Shown here: piece after piece, positions 1 through 32,000 of the stretch
Layout: each line of letters begins with the position of its first letter
How positions within the stretch are numbered: the first letter of the stretch is position 1
NCBI RefSeq assembly: GCF_003044035.1
Contig: NZ_NVQC01000013.1
Location: 30,001-62,000 of the forward strand
From: Candidatus Methylomirabilis limnetica
GTDB taxonomy: Bacteria; Methylomirabilota; Methylomirabilia; Methylomirabilales; Methylomirabilaceae
Direction: 5' to 3'
Length of the DNA stretch: 32,000 nucleotides
Notes under the pieces: generated by a model
Told to the model about the DNA's origin: nothing
Database searches by the model: none
Seen by the model: the letters and a program-made list of their open reading frames with translations, nothing else
Translations under genes and position numbers: made by a program

Positions 1-270
1 ATTGCACGGAAGCAGGTATCCGAAGCGTATCAGCGATTTGCCGACCACTTTGCAAAGCTCCTCCCGCAGTTTAAGCTCGTTGGTTTTTTCTCCCGCGACC
101 TCCTGGGGCATCGCCCTCAGTACCTTGCACTGTGGGAATTCTCCGCCTATGCGGATCTCGACGCATGGAACAATCTCTGGACAACAGACGAAGAAGGGCG
201 ACGGCTGGCCCGGGAACTGAGCGAACTCGCGCAAGACTGGGATGCCAAGGTGTTGGCCAAGCTCCTCTGA
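1..270 (+). CDS. hypothetical protein, C-terminal 89 codons (5' end outside window)
   Basis: Frame +1 is open from base 1 to TGA at 268-270 (IARKQVSEAYQRFADHF...AQDWDAKVLAKLL*). It is absent from the ORF track only because it has no in-window start. Composition is protein-like; no family recognised with confidence. Confidence 0.55.
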   Translation: MARKQVSEAYQRFADHFAKLLPQFKLVGFFSRDLLGHRPQYLALWEFSAYADLDAWNNLWTTDEEGRRLARELSELAQDWDAKVLAKLL

Positions 271-331
271 GACCGAGTTCGCCAAGGCTCCAGCAGTGCG
301 AGCCGCACCATCCAGTCAGGGTTCCTTCCGC

Positions 332-360
332 TTGACAAGCGCTGCACATTACCGTACATA
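332..360 (+). promoter_or_regulatory. candidate sigma70 promoter upstream of tRNA-Met
   Basis: TTGACA (332-337), 17-nt spacer, TACATA (355-360), about 55 nt upstream of the tRNA 5' end. Confidence 0.35.
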
Positions 361-413
361 CTCATCAAGAGTCGCCCCCCCGCGGGGGCGTGGATTTAAA
401 CGCGAGCTATCGC

Positions 414-490
414 GGCGGTGTAGCTCAGTTGGTTAGAGCACGCGGCTCATATCCGCGGAGTCACTGGTTCGAGTCCAGTCACCGCCACCA
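414..490 (+). tRNA. tRNA-Met (anticodon CAT); a lysidine-modified tRNA-Ile2 cannot be excluded
   Basis: Cloverleaf read by eye. Acceptor GGCGGTG/CACCGCC, D arm GCTC-AGTTGGTTA-GAGC, anticodon stem CGCGG/CCGCG with loop CTCATAT, T arm ACTGG-TTCGAGT-CCAGT, encoded CCA. 77 nt. Confidence 0.9.
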
Positions 491-520
491 AATTCAGCTA
501 TCAGGCGTCAGCTTCAGCTA

Positions 521-613
521 AACCCCCCTAACCCCCCTTTCTAAAAGGGGGGGGATATTCCTGATACGCCTCCGTGCCTCCCCCTTTCGTAAAGGGGGAT
601 TGAGGGGGTTTTT
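521..613. repeat. REP-like GC hairpins (CCCCCTTT-N4-6-AAAGGGGG type), two units
   Basis: CCCCCCTTTCTAAAAGGGGGGGG (533-555) and CCCCCTTTCGTAAAGGGGG+ATTGAGGGGGTTTTT (580-613). The same hairpin core recurs at 1174-1215, 5955-5995, 12036-12135, 16367-16447 and 25965-26010. Confidence 0.65.
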
Positions 614-665
614 ATCGGCCGTGGTGCGGCCGCGGCCGCATGGGGTGTTGCTCAGCTAACCGTGG

Positions 666-1082
666 TTACTTCACGGGGACGGTGAGTGGCTGGTCCTTTT
701 CTGCAATAGTGAACGCCAGGGCCTTGGCTGGCATGGTCGAGCTGAGGTTCTTCACGCGATGCACCTGTTTGGGCGGCTGATGGAACGTGTCGCCAGGCTT
801 GAAGGTGATGGGCGATTTCCCCTGGACCTCCAGGCTGACCGCGCCTTCAAGGAGATACGCTATTTCCTCCCCCGGGTGATAGTGGGACTGAGTCGCCGCT
901 CCAGGCGCGAACTCCACCAAAGCTAGTACACCTTCTTTCCCCTCAATCCCTGCCAGATCCGTCTTGAGGAGCACGGTACGCTTCATCGGCTCCTGTTGCG
1001 CATTCAAAGCCTGAGTCCCGATCACCCCCAGTGCGATCCCAACCGTCAAGGTCAAGGTAAGCAGCAAACCCATTCGCTTCAT
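666..1082 (-). CDS. secreted cupin-domain protein
   Basis: 138-aa ORF. N-terminal signal-like segment MKRMGLLLTLTLTVGIALGVIGTQALNA. Cupin_2-like core HYHPGEEIAYLLEG...KPGDTFHQPPKQVHRVKN. GGAGG Shine-Dalgarno 6-7 nt upstream of the ATG. Confidence 0.85.
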   Translation of the reverse strand: MKRMGLLLTLTLTVGIALGVIGTQALNAQQEPMKRTVLLKTDLAGIEGKEGVLALVEFAPGAATQSHYHPGEEIAYLLEGAVSLEVQGKSPITFKPGDTFHQPPKQVHRVKNLSSTMPAKALAFTIAEKDQPLTVPVK

Positions 1083-1137
1083 AATTCCCTCCTTAATTCC
1101 CCAGAAGAGCGTCTGTCGTGTCTATATCAGGCCGTAG

Positions 1138-1215
1138 GTCGGGTTAGCGCAGCGTAACCCGACAACTCGGAATCCTCCTCCCTCCTTTATGAAAGGGGGG
1201 TGGGGGGGATTTATC
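1138..1215. repeat. REP-like hairpins
   Basis: GTCGGGTTA-gcgcagcg-TAACCCGAC (1138-1163), followed by a CCTCCTTTATGAAAGGGGGG GC hairpin unit (1174-1215). Confidence 0.5.
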
Positions 1216-1312
1216 GGGGGTATGCCAGGTCCAGACCTCCTTTCCAATACGACAGTGGCCGCATGAACGCAGATATTTATGATGCATGGGTGGCCCCAGG
1301 GACCCCTGAGAA

Positions 1313-1594
1313 TCAATTATATTTTCTCTTTGTATTCCCTGAAGCCGGTAACCAATTGCCGGAAAGAGGTGGGTTTGTATTTCTCAAAGCTCTCTTCGTC
1401 CACGTAAACAAAGTCATCGTATAGAGCTGCTCGGTATCCACATCGAAATAGCCATGAGCCGGAACATCCCGAAGTCCCATGGCCACGCGCCATTGCACTT
1501 GCGGGTAGCGGGTAAAAAGCTTGCCCTCCGTTTGCTTATCAATATTCTTGAACTCCTCTCCGGCGGCGATCAAGATCCTACAGACGGTATCCAT
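1313..1594 (-). pseudogene. DUF86/HepT-type HEPN gene, degraded at the 5' end
   Basis: The ORF keeps ILIAAGEEFKNI and the R-x4-H motif (GLRDVPAHGYFDVD). The upstream in-frame sequence (ALEGIPRRCADISQPSDFSADDAG) is cut off by TAG at 1601-1603. The expected ATGA-coupled start at 1719 leads into a different frame. An alternative 3' frame reads more protein-like (LYDDFVYVDEESFEKYKPTSF). Confidence 0.55.
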
Positions 1595-1715
1595 ACGGTC
1601 CTATCCAGCGTCGTCGGCCGAAAAATCGCTCGGCTGGGAGATGTCGGCGCAGCGGCGGGGAATTCCCTCCAACGCCATCAATACGGTTTGCTATCTTTCC
1701 AATAACAAACCAGAA

Positions 1716-2051
1716 TCATACATAGATCGCCTCCCGTTCGATTCTGGCTTTTAGACGTGGATTCATGGTGTCTCGCAACCGAACGACGTCCACCGGATGA
1801 TTCAGGAAGGCTTCCAGATCCTGTTTTAGCATGGCGGTTATGAACAGATCGGGGCGATCAGTCTGGAAAACCACATCATCCTTCCTGATTCTATTCAGCG
1901 CTTCTCCAAGAATCTCGAACTTCCGCTCAACACCACTCCGGAGTAATTCATCCTGCTCATATTCGTCAAACGTCTTTCCACGGACGAACCGGAGAATGGC
2001 CGAAGCAGCTTCTCTGATATCGTAGAGGTACTTGAGGAGCTCATCCTCCAT
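1716..2051 (-). CDS. chimeric ORF: DUF86/HEPN N-terminal half fused to an MNT C-terminal tail
   Basis: The N-terminal half MEDELLKYLYDIREAASAILRFVRGKTFDEYEQDELLRSGVERKFEILGEALNRI is a typical DUF86 start, but no R-x4-H follows. The C-terminal HPVDVVRLRDTMNPRLKARIEREAIYV matches the C terminus of MNT proteins (compare KIDLLTVSGLRNPYFRRKVLKERMNIY in the neighbouring gene). Confidence 0.6.
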   Translation of the reverse strand: MEDELLKYLYDIREAASAILRFVRGKTFDEYEQDELLRSGVERKFEILGEALNRIRKDDVVFQTDRPDLFITAMLKQDLEAFLNHPVDVVRLRDTMNPRLKARIEREAIYV

Positions 2052-2337
2052 ATATGTTCATCCTCTCCTTGAGAACCTTGCGGCGGAAATAGGGATTTCT
2101 GAGACCGCTGACCGTGAGTAGGTCAATCTTGCACCCCAAGGTATCTTCGAGATAATGGAGCAGTCCGAAGAATCTCTTGGATGGGTGCAGATGGGGCTCC
2201 TCGAACTCAACGAGGAGGTCAACATCGCTTCCAGCAGTTCCCTCGCCGCGCGTGAGCGACCCGAAAAGGTCTAGCCTCTTTACTTTGAATTCCCTGCAAG
2301 CCGGCACTGCAACACTCTTAATGTCTTGCAAAGTCAT
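2041..2337 (-). CDS. minimal nucleotidyltransferase (MNT, antitoxin-type)
   Basis: LDLFGSLTRGEGTAGSDVDLLVEF signature. I prefer the ATG at 2337 (GGAGG 8 nt upstream) over the track start at 2439. The stop overlaps the start of the next ORF. Confidence 0.8.
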   Translation of the reverse strand: MTLQDIKSVAVPACREFKVKRLDLFGSLTRGEGTAGSDVDLLVEFEEPHLHPSKRFFGLLHYLEDTLGCKIDLLTVSGLRNPYFRRKVLKERMNIYGG

Positions 2338-2815
2338 CAATGCATCCTCCGAATCGACCCAGGCGCCCTGTAATCTAACTGTGTGGGCCGCTTTAGAGAC
2401 CGATACAGGCCAACGGCCTATCTTCAAAGGCGGCACCACTATTCACCGGCGAATTTGTTCGCAATATCGCACTCTTACCCCAACCGGTCAAGACTCTTCT
2501 GGCCGACAATCGCTGGTGGCTTCGGTGGAACGTCACGATATGCGGCATAACGCCCCGCATGAGGCGCGCGTCAGCGCGTCGCTCTCGATGCGCTCTATGC
2601 GATGTTATCAGAAAATGGGGTCTGACCCCAAATGCCTGTTCCGTTTCTCGTGAATCCCACAAAAGAGACTTGCGAATCGTGCGAAGGGACGTTACCCTAA
2701 AACAGCGATAGGGATGAATGAAAAACCTTGTGGGCCGCTCTGGGAGCGGATATAAAGGGGGTGAGCAATCACATTCCCTTTAACCCACAAGGTGAGGCCA
2801 TGGTACGACAAACGG

Positions 2816-2968
2816 ATGCTGCCCTTCAAGCTCGAACGAACAGACGAGACGCTGACCGCCCATGGTGGCCTCGCCCTGATCGCGGAGTTCACTCACGGCC
2901 TCGGGCTGCGGGCGCTCGTGGCATGGCACCTGCCGCACCCAGGGAGCGAGAGGATGGGCAACGCATGA
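2816..2968 (+). pseudogene. N-terminal stub (50 codons) of a DDE transposase (IS1380/IS4-like)
   Basis: ATG 2816 to TGA 2966-2968 reads MLPFKLERTDETLTAHGGLALIAEFTHGLGLRALVAWHLPHPGSERMGNA. The pattern (T-x-x-GGL-x-L-x-x-F ... LP-x-PGS) is as I recall it from the N-termini of IS1380-type transposases. No transposase body follows. Confidence 0.45.
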
Positions 2969-3153
2969 CATAATAAGGGGAGGAGTCTGTCTCAGAGCAT
3001 GGCATGCTGACTCCAGGAGGCTGCGTGGCAGGTGACCCCCTGCCAAGTGCCTCGCATATGGCGAGTCATGCCGGTCACCTGGTCGTAAAACGGCGGTGAT
3101 TGGCGTGCAGCGGTATTTCAGCAATGGCGATCTCTAGTTTTTGGGAACTCACG

Positions 3154-3845
3154 TGAACTTGCCTGCTGCCAATGAATGTGGTACGGTTATTGCCGTTGTG
3201 GGCGGTTATACGCTGCTGCTACCACGAATCAAATGGGCAGCGCTAGGGTAGCCTATGCGGCGTTACTCGATTTTTAGCTGAGACGGGTTGTAGTGGTCCT
3301 GTTCAGCTTTGAAGGAGTCCGGCGGATCAAGATGAAGGACGGTGGCGAGCATGACCCTCAAAGCGAGCCGGGGGTGCAGTGAACATGTCCGTAACAGAGT
3401 CATTGAAAGAGATCAGCGCCCGCTACAACCTTGGGGCGGTGTATGCCTTCGGTAGCCGAGCGACTGAAGTCGCCAGCCGGGTGTGCGGTGAAGCGACATC
3501 GCCGCAGTTGCCTGAGTCGGATGTAGACATCGGGGTGCAGCCTCTCCCTGGCCCCCGCCTGACGGCACAGGAGCGGGTCCGGCTCTCTATCGAGTTGGAG
3601 GATCTGCTGGGGGCGACCCGCGTGGATCTGGTGGTGCTGTCGGAAGCCGATCCGTTTCTCGCGTTAGAGGTCATTCGGGGGGAGCTCCTGTGCTGCACCG
3701 ACGCCGACGCCCAGGCAGAGGATGAGCTCTACGTCTTGCGGCGTGCTGGGGACCTGGCGCCATACGCCCGTGAGCGTTGGCAGTTGATCCTCTCGGGTGA
3801 GACAAGATGACTCCTGGGCAGTTGCACGCCAAGATCGTGGCGGAG
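3154..3845. repeat. segmental duplication, copy 1 (partner 13575-14268)
   Basis: Collinear by eye with 13575-14268 (offset 10421-10423). The copy contains a junction motif, a degenerate NTase 5' fragment, the MNT gene and the first 13 codons of a DUF86 gene. Confidence 0.9.
3379..3810 (+). CDS. minimal nucleotidyltransferase (MNT), now without a functional HEPN partner
   Basis: VYAFGSRATEV...PESDVDIGVQ signature. GTG 3379 or ATG 3385 start. 12 differences in 143 aa versus the ORF at 13802-14233. Confidence 0.85.
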   Translation: MNMSVTESLKEISARYNLGAVYAFGSRATEVASRVCGEATSPQLPESDVDIGVQPLPGPRLTAQERVRLSIELEDLLGATRVDLVVLSEADPFLALEVIRGELLCCTDADAQAEDELYVLRRAGDLAPYARERWQLILSGETR

Positions 3846-3854
3846 GATGAGTAG
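3807..3854 (+). pseudogene. 15-codon stub of the cognate DUF86/HEPN gene
   Basis: ATGA-coupled MTPGQLHAKIVAEDE*. It matches the first 13 codons of the ORF at 14230, then the homology breaks at 3846. Confidence 0.6.
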
Positions 3855-3860
3855 AGAGCT

Positions 3861-4739
3861 ATGCGCATTGGCGTAAACCCGCTCCCGCTGGTCTCGATCA
3901 TCACCCCTTCTCTCAACCAGGGACGGTTCATCCGGGATACCATCGAGAGCGTTCTCTCGCAGGACTATCCCAGGATGGAATACCTCGTCATGGACGGGGG
4001 CTCCACGGACGAGACCCTGGACATACTGCGGAGCTATGGGGACCGGATCACGTGGAGGTCGGGCCCTGATGGAGGTCAGGCCGCTGCAGTCAACTCTGGC
4101 GTTCACCTCGCCACAGGCGAGATTCTCGGATGGCTGAACTCCGACGACACGTACCAGCCTGGTGCCGTGACGGCAGCGGTTGAGCATCTCATCGCTCACC
4201 CGGAGACAGCCGTCGTCTACGGAGACGCCCATTACATCGACGAGCAGAATAGAGTGATCGGGATCTATCCAACAGAGGATTTCGCTCTAGACCGATTGGC
4301 CCACGCCTGCCTCATCTGTCAGCCGGCCGCCTTCTTCCAGCGCACAGCGATCGAGGCGGTGGGGGCGCTCGATGCAAGTCTTCAGTACTGTATGGACTAC
4401 GACCTCTGGATCCGGTTGGGACGACTATTTCCACTGAAACGGATCCCTGGATTTCTGGCCAACTCACGACAGTACCCGCAGACGAAGACCTGGTCGCAGC
4501 GAGATCGGCTCTTCACAGAGCTCTGCGTGGTGACACAGCGCTACTTCGGATTTACCTCTCCCCACTGGCGGGTCTGGCACGCCTATGCGCGACTCAAGGG
4601 TGTCTCCTGGCCGATAGCGCGATCGGTGCTATATCCAGTCAAGGCAGTGTTGCCGGAACGCGCCTCCCGGTGGCTCAGAGTGACGCTTCCGTTAGTGATC
4701 AACCGGCTGATCCCCTGGAATCTTCGCGCTCGGAGGTAG
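3861..4739 (+). CDS. family 2 glycosyltransferase
   Basis: VSIITPSLNQGRFIRDTIESVLSQDYPRMEYLVMDGGSTDETLDIL...WLNSDDTY. Paralogous to the C-terminal domain of the ORF at 29735-31672. Confidence 0.9.
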   Translation: MRIGVNPLPLVSIITPSLNQGRFIRDTIESVLSQDYPRMEYLVMDGGSTDETLDILRSYGDRITWRSGPDGGQAAAVNSGVHLATGEILGWLNSDDTYQPGAVTAAVEHLIAHPETAVVYGDAHYIDEQNRVIGIYPTEDFALDRLAHACLICQPAAFFQRTAIEAVGALDASLQYCMDYDLWIRLGRLFPLKRIPGFLANSRQYPQTKTWSQRDRLFTELCVVTQRYFGFTSPHWRVWHAYARLKGVSWPIARSVLYPVKAVLPERASRWLRVTLPLVINRLIPWNLRARR

Positions 4740-4742
4740 GCG

Positions 4743-4805
4743 GTGAAGCGGGTCCTCATCACCGGGATGACCGGCCAGGATGGATCGTACCTGATCAATG
4801 CTTAG
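4743..4805 (+). pseudogene. gmd: GDP-mannose 4,6-dehydratase, 20-codon 5' stub
   Basis: VKRVLITGMTGQDGSYLINA* starts 4 nt after the GT2 stop. ITG-x-TGQDGSYL is the characteristic Gmd N-terminus. Confidence 0.7.
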
Positions 4806-4884
4806 CACAAAAGACAGGAGAATAAGGAGGTTGACGAGGGATGGGAATGACCGTGGCGGCCCGTCGCCGCATGGAACAGTCTAT

Positions 4885-5055
4885 GGCATTGAGTTCCTGA
4901 ATGCCAATGATCAACTGACCGAAGACCGGGGTGCTCTCGTCGTCGAGCTGGAACTCGTTAAAGACGAACGTGGCTTTTTTGCCAGAACCTAGTGCCAGCG
5001 AAAATGTGCAGCGCACGAACTTTATCCGCGATTGGTGCAGTGCAATATCTCATGA
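4885..5055 (+). pseudogene. RmlC-like (dTDP-4-dehydrorhamnose 3,5-epimerase family) 5' fragment with an internal stop
   Basis: GALVVELELVKDERGFFART*CQRKCAAHELYPRLVQCNIS*. The DERGFF...LVQCNIS pattern is typical of RmlC-type cupins. TAG at 4990-4992 occupies the position where these proteins usually have Trp. Homology ends at the junction motif at 5051. Confidence 0.55.
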
Positions 5056-5097
5056 GTGTGGTACGGTTTTTGGCGTAGCATAGAGGGAAGTACACTT

Positions 5098-5397
5098 ATG
5101 GACCGAAGACAGAGCTACCTTGAACGCGTTCACCAGATCGTACTGCAGCACCTGAAAGGTCAGCCGGTGCGGGTGTATCTTTTTGGGTCCTGGGTTCGAG
5201 GTGACGCTCAGCGCACTTCGGACATCGACATCGCCATCCTACCATTCGGACCGCTCCCGCCCGGGCTTTTAAGTCACCTACAGGAGGCGTTAGAGGAAAG
5301 TTATGTCCCATATCCGATCGAGATGGTGGACCTCTCCCAGACCGATGTAGCCTTTCGCCGGCGAGTCATCGAGGAAGGAATTCTGTGGAGCGATTAA
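5098..5397 (+). CDS. minimal nucleotidyltransferase (MNT)
   Basis: VRVYLFGSWVRGDAQRTSDIDIAILP signature. ATG 5098 preceded by GAGGGAAG. The track start at 5056 lies inside the junction motif. Confidence 0.85.
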   Translation: MDRRQSYLERVHQIVLQHLKGQPVRVYLFGSWVRGDAQRTSDIDIAILPFGPLPPGLLSHLQEALEESYVPYPIEMVDLSQTDVAFRRRVIEEGILWSD

Positions 5398-5780
5398 AGG
5401 AACGAATTGAGGTAGCGTTCAGAGCCCTGATCACACTGGAGCAAGTTCTGCAAGAAAGCGCTCCCAGAAAGGTTGTACGCGATGCGGCCATCCAACGCTT
5501 TGAATACACCGTGGAAGCAGCATGGAAGGCAGCTCAGCGTTACTTACAGGAGGTGGAGGGTTTGAGATCGGGGTCTCCCAAGGGTGTTGTTCGGGCCTGT
5601 TTTCAGGTAGGGCTTCTAAGCGAAGAAGAGAGTGAACTGGCCCTCCAGATCATGGATGATCGTAATTTGACAGTGCATACCTACAATGAGCCTTTAGCTG
5701 AGGCCCTGTTTGCCCGTTTGCCAGAGCATGCCCGTCTGATCCGGCAGTGGCTGGAACGGCTCGCAGCGCGTGTGCAATAG
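5385..5780 (+). CDS. HI0074-family nucleotidyltransferase substrate-binding (HEPN-fold) protein
   Basis: RDAAIQRFEYTVEAAWKAAQRYL...MDDRNLTVHTYNE (R-N-x3-H-x-Y). GTG start overlapping the MNT stop by 13 nt. Confidence 0.85.
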   Translation: MERLKERIEVAFRALITLEQVLQESAPRKVVRDAAIQRFEYTVEAAWKAAQRYLQEVEGLRSGSPKGVVRACFQVGLLSEEESELALQIMDDRNLTVHTYNEPLAEALFARLPEHARLIRQWLERLAARVQ

Positions 5781-5910
5781 ACTGCCGGGACATCACCATG
5801 CATCTGCTGATCGTCGCTGCCAAGGCCGCTATACGAGCGAGCCATGAGGAAGATCACGCCGCTGCAAGGCTTTCGTATCATCCCGTTAGGCGATTACCTG
5901 CCGAGGCTTA

Positions 5911-6043
5911 GGAGGCGTCAACAATTAACATTTACATCTACCAAAGCAACAAACCCCCTTCATCCCCCTTTCGAAAGGGGGAAAGAGGGGGTTTGTACAT
6001 TTTTCGGATCATGAATATGTATATGTTATTCTTTGACGATGCC
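5911..6043 (-). mobile_element. 133-bp MITE-like element, copy A, flanked by TTA direct repeats
   Basis: Its reverse complement matches 25915-26047 with about 6-7 mismatches by eye. Imperfect 21-bp terminal inverted repeat (16/21). Long internal GC hairpin. TTA at 5908-5910 and 6044-6046. Confidence 0.7.
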
Positions 6044-6074
6044 TTACTCGCACATTTGAGCGTATCCCGAGATC

Positions 6075-6332
6075 GTGGCGGTCTATCTCTCTGTGGAGGT
6101 GTTCCAGATTCTGTGGGAGGCCGGGATTCTACCGGAGGAGTGTGTCCTGGTCCTTACCGGTGTGGGCCGTTTTCGAAATATCTTAGCCCATGTGTATATC
6201 ACTATCGAACTGGATAAGGTGTATGAGAACCTCCAGAAAGCCCAGAACAGATCAGTGAATTTATGCGGCTCGTTCAGCACTTTGTTGAAGAACAGGGGTC
6301 GCAGCAAGATCTCGCGTAAACGACGCGCTTAA
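6075..6332 (+). pseudogene. DUF86/HepT-type HEPN gene, 3' fragment with frameshift
   Basis: WEAGILPEECVLVLTGVGRFRNILAHVYITIELDKVYENLQKA carries R-x4-H-x-Y. In-frame TGA at 6057-6059 removes the N-terminus. After about 6240 a +1 frame reads better (SPEQISEFMRLVQHFVEEQG). No NTase partner is adjacent. Confidence 0.65.
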
Positions 6333-6600
6333 AATGTTCGTCTCATGGCGATCCCCTGTGGGCATCCCTTCCGGATATGATCAGGGCCAAAGGGCAGAAG
6401 ACCAATGATAAAGTCAACGTAACTGCTCAGGTAGATAGACTGTAGTCTTTTAGACTGTAGGAACGAGCTAGGCGTTTGCCGAATGTGACGCGAATCAATG
6501 ATGGAGACCGAAAAGGTTCTGGGCGCCTTGATTCGGTCCATGCGCAACGACTAACAGCCTTCAGTCTACAGCCTAAACACCTGAGTAGTTACAAGTCAAA

Positions 6601-6945
6601 ATGACAACGATCATTGAGCAGAGACGGACGCAACTAAAAGAAGCTCTTGAAAAAGCGATCCAAGTCCTGAGGGAGGAATATCATCCCCTCCGGATTATTG
6701 TTTTTGGATCGCTGGCGACGGACAAGGTCGGTGAGACCAGCGATTTAGATCTTCTGATCGTGAAGGAAACCTCCTTGCCTTTTTACGAGCGACTTCGTGA
6801 GGTGGCTCTGCTCTGTCCCTTGAAGGTTGGAGCGGACATTTTGGTTTACACCCCTGCCGAAGTTGAGCAGGCATCCCGGGATAGCCAGTTTTTTAGAGAA
6901 GAAGTCTTGGGAAAGGGTCGGGAGGTTTATCGTGCGCCCGTATGA
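6601..6945 (+). CDS. minimal nucleotidyltransferase (MNT)
   Basis: LRIIVFGSLATDKVGETSDLDLLIVKE ... ADILVYTPAEVE. Confidence 0.85.
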   Translation: MTTIIEQRRTQLKEALEKAIQVLREEYHPLRIIVFGSLATDKVGETSDLDLLIVKETSLPFYERLREVALLCPLKVGADILVYTPAEVEQASRDSQFFREEVLGKGREVYRAPV

Positions 6946-7081
6946 GCGGTGGCTGAACCAGGCATGGGATGATCTTCAATTTGCTCGCCTTGGTCTGGAA
7001 CAGGGGTTTCATGCACAGGCATGTTTTCTTTCCCAGCAGGTCATCGAAAAATGTCTGAAAGGGTGCCTGAGGTCAACCTGA
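6932..7081 (+). pseudogene. classical HEPN-domain gene truncated after about 49 codons
   Basis: GTG 6932 (overlaps the MNT stop) gives VRPYERWLNQAWDDLQFARLGLEQGFHAQACFLSQQVIEKCLKGCLRST*. This is the first helix pair of a PF05168-type HEPN protein; the remainder is missing. Confidence 0.6.
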
Positions 7082-7086
7082 GTCAA

Positions 7087-7575
7087 ATGGATACCGCTGT
7101 TAAAGAATTAGAGAAGAGGCTTCTAGCCGAAATTAAAGCCCTGTACGGCAAGAGGCTTGTGTCAGTGGTTGTGTTCGGCTCGGCTGGACAGGGAACACAA
7201 AGGTGTGACTCAGACCTGGACGTGTTGGTTGGTGCCGATCGACTCCCAAGGGGAAGAATGAAGCGTGTCGAAGAGTTTTCAATCGTGGAGAACCGGATTG
7301 AGCCTTTCTTGAAATCTCTTCAACAAGCGGGAATTGCCACCGATCTCTCTCCCGTGATCAAAAGCCCTGAGGAGGCGGAGAAAGGGAGTCCGCTGTTCCT
7401 CGACATGGTGGAGGATGCCCGCATTCTTGTGGATCGAAACGGGTTTTTCAAGGCGGTTCTGAAACGTCTTCGATGCCGGTTGGAGAAACTGGGCGCGAGG
7501 AGAATCTGGATGGGAAACGCATGGTACTGGGACCTCAAGCCGGACTATAAGCCCGGAGAATGCTTCGAGTTATGA
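7087..7575 (+). CDS. nucleotidyltransferase-domain protein with C-terminal extension
   Basis: LVSVVVFGSAGQGTQRCDSDLDVLVGAD signature. ATG 7087 preferred (alternatives 7051 and 7021 lie inside the truncated HEPN ORF). Confidence 0.8.
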   Translation: MDTAVKELEKRLLAEIKALYGKRLVSVVVFGSAGQGTQRCDSDLDVLVGADRLPRGRMKRVEEFSIVENRIEPFLKSLQQAGIATDLSPVIKSPEEAEKGSPLFLDMVEDARILVDRNGFFKAVLKRLRCRLEKLGARRIWMGNAWYWDLKPDYKPGECFEL

Positions 7576-7922
7576 CGAACGAAGACCTGGCCCAAAGTTA
7601 TCTTCGAAAGTCCATGGTTCGGCTTGATGTCCTCGATCTGTTTTTCAAAAAGCAGGATTACTCCGATGTGATCCGAGAGGCGCAGAAGATTGTAGAATTG
7701 TGTCTTAAAGGGGTGCTCCGTTATGTTGGTATTGAACTGCCGAAATTTCATGACGTCGGATTCCTTCTGCTTGAACATCACTGGCGGTGTAAGGGAATCG
7801 CCCTCAGAGATATTAAAAAGATGGCCGATATTTCCAAGCGGTTGAGGAAAGAGAGGGAGCTGGTTTTCTACGGGGATATTGATTTCATCCCAACCGATCA
7901 ATCAGAGGTAAAGGCGAGGTGA
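7572..7922 (+). CDS. classical HEPN-domain protein
   Basis: ATGA overlap with the upstream stop. YSDVIREAQKIVELCLKGVLRYVGIELPKFHDVG ... RKERELVFYGD. Confidence 0.8.
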   Translation: MTNEDLAQSYLRKSMVRLDVLDLFFKKQDYSDVIREAQKIVELCLKGVLRYVGIELPKFHDVGFLLLEHHWRCKGIALRDIKKMADISKRLRKERELVFYGDIDFIPTDQSEVKAR

Positions 7923-8341
7923 GCTTGAGCACAATCTACACGCTCGATCACGACGAACGGTCACGCATCATGGATCAGTTCGTGTCCGAACTGGCATCAG
8001 AACCGGGGATGGCCTTTGCGTACCTCTATGGGTCGTTTGTGGATTCCGAGGCGTTCCGGGATGTGGATGTTGGGGTGTATATGCGTTCCATGGCGCCGGG
8101 CGAGATGACCACGCGCGCTATGGCGCTCGCCCAGTGCCTCAGTACGAAGGTGCGGCTTCCCGTGGATGTCCGCGTGCTGAACGCCGCCCCTATTCCATTC
8201 CTCTACCACGTTCTACGGGGACACCTTCTCTTGAGTCACGATGACGATCTCCTCACCGAGGTGATTGAGCGGACCGCTTGCCGCTATCTTGACATCGCCT
8301 CGCTATTGCGCTCGAGTGCGCGGGAGGCGTTTGCGGCATGA
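7919..8341 (+). CDS. mntA: MntA-type nucleotidyltransferase antitoxin
   Basis: GTGA overlap with the upstream stop. FAYLYGSFVDSEAFRDVDVGVYM ... VDVRVLNAAP. Followed by an ATGA-coupled DUF86 gene. Confidence 0.85.
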   Translation: MSLSTIYTLDHDERSRIMDQFVSELASEPGMAFAYLYGSFVDSEAFRDVDVGVYMRSMAPGEMTTRAMALAQCLSTKVRLPVDVRVLNAAPIPFLYHVLRGHLLLSHDDDLLTEVIERTACRYLDIASLLRSSAREAFAA

Positions 8342-8754
8342 CGCTGAACGCTGATCTCGTCCGGGCCCGCTGTGCCGAGATCGAGGAATCGGTGAGCCGT
8401 TTGGAGCGGTTCAAGACCCTCCCTCGTGACGCATTTCTGGGAGATCAGGACACCCTTGATCTGGCGTGCTACCGGCTCTTGGTGGCGATGGAGGCGGCAT
8501 TGGCCCTCTGCTACCACGTCTCGGCCAAACGCCTCCGAAAGGTCCCAGAGGACTATGCCCAATGTTTCGGGATACTGCAGGAGGCGGCTATCATTCCCTC
8601 AGAACTTGCCGCTCGCCTTCAGTGGATGGCAAGGTTTCGGAATCTGCTCGTGCACATGTACTGGAAGGTCGACTATGGGGTGGTCTACGACGTGATCCGG
8701 GATAATCTGGAGGATTTGCGCGCCCTTAGCGCGGCGGTTGCTCGTCTCATCTGA
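8338..8754 (+). CDS. hepT: HepT-type (DUF86) HEPN toxin; the only full-length DUF86 gene in the window
   Basis: MARFRNLLVHMYWKVDYGVVYDVI (R-x4-H-x-Y). 138 aa. ATGA overlap with mntA. Confidence 0.9.
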   Translation: MTLNADLVRARCAEIEESVSRLERFKTLPRDAFLGDQDTLDLACYRLLVAMEAALALCYHVSAKRLRKVPEDYAQCFGILQEAAIIPSELAARLQWMARFRNLLVHMYWKVDYGVVYDVIRDNLEDLRALSAAVARLI

Positions 8755-8786
8755 AACGATGAGGTGAAGGATCGGGCAAGGATGGA

Positions 8787-8880
8787 ATGTCCGCGAATCT
8801 CAACACAAGAATCCTGGTGACCGGTGGGGCAGGGTTTCTCGGCTCGTATGTCGTCGAGCGGCTCCGCGCCGGAGGATACA
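8787..8880 (+). pseudogene. SDR-family NAD-dependent sugar epimerase/reductase, 5' stub (fcl-like)
   Basis: [31 protein letters not shown] parallels [31 protein letters not shown] of the intact gene at 27192. Similarity is lost after about 30 codons. Confidence 0.6.
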
Positions 8881-9100
8881 CGGAGACCTTACAGAACGAT
8901 CGAGTGGCACCGACAGACCCAGGTGTGATCCCGGGCAAGGCGCCATGGACCGGAGGAGGCATGAGGGGTAGTGGTGCATCTGTTCCGGGGGTCCTCTCCG
9001 CGTTTGACAGTGCGGACACAGGCATATATCATCCACGCTCGATTCGCAGTGTGAGCGGTCAGGCCTGTGGTAGCGGAATCGGGCTCCCCGAGAGGAGCAG

Positions 9101-9180
9101 GTGGAGACAACAGACCGAATAGGCAGCGCCAAGGCCGCCTACGGGGCGGCGCGGGGGAGGCGGTGCGCATTGGTGCACGC
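9101..9180 (+). pseudogene. deletion remnant: NTase 5' end joined to HEPN 3' end
   Basis: 9101-9152 matches the first ~50 nt of the NTase gene at 14759 (GGAGACAAC-GACCGAAT...GCCTACG-GGCG). 9150-9170 matches GCGGGGGAGGCGGTGCGC at 15441-15458 near the 3' end of the HEPN gene. Confidence 0.55.
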
Positions 9181-9249
9181 TGGGCGGGAGCGCTCCCGCC
9201 AGTTTTCCTGGGAGCGTACGGTGGAATCGCATCAGAAGAGCGGTAAGGA

Positions 9250-9567
9250 ATGGATGTAGGAACCATACACCGATTAGTTGCCGAGGGAAGGTATGAGTTT
9301 TCAAAGCATGCCGAGAGGGAACGAGAGGCCGATATGATCTCTACCACCGAGCTGGAAGAGGCTCTGAAGCGTTGCGACATCATCGAGAATTATCCGGATG
9401 ACCCTCGATGGCCGAGCTGTCTGGTTCTCGGATTTTCAGGTCAAAGACCTATCCATGCTGTGTGTAGCGTGAAACGAGATCCTGAGGAGCTTTTCCTCAT
9501 CACGGTGTATGATCCTTCCAAGCGGCCAGAGCACTGGATGGACCGTTACAAGCGGAGAAGGAGGTGA
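9250..9567 (+). CDS. DUF4258-domain protein (putative toxin)
   Basis: YEFSKHAEREREADMISTTELEEALKRCDIIENYPDDPRWPSCLVLGFSGQRPIHAVCSV...LFLITVYDP matches the DUF4258 pattern as I recall it. Confidence 0.75.
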   Translation: MDVGTIHRLVAEGRYEFSKHAEREREADMISTTELEEALKRCDIIENYPDDPRWPSCLVLGFSGQRPIHAVCSVKRDPEELFLITVYDPSKRPEHWMDRYKRRRR

Positions 9568-9571
9568 TTCT

Positions 9572-9820
9572 GTGACCAGGGTGTATCATCGGTGCCACTT
9601 CTGTGGAGGGGAGGTGGTCGAGCAACGAGTGACCGTGGATTATCGCTGGGGGGACACGTTCTTGGTGGTCATTCGCCATGTGCCGGCTGGGGTCTGCCAG
9701 GTATGTGGGGAGCAGTATTTGAAGGCCGAAGTGGTCAAAGAGATGGAAAAGGTGGCCCATTCTCAAGAGGAGGCAAAAGAAGTCCTTCGAATCCCTGTCA
9801 GGGAGCTGAAAGTAGCTTAG
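9572..9820 (+). CDS. YgiT-type (MqsA N-terminal-like) zinc-finger protein, putative antitoxin
   Basis: GTG 9572 with GGAGAAGGAGG upstream. C-x2-C ... C-x2-C: HRCHFCGGEVVEQRVTVDY...VPAGVCQVCGEQYL. No HTH domain is appended. Confidence 0.75.
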   Translation: MTRVYHRCHFCGGEVVEQRVTVDYRWGDTFLVVIRHVPAGVCQVCGEQYLKAEVVKEMEKVAHSQEEAKEVLRIPVRELKVA

Positions 9821-9969
9821 GGTTCGATCCTACAGGCAAGGCGGTGAGGCTGGTCGAGATCATGGGGGATGACCATGTGAGCGAAGAATGGCTGGGAGAA
9901 TAAGCCTAGTTGGCGTCCTGACCCAGACCTACCAGTGGGTCGAGCGAATTTGCAAGGACGGAGCGCCGG

Positions 9970-10120
9970 ATGGAGACCATGGACCAGATAGGCAGCGCCA
10001 AGGCCACCTACGGGGCCTTGCGAGAGTCCTCGGGGAAGGAATTTTGTGGAGCTGAAGCAGTCTGGAAGGCAGCTCAGCGGTACTTGCAAGAGATGGAGGG
10101 GGTACGTGATCGCTAAAAGG
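9970..10120 (+). pseudogene. chimeric remnant: NTase 5' fragment + HI0074-type HEPN internal fragment
   Basis: 9970-10033 resembles the 5' end of the gene at 14759. 10046-10120 resembles 5510-5585 of the HI0074-type gene (AVWKAAQRYLQEMEG vs AAWKAAQRYLQEVEG), followed by a stop. Confidence 0.55.
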
Positions 10121-10161
10121 TGCCGCTCGATCCTACTTCCAGACCAAGAGGGTTCGCCGCA

Positions 10162-10583
10162 ATGATTCATAAGACTTCGCTCCCCAAAGATAGTGAGGAG
10201 CGGCTACGCTCCCTTGGCCCAGCGTTACAACAATGCTCTGGTGTCCTCTTCGCCTACCTGTTTGGCGGGGCGACGGTTTCACCCCTCAAGCCCCTGAGCG
10301 ATGTGGATGTGGCTGTTACCTTGATGACCCTGTCGATCTGGTCGAGGGGCGTCTGGAGGCCATCGGCGTAGTAACCACGCACCTGCATACCGACGAGGTA
10401 GACGTGGTAGTCCTCAATACGGCGCCGACGGCCTTGACGGGACGGATCCTTCAGACCCGACGGGTCATCTTCGACCGCGATCCGTTCCGCCGACACCTCT
10501 TCGAGTCACTTGCGCTCCGAGAGTTCTTCGACTTCCGCATCTTCGAACATCGCCTCCTGGCCAGGAGGCACGGCAATGGTTGA
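10162..10583 (+). pseudogene. MNT nucleotidyltransferase with a -1 frameshift
   Basis: Frame A gives VLFAYLFGGATVSPLKPLSDVDVAV. The sequence continues in frame B as YLDDPVDLVEGRLEAIGVVTTHLHTDEVDVVVLNTAP.... The junction at about 10317-10320 (GCT GT|T ACC) looks like a 1-nt loss, unless it is a sequencing error. Confidence 0.7.
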
Positions 10584-11294
10584 CAGGGACCTCCTCCTCC
10601 GGAAACTAGCGGATCTTGACCAGTATCTGGGCCAAGTATCAGAGTACCGGGACATCACCATCGACCAGTATCGAGGAGACTGGAAGACCCAGCGTATTGT
10701 CGAGCGGACTCTCCAAATGACCATCGAGCTGTGCGTGGACATTGCCAACCATATCATCGCCGACCGGGGACTCCGGGTCCCGGCAACCTATTCTGGGTTC
10801 TTCCGGCATTAGCGTGGGTACGAGGGAGCTCAATATCCCTTCTGGGGAAGAGGGTGGCTGTGTTCCTCCCCCTCGAGGGGGGAGGATGAAGGTGGGGGTG
10901 ATCGGAGGCTTTCGGAGCGTCACCCATAGCGTCTCTTGGGCTGTGTGGGCGTGTGCGTGTCACCCGCTGACATCGTGCATGGCATGCGCCCTCCCACCCG
11001 CGCCCTCCCCCCGGATCGAGTCCGGGGCAGGCTCTCGGTGGGGGGAGGGGATGCTGGAAGGCCCGGGTACCCACGGAACACCCGGAAGAACCCTATTCCG
11101 AGGCGTTTGACGTCCTGGGCGAGGCCGGACTCCTGGACGCAGCTCGGCGAGATGCCATGATCCGCATGAGCAAGTTCCGTAATGTGATCGTCCACGACTA
11201 TGTGCGGGTAGACCCCACGATTGTCGTGCAGATCCTGCGTGAGCATCTCGAAGACTTGACCCGGTTCAAGGTGGCCGCGCTGAAGTGGATATAG
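10576..11294 (+). pseudogene. DUF86/HepT-type HEPN gene split by a ~300-bp MITE
   Basis: The 5' part is MVDRDLLLRKLADLDQYLG...IADRGLRVPATYS. The 3' part (11094-11294) is YSEAFDVLGEAGLLDAARRDAMIRMSKFRNVIVHDYVRVD...KWI*. Removing 10794-11098 restores one 137-codon frame. Confidence 0.8.
10794..11093. mobile_element. MITE-like insertion with perfect 12-bp TIRs and a TATTC target duplication
   Basis: GGGTTCTTCCGG (10795-10806) and CCGGAAGAACCC (11082-11093) are exact reverse complements. TATTC occurs at 10789-10793 and 11094-11098. No credible ORF inside. Contains a CCTCCCCCTCGAGGGGGGAGG hairpin. Confidence 0.75.
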
Positions 11295-11440
11295 CGTGCG
11301 TACGACTACTCTGCCAGGAGGCATGGTAAGAGATGGAGATGAGCGTAGCGTCCCGACGTCGGTTGTTATTGGACATGGCCCGCAGGCGGGCGCAACCGGG
11401 AACCGGCAGCTCCAGACTCTTCCTGGAAGCTCGAACGGCT

Positions 11441-11953
11441 ATGACGTACTGGCCTGATCTTACGCCGACGCTCACCGGCATCCCATGGGCCGTGGTGGGG
11501 GCCGTTGCTACCCGAGCCTACATGCCTGAGCGCACCACTCAGGACCTGGACATCCTGGTGAATGTGTCGGATCAGGAAGAGGTGAGAGTACGCCTGCAAC
11601 GGGCCGGCTTTCTTCCGGTGCAAGAGCTTGCCATCGGGGGTATGACCTGGCGCTCCCCTATGGGGGCCATAGTAGATGTCATTGAGTCTCGGGCGGAGTG
11701 GGTGTCGGAAGCGCTCCAGTCGCTGAGACAGGACCGCCAGGGACTTCCCGTGCTTGACCTGCCGTATCTCGTCCTGATGAAGGTTGAGGCGGGACGCGCG
11801 CAGGATCTGGCGGATGCGGCACGCATGCTTGGGGCAGCATCGGAGGCTCGCCATCAGGAGACCTGTGAGCTCTTTCGCCGCTATCTACCCGACGCACAGG
11901 ACGACCTGGAGAGTCTTATCGCCTTGGGTCGCCTGGAGATGGGGAATGAGTAA
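11441..11953 (+). CDS. solitary nucleotidyltransferase-fold protein (DUF6036/AbiEii-like)
   Basis: WAVVGAVATRAYMPERTTQDLDILV and LPYLVLMKVEAGRAQDLADAARM resemble standalone NTase-fold proteins. ATG 11441 preferred over the Arg-rich extension from 11333. Confidence 0.5.
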   Translation: MTYWPDLTPTLTGIPWAVVGAVATRAYMPERTTQDLDILVNVSDQEEVRVRLQRAGFLPVQELAIGGMTWRSPMGAIVDVIESRAEWVSEALQSLRQDRQGLPVLDLPYLVLMKVEAGRAQDLADAARMLGAASEARHQETCELFRRYLPDAQDDLESLIALGRLEMGNE

Positions 11954-12010
11954 TGTTTTTAGAACGATCGGGTGGTATAGGAAGACTCAACCTTTGGCTG
12001 AGAGGCAATC

Positions 12011-12083
12011 TTATTACTCAGAGCATAAAATAGCTTGCCCCCCTTTAGCAAAGGGGGGTAAGGGGGGTTTTGAACGATCGGTA
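12011..12083. repeat. 73-bp dispersed repeat (second copy at 16343-16415)
   Basis: TTATTACTCAGAGCATAAAATAGCTTGCCCCCCTTTAGCAAAGGGGGGTAAGGGGGGTTTTGAACGATCGGTA is nearly identical at both sites. Confidence 0.85.
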
Positions 12084-12090
12084 CAAATCA

Positions 12091-12168
12091 CCTCTTTCCC
12101 CCTTTCGAAAGGGGGATGAAGGGGGTTTGTTGCTTTGGTAGATGTAAATGTTAATTGTTGACGCCTCC
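12091..12168 (+). mobile_element. 133-bp MITE family, partial copy B (right ~78 bp)
   Basis: Matches 25970-26047 almost exactly (CCTCTTTCCCCCTTTCGAAAGGGGGATGAAGGGGGTTTGTTGCTTTGGTAGATGTAAATGTTAATTGTTGACGCCTCC). The left third is missing. Confidence 0.75.
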
Positions 12169-12383
12169 TAAACGACGCATCACTGGCCTTTCGTTACCAC
12201 GCCATGACGGGACAACCTCCGCTTTCTTCTCTTCGCTCGCCGGTATCTCCGTGAGGTGCTGAGTGCGTGAGATCGACTTGGAGCGGCTCAGGGAACTGGC
12301 GGGGCAACTGCGAAGCGCGGTGCGGGAGCTTACGGCGACCAGTACCTGGCCGCCATCGGCCATCACGTGAAGGCTCATCTCTT

Positions 12384-12510
12384 TTGAATCCACTGGGGGT
12401 TCATTCCCCTCGGCGTGCCGCGAGTTCGTCATACCGGCGGACCCCGGATCAGAGTCCGGGGCAGGCGCCGGTATCCAGAGGGCCCGACTGGATTCCCCCG
12501 TATCAAGCGG
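12384..12510 (+). repeat. REP/MITE-like repeat family 2, copy 1
   Basis: TTGAATCCACTGGGGGTTCATTCC...GCCGCGAGTTCGTCATACCGGCGG...GGTATCCAGAGGGCCCGACTGGATTCC is shared with 16043-16228 and 26938-27095. It generates the recurrent artefactual ORF start MPRVRHTGG. Confidence 0.8.
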
Positions 12511-12583
12511 AACACCTGGGTTTTATTGATCGGGATAAATCTGGCGATACCAGAGTGCTTTCGCCGGGAGGCAGCATGTGCGC

Positions 12584-12612
12584 TTGACATTCACAGGCGT
12601 GACAGATAAAAT
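12584..12612 (+). promoter_or_regulatory. near-consensus sigma70 promoter for vapBC
   Basis: TTGACA (12584-12589), 17-nt spacer, TAAAAT (12607-12612). Lies at the edge of a conspicuously AT-rich 80-bp stretch just upstream of the ATG at 12664. Confidence 0.5.
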
Positions 12613-12663
12613 TCATTATGTATGTCAAATAGATAAAGTATCGACGAATAGGTAAATAATCTG

Positions 12664-12915
12664 ATGCTTATCATTAAAGTAGGACGTCGAGGACAGATTA
12701 CAGTCCCTAAAGCGATCCGCCGATGGCTCAACCTCCAGGAGGGCGATCGGCTGGCCTTCGTCCGTCGGGGCGACGAGGTCATTCTGCAGCCCCTCACCCG
12801 CACGTTGTTGGACCTGCGGGGAAGTGTCCCTGTATCAGGACCTCAGGATTTCGCCGCCATTCGCCAGCAGGTGATCGATCGCCACGCTCGCCAGGTCATC
12901 GAGAATGACGCCTGA
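12664..12915 (+). CDS. vapB: AbrB/MazE/SpoVT-family antitoxin
   Basis: MLIIKVGRRGQITVPKAIRRWLNLQEGDRLAFVRRGDEVILQP is a looped-hinge-helix (AbrB-type) motif. Overlaps the PIN gene by 11 nt. Confidence 0.85.
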   Translation: MLIIKVGRRGQITVPKAIRRWLNLQEGDRLAFVRRGDEVILQPLTRTLLDLRGSVPVSGPQDFAAIRQQVIDRHARQVIENDA

Positions 12916-13339
12916 GCGCCTCTTCGCCGACACCAATCTTTTTTTGCGCTACCTGACCAACGATGTGCCGGAACAGGCAGAGGCCGTCGAGCAGGTGCTC
13001 CGTCGTGCAGCGGCTGGAGAGCTGGTCCTCGTGACGAACACACTGGTCATGGCGGAGATTGTGTGGACACTGGAAACCTTCTACCAACTCCCGAGAAGTG
13101 ACATCAAAGACAAGGTATTGGCCATCCTGAACACCCCTGGGCTCGAGGTGGCGGATGGCGACCTGATGCTGCAAGCCATGACCTGGTATACGGAGAAGAA
13201 TGTGGGCTTCATCGATGCCTACAATGCGGCCTGGATGCGAGGCGTGGGGTTGATGATTGCCTGCACATTTGACCGAAAACACTTTTCCCGCCTCGAAGGG
13301 GTGACCGTGATGGTTCCGGGAGCCGATCCTCCCGGCTAA
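12905..13339 (+). CDS. vapC: PIN-domain ribonuclease toxin
   Basis: Acidic residues in the expected PIN positions: LFADTNLFL, VMAEIVW, GFIDAYNAAW, CTFDRKHF. Confidence 0.85.
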   Translation: MTPERLFADTNLFLRYLTNDVPEQAEAVEQVLRRAAAGELVLVTNTLVMAEIVWTLETFYQLPRSDIKDKVLAILNTPGLEVADGDLMLQAMTWYTEKNVGFIDAYNAAWMRGVGLMIACTFDRKHFSRLEGVTVMVPGADPPG

Positions 13340-13424
13340 CCTAACCTCCGCGCTCGACAGCGCGACGGATGATATTCGGGCCTCTCTTCGCCCCGAAAGT
13401 CCCCCTCGGCCGCCTGATCTGTAG

Positions 13425-13445
13425 GGGCGGGGTTTATCCCCGCCC
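13425..13445 (+). terminator. GC hairpin downstream of vapC (REP-like or terminator)
   Basis: GGGCGGGG-TTTAT-CCCCGCCC, an 8-bp perfect stem. No clear U-tract. Confidence 0.3.
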
Positions 13446-13508
13446 GGTAAGCAGGAGGGCGCACGAGGTATTGGTTGTATGAAGCTGACCGCAATGAGCG
13501 ACGTGTGA

Positions 13509-13552
13509 GACGACCTGGAGAGCCTCACCACCCTGGGCCGGTTAGAAATGGA
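13509..13552 (+). pseudogene. ghost copy of the 3' end of the 11441-11953 gene
   Basis: DDLESLTTLGRLEMD versus DDLESLIALGRLEMG. DNA similarity runs from GACGACCTGGAGAG onward. Confidence 0.5.
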
Positions 13553-13574
13553 CCGACCGCTGCTAACACGCAAA

Positions 13575-14268
13575 TGAACTTGCCTGCTGCCAATGAATGT
13601 GGTACGGTTCTTGCCATTGTATGAAGTTATACTCTGCTGCTCACATGGACTTAATAGGCAGCGCCAAGGCCGCCTACGCGGCGTTGCTGGAGTCCTTGAT
13701 GAAGTGGGTCGTAGTGGTCCTGTCTGGCCTTAAGGGGGTCAGGCTGATCAAGATGGAGTAACGGTGGCGACCATGACCATCAAGGCGAAACCTAGGGTGT
13801 AGTGAACATGTCCGTAACAGAGCCGTTAAAAGAGATCAGCGCGCGCTACAACCTTGGGGCGGTGTATGCCTTCGGCAGCCGAGCGACCGAAGTCGTCAGC
13901 CAGGTGTACGGTGAAGCGACATCACCGCAGTTTCCTGAGTCGGATGTAGACATCGGGGTACAGCCTCTCCCAGGTCACCGCCTGACGGCACAGGAGCGGG
14001 TCCGGTTCTCTATCGAGCTGGAGGACCTGCTCGGCGTCGGCCGTGTGGATCTCGTAGTGCTACCGGAGGCCGATCCGTTTCTTGCACTGGATGTCATTCG
14101 GGGGGAGCTCCTGTGTTGCGCCGACGCCGACGCCCAGGCGGAGGATGAACTCTACGTCTTGCGGCGAGCTGGGGACCTGGCGCCATACGCCCGTGAGCGT
14201 TGGCAGTTGATCCTCTCGGGTGAGACAAGATGACTCCTGGGCAGTTGCGCGCCAAGATCGTGGCGGAG
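13575..14268. repeat. segmental duplication, copy 2 (partner 3154-3845)
   Basis: See copy 1. The same order of junction motif, NTase 5' fragment, MNT gene and DUF86 start. Confidence 0.9.
13802..14233 (+). CDS. minimal nucleotidyltransferase (MNT)
   Basis: VYAFGSRATEV...PESDVDIGVQ. Paralog of the gene at 3379-3810. Confidence 0.85.
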   Translation: MNMSVTEPLKEISARYNLGAVYAFGSRATEVVSQVYGEATSPQFPESDVDIGVQPLPGHRLTAQERVRFSIELEDLLGVGRVDLVVLPEADPFLALDVIRGELLCCADADAQAEDELYVLRRAGDLAPYARERWQLILSGETR

Positions 14269-14475
14269 CGAGCGGCGTGGATCCGGCGGATGGTGGCCTC
14301 CCTCCGGGCTTTGCCTGGGGAGAGTTTCGAGACCTTTCAATCAGATTCCCGCAACATCGCTGCAGCCGAATCGTATCTGCGCCGGGCATTGGAGGCGCTT
14401 CACCTTCCCGATTCCAAAAGTGAGAGTGGTAGAATTCTAGTGGAGGAGGGATGTTATACTTGCCGAGTATATTGA
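14230..14475 (+). pseudogene. DUF86/HepT-type HEPN gene truncated before the catalytic motif
   Basis: ATGA-coupled MTPGQLRAKIVAERAAWIRRMVASLRALPGESFETFQSDSRNIAAAESYLRRALEAL is DUF86-like. From about 14400 the sequence is unrelated and there is no R-x4-H. Confidence 0.65.
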
Positions 14476-14482
14476 CAAGGCT

Positions 14483-14725
14483 ATGGAACAAGCCGTTTAT
14501 GAGATTATTGAGGACGAACGAACGTACTGGGGAGAGATTCCTGGTCTTCAAGGTGTGTGGGCGCGTCATGCTACGTTAGAGGGTTGCCGACGTGAACTCC
14601 GTGAGGCGCTGAGTGACTGGATGGCGTTGCGTTTGCGACTGGGCCTAGCGATTCCCGTTGTAGCAGGTATTGATCTGAATCAAATTACACAGCACTCGAT
14701 GTGCCGTGCGAGCCGTCAGGTCTGA
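14483..14725 (+). CDS. hicB: HicB-like (UPF0150) antitoxin domain protein, no intact HicA nearby
   Basis: YEIIEDERTYWGEIPGLQGVWARHATLEGCRRELREALSDWMALRLRLGLAIP matches the HicB N-terminal domain pattern. Confidence 0.65.
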   Translation: MEQAVYEIIEDERTYWGEIPGLQGVWARHATLEGCRRELREALSDWMALRLRLGLAIPVVAGIDLNQITQHSMCRASRQV

Positions 14726-14758
14726 GGTCGCGGAATCGAGTTCCCAGAAGAGCATCCG

Positions 14759-15118
14759 ATGGAGACAACGGACCGAATATACAGCGCCAGGGCTGCCTAC
14801 GCGGCGCTGCTAGAGTCCTCGCTGAAGCGGGTTGTAACGGTCCTGTCCGGCCTTGAAGGGATCAAGCGGATCAGCCTCGTGGGGTCCTATGCCCGGGGCC
14901 GGGCCGATCTGTTCACCGATCTCGACATCCTGGTGGTGATGGACACGGATCTCAGCTTTATCGACCGCCTTCGCATGTTGTACCCGCTCCTGGCCCTGCC
15001 CGTGGACCTGGACCTGCTGTGCTATACCCCTGGGGAGTTAGAGCGGATGCAGGACCGACCGTTCATAAAGCATTTGCGTCGAGAGGAGGTAGTCCTCTAT
15101 GAGACGAGCACCTCGTGA
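14759..15118 (+). CDS. nucleotidyltransferase-domain protein
   Basis: [25 protein letters not shown] ... [13 protein letters not shown]. Confidence 0.85.
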
Positions 15119-15530
15119 AGAGGGCGCCAGATGGCTGCAACAGGCCGTCGAGGATCTGCGGTGGGCCGAAGATCTGGCAGAGCGCGGCGGGTATCACATT
15201 GCCTGCTTCCTGGCCCAGCAGATCGGCGAAAAGGCCCTCAAGGGGTTCCTCTATGCGCAGGGCGAGGAGATAGTGATAGGTCATTCAGTCGAGCGGTTGT
15301 GCCGAGCGGCTGCCCGCTATGACCCAGCATTCGACCAACTGGTCGCGCGGTGGTCGATCTTGGATGGCTATTACATCCCGACTCGATATCCAAACAGCGT
15401 ACCCGACAGCATTCCGGCCCATATCTTCACTCGAGATGCCGCGGGGGAGGCGGTGCGCTTGGCGAGAGAGATCGTGACCTACGTCACCGATCGACTCGGT
15501 CGGATGGAGGGTGAAGGTGGTGGAGGATGA
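15099..15530 (+). CDS. classical HEPN-domain protein
   Basis: [41 protein letters not shown]...YYIPTRYPN. 20-nt overlap with the NTase gene. Confidence 0.85.
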
Positions 15531-15721
15531 ACCAAGACCTTGCTACCCAATCGGCTGGAGCAGATGGAGGTACGGTGGCGAGCACGACTCATACACGATG
15601 GGCTTCGTTAAGTGACCCTCTCTTCAAAGAGGGACTCTGTCTGACCCTTGGGTTGTGCGGGCAGCACCAAGCAATCGTGGGGACCGGTACTGCCCTCATT
15701 TCGTTCGCGAACCGCTGCCTG

Positions 15722-15819
15722 GTCATTGCGAGCGACCAACGGGAGCGTGGCCATCCAACCGTTCTGCCTTCCTGATCGTGAAGAACCGTGAGATTGCTTC
15801 GCCTTCGGCTCGCAATGAC
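15722..15819. repeat. REP-like inverted repeat (GTCATTGCGAGC ... GCTCGCAATGAC)
   Basis: 12-bp perfect arms at 15722-15733 and 15808-15819. The sequence type (CATTGCGAGCG...GCTCGCAATGAC) is a common bacterial REP/MITE motif. Confidence 0.6.
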
Positions 15820-15895
15820 GCGTAGAGTGGCCTTCGAGCCGGGGACACTCTCTCCAGTGGGCTTGAATTAGGACACTACCGTGGGGATCTCATCC

Positions 15896-16042
15896 ATGCG
15901 CATCGGCGTAAACACCCTCCCGCTCTTCCCCGGCCAGATCGGCGGGATGGAGACATACACGACTAATCTCTTGACGCACCTCACTGCAATCGACTGCCAA
16001 CATACCTACCACCTCTTTGTGGCCCACCATAACCGTGGTCTC
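15896..16042 (+). pseudogene. GT4-family glycosyltransferase, 49-codon 5' stub
   Basis: MRIGVNTLPLFPGQIGGMETYTTNLLTHLTAIDCQHTYHLFVAHHNRG is a typical GT4 N-terminus. The reading frame runs straight into repeat family 2 at 16043. Confidence 0.6.
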
Positions 16043-16228
16043 TTGAATCCACTGGGGGTTCATTCCCAGCGGCTTGCCGCGAGTTCGTCATACCGGCGGA
16101 GGCCGGTATCCAACAGGGCCCGACTGGATTCCCCCCCCGTATCAAGTACGGGGCAGGCGTGTCAAGCACGGAATGACGGGCCAGAACGGAAGACGATACC
16201 CTGCAGCTTGCTGCGGGGTCCTTCATTG
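16043..16228 (+). repeat. REP/MITE-like repeat family 2, copy 2
   Basis: Same modules as 12384-12510, plus GTCAAGCACGGAATGACGGGCCAGAAC ... CTGCAGCTTGCTGCGGGGTCCTTCAT, which is shared with 27028-27095. Confidence 0.8.
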
Positions 16229-16342
16229 CGCGGTGTCAACGCCCGAACGTCGTCACGGTGCCGACCTTGAGTGTGCAGAGCTTATGGAAGAGGCTACCTC
16301 CGTCTAAGAGCTTGCCTGGCAATGATGGATATTGTGAGACGG

Positions 16343-16450
16343 TTATTACTCAGAGCATAAAATAGCTTACCCCCCTTTAGCAAAGGGGGGTAAGGGGGGT
16401 TTTGAACGGTCGGTAAAACCCCCTCAATCCCCCTTTCGTAAAGGGGGAAG
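16343..16450. repeat. 73-bp dispersed repeat copy 2 plus a degenerate GC-hairpin unit
   Basis: 16343-16415 matches 12011-12083. 16416-16450 (AAACCCCCTCAATCCCCCTTTCGTAAAGGGGGAAGTTGCTGG) resembles the hairpin core and right arm of the 133-bp MITE family. Confidence 0.8.
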
Positions 16451-16554
16451 TTGCTGGAGATGTTGTGCGAGAGTGCAATCTACTTTATGCTCCCCCGTAA
16501 TATCTGGCACTGATGAGTATTGTGAGACGGTTAATAGCAGAGAGAGGGGCGCAC

Positions 16555-17079
16555 ATGACTGAAGCACTCAAGAAGGATCACCAAACGGTCACGCCGGAGG
16601 GGAAAGCCGTCCTCCCGCTCATCCATGATGTGCGCCTCCGCTCAGCCATTACCCATCCGGATGAACGCGGAACCATTTGCGAGATTTATAATCCGGCCTG
16701 GAACTTTTCCGATGCCCCTGTGGTGTACGTGTACCAGGTGACCCTGCGTCCAGGGCGAGTCAAGGGTTGGGTGGTCCATTATCAGCAGGATGATCGCGTG
16801 TTCGTCAGCCAGGGAACCTTGAAGATTGTGCTGTACGATCCCCGCAAGGAATCGCCCACGCATGGAATGCTGAATGAGCTGTGTATCAGTGAACACAACC
16901 GAGGGTTGTTGTTTATCCCGCGCGGAGTCTACCATGTCCTTCAGAATGTTGGGACGACCGACGTGATGTTCATCAACATGCCGACACGCGCGTATAACCA
17001 CGCCGACCCAGACAAGTATCGCCTCCCGCTGAACAATGATCTGATTCCGTATCGCGTTGACGATCGGTTAGACTGGTAG
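16555..17079 (+). CDS. RmlC-like cupin sugar-nucleotide epimerase family protein
   Basis: HPDERGTICEIYNPAW...VYQVTLRPGRVKGWVVHYQQDDRVFVSQG...LFIPRGVYHVLQNVG. ATG 16555 (GAGAGGGG upstream) preferred, because 16513-16540 is repeat-derived. Confidence 0.7.
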   Translation: MTEALKKDHQTVTPEGKAVLPLIHDVRLRSAITHPDERGTICEIYNPAWNFSDAPVVYVYQVTLRPGRVKGWVVHYQQDDRVFVSQGTLKIVLYDPRKESPTHGMLNELCISEHNRGLLFIPRGVYHVLQNVGTTDVMFINMPTRAYNHADPDKYRLPLNNDLIPYRVDDRLDW

Positions 17080-17106
17080 CGCAGGCGGTCGAAGAGAAAG
17101 AGATTG

Positions 17107-17955
17107 ATGGATTTGCCCCCACCCCTAGTCAGCGTCATCACCGCAACATACAATTGGAGCAGCGTCCTGCGCTATGCCATTCAGAGCGTCTTGTGGCAAA
17201 CATGCCAGGACTTCGAAATGCTGATTATCGGCGACGGGTGTACCGATGATTCTGAAGAGGTTGTGGCATCGTTTCGCGATTCCCGTCTGCGGTGGCACAA
17301 CCTTCCGCACAATTCGGGCAGTCAATCCACCCCAAACAACGTGGGCCTTGAACTGGCGCGTGGCAAATACGTTGCGTATCTCGGGCACGACGATGTATGG
17401 TATCCTAGGCACTTGGCCATGCTGACCAAGGCCGTACAGGAGACGGATGCAGACCTGGCCTATTCGCTGGCGGTCATGATCGGTCCTCCCGGCAGCGGAG
17501 TGCGCGTGTTAACGGGATTGTCTGGATCGGGCCACTACGAACGGGGTATGGGCCTGCCACCCTCATCCGTTATGCACACGCGGGAGTTGGTCGATCACAT
17601 TGGTGGCTGGAAGGACTACCGGACTCTACGCATACCACCGGACCTCGAATTCGTTCTTCGCGCCCATGATTACGGAACCCGTTTCACAGCAGTCAATGCC
17701 CTCACCGTGTTCAAATTCAACTCGGCATGGCGGCGCAACTCGTATCAGGACAAGCCGTCGCATGAGCAAGCCGAATATGTCCGCCGTATCCAGGAAGATC
17801 AGGACTTCCTGGTCGTTGAACTCCTGGAGATTGCAGCCGCCTACGCCCTCAATCGGCCTCGCTCGCCGATTGCGGTTCCACCAGAGGACGTCATCGATCG
17901 GATGCCCCCCGGCTGGCAGGTGAACCAGTGGCGTCGGATTCGCGGACTGAAATAG
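17107..17955 (+). CDS. family 2 glycosyltransferase
   Basis: VSVITATYNWSSVLRYAIQSVLWQTCQDFEMLIIGDGCTDDSEEVV...YLGHDDVW. Confidence 0.9.
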   Translation: MDLPPPLVSVITATYNWSSVLRYAIQSVLWQTCQDFEMLIIGDGCTDDSEEVVASFRDSRLRWHNLPHNSGSQSTPNNVGLELARGKYVAYLGHDDVWYPRHLAMLTKAVQETDADLAYSLAVMIGPPGSGVRVLTGLSGSGHYERGMGLPPSSVMHTRELVDHIGGWKDYRTLRIPPDLEFVLRAHDYGTRFTAVNALTVFKFNSAWRRNSYQDKPSHEQAEYVRRIQEDQDFLVVELLEIAAAYALNRPRSPIAVPPEDVIDRMPPGWQVNQWRRIRGLK

Positions 17956-17962
17956 CCGGAAT

Positions 17963-20098
17963 ATGAGACCGGCGGCCCTACTCCTGTATCTCCTCGCGCT
18001 GGTGTCCTGTTCCACCGGCTCGTATGTCCAGCGCCGGCAGATCGACCTCGACGCATCGATCGTACAACTCGCGATACCGTCTGTCATGTTTACCGGAGAA
18101 GGCGGTCCTGCAACGGTTCGCGTTCGCAATACCGGATCGGCCTCCTGGACGGCTGCTGCCAATATCAATCTCAATCTCAGCTACCAGACATCCGGCGGCC
18201 GACCAATGACGGTCGGACCAGGCCGCGTGTTACTGTTTCCCGACGAGGTAGTCGAGCCCGGCAGCGAGAAGTCCTTCGCTTTTGACCTTCGAGCGCCGGA
18301 GATTCAGGAACAGATCACCATCAGCCCGCAGATGGTGCTCGAATCTTCCAGGTATTTTGGTCGGCGAGTCCCCGTGATCACCACTATCCTGTTTCCGCCC
18401 CCGGCGCTCGTCGAGCCGGCGGAGGGCGCCACACTCGATGATGGATCGCCGCCGACTCTTCGCTGGGCTGCCATCGATGGCGCAGCCGGCTACACTCTTA
18501 TCCTCCTGGCCCCCCTTCTTGACCGGTCCCTCACGTTCTCTCAGATTGCCTACCCTCATTTCCAAATCCCACCAGAAACATGGGCTGCGACTTCAAGCGG
18601 CCGCTATTTCTGGGGAGTGGCAGCCGTTGATGCTCAAGGCATGGCGGGGGCTTTCACAATGCATAGCTTCAATAAGACTCGACCCTACCCGGAGCCGGCT
18701 CCGCTCTCCGGAGTACCTTTTCCGATCCCCCTTGGTCCGGGAGATGCGACGACGCACGCCGATCCGGTGACTGTTCGCTGGACTCCGCTCGCTGATGCGA
18801 CCTCATATCATGTAGAGTTCACCCTTCCAGACGGACGAGTTGTTCTCGTGGATATCACGACGCCGGAGTTTACCTTCTCACCTGAACAGTGGTTCTCCCT
18901 CCCAGCCGGTCATTATGTCTGGCGGGTTACCGCCAATGGCCCAATGGGACCAGGACCTGTCGGCCCGCCGCTTCGCTTTACAAAGATCACAACCGACCGG
19001 CCCGGTTCCCCTGACACATTCGGTCTCGATGAGCACATCTTTCCGATCGACCCAAGCAAGTGGCCGGAGGCGGCTGTTGAGCAGGGAATGACCATGCTCC
19101 AGCAGGCTGGAGTCAAGTGGGTGAAGGTCGCTATCCAATGGGCCTTTATGCAATCAGCAGACGGAACGTTCGACTGGACGGTCCCCGATCGTTTCGTCGC
19201 CAAGGCCAGAGATCACCGGCTTCACCTCGTATGGATGCTCTCGACACCGCCTGCATCCCTCCTTGATCCCTCCGCCAGGCAAGTTGCCCCATATTACCAA
19301 CTCATCCCGGACATTCCGGCTGACTGGAATGATCCGGCGGGTTACTCGCCGACATTCTTCACCTTCATGAAGCAGCTTATCGCCCGATATAAACCATACA
19401 GCCACGTTGTTGGGTCCCCCACGTACGGCCAATTGTACGGGGTGCAGCACTGGGCGATGGGGGTCGAGGCGAACAATACCATCTTCGGAAAGATCGGCCC
19501 GGAGCAGTACTTGAAAGGATGGTTGAAACCTGCCTTCCTGGCCAAGCAGGAGGTCGATCCTGAAGCGAAAATCCTGGCTATGTTGGCCTACATCCCTGAT
19601 CCCCTGGGGACGATACTGGGCCTTCCTGATCCCGCGTTGCAGAATAACGTGATCGACTATGTGAACCGGCTCCGAGATCTGGGCGCGCCTGATTTCTTCG
19701 ATATCGCCGGTGTATCGATATATACCGATGCGAAGCGCGGCCCTGAGAGTCTCGAGAAGGCTAACTCGCTCGATCAAACCGCTGTTCGCCGCGGCGTTCG
19801 CCTGATGAGGACTGCGTTCCCTGGGAAACCGGTCTGGGTCACAGAGGCGGGCTGGGGCGCCGACCTGCGTGAGAAAGGCGACGGACAATGCGTCTCACTT
19901 CAAGAGCAGGCGGTCTACGTTCCTATCCTCTACGATACCGCGATGGCCGAAGGCGCAGAGAAGGTCTTTTGGTTTGGGTTCCGAGACTCACTTCAGGAGG
20001 GGGAATTCCCGTGCGGCCCCTGGCTGGGGTTGGTCGATCTGCACTTTACGCCCAAACCATCATGGGAAGCCTATAGGCGAAAGATTGGTGGGCGGTAG
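17963..20098 (+). CDS. lipoprotein with tandem Ig-like repeats and a C-terminal clan GH-A-like glycoside hydrolase domain
   Basis: Lipobox LALVSC at residues 12-17. Two related segments with W-x-x-(I/L)-x-G/D-A-x-x-Y (TLRWAAIDGAAGYTL; TVRWTPLADATSYHV). TIM-barrel-like C-terminal part with candidate acid/base (WAMGVEANN) and nucleophile (VWVTEAGW) glutamates. Confidence 0.7.
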   Translation: MRPAALLLYLLALVSCSTGSYVQRRQIDLDASIVQLAIPSVMFTGEGGPATVRVRNTGSASWTAAANINLNLSYQTSGGRPMTVGPGRVLLFPDEVVEPGSEKSFAFDLRAPEIQEQITISPQMVLESSRYFGRRVPVITTILFPPPALVEPAEGATLDDGSPPTLRWAAIDGAAGYTLILLAPLLDRSLTFSQIAYPHFQIPPETWAATSSGRYFWGVAAVDAQGMAGAFTMHSFNKTRPYPEPAPLSGVPFPIPLGPGDATTHADPVTVRWTPLADATSYHVEFTLPDGRVVLVDITTPEFTFSPEQWFSLPAGHYVWRVTANGPMGPGPVGPPLRFTKITTDRPGSPDTFGLDEHIFPIDPSKWPEAAVEQGMTMLQQAGVKWVKVAIQWAFMQSADGTFDWTVPDRFVAKARDHRLHLVWMLSTPPASLLDPSARQVAPYYQLIPDIPADWNDPAGYSPTFFTFMKQLIARYKPYSHVVGSPTYGQLYGVQHWAMGVEANNTIFGKIGPEQYLKGWLKPAFLAKQEVDPEAKILAMLAYIPDPLGTILGLPDPALQNNVIDYVNRLRDLGAPDFFDIAGVSIYTDAKRGPESLEKANSLDQTAVRRGVRLMRTAFPGKPVWVTEAGWGADLREKGDGQCVSLQEQAVYVPILYDTAMAEGAEKVFWFGFRDSLQEGEFPCGPWLGLVDLHFTPKPSWEAYRRKIGGR

Positions 20099-20153
20099 CC
20101 TGAATGGAAAACGATAACAGATCCGGTCATCTCTGCTGTCGGGGAAGGACACC

Positions 20154-22766
20154 ATGCTGAGCGCTGCAGTCATAGGATGCGGGCCCCGCGGCATTGAGCA
20201 CGCGTGTGCTCTGAAGAGCGTTATCGGACTTGAACTTGTGGCTGTTGTCGATCAGTCGGCGCCGGCTTTACGTACGGCAATCGACTCCCTGGGCGTTCCA
20301 GGGTATCTGGATGTGAAGGAGCTTGTGGAACGCCATCGACCTGACATCGTGATCTGTGCGACGCCGGCACGCGGGCGAGCAGACTTGGTGATGCAGCTTG
20401 CCCCATTTCCAGGCATCCGCGCGATTGTTGTCGAGAAGCCGATGGCGGTGACCTTGGCCGAAGCCGAGTTGATGCTCGGAGCCTGCACGGCGCGAGGCAT
20501 ACTGTTGACGGTCTGTCATCAACTTCGGTTTTGCGATGAGTTTATTGCTATGAAGGCTGCGATCGACGCAGGAGAACTTGGCCGGATTGAGTTCCTTCGT
20601 GGAAGCTGCTACGGCAATCTCCTCAACCAAGGGCCACATCTGCTGGATGCCATTCGCTGGTTCGCCGGTACGCGGGAGATTTTGTGGATCATGTCTCAAT
20701 GGAGCGATGATCCGGATCTTCTCGCCCGGTATACACAAGGGGACCAAGGGTACCGGAATGATGACTCACACCCCGCTCCGATGTGGATGACGCATTACCT
20801 CGCCTTCGAGGGAGGATTGCGGGCCACATTGGAAACAGGACTCCTGTACCAGCGGTCCGGTACCTTTCGCGGCGACTGGCTGCAAAAGCGCGTGTCGGTG
20901 ACAGGCTCGAATGGACAGGCCGAATGTCAGGCGGCCGGTTACTTCAGGATCATCTCCAGCGAGCGCCCTGGCCCGGAGGTCCGAGATGGATCCATCGAAA
21001 GGTATCGTGCCGCCACGCGGGCATTCCACGAAGAACTACGCGACGCGCTTGAAGCCGGTATCCCCCATCGGAATGATGCAAAGGATGCCCTGAAGACGCT
21101 CGAAGCGGTAATCGGCTGCGCTCAAAGCGCGGTAGATGATGCGATGGCTGTGTTGCCTCTCGCCAGGGACCGTGATCCGGTATCAGAACTGGAGACATTT
21201 CGACAAGCCGTACGACGGGATACCCTCGCGTTCGGTTCACGCCGGACTATTCGGATCAGCGAACGAATCGACCGCGACGTGACGGAACCTGATATCTCGG
21301 TGATTGTGACGCTTCCGGATGATCGGGGGCTGGCTCAAGAGTGCGTGAAGAGCTGGGTCCATGGGCAGACCTACCCGCGGGAGCGGTTCCAATTGATAGT
21401 CGTGACCGACGGATCGGATCCGAACCGGGACGATCGCGTGAAAGCGCTGCTTGGACCGGGGGATGAGTTCATCTGTCATCATACATCCAACGAGCTGCAC
21501 TTGTACGACCTCGGTGCCCGCCGCGCCAAGGGCAAGCTGCTTTTCATCACAGAGCCGCACTGTATCGCAGAGCGCGAATGTCTGGAAGAGCTGAGCGCCT
21601 TTTTCTCCACCCATGATTACGACGGCGCATGTTGTCGGAGTATCGGAATCTGTTCGAACGTCATGGCGCGCATGGAGGAACAATTATTTGAAACGGGTTT
21701 TCGTCTCTTTTCTCAACGGGGCGACTGGCGCAAAGTGATTCTGCGCGGTTTCGCCGTTTATCGCGACACCTACCTGGAAGAGGGAGGCTTCGAATATGCC
21801 TATGGCCGCTTTGCCGAATGGGCTTTTGCGGCGAAGCTGCACAGCCGGGGTCGCCGGTTAGGATATGCGGCCGGTGCAGCCGTTCGGCATGAGTACACCA
21901 CAAGTTTTCGGGAGCTGTTTCCCTTTGTCAGGGAATTCACGCGCGGGGAGTGCGCCTATCGTCTGAGCGCGCTGCCTGCCTACTGTGAGCACTATTTCGG
22001 CTGTGCGCCGGAGTGGAGTGCGCGCGAATTGCTGCGTCCCTCGGTGGCCCGTTCCGCGTGCCGAGCGGCCTGGAGAAGCCTGTGGAGCGGGTTCCGCGAC
22101 GGCGTCGGCCGGGCGATGTTCGAGGTCCAGGCGAAGACGTTCCTGCAGACCCTGCCGATTGCCCTGTTGGGCCCACGCTGGCGAGTATTCGAAGCCGCCT
22201 GGGCACTCCAGATAGCACGGGCGAGGTCCCGGATGTGGCGCTTGAACGATCGGAGACTCTTTCGCGCCTATTCTGATGCGTATGAACGGATGGTCCGCTA
22301 CAGTCGACTCGAATATATCGCGGAGTATTTGGCCTCGTCCGGGCCGGTACTATCTGAGTCGTATGACTATAGGGTTGCTGAGGTTTCGGAAGAGCGACTT
22401 GTAGGCTTTCACGCCTTGGAGCAGTGGGAAAAGGAGTCGTTCCGCTGGTCCGGTCCGGTGTCGATGGTGCGTATAAGTCTCGCGGTGGCCTCATACGAGG
22501 TCCAAATCGATACTCGGTCTCTGCGAAGGGCCCCCGTCCCGCTCTGCCTTAGCATTTTCTTCAATCGTGTTAAACTACCCTCTTCTTCCGTCCAGTTCAA
22601 AGATGGGTTCGTATCGTTCTCGATTCAACCGTCCATGTTTGTGGACGGGCGTGAACAGCGGCTGATCTTGACCTGCAATCCCGTACGACCGTGGATGTTC
22701 GGCGTGCCCGATCGTCGCGAGCTGGGTCTGCCGATCTTCTCAATCGTCTTCCAACCGGTTGAGTAG
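20154..22766 (+). CDS. 870-aa fusion: Gfo/Idh/MocA-type oxidoreductase + GT2 glycosyltransferase + C-terminal beta-rich domain
   Basis: N-terminal part: AAVIGCGPRGIEHA...VVEKPMAVTLAEAE...TVCHQLRF (Rossmann fold of Gfo/Idh/MocA). Middle: ISVIVTLPDDRGLAQECVKSWVHGQTYPRERFQLIVVTDGSD (GT2). One uninterrupted ORF. Confidence 0.8.
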   Translation: MLSAAVIGCGPRGIEHACALKSVIGLELVAVVDQSAPALRTAIDSLGVPGYLDVKELVERHRPDIVICATPARGRADLVMQLAPFPGIRAIVVEKPMAVTLAEAELMLGACTARGILLTVCHQLRFCDEFIAMKAAIDAGELGRIEFLRGSCYGNLLNQGPHLLDAIRWFAGTREILWIMSQWSDDPDLLARYTQGDQGYRNDDSHPAPMWMTHYLAFEGGLRATLETGLLYQRSGTFRGDWLQKRVSVTGSNGQAECQAAGYFRIISSERPGPEVRDGSIERYRAATRAFHEELRDALEAGIPHRNDAKDALKTLEAVIGCAQSAVDDAMAVLPLARDRDPVSELETFRQAVRRDTLAFGSRRTIRISERIDRDVTEPDISVIVTLPDDRGLAQECVKSWVHGQTYPRERFQLIVVTDGSDPNRDDRVKALLGPGDEFICHHTSNELHLYDLGARRAKGKLLFITEPHCIAERECLEELSAFFSTHDYDGACCRSIGICSNVMARMEEQLFETGFRLFSQRGDWRKVILRGFAVYRDTYLEEGGFEYAYGRFAEWAFAAKLHSRGRRLGYAAGAAVRHEYTTSFRELFPFVREFTRGECAYRLSALPAYCEHYFGCAPEWSARELLRPSVARSACRAAWRSLWSGFRDGVGRAMFEVQAKTFLQTLPIALLGPRWRVFEAAWALQIARARSRMWRLNDRRLFRAYSDAYERMVRYSRLEYIAEYLASSGPVLSESYDYRVAEVSEERLVGFHALEQWEKESFRWSGPVSMVRISLAVASYEVQIDTRSLRRAPVPLCLSIFFNRVKLPSSSVQFKDGFVSFSIQPSMFVDGREQRLILTCNPVRPWMFGVPDRRELGLPIFSIVFQPVE

Positions 22767-23007
22767 GAGATGAAGGCCATTACGGCCCGGTACATCCGGG
22801 ACGTCCTCAGGCAAGGGTAATGCTCATGGCGAACTTTATCGTATTCGGCTATCCCAAACTGAAATATATTGTATAGTGTGCAATGATCTTGACACAATGC
22901 ATTTAGGACCAAAACCGCAACTATTTCGTCAAGCCGCACGGTGGCCTCCATGTACGAGTTCCCGTGGGCTCGAACCGTCGCTGGCTCATTACTTGAGGAA
23001 CTCGGAT

Positions 23008-23859
23008 ATGATGTGTGAGGGAGAGGCAATCCTATTGAGTGGGTGTACCGGCCTTTTCATTGGGCATCCTGGGCATGAACTTCGAATCTACGGGTGGGTG
23101 GAGAGGACAAAGCCACTGGTTCTCGCCATCACGGACGGGTCCGGTGGGGTTAAGGCAGATCGGACAGAGTCAAGCCGCACCCTGCTGGCGGAGACTGGGG
23201 CCAAAGCCGGACCGATCTTCGGGCGGCTTTCCGATAAGGAGGCATATAGCGCCATTCTTCGGAAAGATGTGGGGTTGTTCACGGGCCTTGCGGAGGAGGC
23301 AGCCGATATCTATGATCGTGCGGGAGTCACTGTGGTGGTAAGCGATGCGGCGGAAGGATTCAACCCGGTCCACGATCTGTGCCGGCTTATGGCCGATGCG
23401 GCGGTACGGCTTATGGAGGGGCGACGGCAGGCTAGGGTTCCAGTGTATGAATTCGACCTGGTCACCCCCCCGTGGGAGACCCAGGCATGTGATGCAGAGA
23501 TCAGAATCAACCTGACCGACGGTGAGCTTCGCAGAAAGATTGAGGCCGCTGAGCGATACAAGGAGCTGCGCGGCGAGATCAAGCGGGTGCTGGAGAATAC
23601 CCCTGCCGATGCCTTTCGAGAGGAGATTTTCAGGCCTGGAGGTCGCCGGCTGGGGCCTCCGGGTAAGCCGTTCTATGAGGGCTTTGGCGAGTGTCGTATT
23701 GCCGAGGGACTGTATGATCAGGTCATCAGGCGTGACATTCACTTAAAGCCAATTGCCGAGGCTCTGGCAGGATTAGGACGGCTGGCAAGAGGGTGGCAGC
23801 GTGAAGCCTCTCAAGATTCTCATTGCCAATATCACCATGGCGAGCCGGACAGGGACTGA
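23008..23859 (+). CDS. divergent PIG-L/LmbE-like (putative deacetylase) protein
   Basis: LFIGHPGHELRIYGW...LAITDGSGG...VVVSDAAEGFNPVHD parallels the PIG-L layout (AHPDDE ... TxG ... HxDH), but with HPGHE in place of HPDDE. ATG 23008 preceded by GAGGAA. Confidence 0.45.
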   Translation: MMCEGEAILLSGCTGLFIGHPGHELRIYGWVERTKPLVLAITDGSGGVKADRTESSRTLLAETGAKAGPIFGRLSDKEAYSAILRKDVGLFTGLAEEAADIYDRAGVTVVVSDAAEGFNPVHDLCRLMADAAVRLMEGRRQARVPVYEFDLVTPPWETQACDAEIRINLTDGELRRKIEAAERYKELRGEIKRVLENTPADAFREEIFRPGGRRLGPPGKPFYEGFGECRIAEGLYDQVIRRDIHLKPIAEALAGLGRLARGWQREASQDSHCQYHHGEPDRD

Positions 23860-24144
23860 GATCAACGTGCGGGATCTGGCTAAGAAACTGATTCGCCGGG
23901 GGCACGCTCCCGCCGTCTACAGTCCACATCTTGGCGAGATCACCCACGAAATCGGGCTACCACTATTCCGGTGATCGAGAACCTTTCCCTAATTGGTGAG
24001 ATGCTAGATATCATCCACGGGCATCACCACCCCGCAATCTCGGAGCGCGTACTGACCTGGCGCGCCACGCTCACACCGTCTAAGCGCGAGGAGTTTGCGA
24101 GCGTTGCGGGCGATCTGCTGGATGCTTTGGGGTACGAACCATGA
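23801..24144 (+). pseudogene. mosaic pseudogene: GT4 5' part (frameshifted) joined to a sulfotransferase-like 3' tail
   Basis: VKPLKILIANITMASRTGTEINVRDLAKKLIRRGHAPAVYSPHLG parallels the N-terminus of the ORF at 24141. After a frameshift at about 23955, IPVIENLSLIGEMLDIIHGHHHP continues the match. Then VLTWRATLTPSKREEFASVAGDLLDALGYEP* resembles sulfotransferase C-termini. Confidence 0.6.
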
Positions 24145-25700
24145 GCCGGCCACTAACGGTATTGCTCACCAACCTCTTTCTGAGTGGTCGCTCCGGAACC
24201 GAGATCCAGACGCGGAACATTGCGCTTGAGTTGCTTCGGCAGGGGCATCGGCCGCTGGTCCACGCGCCCGCGCTCGGCCCAATCGCGATGGAACTCAGGA
24301 ACGCATCGATCCCCGTGGTCACGGATCTGAACGATATCACGCAGCCAATCGACATCGTGCATGGCCATCACCTGCCGACTACGGTGGCCGCGGTGGCACG
24401 CTTTCCGGAGACTCCTGCCATCTTCGTCTGTCATGACTTTACTGCGTGGTACGATTCCCCGCCTCAATTCCCGACGATCCGTCGCTATGTGGCTGTCGAT
24501 GAAACCGTGTACGACCGACTTACTCTTGAAAGCGGCATTCCGACGGACAAGGTGTGCGTCCTGTTGAATGCTGTGGATATCAATCGTTTTGTGCCAGAGG
24601 CGTCGCTGCCACCGCAACCTCGACGCGCCCTCGCGTTCGCCAAGAACCAGGGGCACATCGCTGCGATACAAGCGGCCTGCGCGCAACGGGGTATTCATCT
24701 CGACGTTATTGGCTACTCGGTTGGCCGCACCATCGACGCACCAGAGCACGTCATTCCGGGCTACGACCTCGTCTTCGGCTCGGCGCTTTCGGCAATGGAA
24801 GCGATGGCGTGCGGCCGGGCAGTGGTGGTCTGCGATGGCCGCGGACTGGCGGGGATGTGCGACGTATCAAGATTTGCCGACTGGCGCCGGTTGAACTTCG
24901 GTTTGCGCACGCTGCGCCAGCCCCTGACGCCACAGACGATCGGGACCGAGATCGACCGCTACAACGCAATACAGGCAACCGAAGTCACCACGCGGCTGCG
25001 AGCGGAGGGCGGCTTAGCCGCGTATGTTGAACAATTGACGCTACTGTACCGGGAAGTGCTGGAAGAGCAGCGCCGGACGCCGCATTCAGCACATGAGCTT
25101 TCGCGGGCCATGGTTACATACCTGCAGGATTGGTATCCCAATGACGCGGGCCCCTGGCCTTGGGTACGCGAACGCCGCTTACTTTTGGACACAATCGATG
25201 ATCTATCGTACGGGGTACTGTGTGCGCCGCTGGACACGCCCCTGACTTTCGGTAGCGGAGAAACTCGTCGCTGGTGGTGGAGAATACGCGGATTCTCGAT
25301 TCCTGAAGACTGGGGAACGTGGACCGACGGGAGCCCGGCCATCGCCATGTTTCGTGTCGGCCAAGCCTGCGAACTGCACGCGAAATTCGTCATGCATCCG
25401 TTTGTGCCCGATGAAAACCGCGAACTTTCGGTAGATGTCACGGTCAATGGCCTGCTGCTGGATACCTGGGTCTTCCGCGGACCAGCCGGTATCGAGCCGC
25501 GAATGCGTTGCTTGCGCATTCCCGAGAAGGTTATTGGCGAGGACGGCGTAATCTGGTTGATGTTCGCCATCAAAAACTCTCGCTCGCCAAATCAGCTCGG
25601 CTTGTCGGACCTGGATCTGCGTTCGCTCGGAATCGGATTGCGGGAGGTGACGCTGCGAGCGTGGAATGCGTCAATGACTTTGAGACACTTTTTGCATTAA
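24141..25700 (+). CDS. GT4-family glycosyltransferase with a ~170-aa C-terminal extension
   Basis: LLTNLFLSGRSGTEIQTRNIALELLRQGH ... DLVFGSALSAMEAMACGRAVVVCD (GT-B E-x7-E region). Extension: GFSIPEDWGTWTDGS...VDVTVNGLLL...LSDLDLRSLGIGL. Confidence 0.8.
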   Translation: MSRPLTVLLTNLFLSGRSGTEIQTRNIALELLRQGHRPLVHAPALGPIAMELRNASIPVVTDLNDITQPIDIVHGHHLPTTVAAVARFPETPAIFVCHDFTAWYDSPPQFPTIRRYVAVDETVYDRLTLESGIPTDKVCVLLNAVDINRFVPEASLPPQPRRALAFAKNQGHIAAIQAACAQRGIHLDVIGYSVGRTIDAPEHVIPGYDLVFGSALSAMEAMACGRAVVVCDGRGLAGMCDVSRFADWRRLNFGLRTLRQPLTPQTIGTEIDRYNAIQATEVTTRLRAEGGLAAYVEQLTLLYREVLEEQRRTPHSAHELSRAMVTYLQDWYPNDAGPWPWVRERRLLLDTIDDLSYGVLCAPLDTPLTFGSGETRRWWWRIRGFSIPEDWGTWTDGSPAIAMFRVGQACELHAKFVMHPFVPDENRELSVDVTVNGLLLDTWVFRGPAGIEPRMRCLRIPEKVIGEDGVIWLMFAIKNSRSPNQLGLSDLDLRSLGIGLREVTLRAWNASMTLRHFLH

Positions 25701-25914
25701 TTTAGTGAGCAAGCACGTACGGTTTTGGCAGGGGCGAATTCAATTGTCATGATCCCGTCATAGGTGTTCGCCCTATGTGTAAAGGACTTGAATCTACTGA
25801 GGGTTCATTGATCTTGAGGGTGCAGGGCAGGATCTGGAGCGGTTCATTCAACAATCAAGAATTGCTGGTACCGACCCGCGGTCTGGCGAACTATTGGCTC
25901 GCATCGCCGAATTA

Positions 25915-26047
25915 GGCAGCGTCAAAGAATAACATGCACATATTCATGATCCGAAAAATGCGCAAACCCCCTCTTTCCCCCTTTCGAAAGGGGGATGAAG
26001 GGGGTTTGTTGCTTTGGTAGATGTAAATGTTAATTGTTGACGCCTCC
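25915..26047 (+). mobile_element. 133-bp MITE-like element, copy C, flanked by TTA direct repeats
   Basis: TTA at 25912-25914 and 26048-26050. TIR GGCAGCGTCAAAGAATAACAT / ATGTTAATTGTTGACGCCTCC. About 95% identical to the reverse complement of 5911-6043. Confidence 0.7.
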
Positions 26048-26053
26048 TTAGAG

Positions 26054-26612
26054 GGCAAGGTGGTCGACCTGCAGAAGATATGCGATGAGCGGCAGGAAGT
26101 CATCGTGGGCCTCGAAGGCGGCGCGGGAACGGCTGGATTGCCGCCAACTACATCATGGATCCGGGCAACCTGGCCGAGGTGCCCGACTTCGTGCGGCTCG
26201 CTGCCTCTCTCGGTCTGTGTGCGGTAAGTTTTTTCACGGCCGTTTATATCCCGACATGCGGCTTGCCCCGCTGGACGTATACGTACGTGACCAAATCCGG
26301 ATCGAAGCTCGGCAGGTCAGCCGGGAAACCGGCGTAACCGTCCGCTTCGCGCGCTCCCGATCGACGCCGCCACCGCAGTGCCCGTTCATGAACAGCGCCT
26401 ACCTGTGGCTCACCGGCGAGGTCGTCGCCTGCGATCGCATGGAACCGCCCGGTCGACCATGGCCGACCCGTATCTTCGGTAACGTCCGCGAAGCGCCGCT
26501 CTCTGAGATCTGGAACCGGCCCGAGTACCGGGCGTTCCGACAGGGGGTACTCTCGGAAAACCTGCCCAGTGAATGCCGCGGCTGCACCTTCTGCGACAGT
26601 GTGGTCTGCTGA
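26054..26612 (+). pseudogene. radical-SAM/SPASM-domain gene, 3' half only, frameshifted
   Basis: AANYIMDPGNLAEVPDFVRLAASLG..VSFFTAVYIP in one frame. Then DMRLAPLDVYVRDQIRIEA...CPFMNSAYLWLTGEVVACDRM...FGNVREAPLSEIWNRPEYRAFRQ...PSECRGCTFC in another; this is a SPASM-type Cys pattern. No CxxxCxxC core is present. Confidence 0.6.
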
Positions 26613-26617
26613 AACGT

Positions 26618-26647
26618 CGAGCCCAAGCACCGCGATGCTTGGGCTCG
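26618..26647 (+). terminator. perfect 12-bp stem hairpin 5 nt after the SPASM ORF stop
   Basis: CGAGCCCAAGCA-ccgcga-TGCTTGGGCTCG. No U-tract. The right arm is part of the GH-tail fragment. Confidence 0.3.
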
Positions 26648-26712
26648 TTGACCTCGACTTTATACCCAAACCGTCATGAGAAACCTACAAGCGAAAGATT
26701 GAAGAACGGTAG
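26638..26712 (+). pseudogene. 3' tail fragment of a paralog of the 17963-20098 hydrolase gene
   Basis: LGLVDLDFIPKPS*ETYKRKIEER* versus LGLVDLHFTPKPSWEAYRRKIGGR* at 20026-20098. Confidence 0.6.
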
Positions 26713-26868
26713 GTAGGAATTCATAATAGTGCTATATTACAGTATTCGTAATCGTATTAGGCTTTTAACAGTTGAAAACTGACTTAACAAGGACCATGAC
26801 GGCAAAACTAGGCGTCAGTGAAGGAAGCCGAAACTGTTCAATGAAACCAAGCGATACGGGAGTTTAAC

Positions 26869-26897
26869 TTGACATGCTCCCATGTTTCCATGAGAAT
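26869..26897 (+). promoter_or_regulatory. candidate sigma70 promoter upstream of fcl-cysC
   Basis: TTGACA (26869-26874), 17-nt spacer, GAGAAT (26892-26897), at the end of an AT-rich 170-bp stretch. A repeat-family-2 copy lies between it and fcl. Confidence 0.3.
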
Positions 26898-26937
26898 ACT
26901 GGCAACCTTCTTACCGTTGTCCTCTGAACTCTTGCTG

Positions 26938-27095
26938 TTGAATCTACTGAGGGTCGATACCCCGCGGCTTGCCGCGAGTTCGTCATACCGGCGGAAGCCG
27001 GTATCCAGAGGGCCCGACTGGATTCCGTGTCAAGCACGGAATGACGGGCCAGAACAGAAGGCGATACTCCGCGGCTTGCCGCGGGGAGGCTTCAC
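26938..27095 (+). repeat. REP/MITE-like repeat family 2, copy 3
   Basis: TTGAATCTACTGAGGG...CCGCGGCTTGCCGCGAGTTCGTCATACCGGCGGAAGCCGGTATCCAGAGGGCCCGACTGGATTCCGTGTCAAGCACGGAATGACGGGCC...CCGCGGCTTGCCGCGGGGAGGCTTCAC. Confidence 0.8.
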
Positions 27096-27155
27096 CGAGG
27101 AGCCTGGAGTTCGGCCTGAGCGCCTGGCAAGACGAGGCTAACCGCAGGACAATAG

Positions 27156-28124
<969 letters not shown>

Positions 28125-28151
28125 CTTTGCCGGACTGATTGTGATCAAACG

Positions 28152-28730
28152 ATGAGCGCTAATGTTGATGGCTTCACCTTGTGGTTTACCGGCCTTTCTG
28201 GGTCAGGCAAGACGACCCTGGCCCGACAGGTGTGGCGTGAACTCCGCGCCCGAGGGCTCAAGGTTGAAGTGCTGGATGGCGACGTCGTCCGCCAGAATCT
28301 GTCCAAGGGGTTGGGCTTCAGCAAGGAAGACCGCGATACGAATATCCGCCGGATCGGTTTCGTCTGCAACCTGCTCAGCCGAAACGGAGTAATTGCCATT
28401 GCTGCGGCCATTTCACCTTATCGCGCGGTGCGCGACGAGGTTCGTGCCTCTCAGGACACCGGTCGCTTCGTCGAGGTATTCTTGGATTGCCCAATCGAGC
28501 TGTTGATGAAGCGTGACGTGAAGGGGTTGTACCAGAAAGCTCTCACCGGAAAGGTTGAGAACTTTACCGGCATTTCCGATCCCTATGAGCCGCCTGAGAA
28601 TCCGGAGATCGTCCTCCATACCGACCAGGAGACCGAGGAGCAGAGCATGGCAAAGATTCTAGCTTGGCTGGAAGAGAGGGGCTATGTGCCACCCTACCAC
28701 GATCACGCCCCGGAGCGAGCATGTCCTTGA
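28152..28730 (+). CDS. cysC: adenylyl-sulfate (APS) kinase
   Basis: [14 protein letters not shown] (P-loop), [44 protein letters not shown]. Standalone, not fused to or next to sulfate adenylyltransferase genes. Confidence 0.92.
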
Positions 28731-28958
28731 ATCTGACTTCCCCATGAGAAAGAAGCGCAGGGCGAGGAACCACCGGTGCCAGTTCCAGGCCGTCATTGAT
28801 GATTCGTGGATTCGTAGCATTAGACGTATGTGAGGTGAAGGTGCACCCCAAGGACGGAGTAGATGTTTCGGCACTGAACCCATAAGATGCGGCCCCTCTC
28901 TGCCAACACAGGGGGAGTTTAAATCTCGTTGAGGATCAGAATTCAACCTAAAAGAAAC

Positions 28959-29738
28959 ATGAAAACTATTCCTGTTATATATTCCTTCGCGCGCTCCGGC
29001 GGAACGCTGGTGAATCAACTTCTCGGTGTACATCCCGATTGTCTGGTTTTGTCGGAGGTCAACCCTGCTGGTTCAGTAGTTCCCGTGGCAATGCAAGCGG
29101 CTGACTGGTTAGGGTTCGTTGAGACGACTGAGGTAGGCCGATTCCAGGAATTGCCGTATTCACAGCAAATAGCTCTATTAGACGCACGTGCCAAATCCAA
29201 AGGTAAGACGCTGATTATTCGCGATTGGGTAACGGTCAACTATCTTCCGGGTGCGGGCGGCAGTACAATGGGGCCAAGCTACATTCTTGAGCAGTCTGTC
29301 TATCTGGCACGAGCAGGGTATTCGTTACAGCCATTAGTGCTTACGCGTAAAGCCAAGAGCGTGTATTGGTCAATCAGGCGTAACTTCATGCATATGGTAA
29401 ATTTGACGGTAGAGGAATTTGCCTTGTCCTATCTTGCCTATGCCAATGCGGTTAGCAGCTTTCATCGTATTAGTTTGGAGTCATTGCAATCGGCTCCCCG
29501 TGAAACGCTGATTCAATTATTGCAAGTAATAGGAGTCTCTATAGACTATGTTGATATGCAACTTAAGACTTTTGCTGATTTTCGCCAGTGTACGGGAAAT
29601 AACACATTAACAGTGCCATCTGCAACCAGTTATGAGCGTCACATTGTTCAGGTTAGTCAGGATTCTGTAGGTAGTATTGATACTTTGAATGCGGAGGTTT
29701 TAATAGAAGCAGATCGTCTCATGGGATACGAACTATGA
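28959..29738 (+). CDS. candidate PAPS-dependent sulfotransferase
   Basis: N-terminal IYSFARSGGTLVNQLLGVHPD resembles the 5'-PSB loop (xRSGTT). LVLTRKAKSVYWSIRRN resembles the 3'-PB region (R-x7-S). Immediately downstream of cysC. Visibly lower GC than its neighbours. Confidence 0.5.
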   Translation: MKTIPVIYSFARSGGTLVNQLLGVHPDCLVLSEVNPAGSVVPVAMQAADWLGFVETTEVGRFQELPYSQQIALLDARAKSKGKTLIIRDWVTVNYLPGAGGSTMGPSYILEQSVYLARAGYSLQPLVLTRKAKSVYWSIRRNFMHMVNLTVEEFALSYLAYANAVSSFHRISLESLQSAPRETLIQLLQVIGVSIDYVDMQLKTFADFRQCTGNNTLTVPSATSYERHIVQVSQDSVGSIDTLNAEVLIEADRLMGYEL

Positions 29739-31672
29739 GGTCTGATGAGCAGCAGGTTTTGTGGAGTATTCTCGATACCCGTGACAAAACTCTACAGATA
29801 ATGACCACACAACTGGTGAAAAAAGAGGCCATTATCCAACAACTAGCTGCAGCCCTGAGCGAATCACAGGCCGCTATGGCTGAGTTGACAAAGGATCTTC
29901 CCTCTGTGTCAATATGTCCGGGAAACTATTCGGAGCCAACCGCGGTTGAACGAATTCTGTCAGAGCGCGTGCAAAGTCTCACTGACCAAGTTGTAAAAAA
30001 AGAGGAAGTTCTCCAAGAGCTTCATGTCGAGGCGGAGCGCCGACGGGAGGCGCTTGAGGCCGTGACAACCGACCGCGATGCCTGGGAGGCCCGCTACCAA
30101 CAGCTCTCCGCAGAATACGAGGCAGTGTCCCAAAGCCCTCTTCTGCAGTCCAAAATCCAGCACACAATCGAGCTCGAGCGTGAATTGGAGCAGAAGGAAA
30201 AAGTCATCCAAGAGCTTCACGCCGAGACAGAGCGCCGACGGGAGGCACTCGAGGCCGTGACAACCGACCGCGATGCTTGGGAGGCCCGCTACCAGCAGAT
30301 GGTCGCCGAAGCAGAGCGCCGATGGGAGGCGCTCGAGGCCGTGACGGCGAAATTGTATACCGTTGCTCAGGGGTCCTCTCCAATACCTTCGGGAAATCTG
30401 GCGGCATCGGTTGAAGAAGCACCGGCGAGCCAAATAGGGAGAACTCTCGCAGGATCTCTTACGCAAGCCACAGTTACTCCGGTAGGCCCTCTGGTGTCGA
30501 TTGTCACACCGTCGTATAACCAGGGCCGCTTTATTGAGGAGACGATCCTGAGTGTTCTCACTCAAGACTACCCCAATATCGAGTACATCGTGATTGATGG
30601 CGCCTCAACCGACAATACCCTGGACATCCTCAAAAAGTATGAGGGACGGCTCACCTGGATCTCCGAGCCGGATCTGGGTCAGTCGCATGCCATCAATAAG
30701 GGCTTCCGAATGGCCAAGGGTGAGATCCTGGCTTGGCTGAACTCTGATGATACCTATCTTCCCGGGGCGATCGGCAAAGTCGTACAACATTTCCAGGCGA
30801 ATCCCGCGGCGATGATGGTCTATGGCGAGGGGTATCTCATCGACGAACACAGCCGGATTAAACAACGGTTTCCATATACAGAAGAGTTCAATCTGTGGAA
30901 ACTTATTTATCTGTGGGATAACATCCTCCAGCAGACGGCCTTTTTTCGAGGCCAAATCTTCGATCATATCGATTTGCTGGACGAAAACCTTCACTACGGA
31001 ATGGATTGGGATCTCTGGATCAGGATCGGCAAGAAGTTCCGAGTCGATTACATCCCGGAGTATCTGGGCAATCTTCGCGAATACTCGGAAGCCAAGACCT
31101 TTTCTGGGGGTACCACGCGCTTTAATGAACTCGTGTCCTTAATGAGACGACACGGGACCATGCGATTTCCACCAGCGTATTTTACCTATGGTTTCGGTAC
31201 CTATAACAGAACTATGTTCGGCCGTCTGGCGCATCAATATCCACACGCGTACCGGTTCTTGTTTTCGATGCCCCGCCTGTTAGGTCAGCGCGTCTGCAGC
31301 CTGATAACACGCTATCTGGTGACCCATTCCCAGGGCTATTATAGTGACGGTTGGGCCACGCCGAAGGCCCATTTCCTACTGGTGAATCCCGGTCAGGCGT
31401 CTTATTTGAGACTTGAAGGCGAATGTATCAATTTGCGGCGCGGCTTCTACACCGTCATCCGTGCTCGAGCCAATGGTCGCCCTCTTGGAGACCCGATCAC
31501 CGTCTTTCCTGGACACTTCAAACTGGAATGGCCGATACCAGAAGAGATGCGATCTTCAGACATTTTTGAGGTGACGCTGCTCTCAACCCGCTGGCATCGC
31601 CCCCCACTAGCCGGAGCCAATACCGATCGGCGCAGGCTGTCCTATCGAGTTACGCGAATTGCTGCGGAGTAG
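29735..31672 (+). CDS. coiled-coil / GT2 glycosyltransferase fusion protein
   Basis: The first ~250 aa are heptad-like and repeat-containing. From VSIVTPSYNQGRFIEETILSVLTQDYPNIEYIVIDGASTDNT...WLNSDDTY it is GT2. ATGA overlap with the upstream gene. Confidence 0.85.
   Translation: MRSDEQQVLWSILDTRDKTLQIMTTQLVKKEAIIQQLAAALSESQAAMAELTKDLPSVSICPGNYSEPTAVERILSERVQSLTDQVVKKEEVLQELHVEAERRREALEAVTTDRDAWEARYQQLSAEYEAVSQSPLLQSKIQHTIELERELEQKEKVIQELHAETERRREALEAVTTDRDAWEARYQQMVAEAERRWEALEAVTAKLYTVAQGSSPIPSGNLAASVEEAPASQIGRTLAGSLTQATVTPVGPLVSIVTPSYNQGRFIEETILSVLTQDYPNIEYIVIDGASTDNTLDILKKYEGRLTWISEPDLGQSHAINKGFRMAKGEILAWLNSDDTYLPGAIGKVVQHFQANPAAMMVYGEGYLIDEHSRIKQRFPYTEEFNLWKLIYLWDNILQQTAFFRGQIFDHIDLLDENLHYGMDWDLWIRIGKKFRVDYIPEYLGNLREYSEAKTFSGGTTRFNELVSLMRRHGTMRFPPAYFTYGFGTYNRTMFGRLAHQYPHAYRFLFSMPRLLGQRVCSLITRYLVTHSQGYYSDGWATPKAHFLLVNPGQASYLRLEGECINLRRGFYTVIRARANGRPLGDPITVFPGHFKLEWPIPEEMRSSDIFEVTLLSTRWHRPPLAGANTDRRRLSYRVTRIAAE
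29995..30350 (+). repeat. intragenic tandem repeat (195-bp period, about 1.8 units)
   Basis: 30014-30102 and 30209-30298 are near-identical (QELH.E.ERRREALEAVTTDRDAWEARYQQ). A third partial unit (AEAERRWEALEAVT) lies at 30305-30345. Confidence 0.85.
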
Positions 31673-31697
31673 GCGATTGCTCGCAGGGCGCATCGCC

Positions 31698-32000
31698 ATG
31701 AATATTAAGCAGCCATTCGATCTATTCATCATTACGTGCGGCCGCGACATCAAGTTGCTGCGCCATTTTTTTCTCAGTTACGAGTTGTTCTTCCGGAATC
31801 CAGGAAAAATCCATCTCTTCATCTGGAAGAAAGAAGAACATCTTTTCGACCAAATCAATCGCCCGGGCAACCTCGTCATTCACTACAAGGATGCAGTAGA
31901 GGGTTTGGGTGAGGACGACTTTCGCAATCAGATGTATCTCAAGCTGATCAGCGATCAGTATGTCGAGACAAACTGGTACTGGGTGGTCGATTCGGATTAC
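31698..32000 (+). CDS. hypothetical protein, N-terminal 101 codons (3' end outside window); possibly glycosyltransferase-like
   Basis: ATG 31698, open to the window end: MNIKQPFDLFIITCGRDIKLLRHFF...NWYWVVDSDY. The early beta-strand plus D-x-D-like VVDSDY suggests a GT-A-like fold, but this is weak. Confidence 0.5.
   Translation, partial: MNIKQPFDLFIITCGRDIKLLRHFFLSYELFFRNPGKIHLFIWKKEEHLFDQINRPGNLVIHYKDAVEGLGEDDFRNQMYLKLISDQYVETNWYWVVDSDY

Follow-up and report, generated by a model that had tools for sequence, protein, structure and literature searches.

The 32,000-nucleotide stretch of Candidatus Methylomirabilis DNA analysed here (the window) is densely filled, between positions 1313 and 15530, with nucleotidyltransferase (NTase or MNT) and HEPN-type genes, which raises the question of how so many toxin-antitoxin (TA) modules came to lie together. 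The probable answer, to which we assign about 80%, is that this is a chromosomal spot of TA accumulation and erosion on the variable left side of a cell-surface glycan (O-antigen-type) island of this methane-oxidising NC10 bacterium. The spot would have received, time and again, mobile MNT-HEPN modules of two genes each, from three subfamilies, as well as VapBC, DUF4258/zinc-finger and HicB-type modules; afterwards these would have been shuffled, cut by one another, struck by small repeat elements and in part deleted.

The cluster is real but ordinary, as TA ‘islands’ have been described (Makarova 2009, PMC2701414), high-turnover spots in which TA systems cluster and toxin genes decay into pseudogenes have been documented previously (Belot 2026, PMC13617665), and loci with multiple MNT/HEPN genes occur in crenarchaea (PMC3710099). 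As in those islands and high-turnover spots, unrelated TA families stand together in one variable region, with eroded toxins, remaining orphan antitoxins and associated transposable elements. This cluster differs in its host phylum, in the dominance of MNT-HEPN modules, and in a glycan-island setting that recurs in three lineages.

Composition of the cluster

MNT-HEPN modules dominate the cluster and fall into three subfamilies: HepT/MntA, HI0073/HI0074, and classical HEPN genes paired with an NTase. An earlier note, made from the letters alone, had proposed this composition, with VapBC, DUF4258/zinc-finger and HicB genes added, and Pfam searches, which match the NTase, HEPN, PIN and DUF4258 genes, support it. 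Eight NTases are intact (NTP_transf_2/Polbeta; 2041-2439 on the minus strand, 3379-3810, 5056-5397, 6601-6945, 7021-7575, 7919-8341, 13802-14233 and 14759-15118), and a frameshifted one (10120-10583) scores under the Pfam cut-off. The eleven signature-bearing ORFs of that note hold roughly as a number of genes but not as a number of motifs, the literal G[SG]-x9-13-D-x-D being found 6 times within the cluster, where shuffled sequence leads one to expect ~1.06 in the entire window, with other spacings in three Pfam-supported NTases. The modules are mutually diverged, as had been stated: apart from the duplicates NTase_B and NTase_N, no two NTases exceed ~45% identity, and that over short stretches.

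Intact HEPN-type genes comprise a HepT (8338-8754), an NTase_sub_bind/HI0074-type gene (5385-5780) and two classical HEPN genes (7560-7922 and 15099-15530). Fragments matched by Pfam lie at 1313-1594 and 1716-2051 (both minus strand), 6075-6332, 6827-7081, 10510-10812 and 11157-11294, and one at 14230-14475, without a Pfam match, is HepT by eye. Pseudogenes are therefore the majority of the HEPN-type genes, a point absent from the earlier note, and the cross-talk that it envisaged among many pairs concerns far fewer active toxins than implied, because only 4 of ~12 MNT-HEPN modules are intact. In the ~8 eroded modules the toxin gene is nearly always the damaged one. Among the called genes of the flanks (~9 kb upstream, the window from 15.5 to 32 kb and ~10 kb beyond) no TA-family Pfam match was found; the comparison of TA density covers these ~9 kb upstream and ~26 kb downstream of the cluster.

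From 3379 to 15530 nearly every gene is short and on the plus strand, TA pairs included, much as in chromosomal integron arrays. However, a sedentary integron-like array (CALIN) of promoterless cassettes in a single orientation is scarcely credible, as no IntI-like gene was found, the pattern RYYYAAC...GTTRRRY occurs once in the cluster, within the vapB coding sequence, and its 10 matches in the whole window (~4.3 expected by chance) reveal no attC array. Moreover, the palindromes that recur here, REP-like GC hairpins, are present outside the cluster too.

Borders and island setting

To the left lies a tRNA-Met (CAT) gene (414-490, plus strand; ARAGORN, Rfam), from which the first TA gene is 823 nt away. 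This proximity would suit a classical integrative island, inserted at the tRNA by a site-specific integrase with the TA genes as cargo, as would the tRNA-Ala at the left edge of the glycan/TA island of the relative L103, and the IS256- and IS3-type transposases further right in the same island, ~4-10 kb past the right end of the window and ~20-25 kb from the cluster. Such an origin is nevertheless quite improbable, and the tRNA as insertion point, which the earlier note had favoured, was rejected, because a cupin gene (666-1082, minus strand; Pfam Cupin_2) intervenes and adjoins the tRNA also in relatives that have no cluster. In these relatives (L009 and L010) the cupin gene is 80-89% identical and syntenic, the order HD protein, 133-aa gene, tRNA-Met and cupin is conserved, and other genes come after the block. 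A comparison with them places the left border where synteny stops, at window 1094-1170, so that the variable region begins right of the cupin gene (~1095-1170). The window, the 9 kb before it and the 10 kb after it contain no recognisable integrase gene, and the 3' end of the tRNA has no repeat elsewhere in the window. The content, moreover, is a patchwork of unequal divergence ages rather than a single imported block.

The accumulation-and-erosion reading is in keeping with the surroundings, the IS256- and IS3-type transposases included, since the cluster occupies the variable left side of an island for glycan (O-antigen-type) biosynthesis in Candidatus Methylomirabilis. The right edge of the cluster is marked by what is left of a GT4 glycosyltransferase gene (15881-16044, plus strand), an N-terminal piece that is 82% identical to the beginning of the intact gene in the relative L102 and is interrupted by a dispersed ~180-nt repeat (16040-16218, plus strand; repeat alignment), and intact glycan genes follow from 16513 (ORFs, Pfam). 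Amid the TA genes themselves stands a family-2 glycosyltransferase (GT2; 3861-4739, plus strand; Pfam Glycos_transf_2, 4e-26) that is 75% identical to a GT2 of L103. L102 has many of the modules, 88-97% identical at the nucleotide level and arranged in another order; L103 has fewer in common (orf206, NTase_P and HicB, ~83-85%) plus more distant MNT/HEPN homologues, likewise rearranged. In both relatives the modules are interleaved with glycan genes of their own clusters, so that the cluster is found inside glycan clusters in three lineages.

Intact pairs and their likely chemistry

Six pairs are intact, namely four MNT-HEPN modules, VapBC and DUF4258/zinc-finger. The overlaps between partners that the earlier note had described (ATGA, GTGA or 10-20 nt) are borne out by the gene calls, and because the antitoxin gene comes first and runs into the toxin gene, the partners of the intact pairs are probably co-translated.

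Module C (5056-5780, plus strand) combines an HI0073-type NTase (5056/5098-5397; Polbeta, 2e-12) with an HI0074-type HEPN gene (5385-5780; NTase_sub_bind, 2.6e-26) bearing the motif RNLTVHTY. It is the counterpart of HI0073/HI0074, the Thermus TTHA0636 type and the Legionella pneumophila HEPN-MNT pair (8xdj; PMC11586414): its NTase matches HI0073 (PDB 1no5, 2.5e-8), and its HEPN protein matches TTHA0636 (1wwp, 1.5e-39), the Legionella toxin (1.4e-7) and HI0074 (1jog). The Legionella toxin reportedly catalyses via a metal site and not the Rx4HxY loop (PMC11586414).

Modules F and G form a four-gene chain with 4-nt overlaps (7021-8754, plus strand; Pfam). Module G (MntA-like NTase 7919-8341, HepT 8338-8754) resembles Shewanella HepT/MntA in the upstream position of the NTase, the ATGA overlap and the aligned RN..VH.Y motif, here RNLLVHMY; its HepT scores 104.9 bits against NCBIfam HepT_toxin (cut-off 60) and matches the Shewanella HepT structures 6m6u/5yep (5e-7). 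It differs in an identity of only ~25-30%, in an NTase that falls under the MntA cut-off (49.6 bits; cut-off 60), and in a shorter spacer, GS-x8-DVD rather than GS-x10-DxD. Fragments A, D, K and N likewise belong to this type.

Module F (NTase 7021/7051-7575, HEPN 7560/7572-7922) and module P (NTase 14759-15118, HEPN 15099-15530, plus strand, 20-nt overlap), like fragment E, are akin to the classical (class II, HEPN-T, PF05168) pairs such as Thermus TT1696 (1ufb) and TM0613 (1o3u). In both modules the NTase gene precedes and overlaps its partner, Pfam HEPN is matched, and R-x6-D (in module P within a stretch of 10 protein letters, not shown) is carried without Rx4HxY. Module P has Pfam matches to NTP_transf_2 (2.9e-9) and HEPN (1.8e-25), and its HEPN protein matches 1ufb at 8.2e-20. 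The canonical RNase motif is confined to class I HEPN proteins (PMC11586414), and for this reason the toxin function and chemistry of modules F and P are less certain.

By homology, modules G and C are likely type VII systems, in which the NTase would AMPylate the tyrosine of the Rx4HxY loop and so silence the HEPN RNase; once the NTase was lost, the RNase would cleave RNA and growth would halt. Toxicity, neutralisation and AMPylation in the pairs of the cluster are what we infer from homologous systems. To our knowledge AMPylation, which the earlier note had invoked, is established solely for the Rx4HxY (HepT/class I) type, and the two classical HEPN genes have R-x6-D in its place.

Among the other modules, VapB (AbrB/MazE-type, 12664-12915; MazE_antitoxin, 9.1e-12) and VapC (PIN, 12905-13339; 6.7e-9) are intact on the plus strand with an 11-nt overlap, are 94% and 98% identical in L102, and are accompanied by a promoter-like site at 12584-12612. 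The DUF4258 gene (9250-9567; Pfam, 3.4e-21) and the YgiT-type zinc-finger gene (9572-9820; TIGR03831, 2.3e-13), also intact and on the plus strand, are a putative toxin/antitoxin pair and co-occur in 10 other metagenome contigs with differing neighbours.

Erosion of the modules

Where a module is eroded, the damage lies in the toxin gene and the NTase usually remains, the order of decay expected where prior loss of the antitoxin would be lethal. Erosion is seen in the translations, as the chimera at 1716-2051, the stop in HepT #2, the cut HEPN_E, the truncated HepT genes of modules B and N, and the frameshift in NTase_K. HepT #2 (1313-1700, minus strand; Pfam HepT-like, 1.1e-9, profile positions 28-104) has an in-frame stop upstream of ORF 1313-1594, which retains RDVPAHGY; some fragments, such as this motif-bearing 93-aa ORF, might encode functional short proteins. 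The adjacent ORF 1716-2051 (minus strand) joins ~58 N-terminal residues of a HepT (profile positions 1-47 only) to the tail of a second NTase, resembling the NTase_A C-terminus by eye, and reads as a deletion scar. NTase_A itself (2041-2439, minus strand; NTP_transf_2, 3.4e-13; PADLOC PDC-S09, 1.5e-24) is intact with its HepT partner destroyed.

On the plus strand, the orphan MntA-like NTase_B (3379-3810; Polbeta, 4.1e-12; NCBIfam MntA 58.4 bits, cut-off 60) is a 92% duplicate of NTase_N (duplication 3147-3850 / 13568-14273), and 17 codons of its HepT partner are left (3807-3860) where the GT2 gene cuts the rest. In module N (13802-14475) NTase_N is intact (13802-14233; Polbeta, 1.2e-9), and the 81-aa ORF behind it (14230-14475) resembles a HepT N-terminus and stops after ~57 residues. 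Remnant D (5844-6332) consists of 22 N-terminal codons, a 155-nt repeat (5907-6061), an internal deletion and a HepT C-terminus (RNILAHVY; profile positions 61-109), and is 82% identical to an intact 295-aa fused MNT-HepT gene of L102 (880-1767). Module E (6601-7081) retains NTase_E (6601-6945; NTP_transf_2, 8.7e-10), and its classical HEPN piece (6932-7081; profile positions 1-44) is broken off after ~44 profile positions by module F.

Smaller scraps also lie on the plus strand. At 8787-9170 about 35 N-terminal codons of an NAD-epimerase (Pfam Epimerase, profile positions 1-26) precede a copied NTase_P-type 5' end (9030-9170; repeat family D3, alignment); scrap J (9970-10116) fuses ~17 NTase_P-like N-terminal codons to an internal HI0074-type piece (repeat families D3 and D17, translation); and 13509-13750 holds copies of the orf206 C-terminus (13509-13551) and of an NTase_P-type 5' end (13644-13750; repeat families D11, D3 and D4, alignment). 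The HicB-like gene (14483-14725, plus strand; UPF0150, 5e-26), for which no HicA gene was found, is an orphan antitoxin, 97% identical in L102 and 90% in L103.

Module K (10120-11294, plus strand; Pfam) is dead, with a frameshifted NTase (10120-10583) and a HepT whose 5' part (10510-10793) and 3' part (11099-11294; RNVIVHDY) are split by a 299-bp MITE (10794-11092) with 32-nt inverted ends (repeat I10) and a CTATTC duplication. L102 holds the empty site, which restores the frame, and yet both genes are lesioned there too; because the lesions differ, the module decayed independently in the two genomes.

This decay bears on whether the cluster might be a selected anti-phage (abortive infection) battery beside phage-receptor glycan genes, each HEPN RNase answering its own phage cue. 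HEPN RNases do function in several defence systems (PMC3710099), cluster NTases match the PADLOC family PDC-S09, the location inside glycan clusters recurs in three lineages, and dN/dS is low for intact genes (0.05-0.27 for the orphans NTase_B, NTase_N and HicB against L102, on 2-20 substitutions per gene, HicB having 0.05). We consider such a battery unlikely, as the majority of the toxin genes are dead and module K has decayed independently twice, which suggests relaxed selection; PDC-S09, moreover, the sole family to which PADLOC matches were obtained, has candidate status. Pfam revealed none of the recognised defence systems (RM, CRISPR, CBASS and the like) anywhere in the window, PADLOC having been applied to ten of the TA proteins only, and TA systems of Photorhabdus have been reported to cluster away from defence systems (PMC13617665).

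A last gene, orf206 (11333-11953, plus strand), had been counted among the TA genes as a solitary NTase, a membership that the results do not support. It is no MNT antitoxin; it belongs to a conserved, unannotated, solitary family, and its predicted fold is MenT1-like. It has no match in Pfam (AbiEii included), NCBIfam or PADLOC and no adjacent antitoxin gene, in which it differs from the MenT1 (Rv0078A)/AbiEii NTase toxins. The likeness to these lies in the predicted fold: its structure model (pLDDT 85) contains a G-x-D-x-D-type NTase core and has MenT1 as best Foldseek match (E 2.4e-8, TM 0.52-0.63, 23% identity). Its 1985 homologues are highly conserved across phyla and, in other contexts, are solitary and adjoin housekeeping-type genes.

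Gene content and intact modules

The window is 99.97% identical to a metagenome contig in ENA (ERZ4201063 NODE_42; 152 kb, coverage ~668), and the HD-domain gene just 5' of it is 84-97% identical to genes of Candidatus Methylomirabilis and Methylomirabilota MAGs, which makes the host a nitrite-dependent methane oxidiser of the NC10 phylum. GC content runs at ~50-61% along the window, and the toxin-antitoxin (TA) cluster at 1313-15530 is without a sharp GC step.

The domain calls of the earlier note, which had seen in this cluster an array of minimal nucleotidyltransferases (MNT, putative antitoxins) and HEPN-type proteins (putative toxins), were checked with HMMs, and nearly all of them are backed by Pfam. 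There are eight intact NTase genes by Pfam and a further, frameshifted one (10120-10583), while the intact HEPN-type genes, likewise from Pfam, are a HepT (8338-8754), an HI0074-type gene (5385-5780) and two classical HEPN genes (7572-7922 and 15099-15530), to which at least seven HEPN-type fragments within the cluster can be added. VapB and VapC, a DUF4258 protein with a YgiT-type zinc finger (ZnF), and a HicB-like gene are also found. The strict signature G[SG]-x9-13-D-x-D has 6 matches in the cluster, against about one expected per shuffled window, and other spacings occur in three Pfam-supported NTases (a 24-residue spacer in those of modules B and N, x8 in that of G). Translational coupling had also been proposed, and partner genes do share overlaps of 4-20 nt; the stretch 7021-8754 is a four-gene chain with 4-nt overlaps throughout. 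Since precomputed Pfam tables list no gene of a TA family in the flanks (~9 kb upstream, window 15.5-32 kb, and ~10 kb beyond), the TA density is a clear outlier locally. Rfam matched a tRNA alone over the whole window, and promoter and terminator scans gave no excess over chance.

Intact pairs, with single letters denoting MNT-HEPN modules, are C (5056-5780), F (7021-7922), G (7919-8754), DUF4258/ZnF (9250-9820), VapBC (12664-13339) and P (14759-15530). In module G the MNT gene lies directly 5' of HepT with an ATGA overlap (8338-8341), which is the gene order of type VII systems, and HepT_G carries Rx4HxY as RNLLVHMY and reaches 104.9 bits with NF047751 (cut-off 60). Its partner, NTase_G, falls below the cut-off of the curated MntA model NF047752 (49.6 bits where 60 are required), having GS-x8-DVD where MntA has GSx10DxD; its Pfam Polbeta match (4.4e-11) is above Pfam's own cut-off. 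Module C is of the HI0073/HI0074 type, an NTase_sub_bind protein (PF08780, 92.5 bits against 31.8) being paired with a minimal NTase (Polbeta, 47.5 against 26.9); the partners overlap by 10-13 nt, and the PDB matches are 1wwp, 1jog and 1no5. Modules F and P have the classical arrangement, with a PF05168 HEPN gene (48.6 and 89.8 bits, respectively, against 22) 3' of a minimal NTase (28.7 and 37.6 bits against a Pfam cut-off of 21). The canonical Rx4-6H catalytic motif is absent from HEPN_F and HEPN_P, which have R-x6-D (RELVFYGD in F, RYPNSVPD in P), and D in place of H is known from many HEPN-T members (PMC3710099). A search for PDB sequence relatives of HEPN_F and NTase_G found none. VapBC is recognised by its PIN domain (36.8 bits against 23.6), by the MazE_antitoxin domain (45.2 against 24.7) of an AbrB/MazE-type antitoxin whose gene comes first, and by an 11-nt overlap. 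The HicB-like UPF0150 gene has no HicA-like ORF in its flanks, and hence does not form a HicAB system. The DUF4258 and ZnF genes remain together in 10 unrelated contigs; when metagenomes were scanned with DUF4258, distant copies of this pair of genes were the sole matches, and the island itself was not among them.

The order of the genes, their overlaps, domains and motifs, and the lesions are read directly, and the biochemistry is argued by analogy with the established AMPylation mechanism of type VII systems (PMC11586414 and references there). As modules G and C both carry Rx4HxY, and HepT_G aligns with the Shewanella HepT toxin, their NTases would probably inactivate the HEPN RNase by transferring AMP to the tyrosine in this motif's loop. 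The toxin chemistry of F and P is less certain, because their classical HEPN group is treated in the literature as being without the canonical RNase motif (PMC3710099, PMC11586414). VapC would be a PIN RNase by family membership only, and DUF4258/ZnF is a putative TA pair.

Eroded modules

In the eroded modules the toxin gene is the broken one, and the NTase persists in A, B, E and N. On the minus strand, NTase_A is intact and its HepT is left as a 58-residue N-terminus to which another NTase has contributed its C-terminal tail (1716-2051); in the module of that other NTase, HepT (1313-1700) has an in-frame stop. Module B (3147-3850) is a partial duplicate (77-88%) of N (13568-14273), and both retain an intact NTase; in B 17 HepT codons are left before a GT2 gene, and in N the HepT-like ORF ends after ~57 residues. 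NTase_E is intact, and its classical HEPN partner is severed after ~44 positions, where module F starts. HicB, too, is an orphan, without HicA. Module D (5844-6332) is the remnant of a fused MNT-HepT gene, a type recently described (PMC13000451), with a repeat of 155 nt behind codon 22 and part of its interior deleted; its intact counterpart is a 295-aa fused gene at 880-1767 of the relative L102, a JGI metagenome contig.

Module K has a frameshifted NTase and a HepT interrupted by a MITE-like element of 299 bp (10794-11092), whose inverted ends measure 32 nt and whose target duplication is CTATTC. The empty site is seen in L102 (~9755-9775), which reads uninterrupted CCGGCAACCTATTCCGAGGCG, and once the element and one of the two CTATTC copies are taken out of the window, HepT_K is back in frame (…PATY|SEAFD…). 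Among the sequences compared, the element is confined to the K site in the window and in assemblies of the same organism. In L102, too, module K is defunct, its HepT having a nonsense codon and its NTase a different frameshift and a stop; the lesions differ, and decay therefore took place independently in the two lineages. Short scraps dispersed over the cluster are NTase_P-type 5' ends (3223, 9109, 9978 and 13644), an HI0074-type piece (10054-10100), a C-terminus of orf206 (13509) and a DUF2283 piece (4864-4953). An ORF at 2792-2968 that by eye had looked like a transposase fragment was rejected as such, there being no match to Pfam or to the L102 transposase.

Rough Nei-Gojobori estimates against L102, which rest on few substitutions and are indicative only, gave dN/dS values of 0.05 for the orphan HicB, 0.13 for VapC, 0.14 for ZnF, 0.21 and 0.27 for the orphans NTase_N and NTase_B, and 0.35 for DUF4258. 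The orphaned NTase antitoxins appear to be still under purifying selection.

Borders and the glycan island

On the left, the tRNA-Met gene (414-490) has a cupin gene (666-1082) as its next neighbour, and two relatives, L009 and L010, keep the arrangement HD - 133-aa gene - tRNA-Met - cupin. In the comparison with related genomes that had been proposed for defining the borders, nucleotide similarity to the window stops past the cupin gene, at 1094 for L010 and at 1170 for L009. Beyond that point L010 continues with housekeeping-type genes, and L009 with a gene of 263 aa that is unrelated and a single small TA-like pair. The sequence available for these two relatives yielded no TA gene of the window, nor were the post-cupin genes of L010 found in ~50 kb of the window's contig (~9 kb upstream to ~10 kb beyond the window); the far border lies outside this stretch. 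While the observation made in the earlier note is confirmed, its interpretation holds only in part, and insertion of the cluster at tRNA-Met is not borne out: no integrase was found in the window or its reachable flanks, the 3' end of the tRNA is not repeated within 32 kb, and the conserved cupin gene lies in between. An integron or CALIN was considered and rejected, as a simple pattern search gave no attC array (one R''/R' match in the cluster, inside vapB) and no IntI gene was found. In view of the missing integrase, tRNA-end copy and attC array, the cluster is, as far as can be seen, neither a tRNA-integrated island nor an integron. In L103, the NC10 MAG GCA_012026875.1, a tRNA-Ala gene (6815-6890) sits at the left edge of a glycan/TA island, so that tRNA-adjacent placement of a variable island may recur, though no integrase was seen.

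The cluster sits in a glycan biosynthesis island, at its left end. Among the TA genes lie a GT2 gene (3861-4739), an epimerase stub (from 8787) and a GT4 stub (15881-16044), and from 16.5 kb on there follow a dTDP-sugar isomerase, glycosyltransferases, an epimerase, an APS kinase and a sulfotransferase-like gene, with IS256- and IS3-type transposases past the window end. The start of the GT2 gene (MRIGVNPLPL, 3861-3890) nearly matches that of the GT4 fragment (MRIGVNTLPL, 15896-15925), which suggests a recombination junction that joined a GT4 start to a GT2 body. A 645-aa GT2 protein has tandem-like direct repeats of 84-195 nt (29999-30345) in its N-terminal coiled-coil part, and the peptide ...AERRREALEAVTTDRDAWEARYQQ... 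recurs in it.

Both relatives L102 and L103, which were located via the orf206 protein, have TA clusters within Wzm/Wzt-type glycan clusters. The window has in common with L102 the VapBC, DUF4258/ZnF, HicB and K modules, orf206, NTase_B, an rfbC-like dTDP-sugar isomerase and GT2, at 88-97% nucleotide identity and with differing order and truncations; with L103 it shares, in rearranged form, orf206, NTase_P and HicB, and also module F at a greater distance. Across 12664-17949 most TA genes have lower dS against L102 (0.03-0.26) than the adjoining isomerase and GT2 genes (0.29-0.39), again as rough estimates, which may point to TA modules having been exchanged more recently, or to glycan genes being replaced faster.

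That different TA families cluster significantly, as 'islands', was reported in 2009 (PMC2701414), and work on Photorhabdus in 2026 described TA systems that cluster in high-turnover spots, whose toxins often become pseudogenes and whose linkage to neighbours does not last (PMC13617665). The locus closely matches the Photorhabdus model and leaves existing knowledge of TA biology unchanged; its particular features are the host phylum, a predominance of MNT-HEPN modules, the recurrent embedding in glycan islands and one documented MITE insertion in a toxin gene. It gives a clean view of how TA systems come and go in nature (modules are acquired and shuffled, toxins decay first, and antitoxins are left as orphans), within NC10 and in an uncultured and environmentally important methane oxidiser, and its four intact MNT-HEPN pairs from three subfamilies, side by side, could be used in tests of cross-neutralisation between NTases and HEPN proteins.

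Orf206, orphan antitoxins and dispersed repeats

The 'solitary NTase' counted among the cluster's TA components, orf206 (11333-11953, plus strand), is not an MNT antitoxin. Its structure model, a confident one (pLDDT 85), is nearest in fold to the Mycobacterium tuberculosis toxin MenT1 (E 2.4e-8, TM 0.52-0.63); it has no match to AbiEii or any other model in Pfam, nor in NCBIfam or PADLOC. Homologues number 1985, with 57-97% identity among the best 120 of these, and stand solitary, also in other phyla, next to an M48 peptidase and a UbiE methyltransferase or to a SNF2 helicase; across six contexts (the window, L102, L103 and the loci L107, L110 and L111) no neighbour gene is conserved. Its dN/dS against L102 is 0.19, by the same indicative estimate. 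The family is large (~2000 members), highly conserved and annotated by no library.

A bolder reading is that the array is more than debris, its orphan NTases forming a standing 'anti-addiction' or immunity set, and that, separately, orf206 founds a new and widespread single-gene family of MenT-like tRNA-modifying NTases; we regard this as improbable. If the anti-addiction part were true, the orphan NTases would neutralise HEPN toxins that incoming phages or plasmids deliver, and would be passed on together with genes for receptor variation. That part draws on the recurrence, in three lineages of the Methylomirabilis group, of the placement in a glycan (phage-receptor) island, and on the apparent purifying selection on the toxin-less NTases.

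Several families of repeats are dispersed through the region. Nested GC-rich palindromes, built as AAACCCCCTC..TCCCCCTTTCGAAAGGGGGA..GGGGGTTT and REP-like or terminator-like, occupy intergenic positions 519-612, 1180-1213, 5950-5996, 12026-12130, 16358-16461 and 25963-26009, with short matches in the Methylomirabilis loci L010 and L017. An ORF beside the HD gene in a relative, L012, resembles, by eye only, an IS200/REP-associated tyrosine transposase. A repeat of ~130-180 nt with internal complementarity, and with no match in Rfam, which may be a MITE or a structured RNA, is present at 12381-12507, 16040-16218 and 26935-27086 (71-77% identity between copies by BLAST), and one copy cuts off the GT4 gene. 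Finally, an intergenic repeat of ~180 nt (window 6419-6591; 13578-13759 and 16379-16560 in L006; 16564-16728 in L010; 7676-7857 in L017) is 84-89% identical across Methylomirabilis genomes, and lies beside helicase and HD genes as well as within the TA cluster.

Follow-up and report, generated by a model that had tools for sequence, protein, structure and literature searches.

[quoted passage not shown] In the described examples, Shewanella SO_3166/SO_3165 among them (PMC7641770, PMC4621449, PMC11586414), the NTase gene lies upstream of the HEPN gene and overlaps it. The same arrangement is found in the window, the 32,000-nt stretch of Candidatus Methylomirabilis limnetica DNA analyzed here, together with G-S...D-x-D in the NTase, R-x4-H in intact HepT, and the pairing of PF01909/PF18765 with PF01934. 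Unlike the described systems, the islet in the window is known from its genes alone, mixes three HEPN families, and consists mostly of degraded copies. Its PF05168-type members either lack the canonical R-x4-H (15099) or carry R-x4-Y (7560).

The decay of TA genes also has a precedent. Belot et al. 2026 (PMC13617665) described a two-step, toxin-first erosion in Photorhabdus, with 185 toxin-only, 186 both-broken and 8 antitoxin-only cases; Mine et al. 2009 is among the work that this paper cites on toxin-first erosion. There as in the window, TA genes are clustered in a spot of high turnover, loss occurs via truncation and deletion, and toxin-only pseudogenes far outnumber antitoxin-only ones, alongside a both-broken class. 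The window differs in that its antitoxin is an enzyme (type VII) rather than a labile binding protein and its host is an uncultured NC10-like bacterium. In addition, many of its lesions are junction deletions that have made chimeric ORFs out of neighbouring modules, and an orphan antitoxin is present in duplicate. Intact antitoxin genes without a functional cognate toxin also recall anti-addiction modules and solo antitoxins (PMC2654758; counts of solo toxins and antitoxins in PMC2701414), although for the NTases of the window the neutralisation of other toxins is a candidate role only.

Toxin-first erosion is already published, and the window is a fresh example of it, not a new kind of system. 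It is a compact and well-resolved natural case of TA-islet erosion, with several decay stages kept in related genomes. With it, the toxin-first rule reaches beyond the type II systems of Photorhabdus, where it was shown experimentally, to type VII NTase/HEPN modules, whose antitoxin is an enzyme, in an uncultured lineage of methane oxidisers. Kill/rescue and cross-protection assays can draw ready pairs from the mapped breakpoints and intact orthologues.

The islet and its modules

The TA islet covers about 15 kb (window 1300-15600), flanked by tRNA-Met/cupin on one side and a polysaccharide gene cluster on the other. Its HEPN genes belong to the HepT/DUF86, PF05168 HEPN and NTase_sub_bind families, and it also contains VapBC, DUF4258/YgiT and HicB genes. 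Formerly it would have held at least 12 two-gene NTase(MNT)-HEPN modules. Remnants were assigned to families with Pfam profiles, and breakpoints were mapped against intact relatives from other assemblies. In total, three pairs are intact, five modules keep only the NTase intact, two are doubly broken, and none has only the HEPN gene intact. The intact pairs are:

5056-5780, plus strand: NTase 5098-5397 and NTase_sub_bind (HI0074-like) HEPN 5385-5780; Pfam 2-125 of 126
7919-8754, plus strand: NTase 7919-8341 and HepT 8338-8754 (RNLLVH); Pfam HepT-like 1-118 of 120
14759-15530, plus strand: NTase 14759-15118 and PF05168 HEPN 15099-15530; Pfam 3-114 of 117

The HEPN at 5385-5780 carries the motif RNLTVH, and the 7919/8338 genes are adjacent and co-oriented with a 4-nt overlap. 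The HEPN at 15099 matches structure 1UFB of TT1696 over its full length (1UFB residues 6-127). It has TRYPNSV where TT1696 has RYPDAH; the H is replaced and the canonical R-x4-H is absent. Because the PF05168-type pairs at 15099 and 7560 lack the canonical motif, their toxin function is uncertain.

Five NTase ORFs (2041, 3379, 6601, 7021/7087 and 13802) are full length with G-S...D-x-D. Their HEPN partners are truncated at different points (codons 58, 13, ~47, 108 and 57, respectively):

2041-2439, minus strand: intact MntA-type NTase with a non-working partner; Pfam NTP_transf_2/Polbeta
1879-2051, minus strand: HepT (DUF86) remnant, codons 1-58 of 120, without R-x4-H; P0123 match
3379-3810, plus strand: intact NTase, 143 aa, paralog of 13802; Pfam Polbeta
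3807-3845, plus strand: HepT stub, first 13 codons; alignment to a 152-aa HepT
6601-6945, plus strand: intact NTase, 114 aa; Pfam NTP_transf_2/Polbeta 1-88 of 93
6935-7081, plus strand: PF05168 HEPN remnant, 49 codons of ~132; Pfam HEPN 1-44 of 117
7021-7575, plus strand: intact NTase, 174-184 aa; Pfam, collinear with the L111 NTase
7560-7922, plus strand: PF05168 HEPN without its final helix (last 33 of 141 residues); Pfam 2-99 of 117
13802-14233, plus strand: intact NTase, 143 aa; Pfam Polbeta
14230-14475, plus strand: HepT remnant of 57 codons (1-57 of 152) with an unrelated tail; alignment to the 152-aa HepT

The NTase motifs read from the translations are FGS...DVDLLV (2041) and FGS...DVDIGV (3379/13802), and the R-x4-H motifs are RNLLVH (8338), RNVIVH (the HepT half at 11085-11291) and YRNRLVH (locus L003 of a related genome). 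The original prediction had placed full-length NTases beside broken HEPN genes at 2041, 3379, 6601 and 13802. Near-identical full-length relatives bear this out, and alignment of the HEPN remnants to full-length homologues confirms all four truncations. Its four fully intact modules are reduced to the three above, since the HEPN of 7087/7572 lacks its last 33 residues.

The 2041 NTase, for which gene callers prefer a 98-aa form starting at 2337, differs by two amino acids from its counterparts in the intact modules of L112 and L119. Its partner had been called a chimera without R-x4-H, and the alignments and Pfam cover agree. In the in-frame chimera at 1716-2051 (minus strand), residues 1-59 are 98% identical to HepT P0123 (120 aa) and residues 59-111 match residues 49-101 of NTase P0175 (101 aa) at 94% identity. 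The Pfam HepT-like match covers only positions 1-47 of 120, so R-x4-H is missing. Homology of L119 and L112 to the module ends at 1879. L119 10144-10606 aligns to window 1878-1416, while L119 2408-10143 (7,736 bp) and 10607-13294 (2,688 bp) are absent from the window. The lesion at 2041 marks one end of a deletion of 7.7 kb that took out several genes; it is a by-product and not targeted toxin decay.

Some of the HEPN lesions in the islet are by-products of large deletions and are not toxin-specific.

The 3379 and 13802 NTases are 91% identical in amino acids; the former scores 58.4 bits against NCBIfam MntA_antitoxin, slightly under the 60-bit cutoff, and the latter is also present in five other assemblies. 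As anticipated, the 3379 partner is a stub (15 codons had been given), whose 13 HepT codons run into a chimeric glycosyltransferase start. The 13802 partner is indeed truncated ahead of the catalytic motif: homology to the 152-aa HepT, intact in loci L003/L031, ends at residue 57 and YRNRLVH is lost. Window 3147-3889 is an internally deleted copy of the 13568-15924 unit, so the two modules are not independent events. The four partners thought to be broken each in its own way do have different breakpoints, but two of them belong to paralogous copies of one unit.

The 6601 partner, correctly read as cut after 49 codons, aligns with residues 3-47 of 130-137-aa relatives. The HEPN at 7560 keeps residues 1-108, followed by 8 unrelated residues; its relatives have 135-145 aa and an invariant R..FY (R-x4-Y) instead of R-x4-H. 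Locus L111 has an intact 141-aa form (93% nucleotide identity), with DNA homology ending at 7897. Compared with L111, dN/dS is 0.24 for the clipped HEPN and 0.21 for the 7021 NTase. Since constraint is not relaxed, the HEPN may still function or may have been cut only recently. Successive stages of decay are found in L111 (both genes intact), the window (HEPN clipped), L004 (HEPN cut at codon 15) and L031 (both genes fragments).

In two modules both genes are broken:

1416-1723, minus strand: HepT pseudogene, partner of the clipped NTase 1716-1878; Pfam HepT-like 11-104
1716-1878, minus strand: second NTase 3' remnant, codons 49-101 of 101 (P0175), fused in frame to the HepT remnant
10162-10583, plus strand: NTase with a -1 frameshift at 10315/10316 (TTT to TT); joined translation matches Polbeta 6-92
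10576-11291, plus strand: HepT split into 10576-10794 and ~11085-11291; halves match profile 2-63 and 56-116

The 10162/10576 module had been recognized as doubly hit. Its NTase has a 1-nt deletion relative to the intact 140-aa orthologue in L004. Its HepT is not simply truncated but split by an element of ~300 bp with 32-nt inverted repeats (10795-11093). In L004 the site is empty and the HepT gene uninterrupted; the joined halves, the C-terminal one carrying RNVIVH, score 112.9 bits against the profile. The module at 1416-1878 had been overlooked. Its NTase remnant has lost the catalytic N-terminus, and its HepT carries two stops in frame as well as a 3' deletion at codon ~102 but keeps the RDVPAH motif region (the intact L119 orthologue has 128 aa). 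Relative to the intact orthologue, pN/pS is 0.9 for the HepT pseudogene and 0.13 for the NTase remnant, which fits the toxin dying first.

The earlier listing had also left out the inverted-repeat element, four NTase 5' stubs and two HEPN fragments:

3221-3334, plus strand: 14759-type NTase 5' stub, ~38 codons, in-frame stop; sequence comparison
6075-6332, plus strand: HepT C-terminal fragment (profile 61-109, RNILAH) without NTase, directly behind a repeat element (5907-6061); profile match
9101-9208, plus strand: 14759-type NTase 5' stub, with a copy of the HicB 3' end ahead of it; sequence comparison
9970-10206, plus strand: NTase 5' stub (23 codons, 9970-10038) fused to an NTase_sub_bind-type HEPN fragment (~10040-10206)
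13648-13755, plus strand: 14759-type NTase 5' stub, duplicate of 3221-3334; sequence comparison

The order of gene loss

As predicted, no module in the window pairs a broken NTase with an intact HEPN. In a one-sided sign test, five modules with only the HEPN broken against none with only the NTase broken give p = 0.031, or 0.0625 when the duplicate is collapsed (4:0). The asymmetry within the window alone is suggestive: marginal, not decisive.

A reciprocal test in the 13802 family supports toxin-first loss beyond the window. Among loci found via the NTase, HepT is truncated, frameshifted or absent beside 5 of 20 intact NTases; among loci found via HepT, all 65 full-length HepT genes have an intact NTase ORF upstream (5/20 vs 0/65, Fisher p = 4.7e-4), where the two arms came from separate collections, one of GTDB genomes and one of JGI metagenomes, with the broken cases concentrated among NC10/Chloroflexota relatives. 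Loci L062 and L105 each have a HepT with in-frame stops beside a full-length NTase match, and L006, L007 and L025 have distinct HEPN truncation points. Intact ancestral forms exist for the 2041 module (L119/L112), 10162 (L004) and 13802 (L003/L031); intact HepT1, NTase2/HepT2, 7560 HEPN, 14230 HepT and 10162/10576 are spread over L112, L113, L111, L003, L031 and L004.

Erosion of the islet, combined with a filter that makes NTase-first loss lethal, probably accounts for the pattern. The islet is eroding mostly by deletions, 0.1 to 8 kb in size, in which neighbouring genes become fused, with further damage from a segmental duplication, one insertion of a small inverted-repeat element, one frameshift and two nonsense mutations. 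Because the HEPN of characterised systems is an RNase toxin that the NTase neutralises by AMPylation, NTase-first loss should be purged: a lineage losing the NTase while the HEPN is active would be removed, whereas HEPN loss would be tolerated. Such a filter would leave five intact NTases with crippled HEPN partners, two doubly broken modules and no module with HEPN alone. At several NTase 5' stubs the HEPN may have been removed by the same deletion event. The comparisons show the lesions, their breakpoints and the asymmetry across genomes; we infer from the characterised systems that the ancestral HEPN proteins were toxic, and we also infer that selection caused the asymmetry. The prediction that toxin loss is tolerated and antitoxin loss lethal keeps its asymmetry, but its tally erred in both directions, two of its cases are dependent, and at least one is a deletion by-product.

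Orphan NTases

It is possible, though considerably less likely, that orphan NTases are kept for use, either to neutralise incoming or paralogous HepT catalytically in trans (anti-addiction) or in another nucleotidyltransferase role. Judging from substitution patterns, they appear to be under purifying selection. Between the 3379 and 13802 NTases there are 27 synonymous and 13 non-synonymous differences (dN/dS 0.14), whereas the dead stubs flanking them are only 78.5% identical, and dN/dS between the 2041 and L112 NTases is 0.03. NTase-only loci also recur in NC10 and Chloroflexota, with 0, 29 or 91 HEPN residues retained. Against such a use, the low dN/dS may largely predate HEPN loss, and orphan NTases themselves decay in L022 and L025. 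Moreover, identity between the orphans and the NTases of the locus's intact modules does not exceed ~37%, which speaks against their neutralising the toxins of those modules.

A more speculative version, which we consider rather unlikely, starts from the fact that MntA-type antitoxins are catalysts that work through AMPylation and not by stoichiometric binding. Orphan copies could for this reason be kept, and even duplicated, as cheap trans-acting immunity against HepT arriving on mobile elements, and the NC10/Chloroflexota clade of 13802-type NTases would have repeatedly shed the toxin and kept the enzyme to that end.

Chance, geometry and assembly

Chance and geometry form an improbable alternative to the selective filter. 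In a head-to-tail array, junction deletions would clip the 3' gene, the HEPN, with no need for selection. Such deletions are the majority of lesions, and independent events number just 4-5 (p = 0.03-0.06). However, the geometry is symmetric: deletions on the 5' side should equally often leave an NTase 3' fragment with an intact HEPN. The sole NTase 3' fragment (1716-1878) adjoins the HepT with two stop codons, none of the four NTase 5' stubs (3221, 9101, 9970, 13648) has a HEPN downstream, and the family-wide test found 0/65.

It is highly improbable that the short HEPN ORFs represent whole proteins of shorter families, or that assembly errors produced the stops and frameshifts: gene callers do predict genes with HEPN/HepT Pfam matches at several remnants, and the 10162 frameshift sits in a short T run supported by three near-identical assemblies only, but every remnant matches just part of a near-identical longer relative, with DNA homology ending sharply at the junction, and every covered lesion is common to assemblies from several samples with SNP differences. 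Since they recur in independent assemblies that differ by SNPs, the lesions are not assembly errors. Locus L002, from another sample, has the same lesions (18 SNPs, gap-free over 1-4537). They are repeated in L001 (covering 1-11082) and L114 (7808-20232), and over 13802/14230 in L115-L118, from four further samples.

NTase and HEPN genes of the island

Small NTase (MNT) and HEPN genes are densely packed between 1300 and 15600 of the window, on the plus strand nearly throughout, as seen in ORF listing, Pfam scans and self-comparison. The HEPN genes belong to three families: HepT/DUF86 (PF01934), HEPN PF05168 and NTase_sub_bind (PF08780). HEPN/MNT modules are type VII toxin-antitoxin (TA) systems, in which the HepT RNase is adenylylated by MntA (PMC7641770). 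Modules are named here by gene start; L numbers denote related contigs or genomes from other assemblies, and P numbers related database proteins.

Features of the island and its flanks (window coordinates)
Left flank: tRNA-Met (414-490) and a cupin gene
5098/5385: intact NTase/HEPN pair, full profile coverage
7919/8338: intact NTase/HEPN pair, full profile coverage
14759/15099: intact NTase/HEPN pair, full profile coverage
3221: 5' stub of a 14759-type NTase, duplicate of the 13648 stub
9101: 5' stub of a 14759-type NTase
9970: 5' stub of a 14759-type NTase
13648: 5' stub of a 14759-type NTase, duplicate of the 3221 stub
6075-6332: HepT C-terminal fragment, behind a repeat element
~10040-10206: NTase_sub_bind-type HEPN fragment
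9250/9509: DUF4258 and YgiT-type zinc finger, further TA genes
12664/12905: VapBC, further TA genes
14483-14725: HicB-like (UPF0150) gene, antitoxin
3861-4739: GT2 gene, apparently chimeric, inside the island
8787: epimerase N-terminus, sugar-gene fragment inside the island
15881: GT4-like start, sugar-gene fragment inside the island
Right flank: sugar-nucleotide and glycosyltransferase genes

The three intact pairs had been recognized as such in the original prediction. The pattern of decay described there is real, but its inventory missed the four NTase stubs, the two HEPN fragments and a doubly broken module.

Lesions in the damaged modules

Assembly errors, which the original prediction named as one possible undoing, do not account for the lesions. 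The same structures can be found in contigs of other samples, namely L002 (window 1-4537, with 18 SNPs), L001 (1-11082), L114 (7808-20232) and L115-L118 (the 13802/14230/HicB segment), and the sole indel lies in a repeat at 16416. Support for a single-base frameshift at 10315/10316 comes only from three near-identical assemblies.

The partner of NTase 2041 is, as predicted, a chimera. ORF 1716-2051 (minus strand) is an exact in-frame fusion of a HepT start and an NTase end: residues 1-59 are 98% identical to the 120-aa HepT P0123, and residues 59-111 match residues 49-101 of the 101-aa NTase P0175 at 94% identity. The related contig L119 shares synteny with the window on the cupin/tRNA side and preserves the undeleted arrangement. 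Compared with it, 7,736 bp are missing from the window at this module: the HepT 3' half, DUF2442, TumE, a caspase-like peptidase, an N6/N4 methyltransferase and codons 1-48 of the following NTase. Another 2,688 bp, which in L119 carry a ResIII helicase and the 3' end of the following HepT, are gone as well, and this second HepT (1416-1723) has two in-frame stops that are absent from the 94%-identical L119 gene. Thus, only the HEPN is broken in the 2041 module, its NTase being intact, while both genes of the second module are broken.

In L119, positions 7584-13395 (JGI Ga0209514_10000351) hold overlapping ORFs for the N6/N4 methyltransferase, the 101-aa NTase, a 128-aa HepT and the 908-aa ResIII helicase. 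The arrangement suggests a single operon in which a type III-like restriction-modification unit contains an MNT/HepT pair. Two remnants of it alone survive in the window.

Relatives of the 13802 NTase have a 152-aa HepT with the motif YRNRLVH next downstream. Homology of the window HepT 14230 to this protein ends at residue 57, and the HepT copy at 3807 retains 13 codons. Both partners are truncated, as had been claimed. Region 3147-3845 is a diverged copy of 13568-14268 and is followed by 29 nt matching 15896-15924. From this arrangement, the 3379 unit appears to be a second copy of the 13568-15924 unit that carries an internal deletion; the 3379 and 13802 lesions are thus not independent.

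The predicted cut in the HEPN partner of 6601 after 49 codons is borne out. The remnant (6935-7081) covers Pfam HEPN positions 1-44 of 117 and aligns to residues 3-47 of relatives of 130-137 aa. A word-indexed search for a close full-length orthologue yielded nothing beyond the remnant and a single 75-aa protein, and an exhaustive search found relatives at no more than 69% identity, none of them a close orthologue. The truncation is therefore placed by protein alignment, with no DNA-level breakpoint.

Module 7021/7560, previously listed as intact under the name 7087/7572, proved to be damaged. Relatives of its HEPN are 135-145 aa long; the window protein keeps residues 1-108, followed by 8 unrelated residues. 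Contig L111, 93% identical over window 7118-7897, runs on into a C-terminal helix missing from the window. The same truncated protein is present in other data sets (P0001). On this alignment, the module belongs with those having an intact NTase and a damaged HEPN, the clipped 116-aa protein being possibly inactive. Queried against PDB sequences, the 7560 HEPN produced spurious TPR matches alone.

Both genes of 10162/10576 are broken, as originally reported. Their intact orthologues in L004, a Candidatus Methylomirabilis MAG, encode a 140-aa NTase and a 139-aa HepT. Relative to these, one T is missing from the window NTase at 10315/10316. The HepT carries a single-copy element of ~300 bp (10795-11093) with 32-nt imperfect terminal inverted repeats, flanked by a short direct repeat (~8 bp, CCTATTC); the site is empty in L004. 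When joined, the HepT halves give a full HepT-like match (112.9 bits).

Asymmetry of the damage and its cause

The revised tally for the window is three intact pairs, five modules damaged in HEPN only, two damaged in both genes and none in the NTase only. The earlier observation that no intact HEPN lies beside a broken NTase therefore holds. A sign test gives p = 0.031, or 0.0625 with 3379 and 13802 counted once. Within the window alone, the asymmetry is no more than suggestive.

One possible cause is the geometry of the deletions, but this does not explain HEPN-biased damage. A deletion that runs into a module from its 5' side should spare an NTase 3' fragment with an intact HEPN, and this outcome should be roughly as frequent as the opposite one. 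The sole NTase 3' fragment (1716-1878) adjoins the HepT with two stops, and HEPN is wholly gone from every NTase 5' stub.

Evidence from beyond the window was provided by searching the 13802 family from both sides. The NTase arm comprised loci in GTDB genomes where the NTase is intact and sufficient sequence follows it (n = 20), and the HepT arm loci in metagenome contigs where the HepT is full and sufficient sequence precedes it (n = 65). A full HepT accompanied the NTase in 15/20 loci; in the other five (L005, L006, L007, L008, L016) it was truncated, frameshifted or absent. The NTase ORF was intact in 65/65 loci of the HepT arm (Fisher's exact p = 4.7e-4, for arms drawn from different collections). 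Both genes are damaged in L022 and L025. In L062 and L105, two additional contigs, a full-length NTase match adjoins a HepT that is interrupted by an in-frame stop. The broken cases come mainly from the closest relatives (NC10/Chloroflexota). The evidence favours selection as the cause of the asymmetry, in keeping with this part of the original proposal, in which losing the toxin is tolerated and losing the antitoxin is lethal.

The order of events can be examined in two modules. Between the HepT pseudogene 1416-1723 and its L119 orthologue there are 13 non-synonymous and 4 synonymous changes in addition to the two stops (pN/pS 0.9); the NTase remnant of the same module shows 2 non-synonymous and 5 synonymous changes (0.13). 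These numbers are small and are consistent with a toxin-first order. So is the four-genome series of 7021/7560: both genes are intact in L111, the HEPN lacks its last 33 residues in the window, the HEPN is cut at codon 15 beside an intact NTase in L004, and both genes are reduced to fragments in L031.

The orphan NTases may be maintained by selection. Between NT_3379 and NT_13802 there are 27 synonymous and 13 non-synonymous differences (dN/dS 0.14); the neighbouring dead NTase stubs are 78.5% identical and acquired stops in both copies. This points to purifying selection, but the HEPN loss may be older or younger than the duplication. Pairwise dN/dS between window copies and intact orthologues pools the time before and after toxin loss and carries little weight. 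Since no orphan exceeds ~37% identity to an NTase of the intact modules, it is doubtful that they would neutralise the toxins of those modules. The roles first suggested for them, anti-addiction or cross-neutralisation, are hypothetical.

Solo toxin and solo antitoxin genes are common in genomes (PMC2701414). In Photorhabdus, TA systems cluster in high-turnover spots and erode by truncation and deletion, with 185 copies pseudogenised in the toxin only, 186 in both genes and 8 in the antitoxin only (Belot et al. 2026, PMC13617665). Belot et al. cite Mine et al. 2009 and propose that decay takes two steps, toxin inactivation being the earlier. The island studied here adds another case to this published toxin-first rule, from a different phylum and type of TA system; the phenomenon itself is not new.

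Neighbouring genes, repeats and related islands

The HicB-like gene (14483-14725) lies directly past the junction truncating HepT 14230. It lacks an identifiable HicA and may thus be a further orphan antitoxin. Its 3' end occurs in a second copy ahead of the 9101 NTase stub. In the 5' part of the 14759 NTase, 14792-14887 contains 15 SNPs within 100 bp relative to L115, L116 and L118, with almost none elsewhere, and looks like a short recombination tract. The window NTase stubs are not the gene-conversion donor; the variant bases match none of them.

A 206-aa ORF (11333-11953) has the motif TQDLDILV and a faint PDB match (E = 0.19) to an AbiEii/AbiGii NTase toxin; Pfam, NCBIfam, PADLOC and PDB searches left it unclassified. 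It is conserved directly upstream of a 13802-type NTase in L003 and L004, and part of its 3' end recurs as a duplicate at 13494-13550.

Several island segments match best (78-88% nucleotide identity) to L004 and similar contigs, which makes an NC10 bacterium the probable source, an assignment of moderate security. A minimal island can be found in L031 (1418-4135), where ~1.2 kb between GT2 and epimerase genes holds a 3' remnant of NT_7021 fused to a 13802-type NTase, an intact 152-aa HepT and nothing else. Island content is thus highly variable between close relatives. No repeat of the tRNA-Met 3' end, as a mark of an integrated element, was found elsewhere in the window, nor an att-like boundary, and an Rfam search returned the tRNA alone.

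Palindromic CCCCC...GGGGG hairpin repeats (MITE- or REP-like) occur at 519-612, 5907-6061, 12011-12171, 16343-16461 and 25897-26051. They are found at several island junctions, one copy abutting the orphan HepT fragment at 6075. A second family, of ~130-180 bp and unrelated to coding sequence, occurs at 12380-12508, 16039-16218 and 26935-27086; the GT4-like fragment at 15881 is cut short by one of its copies.

The GT2 gene 3861-4739 is apparently chimeric. Its first 29 nt match the GT4-like fragment start at 15896-15924, and the remainder is a paralogue of the GT2 domain encoded by 29735-31672 and an orthologue (82%) of an L031 gene. Tandem imperfect repeats of ~195 nt at 29999-30345 code for a coiled-coil stretch (…AERRREALEAVTTDRDAWEARYQQ…) within the N-terminal half of a 645-aa glycosyltransferase.

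Follow-up and report, generated by a model that had tools for sequence, protein, structure and literature searches.

The window analysed here, a stretch of 32,000 nucleotides of Candidatus Methylomirabilis limnetica DNA (contig NZ_NVQC01000013.1, positions 30,001 to 62,000), carries two full-length copies of a 133-bp sequence able to fold back on itself, and the question it raises is what kind of element this is and which enzyme could have moved it. In this polysaccharide-biosynthesis locus numerous toxin-antitoxin genes of the MntA/HepT (nucleotidyltransferase/HEPN) type are interspersed, of which several are truncated, and there is also one tRNA-Met. An earlier note on this DNA had proposed a hairpin MITE with a 3-bp TTA/TAA target-site duplication (TSD), and this proposal is borne out below by 11 copies, by flanks which co-vary and by an empty site in Ca. 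M. oxyfera. In our reading the 133-bp element is very probably a MITE of Candidatus Methylomirabilis (NC10) which consists of the ends of an ISAzo13-family insertion sequence (IS) joined by a G5/C5 double hairpin.

Copy A occupies positions 5911-6043 on the minus strand (nhmmer 155.9, E 1.4e-46, profile positions 1-133) and copy B positions 25915-26047 on the plus strand. They are reverse complements of one another, as had been noticed, with somewhat fewer differences than the 6-7 mismatches first counted by eye: 128 of 133 positions are identical and five differ. The TTA brackets described for both copies are present in the sequence, at 5908-5910 and 6044-6046 around copy A (TAA/TAA in the orientation of the element) and at 25912-25914 and 26048-26050 around copy B. 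A third, truncated copy C, which retains the central hairpin and the right arm, is also real, its extent being 12081-12168 on the plus strand (88 nt, profile positions 46-133, E 6.4e-27 in nhmmer) and not just the 78 nt originally assigned to it. It is 98% complementary to copy A across 91 nt and is followed by TAA at 12169-12171, while its left arm has been replaced by an unrelated hairpin and spacer common to positions 16343-16412; the replaced stretch, 12011-12080, is 97% identical to that second site. A degenerate pattern of the 21-nt TIR, covering both ends, matches five times in the window, against 0.02 matches expected by chance.

Only one ORF, of 63 aa (25912-26103), overlaps copy B, and it is without a match in Pfam. 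Copy A does abut a DUF86 gene lacking its 5' part, as the earlier note had stated, namely a truncated HepT/DUF86 ORF at 6075-6332 which covers Pfam profile positions 61-109 of 120. Excising all 11 full-length copies in silico brought back no recognised gene, and the 5' truncation of HepT beside copy A is thus not the outcome of simple insertion. Excision of copy B only rejoined a remnant of a GSCFA-family gene.

This remnant leads to the most direct evidence for insertion. The orthologous locus of Ca. M. oxyfera (FP565575) is contiguous and reads ...CTGGCTCGCATCGCCGAA-TTA-GAGGGTAAGGTGGTCGACC..., with a single TTA and no element. Aligned at the insertion point, M. oxyfera reads ...CGCCGAA-TTA-GAGGGTAAGG..., where the window reads TTA-[133 bp]-TTA; the flanks of copy B are identical to those of M. 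oxyfera at 43/44 and 42/45 positions. In a longer comparison, window positions 25809-25915 correspond to 12618-12724 of locus L055 (99.1% identical) and 26048-26138 to 12721-12813 (93.5% identical), and both flank blocks are contiguous in M. oxyfera, overlapping on TTA(G). An empty site together with duplicated flanks identifies the element as a MITE with a 3-bp TWA target-site duplication. The host is a Methylomirabilis species distinct from Ca. M. oxyfera, since the GT4 glycosyltransferase beside copy B shares 89% protein and 91.9% DNA identity with its counterpart there. The empty site falls in the 3' end of the GSCFA-family gene of M. oxyfera. In the genome of the window most of this gene is gone, and the radical-SAM/SPASM gene downstream of it has lost its 5' half; these losses are separate deletions, and because the GSCFA-family gene is mostly deleted, copy B now sits in a gene remnant. 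A second locus gives a related picture from the other side: on the related JGI contig L045, which shares 88-92% identity with the sequence immediately left of the window, a copy is inserted at a TTA whose ortholog in the window's genome has no MITE. The 120 nt to the right of the L045 copy are diverged, and this is therefore a partial empty site only.

A scan with the end pattern recovered nine further full-length copies of 130-134 bp on eight JGI metagenome contigs, which keep the conserved ends and, with two exceptions given below, the TWA flanks that a wider census had been expected to reveal. This brings the family to 12 copies, of which the 11 full-length ones have unrelated flanks; pairwise identity ranges from 84 to 98%, with a mean of 92%. 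In an alignment of the 11 copies with their flanks, similarity starts and stops exactly at GG...CC, so that the copies are not parts of a longer conserved unit, the possibility which could have undone the original proposal. Three copies have a second repeat family 145-215 nt away, at variable spacing and in variable orientation. Read in the orientation of the element, five copies are flanked by TAA/TAA and four by TTA/TTA, two show one-base deviations (TAA/TCA and, in the most degenerate copy, TGA/TTA), and not a single copy has mixed TAA/TTA flanks. Were the two flanks independent draws of TAA or TTA, nine concordant pairs would arise with a probability of about 2^-9 (~0.002). Since the concordance is direct and not inverted, it marks a duplication, as opposed to a stem that runs on into the flanks. 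The distribution of the family is narrow. No copy was found in GTDB representative genomes by the TIR-pattern scan (16 single matches, about the chance expectation), in the scanned viral contigs, or within the 10-kb extensions on each side of the window, and the family seems to be restricted to a sublineage of Methylomirabilis that is represented in a few metagenomes.

In summary of its anatomy, the element is 130-134 bp long, lacks transposase coding, has TIRs and a TSD with an empty site, and occurs in multiple unrelated contexts, which are the properties of a MITE. Its terminal 21 nt form an imperfect TIR, GGCAGCGTCAAAGAATAACAT against GGAGGCGTCAACAATTAACAT, for which recomputation returned the same 16/21 identities as reported before, and the ends are conserved in 11/11 full-length copies. 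The whole element can indeed fold as a single stem: it forms one long bulged hairpin with a DNA fold of -29.3 kcal/mol (z -5.5), the RNA folds reach -57.5 and -56.2 kcal/mol (z -6.3 and -7.3), and 0/200 shuffles were as stable.

The origin of these ends was sought among insertion sequences, and ISs with matching TIRs were found, although outside the host. The terminal 21-26 nt of the MITE (GGnnnCGTCAAnnAnTAACATTnACA) are those in which insertion sequences of the ISAzo13 family end. The consensus of the IS ends, GGnnnCGTCAAnnAnTAAC(A/G)TTnACA, is about 26 nt long, and the MITE agrees with it at both ends; seven IS types begin with GGnnnCGTCAAnnAnTAAC(A/G)T (L047, L038, L020, L005, L007 and the types represented by P0181 and P0196). 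On the JGI contigs L047 and L038 the inverted end matches lie 1291 and 1294 bp apart and enclose a single ORF of 408 aa, which matches PF07592 (E 2.7e-141 and 2e-137) and NF033519 (591 and 574 bits), with a weak secondary match to IS630. Three matches of the pattern scan in GTDB genomes (L005, L007 and L020, from Solibacteraceae, Verrucomicrobiota and Acidobacteriota MAGs) are real ISAzo13 ends, adjoining an ISAzo13 transposase gene by tblastn; in L020 an IS256-family element is nested within the IS and divides it. A search for transposase homologs, which gave >8000 relatives, retrieved the P0181 (1291 bp) and P0196 (1279 bp) types on 19 contigs, with the same motif at both ends. Complete ISs with MITE-type ends thus measure 1291, 1294 and 1279 bp, with another of 2716 bp interrupted by an IS256-family element, and their sole own ORF is an ISAzo13 transposase of 400-408 aa (PF07592, E 1e-135 to 1e-141). 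They come from other metagenomes and phyla (Acidobacteriota and Verrucomicrobiota MAGs, soil and sediment contigs). An ISAzo13 transposase gene was detected neither in the window with its +-10 kb extensions (about 52 kb of host DNA) nor in the fetched Methylomirabilis loci; the 10-kb extensions contain only IS256- and IS3-type transposases. Two further loci were set aside or noted only: L043, with one exact 22-nt end match and neither a TWA flank nor a transposase, was rejected as chance or a solo remnant, and L044 has a 2.7-kb pair of TIR-like matches without a transposase ORF.

The two ends of the MITE can be assigned separately. The 3' TIR of the ISs includes the stop codon of the transposase (...GTT ATT CTT TGA CG...). 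The left arm of the MITE is of this 3'-end type and retains the stop-codon sequence: the TIR at 25915-25940 on the plus strand (GGCAGCGTCAAAGAATAACATGCACA) matches the ISAzo13 ends proximal to the transposase stop and resembles those of L047 (GGAGTCGTCAAAGAATAACATTATCA) and L005 (GGCAGCGTCAAAAAATAACATTGTCA). The right arm belongs to the 5'-end type, and its TIR at 26022-26047 on the minus strand (GGAGGCGTCAACAATTAACATTTACA in minus-strand reading) resembles the 5' end of L038 (GGCGTCGTCAACAAATAACATTGACA) and that of L020 (GGAGTCGTCAACAAATAACATTTACA). The TIR pair of the MITE is thereby made of two different subtypes, with the 16/21 identity given above, and an arrangement of this kind is what a derivative produced by internal deletion of an IS, or by fusion of its ends, would look like. 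Placement among ISAzo13 derivatives is further in line with the flanks: TAA or TTA adjoins 34/34 ends of complete IS copies, and the MITE makes a 3-bp duplication. Matching direct flanks were seen in only 10 of 17 complete IS copies; within the groups L060/L061/L062, L071/L074 and L072/L075 one flank is common and the other different, a discordance which points to chimeric short-read assembly or to recombination across the 1.3-kb repeat. The 133-bp MITE is free of the flank scrambling that affects the 1.3-kb ISs.

Mobilisation by a transposase of the IS5 family (IS1031/ISL2/IS427 group) or a PIF/Harbinger-like one, the assignment made in the earlier note, has to be weighed at this point. The 3-bp duplication is confirmed and is of the TWA kind, and 3-bp TNA/TWA duplications also typify certain IS5 subgroups and Harbinger. 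The attribution had no basis other than that duplication, and is unsupported. In seven independent IS types, the transposase genes adjoining matching ends are all ISAzo13 (PF07592, NF033519) and not DDE_Tnp_1 or DDE_Tnp_4, the end match to ISAzo13 extends over about 26 nt, and ISAzo13 itself gives 3-bp TSDs (PMC10045372). We therefore hold an IS5 or Harbinger origin to be very improbable and return to the ISAzo13-derived MITE.

The centre of the element is a bulged G5/C5 double hairpin, located at 25963-26009 in copy B and 5950-5996 in copy A by folding and repeat comparison, with the core AAACCCCC-n5-CCCCCTTTCGAAAGGGGG-n5-GGGGGTTT. Similar hairpins stand alone in the window. One at 16415-16450 matches MITE profile positions 50-93 only, and others, likewise limited to central profile positions, are found at 519-552, 566-612, 1180-1213, 12026-12072 and 16358-16404. 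In nhmmer the stand-alone hairpins match only about positions 28-96 of the MITE profile, with E about 3e-5 or weaker; they occur on related contigs too, always without the MITE arms. The stretch 16416-16450, formerly taken for a degenerate MITE copy, turns out to be such a central hairpin only, the similarity of its flank to a MITE arm being not significant (p=0.06). On sequence grounds the stand-alone hairpins are a separate family, at most a donor or a recipient of the MITE core. Their inner-stem motif is found eight times in the 32 kb of the window and not once in 21.5 kb of the orthologous region of M. oxyfera. In copy C the left context of the stand-alone hairpin at 16343-16412 is joined to a MITE core and right arm, and this copy probably arose by recombination within the shared hairpin.

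The central stem also varies among the MITE copies. At alignment pair 51-94 a compensatory A-U <-> C-G change is seen in 5/11 copies, and three copies have a perfect palindrome in place of the mismatched internal loop TCTTT/ATGAA, in two different forms, TCTTT/AAAGA (two copies) and TTCAT/ATGAA (one copy). These changes fit either a correction templated by the hairpin or selection for pairing. The central hairpin went undetected in a simple terminator scan, and a terminator or insulator role may be suggested from its shape alone.

Such observations could be turned into a different explanation, in which the unit is a palindrome of the host, either REP/BIME-like or a bidirectional terminator that was duplicated, spread by recombination or by a single-strand mechanism of the RAYT/IS200-605 type and not by DDE transposition. 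The C5/G5 hairpin does occur alone, about five times in the window and more often on related contigs, its T-runs resemble an intrinsic terminator, it is absent from the 21.5 kb of the M. oxyfera ortholog region, and copy C looks like a product of recombination within it. The 133-bp unit, however, has ISAzo13 TIRs and a 3-bp duplication, and the hairpins which stand alone lack its arms and belong to a different family. We know of no such TIRs and no target duplication in REP or IS200/605-type elements. A REP/RAYT or IS200/IS605-type palindromic element (PATE) was accordingly rejected on its TIRs and TSD, and a host palindrome of any of these kinds seems to us a very improbable source of the repeat.

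Slightly less probable still is a repeated small structured RNA gene or cis-regulatory RNA, for which the very stable predicted fold, the one compensatory pair change (AU<->CG in 5/11 copies) and the loop-to-stem conversions could be quoted. No Rfam family reached the gathering threshold, the window giving only a tRNA; the copies occur in either orientation, and their surroundings are unrelated and in part decayed. In a DNA palindrome, hairpin-templated repair can be the source of compensatory changes, and the repetition is accounted for by the transposon hallmarks.

An attC recombination site of an integron cassette array, which the element recalls in its length (about 130 bp), its imperfect palindrome, its AAC...GTT-containing ends and its toxin-antitoxin-rich surroundings, as often found with sedentary integrons, is excluded for practical purposes by a 3-bp duplication with a clean empty site, neither of which results from attC x attI/attC recombination, by the opposite orientations of copies A and B, 20 kb apart with long polysaccharide genes and no cassette array between them, by the lack of an integrase domain among the scanned ORFs of the window and in the Pfam lists for the 10 kb to its left and right, and by ends (GGCAGCGTCAAAG.../...GTTGACGCCTCC) which misfit RYYYAAC/GTTRRRY at the boundaries, where the sequences GGCAGCGTC.../...GACGCCTCC do not form R''/R' boxes.

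For the MITE with ISAzo13 ends we propose the following mechanism. An ISAzo13-family DDE transposase supplied in trans would recognise the TIRs of about 26 nt (GGnnnCGTCAAnnAnTAACATTnACA) and integrate the element at T-W-A sites through a 3-nt staggered cut, the repair of which would leave TAA or TTA duplicated. Movement of the MITE would presumably depend on an ISAzo13 transposase present in the same cell, and cut-and-paste chemistry is suggested by analogy with the IS630/Tc1-mariner/Zator group. Both ISAzo13 and the eukaryotic Zator produce 3-bp TSDs (PMC10045372), and Zator/TP36 cluster with IS630-Tc1-mariner (PMC7386202, PMC5718144). When transcribed, the central hairpin, which is similar to the terminator-like hairpins standing alone in this genome, could serve as a bidirectional terminator or an RNA stem.

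In the literature searched we found no description of ISAzo13-derived MITEs or of MITEs in Methylomirabilis, which is absence of evidence only. A more far-reaching account, which we put forward tentatively and consider rather doubtful as a whole, would make this the first described ISAzo13-derived MITE family, active after the Methylomirabilis species diverged, which captured a host terminator-like double hairpin, has undergone hairpin-templated conversion and recombination with stand-alone hairpins, and might act in NC10 methanotrophs as a mobile bidirectional terminator or insulator which seeds rearrangements.

The MITE reveals no new kind of mechanism and is an element of a well-known kind. 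Its value lies in a clean demonstration, at the level of sequence, that ends of the ISAzo13 type insert at TWA and duplicate 3 bp. Full-length ISs hardly allow such a demonstration, as their flanks are scrambled in short-read assemblies. The MITE also adds a non-autonomous derivative to a rare, little-studied IS family which has the Zator transposons as its relatives in eukaryotes. In Methylomirabilis genomes it is a lineage-specific repeat which marks recent insertions and is able to break assemblies, and in the present polysaccharide and toxin-antitoxin region it may influence transcription. The results should be useful both for NC10 genome annotation and for the characterisation of a rare IS family.

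Among known systems the closest is the ISAzo13 family itself (PF07592 'Rhodopirellula transposase DDE domain'; NF033519; bacterial TP36), with which the MITE shares the terminal 21-26 nt, the TAA/TTA flanks and the 3-bp duplication. The 3'-end TIR of both carries ...GTTATTCTTTGACG, which in the ISs contains the transposase stop codon. They differ in that the MITE is without transposase and 133 bp long, as against about 1.28-1.29 kb, and in its interior, a G5/C5 double hairpin absent from the ISs examined. Tourist-like MITEs of the IS5-family/PIF-Harbinger type likewise make a 3-bp TWA/TNA duplication, whereas the ends described here match ISAzo13. An attC site is similar in length and is an imperfect palindrome too, and is set apart by the TSD with its empty site, the mixed orientations and the missing cassette array. 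In general form the element resembles Correia elements (CREE/NEMIS) of Neisseria, RUP, ERIC/IRU, Nezha and Chunjie, which are non-coding, ~100-160 bp long, and have TIRs and a short A/T-rich duplication (TA for Correia). MITEs of the Correia type form whole-element hairpins, insert between genes and have possible effects on transcripts. The MITE of Methylomirabilis differs from them in its ISAzo13-type ends, in a duplication of 3-bp TWA and not TA, and in its host phylum, NC10.

Gene content around MITE copy B was compared between window positions 25809-26701 and positions 11601-14487 of the orthologous Ca. M. oxyfera region (L055, FP565575). Compared with M. oxyfera, a GSCFA-family gene has been lost for the greater part in the window genome, as has the 5' half of a radical-SAM/SPASM gene, whose leftover SPASM portion (26085-26612) is additionally frameshifted. 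The MITE lies within the GSCFA remnant, and neither deletion junction coincides with it.

A segment of about 3.7 kb (window 11294-15031), containing truncated MITE copy C, hairpins, and MazE/PIN and nucleotidyltransferase genes, is missing at the corresponding place in M. oxyfera, where the homologous blocks adjoin (L055 7794-7810). The region stands out as a hotspot for gains and losses.

We also noticed an exceptionally dense array of MntA/HepT-type toxin-antitoxin pairs (nucleotidyltransferase plus HEPN/DUF86/NTase_sub_bind) at window positions 1313-2439, 3379-3810, 5056-8754, 10233-10583 and 13802-15530, set in a polysaccharide locus and accompanied by MazE/PIN, DUF4258 and UPF0150 (HicB-like) genes. 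Several of the pairs are truncated, and the array contains paralogous segments (3147-3671 versus 13568-14094) of 77-88% identity. Separately, the GT2 gene at 29735-31672 carries tandem and near-tandem coding repeats (window 29999-30345), namely a 117-nt repeat, 85% identical at a spacing of 195 nt, and a 42-nt unit occurring three times; similar repeats are found in its M. oxyfera ortholog (L055 18649-18872).

Full-length ISAzo13 elements were considered in other genomes with regard to their stop codon and flanks, using the JGI metagenome contig L047 (286-1576) and contigs L060-L078. Their 3' terminal inverted repeat contains the transposase stop codon (...AAT GTT ATT CTT TGA CGACTCC). Short-read metagenome contigs spanning these 1.3-kb ISs are often mosaics, with one flank in common and the other different, and for this reason concordance of the target-site duplications of full-length copies is unreliable in such contigs. 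An interrupted ISAzo13 element, bracketed by a TAA/TAA duplication, occupies positions 4136-6851 of an Acidobacteriota MAG contig (L020, GTDB); an IS256-family element with a 429-aa Transposase_mut ORF (5442-6731) is nested in it close to the 3' end. Just outside the window, 3-10 kb to its right, transposase genes of the IS256 (Transposase_mut) and IS3 (HTH_Tnp_1 plus rve) families and an HTH_29/HTH_32 fragment are located at L048 14341-15585, 19203-20704 and 20701-21479; ISAzo13 is absent among these genes.

A second, modular repeat family, unrelated to the MITE, has units of approximately 150-215 nt composed of several GC hairpins in the pattern TTGAATCCACTGGGGGTTCATTCCCCGCGGCTTGCCGCGAGTTCGTCATACCGGCGGA...GGTATCCAGAGGGCCCGACTGGATTCC...CGTGTCAAGCACGGAATGACGGGCCAGAAC..., in which 24-nt hairpin modules are optional. 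Copies are present in the window (12381-12496, 16040-16218, 26935-27086) and on two further contigs (L029 2672-2881; L042 4035-4192 and 522-594). The family lies 145-215 nt away from three MITE copies, in varying spacing and orientation; it was not found in the M. oxyfera loci, and Rfam gave no match at the gathering threshold.

Stand-alone hairpins of the form C5-6 TTT..AAA G5-6, with one additional G- or C-run and T/A runs, are located at window positions 519-552, 566-612, 1180-1213, 12026-12072, 16358-16404 and 16415-16450, frequently in pairs, as directly after tRNA-Met. Their inner-stem motif occurs eight times in the window, MITE cores counted, versus none in 21.5 kb of orthologous M. 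oxyfera DNA. Such hairpins are terminator-like in form and may originate as host terminators, as donors of the MITE core or as remnants.

Follow-up and report, generated by a model that had tools for sequence, protein, structure and literature searches.

Correia/NEMIS, RUP, MITEAba12 and the Tn3-derived TIMEs are non-autonomous elements that are bounded by terminal inverted repeats (TIRs), flanked by target-site duplications (TSDs), rich in hairpins and present in multiple copies, and they are mobilised in trans. These bacterial MITEs come from parent families other than that of the element described here and differ from it in the length of the TSD, which is TA for Correia/RUP and 5 bp for TIMEs. 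In Microcystis aeruginosa PCC 7806, a MITE of 187 bp with the ITR GGCTCTTCG and 8-nt direct repeats has been attributed to ISL3 transposases; it is present in >30 identical copies, and its movement has been seen in the laboratory (PMC11448079). The 32,000-nucleotide stretch of Candidatus Methylomirabilis limnetica DNA analysed here (the window) contains an element of a similar kind. Its assignment to this organism agrees with exact matches to Ca. M. limnetica proteins (WP_107561416.1 and others). Like the Microcystis MITE, the window MITE is short and non-coding with ITRs that begin GGCTCTTC(G/C) as those of ISL3 insertion sequences (IS) do; in each of them the target is present as 8-nt direct repeats and the interior is rich in stem-loops, and both types occur in or near toxin-antitoxin loci, sometimes inside genes (PMC11448079). 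In contrast, their interiors are unrelated, their lengths (187 versus 297 bp) and hosts (Cyanobacteria versus NC10) differ, and the TIR motif shared in the window MITE family, GGYTCTTCCGG-N7-GTGGGTAC, is longer than the Microcystis one (PMC11448079). The window MITE also resembles ISL3-family IS themselves (a 1309-bp element at locus L053, and ISL3 in ISfinder) in that its TIRs, its 8-bp duplication and its AT-rich targets are those of the family, but it carries no transposase and has only the terminal 26-31 bp in common with them.

The gene that carries the insertion belongs to a HepT/MntA type VII toxin-antitoxin module, for which the systems of Shewanella oneidensis (SO_3166/SO_3165; 5yep, 6m6u) and Aphanizomenon flos-aquae (7ae8) are the points of comparison. 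In such systems MntA reportedly AMPylates the Tyr in the RX4HXY motif and thereby neutralises HepT, a finding credited to Yao et al. and to Songailiene et al., both in 2020. The window module resembles these systems in its end-to-end match to the HepT equivalog, its RX4HXY motif, the MntA-type nucleotidyltransferase upstream and an 8-nt overlap between the two genes. However, both window genes are pseudogenes, hepT being split by the MITE and mntA being frameshifted.

The 5' part of hepT (10576..10795, + strand) comprises codons 1-73 and the first base of codon 74, and the 3' part (11093..11294, + strand) runs from the last base of codon 71 to codon 137 and the stop. In the sequence and its list of open reading frames, the 5' fragment extends from the ATG at 10576 to a TAG at 10810-10812, so the initial annotation was right that this DUF86 frame halts at 10812 soon after PATYS; the GFFRH tail that follows PATYS is read-through into the MITE. 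Residues 1-73 are identical to those of the intact homologue P0002. The same annotation proposed that the frame joins when 10794-11098 is removed. Indeed, in-silico deletion of these 305 nt, which correspond to the element and one duplicate, yielded a hepT frame of 137 codons, and its product matched the NCBIfam profile HepT_toxin NF047751 in one stretch over positions 1-120 of 120 (E 9.5e-39, 132 bits against a cut-off of 60) and Pfam HepT-like PF01934 (E 9.5e-33, 112.9 bits). Rebuilt HepT also matched the solved HepT toxins 6m6u/5yep (E ~2e-16), and the catalytic RX4HXY motif, RNVIVHDY (residues 100-107, positions 11178-11201 in the 3' fragment), was aligned to RNIAVHDY of Shewanella. The continuity of the frame, whose loss against homologues had been named as an argument against an insertion, thus survives comparison with full-length homologues as well as with solved HepT structures. 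These data show that, as predicted from the reading frames, the MITE truncates HepT after residue 73 and cuts the catalytic RX4HXY motif off from the N-terminal helices, so that no active RNase toxin should be made.

On the basis of its TIRs, its 8-bp TSD and its family copies, the insert was delimited as a non-coding, ISL3-type MITE of 297 bp at 10796..11092 (+ strand), within the limit of about 600 bp that applies to MITEs. The TIRs start with GGTTCTTCCGG; the left one is GGTTCTTCCGGCATTAGCGTGGGTACGAGGG (10796..10826, + strand), and the right one (11062..11092, - strand) has the reverse complement GGTTCTTCCGGGTGTTCCGTGGGTACCCGGG. The exact 12-bp terminal inverted repeats noticed at the outset, GGGTTCTTCCGG (10795-10806) and CCGGAAGAACCC (11082-11093), were recovered, with 11-12 exact outer bases; the inverted repeats reach 32 nt at 78% complementarity (10795-10826 and 11062-11093), the TIRs proper being 31 nt long and imperfect. 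For a 27-nt pattern spanning both element ends, 0.00 chance occurrences are expected in the window. To set the element boundaries, the window was compared with 29 further TIR pairs from the fetched loci, across which the ends read GG[T/C]TCTTCCGG...CCGGAAGA[A/G]CC and the duplication is 8 bp. The left TSD copy, CTATTCTG (10788..10795), differs by a C->T change at 10794 from the right copy and the empty sites, while the right copy, CTATTCCG (11093..11100), is identical to the empty sites; the two copies match at 7/8 positions, and the 8-bp target spans hepT codons 71-74. The direct repeat had initially been drawn as TATTC, 5 bp, or up to CCTATTC. TATTC is indeed the core of the duplication, but its true length is 8 bp, and duplications of 5 or 7 bp are ruled out because the boundaries from all 30 pairs give 8 bp. 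The three longest ORFs inside the MITE gave no Pfam match at E<=0.1, in agreement with the view that the insert lacks a credible ORF, and neither a sigma-70 promoter nor an intrinsic terminator was found inside the element. An internal GC hairpin, TCCTCCCCC-TCGAG-GGGGGAGGA (10864..10886), is kept in all copies of the family alignment. Interpretation of the insert as a MITE is therefore supported, with corrections to its boundaries and duplication.

Other copies of the element and an autonomous IS with the same TIR, both of which the initial annotation had suggested looking for, were found outside the window. In public genomes and metagenomes, scans turned up at least 25 additional short elements that have these ends but lie at unrelated sites. 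Among the 30 TIR pairs in fetched loci, 13 had a perfect 8-bp duplication (11 distinct sites) and 6 had one matching at 7/8, and the 8-bp TSD is common to MITEs and autonomous IS alike. Copies of the same family in other contigs include about 10 full-length ones at 69-88% identity (for example L043 at 88%, L074/L044 at 87%, L071 at 86% and L003, from Ca. Methylomirabilis sp. bin48, at 78%) and one 151-nt partial copy at 93%; they sit in Methylomirabilis-like and other contigs, those counted as evidence of mobility ranging from 76 to 93% identity, and more distant MITE subfamilies carry the same TIRs. No recognisable TSD was found for the family copies L003 and L005, and no further copy of the MITE was found within the 32-kb window. 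The pattern of the first genome scan, GGGTTCTTCCGGNNNNNNCGTGGGTAC, held a TSD-derived G and was thereby biased to targets ending in G; L001 was rejected as a copy, being a chance match inside a coding region.

The elements at L053 and L032, of 1309-1372 bp, are autonomous: they combine these ends with perfect 8-bp TSDs, and their proteins contain Zn_ribbon_ISL3, HTH_Tnp_ISL3 and DDE_Tnp_ISL3 domains (E 7e-70). The motif of the window TIRs also forms the ends of L053, L032, L075, L007 and L060, in which ISL3 domains are present, and ISL3 transposase sequence adjoins the TIR in 17 loci. The end closest to the window left TIR, matching at 25/26 positions, is that of the L073 IS, yet this IS is degenerate with several frameshifts and was dropped as a query. 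A tblastn search with an ISL3 transposase revealed no ISL3 transposase gene in the 32-kb window. Named relatives among the best 120 matches of the L053 transposase came from Nitrospira, Nitrospiraceae and Eremiobacterota and included no Methylomirabilis, which is uninformative on the source genome. The MITE and the autonomous elements share their TIRs alone and have unlike interiors; their kinship is therefore one of shared ends, and an origin of the MITE by internal deletion goes beyond the data.

Intact Methylomirabilis HepT proteins of 137 aa share 96-97% identity with rebuilt HepT. The genes of these proteins (96-98% nucleotide identity) contain the target once, in ...GGCAACCTATTCCGAGGCG..., and compared with them the window has exactly 305 extra nt, and almost all of the best 120 HepT homologues listed are 137 aa long. 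An equivalent insert in homologous DUF86 genes, which would speak against mobility, was not found: the seven closest hepT loci are all empty sites with one target copy. These loci lie in toxin-antitoxin cassettes with different downstream flanks and are hence related empty sites, not strict alleles. Repeats of ~60-190 nt between cassettes (family D3) were considered as integron attC sites and rejected, as each represents the 5' portion of an MNT gene (METTDRI...).

The partner gene, mntA (10162..10583, + strand), is a pseudogene of an MNT-type nucleotidyltransferase antitoxin, identified by a two-frame NCBIfam match and homologue alignment. Its stop codon, TGA at 10581-10583, gives the 8-nt overlap with the hepT start. 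One frame matches the NCBIfam MntA_antitoxin profile at positions 2-36 and the other at positions 35-103. The 1-nt frameshift reported initially could be located by alignment to intact 140-aa homologues: one G has been lost between 10316 and 10317, just past the DVDVAV active-site stretch, where homologues have GCCGTGTACCTT and the window has GCTGT-TACCTT.

Two related loci, L091 and L088 (98.8% identical to the window), carry the MITE at the same hepT site, and the T at 10794 is common to all three. The insertion had been described as recent; however, lineages 1.2% apart have it in common, one of the duplicates carries a mutation and the split hepT has gained four amino-acid changes, so the insertion is not very recent. 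L091 keeps the G after 10316, and its mntA translates to an intact 140 aa, whereas the frameshift is common to L088 and the window. Two of the derived changes in split hepT, F126L and A131V, are shared with L091. The other two, V92A and A108V, the latter adjoining the catalytic Tyr, do not occur in L091, and at these two positions L088 carries the same bases as the window. Altogether split hepT has 4 non-synonymous and 3 synonymous changes, a small sample for relaxed selection; the seven intact HepT homologues are almost invariant in protein sequence. Since L091 has the MITE but an intact MntA, the toxin gene was probably knocked out first by the MITE, with the 1-nt deletion in mntA coming afterwards.

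The MITE of the window also contains an extra 23-nt hairpin unit, CCGGATCGAGTCCGGGGCAGGCT (11011..11033), set within the loop of one of the MITE's hairpins and missing from all other members in the family alignment. A near-identical copy lies at 12442-12466 of the window, so the earlier statement that GC hairpins of the insert are related to other repeats in the window holds for this unit, but not for the rest of the element, which has no relative there. The GC hairpin unit is 23-26 nt long, has the form CCCCGGATC(A)GAGTCCGGGGCAGGC and is CCCCGGATCNGAGTCCGGGGCAGGC-like. In three different repeats it appears as a presence/absence insertion, each time within the loop of a hairpin that already existed. 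These are the MITE (11011-11033), a ~150-nt repeat unrelated to it, one copy of which has the unit (12442-12466), and the site at 16133-16158, which holds a stem-compensated variant. That it represents a very small, undescribed mobile or templated module of NC10 bacteria targeting hairpin loops is a speculative idea to which we give little weight. The MITE of L088 lacks 11011-11033, and its right half has a cluster of substitutions. This was rejected as proof of hairpin mobility, as L088 shares the mntA frameshift of the window while L091 does not; gene conversion, or chimeric assembly from another copy, is the more likely cause of the missing hairpin.

Several other explanations of the insert were weighed. 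From the window alone, the 5-bp repeat TATTC can be drawn, and Tn3-family ends start with G-rich bases as the MITE TIR does, so that the element might be a MITE of another transposon family (a Tn3-derived TIME or a relative of an IS with a 5-bp duplication) whose likeness to ISL3 is coincidental. This is very unlikely, as the duplication is 8 bp across the 30 pairs and perfect in 13, the same ends flank DDE_Tnp_ISL3 genes in 17 loci, and no Tn3-type transposase or resolvase was seen beside any copy. A reversible switch, in which precise excision at a useful rate would turn the HepT toxin on and off, is just as improbable. Rare precise excision is favoured where inverted repeats lie between direct repeats (as in Tn5/Tn10), and removal of the element with one duplicate gives an uninterrupted HepT of 137 codons. 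However, no excised (revertant) allele of the window haplotype, that is, no intact HepT with L126/V131, was present among the closest database proteins read, and the duplicates now differ. Moreover, the split gene has been gaining amino-acid changes, A108V next to the catalytic Tyr among them, and the antitoxin is frameshifted in the window lineage, so that a HepT revertant would be toxic.

Misplacement of a repeat within hepT by a metagenome assembler is effectively refuted, even though the genome is metagenome-derived and the element is a repeat of the sort where short-read contigs break, the Logan contigs indeed ending 30 nt inside each MITE end. Five loci from separate assemblies or runs (L087, L089, L090, L076 and L077) match the window at every base across the junctions; both junctions recur at 100% identity in ERZ4201065, SRR6684602 and SRR6684603, the right one also in ERR3856788, and the insertion junctions are found in the diverged relatives ERZ27287891 and JGI 3300036986. 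A literature search on the run accessions returned nothing. In addition, an 8-bp duplication that corresponds exactly to the empty-site sequence is the mark of transposition, not of misassembly. Least probable of all, to the point of being negligible, is an RNA-level intervening sequence, such as a self-splicing intron, that would leave hepT functional. The insert folds more stably than shuffled sequences (MFE -160.8 kcal/mol, z -3.6) and its removal is in frame, but an Rfam search of it assigned no family (sole match 15 bits, E 0.7), in-frame removal takes 305 nt including one direct repeat, which is the geometry of a DNA transposon, and copies can be found between genes, in either orientation.

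We therefore hold with high confidence that 10796-11092 is a non-autonomous MITE with ISL3-clade ends that split hepT, after which the toxin-antitoxin module decayed. The TIRs, the 8-bp TSD, the family copies and the empty sites bear out the initial view that a non-autonomous transposon inactivated a toxin. In the mechanism that we propose, an ISL3 DDE transposase supplied in trans would have recognised the ~26-31-bp TIRs and put the element into the 8-bp target CTATTCCG in hepT, duplicating that target. With the toxin gone, the MntA antitoxin would have become dispensable, as the comparison of lineages suggests, and mntA would later have been lost by the 1-nt deletion while split hepT gained amino-acid changes. 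The locus thus appears, from its sequence and that of its relatives, to be a type VII toxin-antitoxin pair of Candidatus Methylomirabilis limnetica that is decaying. If the element and one duplicate were lost precisely, the hepT frame would be predicted to be restored, but we saw no sign of such an event; in the window lineage it would by now bring back a toxin whose cognate antitoxin is missing.

As an example of a small transposon inactivating a gene, the locus is clean but ordinary and reveals no new mechanism, since ISL3-mobilised MITEs are already known, as are toxin genes inactivated by insertion elements. It offers a well-documented natural case of the death of a toxin-antitoxin module, in which three related lineages order the events. 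Moreover, for Methylomirabilis (NC10) it provides the definition of an ISL3-type MITE family, giving its boundaries to the single base, the 8-bp length of its duplication and its TIR motif. This definition aids the annotation of metagenome-derived genomes, in which the locus would otherwise be called as three small unrelated ORFs.

HepT/MntA is a well-characterised type VII toxin-antitoxin family, and the window carries an mntA/hepT pair in which the toxin gene is split by a non-coding MITE. The truncated hepT open reading frame starts at the ATG at 10576 and encodes 73 N-terminal HepT/DUF86 residues followed by GFFRH and a TAG stop codon (10810-10812), while the rest of HepT, including FRNVIVHDY, lies at 11094-11294 in a different frame. 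Indeed, removal of 10794-11098 (305 nt) restored an open reading frame of 137 codons, as the initial annotation had proposed. The rebuilt protein matched all 120 positions of the NCBIfam HepT_toxin profile without interruption (E 9.5e-39, 132 bits; cut-off 60 bits) and also matched Pfam HepT-like (E 9.5e-33). Further alignment with Shewanella HepT toxins of known structure (6m6u and 5yep, E about 2e-16) placed RNVIVHDY (residues 100-107, 11178-11201) onto RNIAVHDY, the RX4HXY catalytic motif. Because this motif sits 3' of the insertion, the 78-aa product of the truncated frame cannot be an RNase. These data indicate that the insertion removes the catalytic half of HepT from the reading frame.

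Relatives of the rebuilt HepT with 137 aa are numerous (94-97% identity), one of them being named 'type VII toxin-antitoxin system HepT family RNase toxin [Candidatus Methylomirabilis sp.]'. We aligned the DNA of seven such loci to the window. All seven read ...CCGGCAACCTATTCCGAGGCG..., that is, a single copy of CTATTCCG, where the window is longer by exactly 305 bases, and the excised hepT was identical to them at 397-405 of 414 nucleotides. Thus, the equivalent insert and the loss of frame continuity that the initial annotation had named as counter-evidence were found in none of these homologues. Since the downstream flanks differ, the seven loci are related empty sites in shuffled toxin-antitoxin cassettes, not a strict allele.

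At one end of the insert lies GGGTTCTTCCGG (10795-10806) and at the other its exact reverse complement (11082-11093); with 78% complementarity, the inverted repeat reaches 32 nt. The 27-nt pattern spanning both ends had an expectation of 0.00 in shuffles of the window, and a third copy of the end pattern is absent from the window. Pairing of forward and reverse terminal inverted repeat (TIR) matches across all fetched loci gave 30 pairs, which invariably start with GG[T/C]TCTTCCGG and finish with CCGGAAGA[A/G]CC. The 8 bases outside the ends were identical in 13 of them (11 distinct insertions) and had one mismatch in 6, the chance probability of each perfect 8/8 match being ~1.5e-5. These ends and the 8-bp duplication therefore define the MITE as 10796-11092 (297 bp), flanked by the target-site duplication (TSD) copies CTATTCTG (10788-10795) and CTATTCCG (11093-11100). 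The 5-bp TATTC duplication reported initially is the core of this 8-bp repeat, and the length to be excised stays at 305 nt. Since the A+T content of the perfect duplications is about 70%, AT-rich targets are preferred. In the fold of the MITE, the TIRs pair into a long stem that encloses GC hairpins (MFE -160.8 kcal/mol, z -3.6). The MITE had no match in Rfam, no promoter-like or terminator-like sites and no internal ORF with a Pfam hit. Its anatomy is thus that of TIRs, a TSD and a non-coding interior.

Related copies occur elsewhere. A first TIR-pattern scan covered one genome per species, and a further scan, of metagenomes and with a slightly looser pattern, yielded 69 loci. Candidatus Methylomirabilis sp. 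bin48 carries a related element at full length and another that an internal deletion has shortened (L003 and L005), and in another MAG three loci (L002, L004 and L006) have ends as in the MITE and a different interior. Same-family copies were 76-88% identical to the window MITE over their full length (L043, 88%; L074 and L044, 87%; L071, 86%; L037 and L026, 83%; L058, 80%; L003, 78%), and a partial copy (L011) was 93% identical. No TSD is recognisable in L003 and L005, which may reflect recombination between copies. These results demonstrate a family of MITE copies at unrelated sites. Locus L001 was rejected as a chance pattern match inside coding sequence.

Six of the 30 TIR pairs span 1309-1372 bp. 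Among these autonomous elements, L053 (1309 bp, TSD 8/8) carries a gene for a 406-aa protein in which Zn_ribbon_ISL3, HTH_Tnp_ISL3 and DDE_Tnp_ISL3 domains were recognised (E 7e-70), and the ISL3 DDE domain is also present in L032 (TSD 8/8) and L075. In tblastn searches with the L053 protein, ISL3 transposase sequence adjoined the TIR in 17 fetched loci and was absent from the 32-kb window. GGYTCTTCCGG-N7-GTGGGTAC is common to all these MITE and ISL3-element ends, and the end of a degenerate IS in L073 equals the left TIR of the window at 25/26 positions. Between the ends, the MITE does not resemble the autonomous elements. Judged by sequence, the MITE and the ISL3 elements have ends and duplication length in common, which does not imply derivation by internal deletion. 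Named relatives of the L053 transposase, among the matches listed, were from Nitrospira, Nitrospiraceae and Eremiobacterota.

Three window proteins (WP_107561416.1, WP_107561417.1 and WP_107561414.1) have exact matches on a 153-kb contig of Candidatus Methylomirabilis limnetica, and independent assemblies were retrieved by the exact 78-aa truncated product and the downstream 206-aa ORF. One assembly (ENA ERZ4201065) was 100% identical to window 7576-13812, and Logan contigs of SRR6684602, SRR6684603 and ERR3856788 were also 100% identical to the window. Two Logan contigs break off or start precisely 30 nt within the MITE, at 10825 and 11063, as expected of a k=31 assembly graph at a repeat edge and in keeping with 10796 and 11092 as boundaries. 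An assembly artefact is thus ruled out as the origin of the insertion.

The mntA gene is split over two frames matching MntA_antitoxin profile positions 2-36 and 35-103. Alignment with the seven loci (GCCGTGTACCTT in homologues versus GCTGT-TACCTT in the window) indicated that the 1-nt frameshift noted initially is the absence of one G between 10316 and 10317, directly behind the DVDVAV active-site stretch. In its intact form MntA is 140 aa long and its gene shares 8 nt with hepT, as it still does in the window, where mntA stops at 10581-10583 and hepT starts at 10576. Two relatives, L091 (JGI 3300036986) and L088 (ERZ27287891), both 98.8% identical, have the MITE at this very position, and their left duplicate shows the C->T change as well. 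L088 shares the mntA deletion with the window. L091 has the MITE yet keeps the G after 10316 and encodes an intact 140-aa MntA, so these alleles show that the MITE inserted first and the antitoxin frameshift followed. Since the insertion was inherited by lineages 1.2% apart, its initial description as recent does not hold. In L088, the equivalent of 10986-11092 (the right third of the MITE) lacks 11011-11033, has ~10 clustered substitutions and resembles the canonical family sequence; the explanation is either gene conversion by another copy or chimerism in the metagenome assembly.

Compared with the seven intact homologues, which are nearly invariant in protein sequence, the window hepT has 4 derived amino-acid changes and 3 synonymous ones. 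F126L and A131V occur in the window and L091, and V92A and A108V, the latter adjoining the catalytic Tyr, in the window and L088 but not L091. In this small sample, the amino-acid changes are suggestive of relaxed constraint. The L126/V131 haplotype was in none of the closest intact HepT proteins compared, and no revertant of the window haplotype is therefore on record.

Other repeats surround the pair. A 23-26-nt hairpin unit, CCCCGGATC(A)GAGTCCGGGGCAGGC, occurs at 11011-11033, 12442-12466 and 16133-16158 and in L003 (151-228, minus strand). It is present in the window MITE and no other family member, and is a presence/absence insertion in single copies of an unrelated repeat, always within or beside the loop of a hairpin that was already there; in the variant at 16133-16158, the stem has changed in a compensatory manner (GGA/TCC to GTA/TAC). 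L078 (3382-3423), L079 and L080 share a 43-nt stretch that is 91% identical to the internal hairpin region of the MITE (positions 68-108, 10863-10903). In L078, a Methylomirabilis contig, it is isolated, intergenic and without TIRs, so this hairpin module also exists outside the MITE. A second non-coding family (~120-180 nt, several GC hairpins) has three intergenic copies (12381-12500, 16040-16218 and 26935-27086), lies also near the MITE copies in L003 and L043, and had no Rfam match at the gathering threshold. A third, with nested palindromes CAAACCCCC..CCCCCTTTCGAAAGGGGG..GGGGGTTTG in eight hairpin units (519-612, 5907-6061, 12011-12171, 16343-16461 and 25897-26051) and flanks that recur over as much as 155 nt, in either orientation and with 92-98% identity, is either REP-like or part of another MITE. 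Repeated 60-190-nt inter-cassette segments (3223-3283, 9109-9169, 9978-10038, 13644-13704 and 14767-14827) are 5' fragments of MNT genes (METTDRI.../METMDQI...) and look like remnants of recombination between toxin-antitoxin cassettes; only the copy at 14759-15118 heads an MNT-size ORF (119 aa, assigned by size alone). The region 1300-16000 is a polysaccharide/glycosyltransferase cluster (GT2, GT4, epimerases, GDP-fucose synthase, APS kinase) broken up by an unusually dense co-oriented toxin-antitoxin array (MNT/HEPN, DUF4258, PIN/MazE-type and others), and related Methylomirabilis contigs (L078 and L084) have the same cassettes in a different order. A tRNA gene lies near the left end (414-487; Rfam RF00005, 70.8 bits).

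In Microcystis, a 187-bp MITE has ITRs starting GGCTCTTCG, 8-nt direct repeats and ends matching ISL3 elements, often lies between toxin-antitoxin systems and has been observed to interrupt genes (PMC11448079). The window MITE is alike in design, whereas its interior is unrelated and its host belongs to a different phylum. ISL3-mobilised MITEs are thus already documented, and the window MITE is probably another of them. Its TIR/TSD anatomy, family copies, empty sites and the severed RX4HXY half bear out the initial reading of a non-autonomous transposon that inactivated a toxin. The MITE was probably inserted by an ISL3 transposase acting in trans, and MntA may have decayed because it had become dispensable. 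In the window lineage, selection would now act against precise excision, which would bring back the toxin in the absence of its cognate antitoxin, unless cross-protection came from any of the numerous paralogous MntA proteins nearby.
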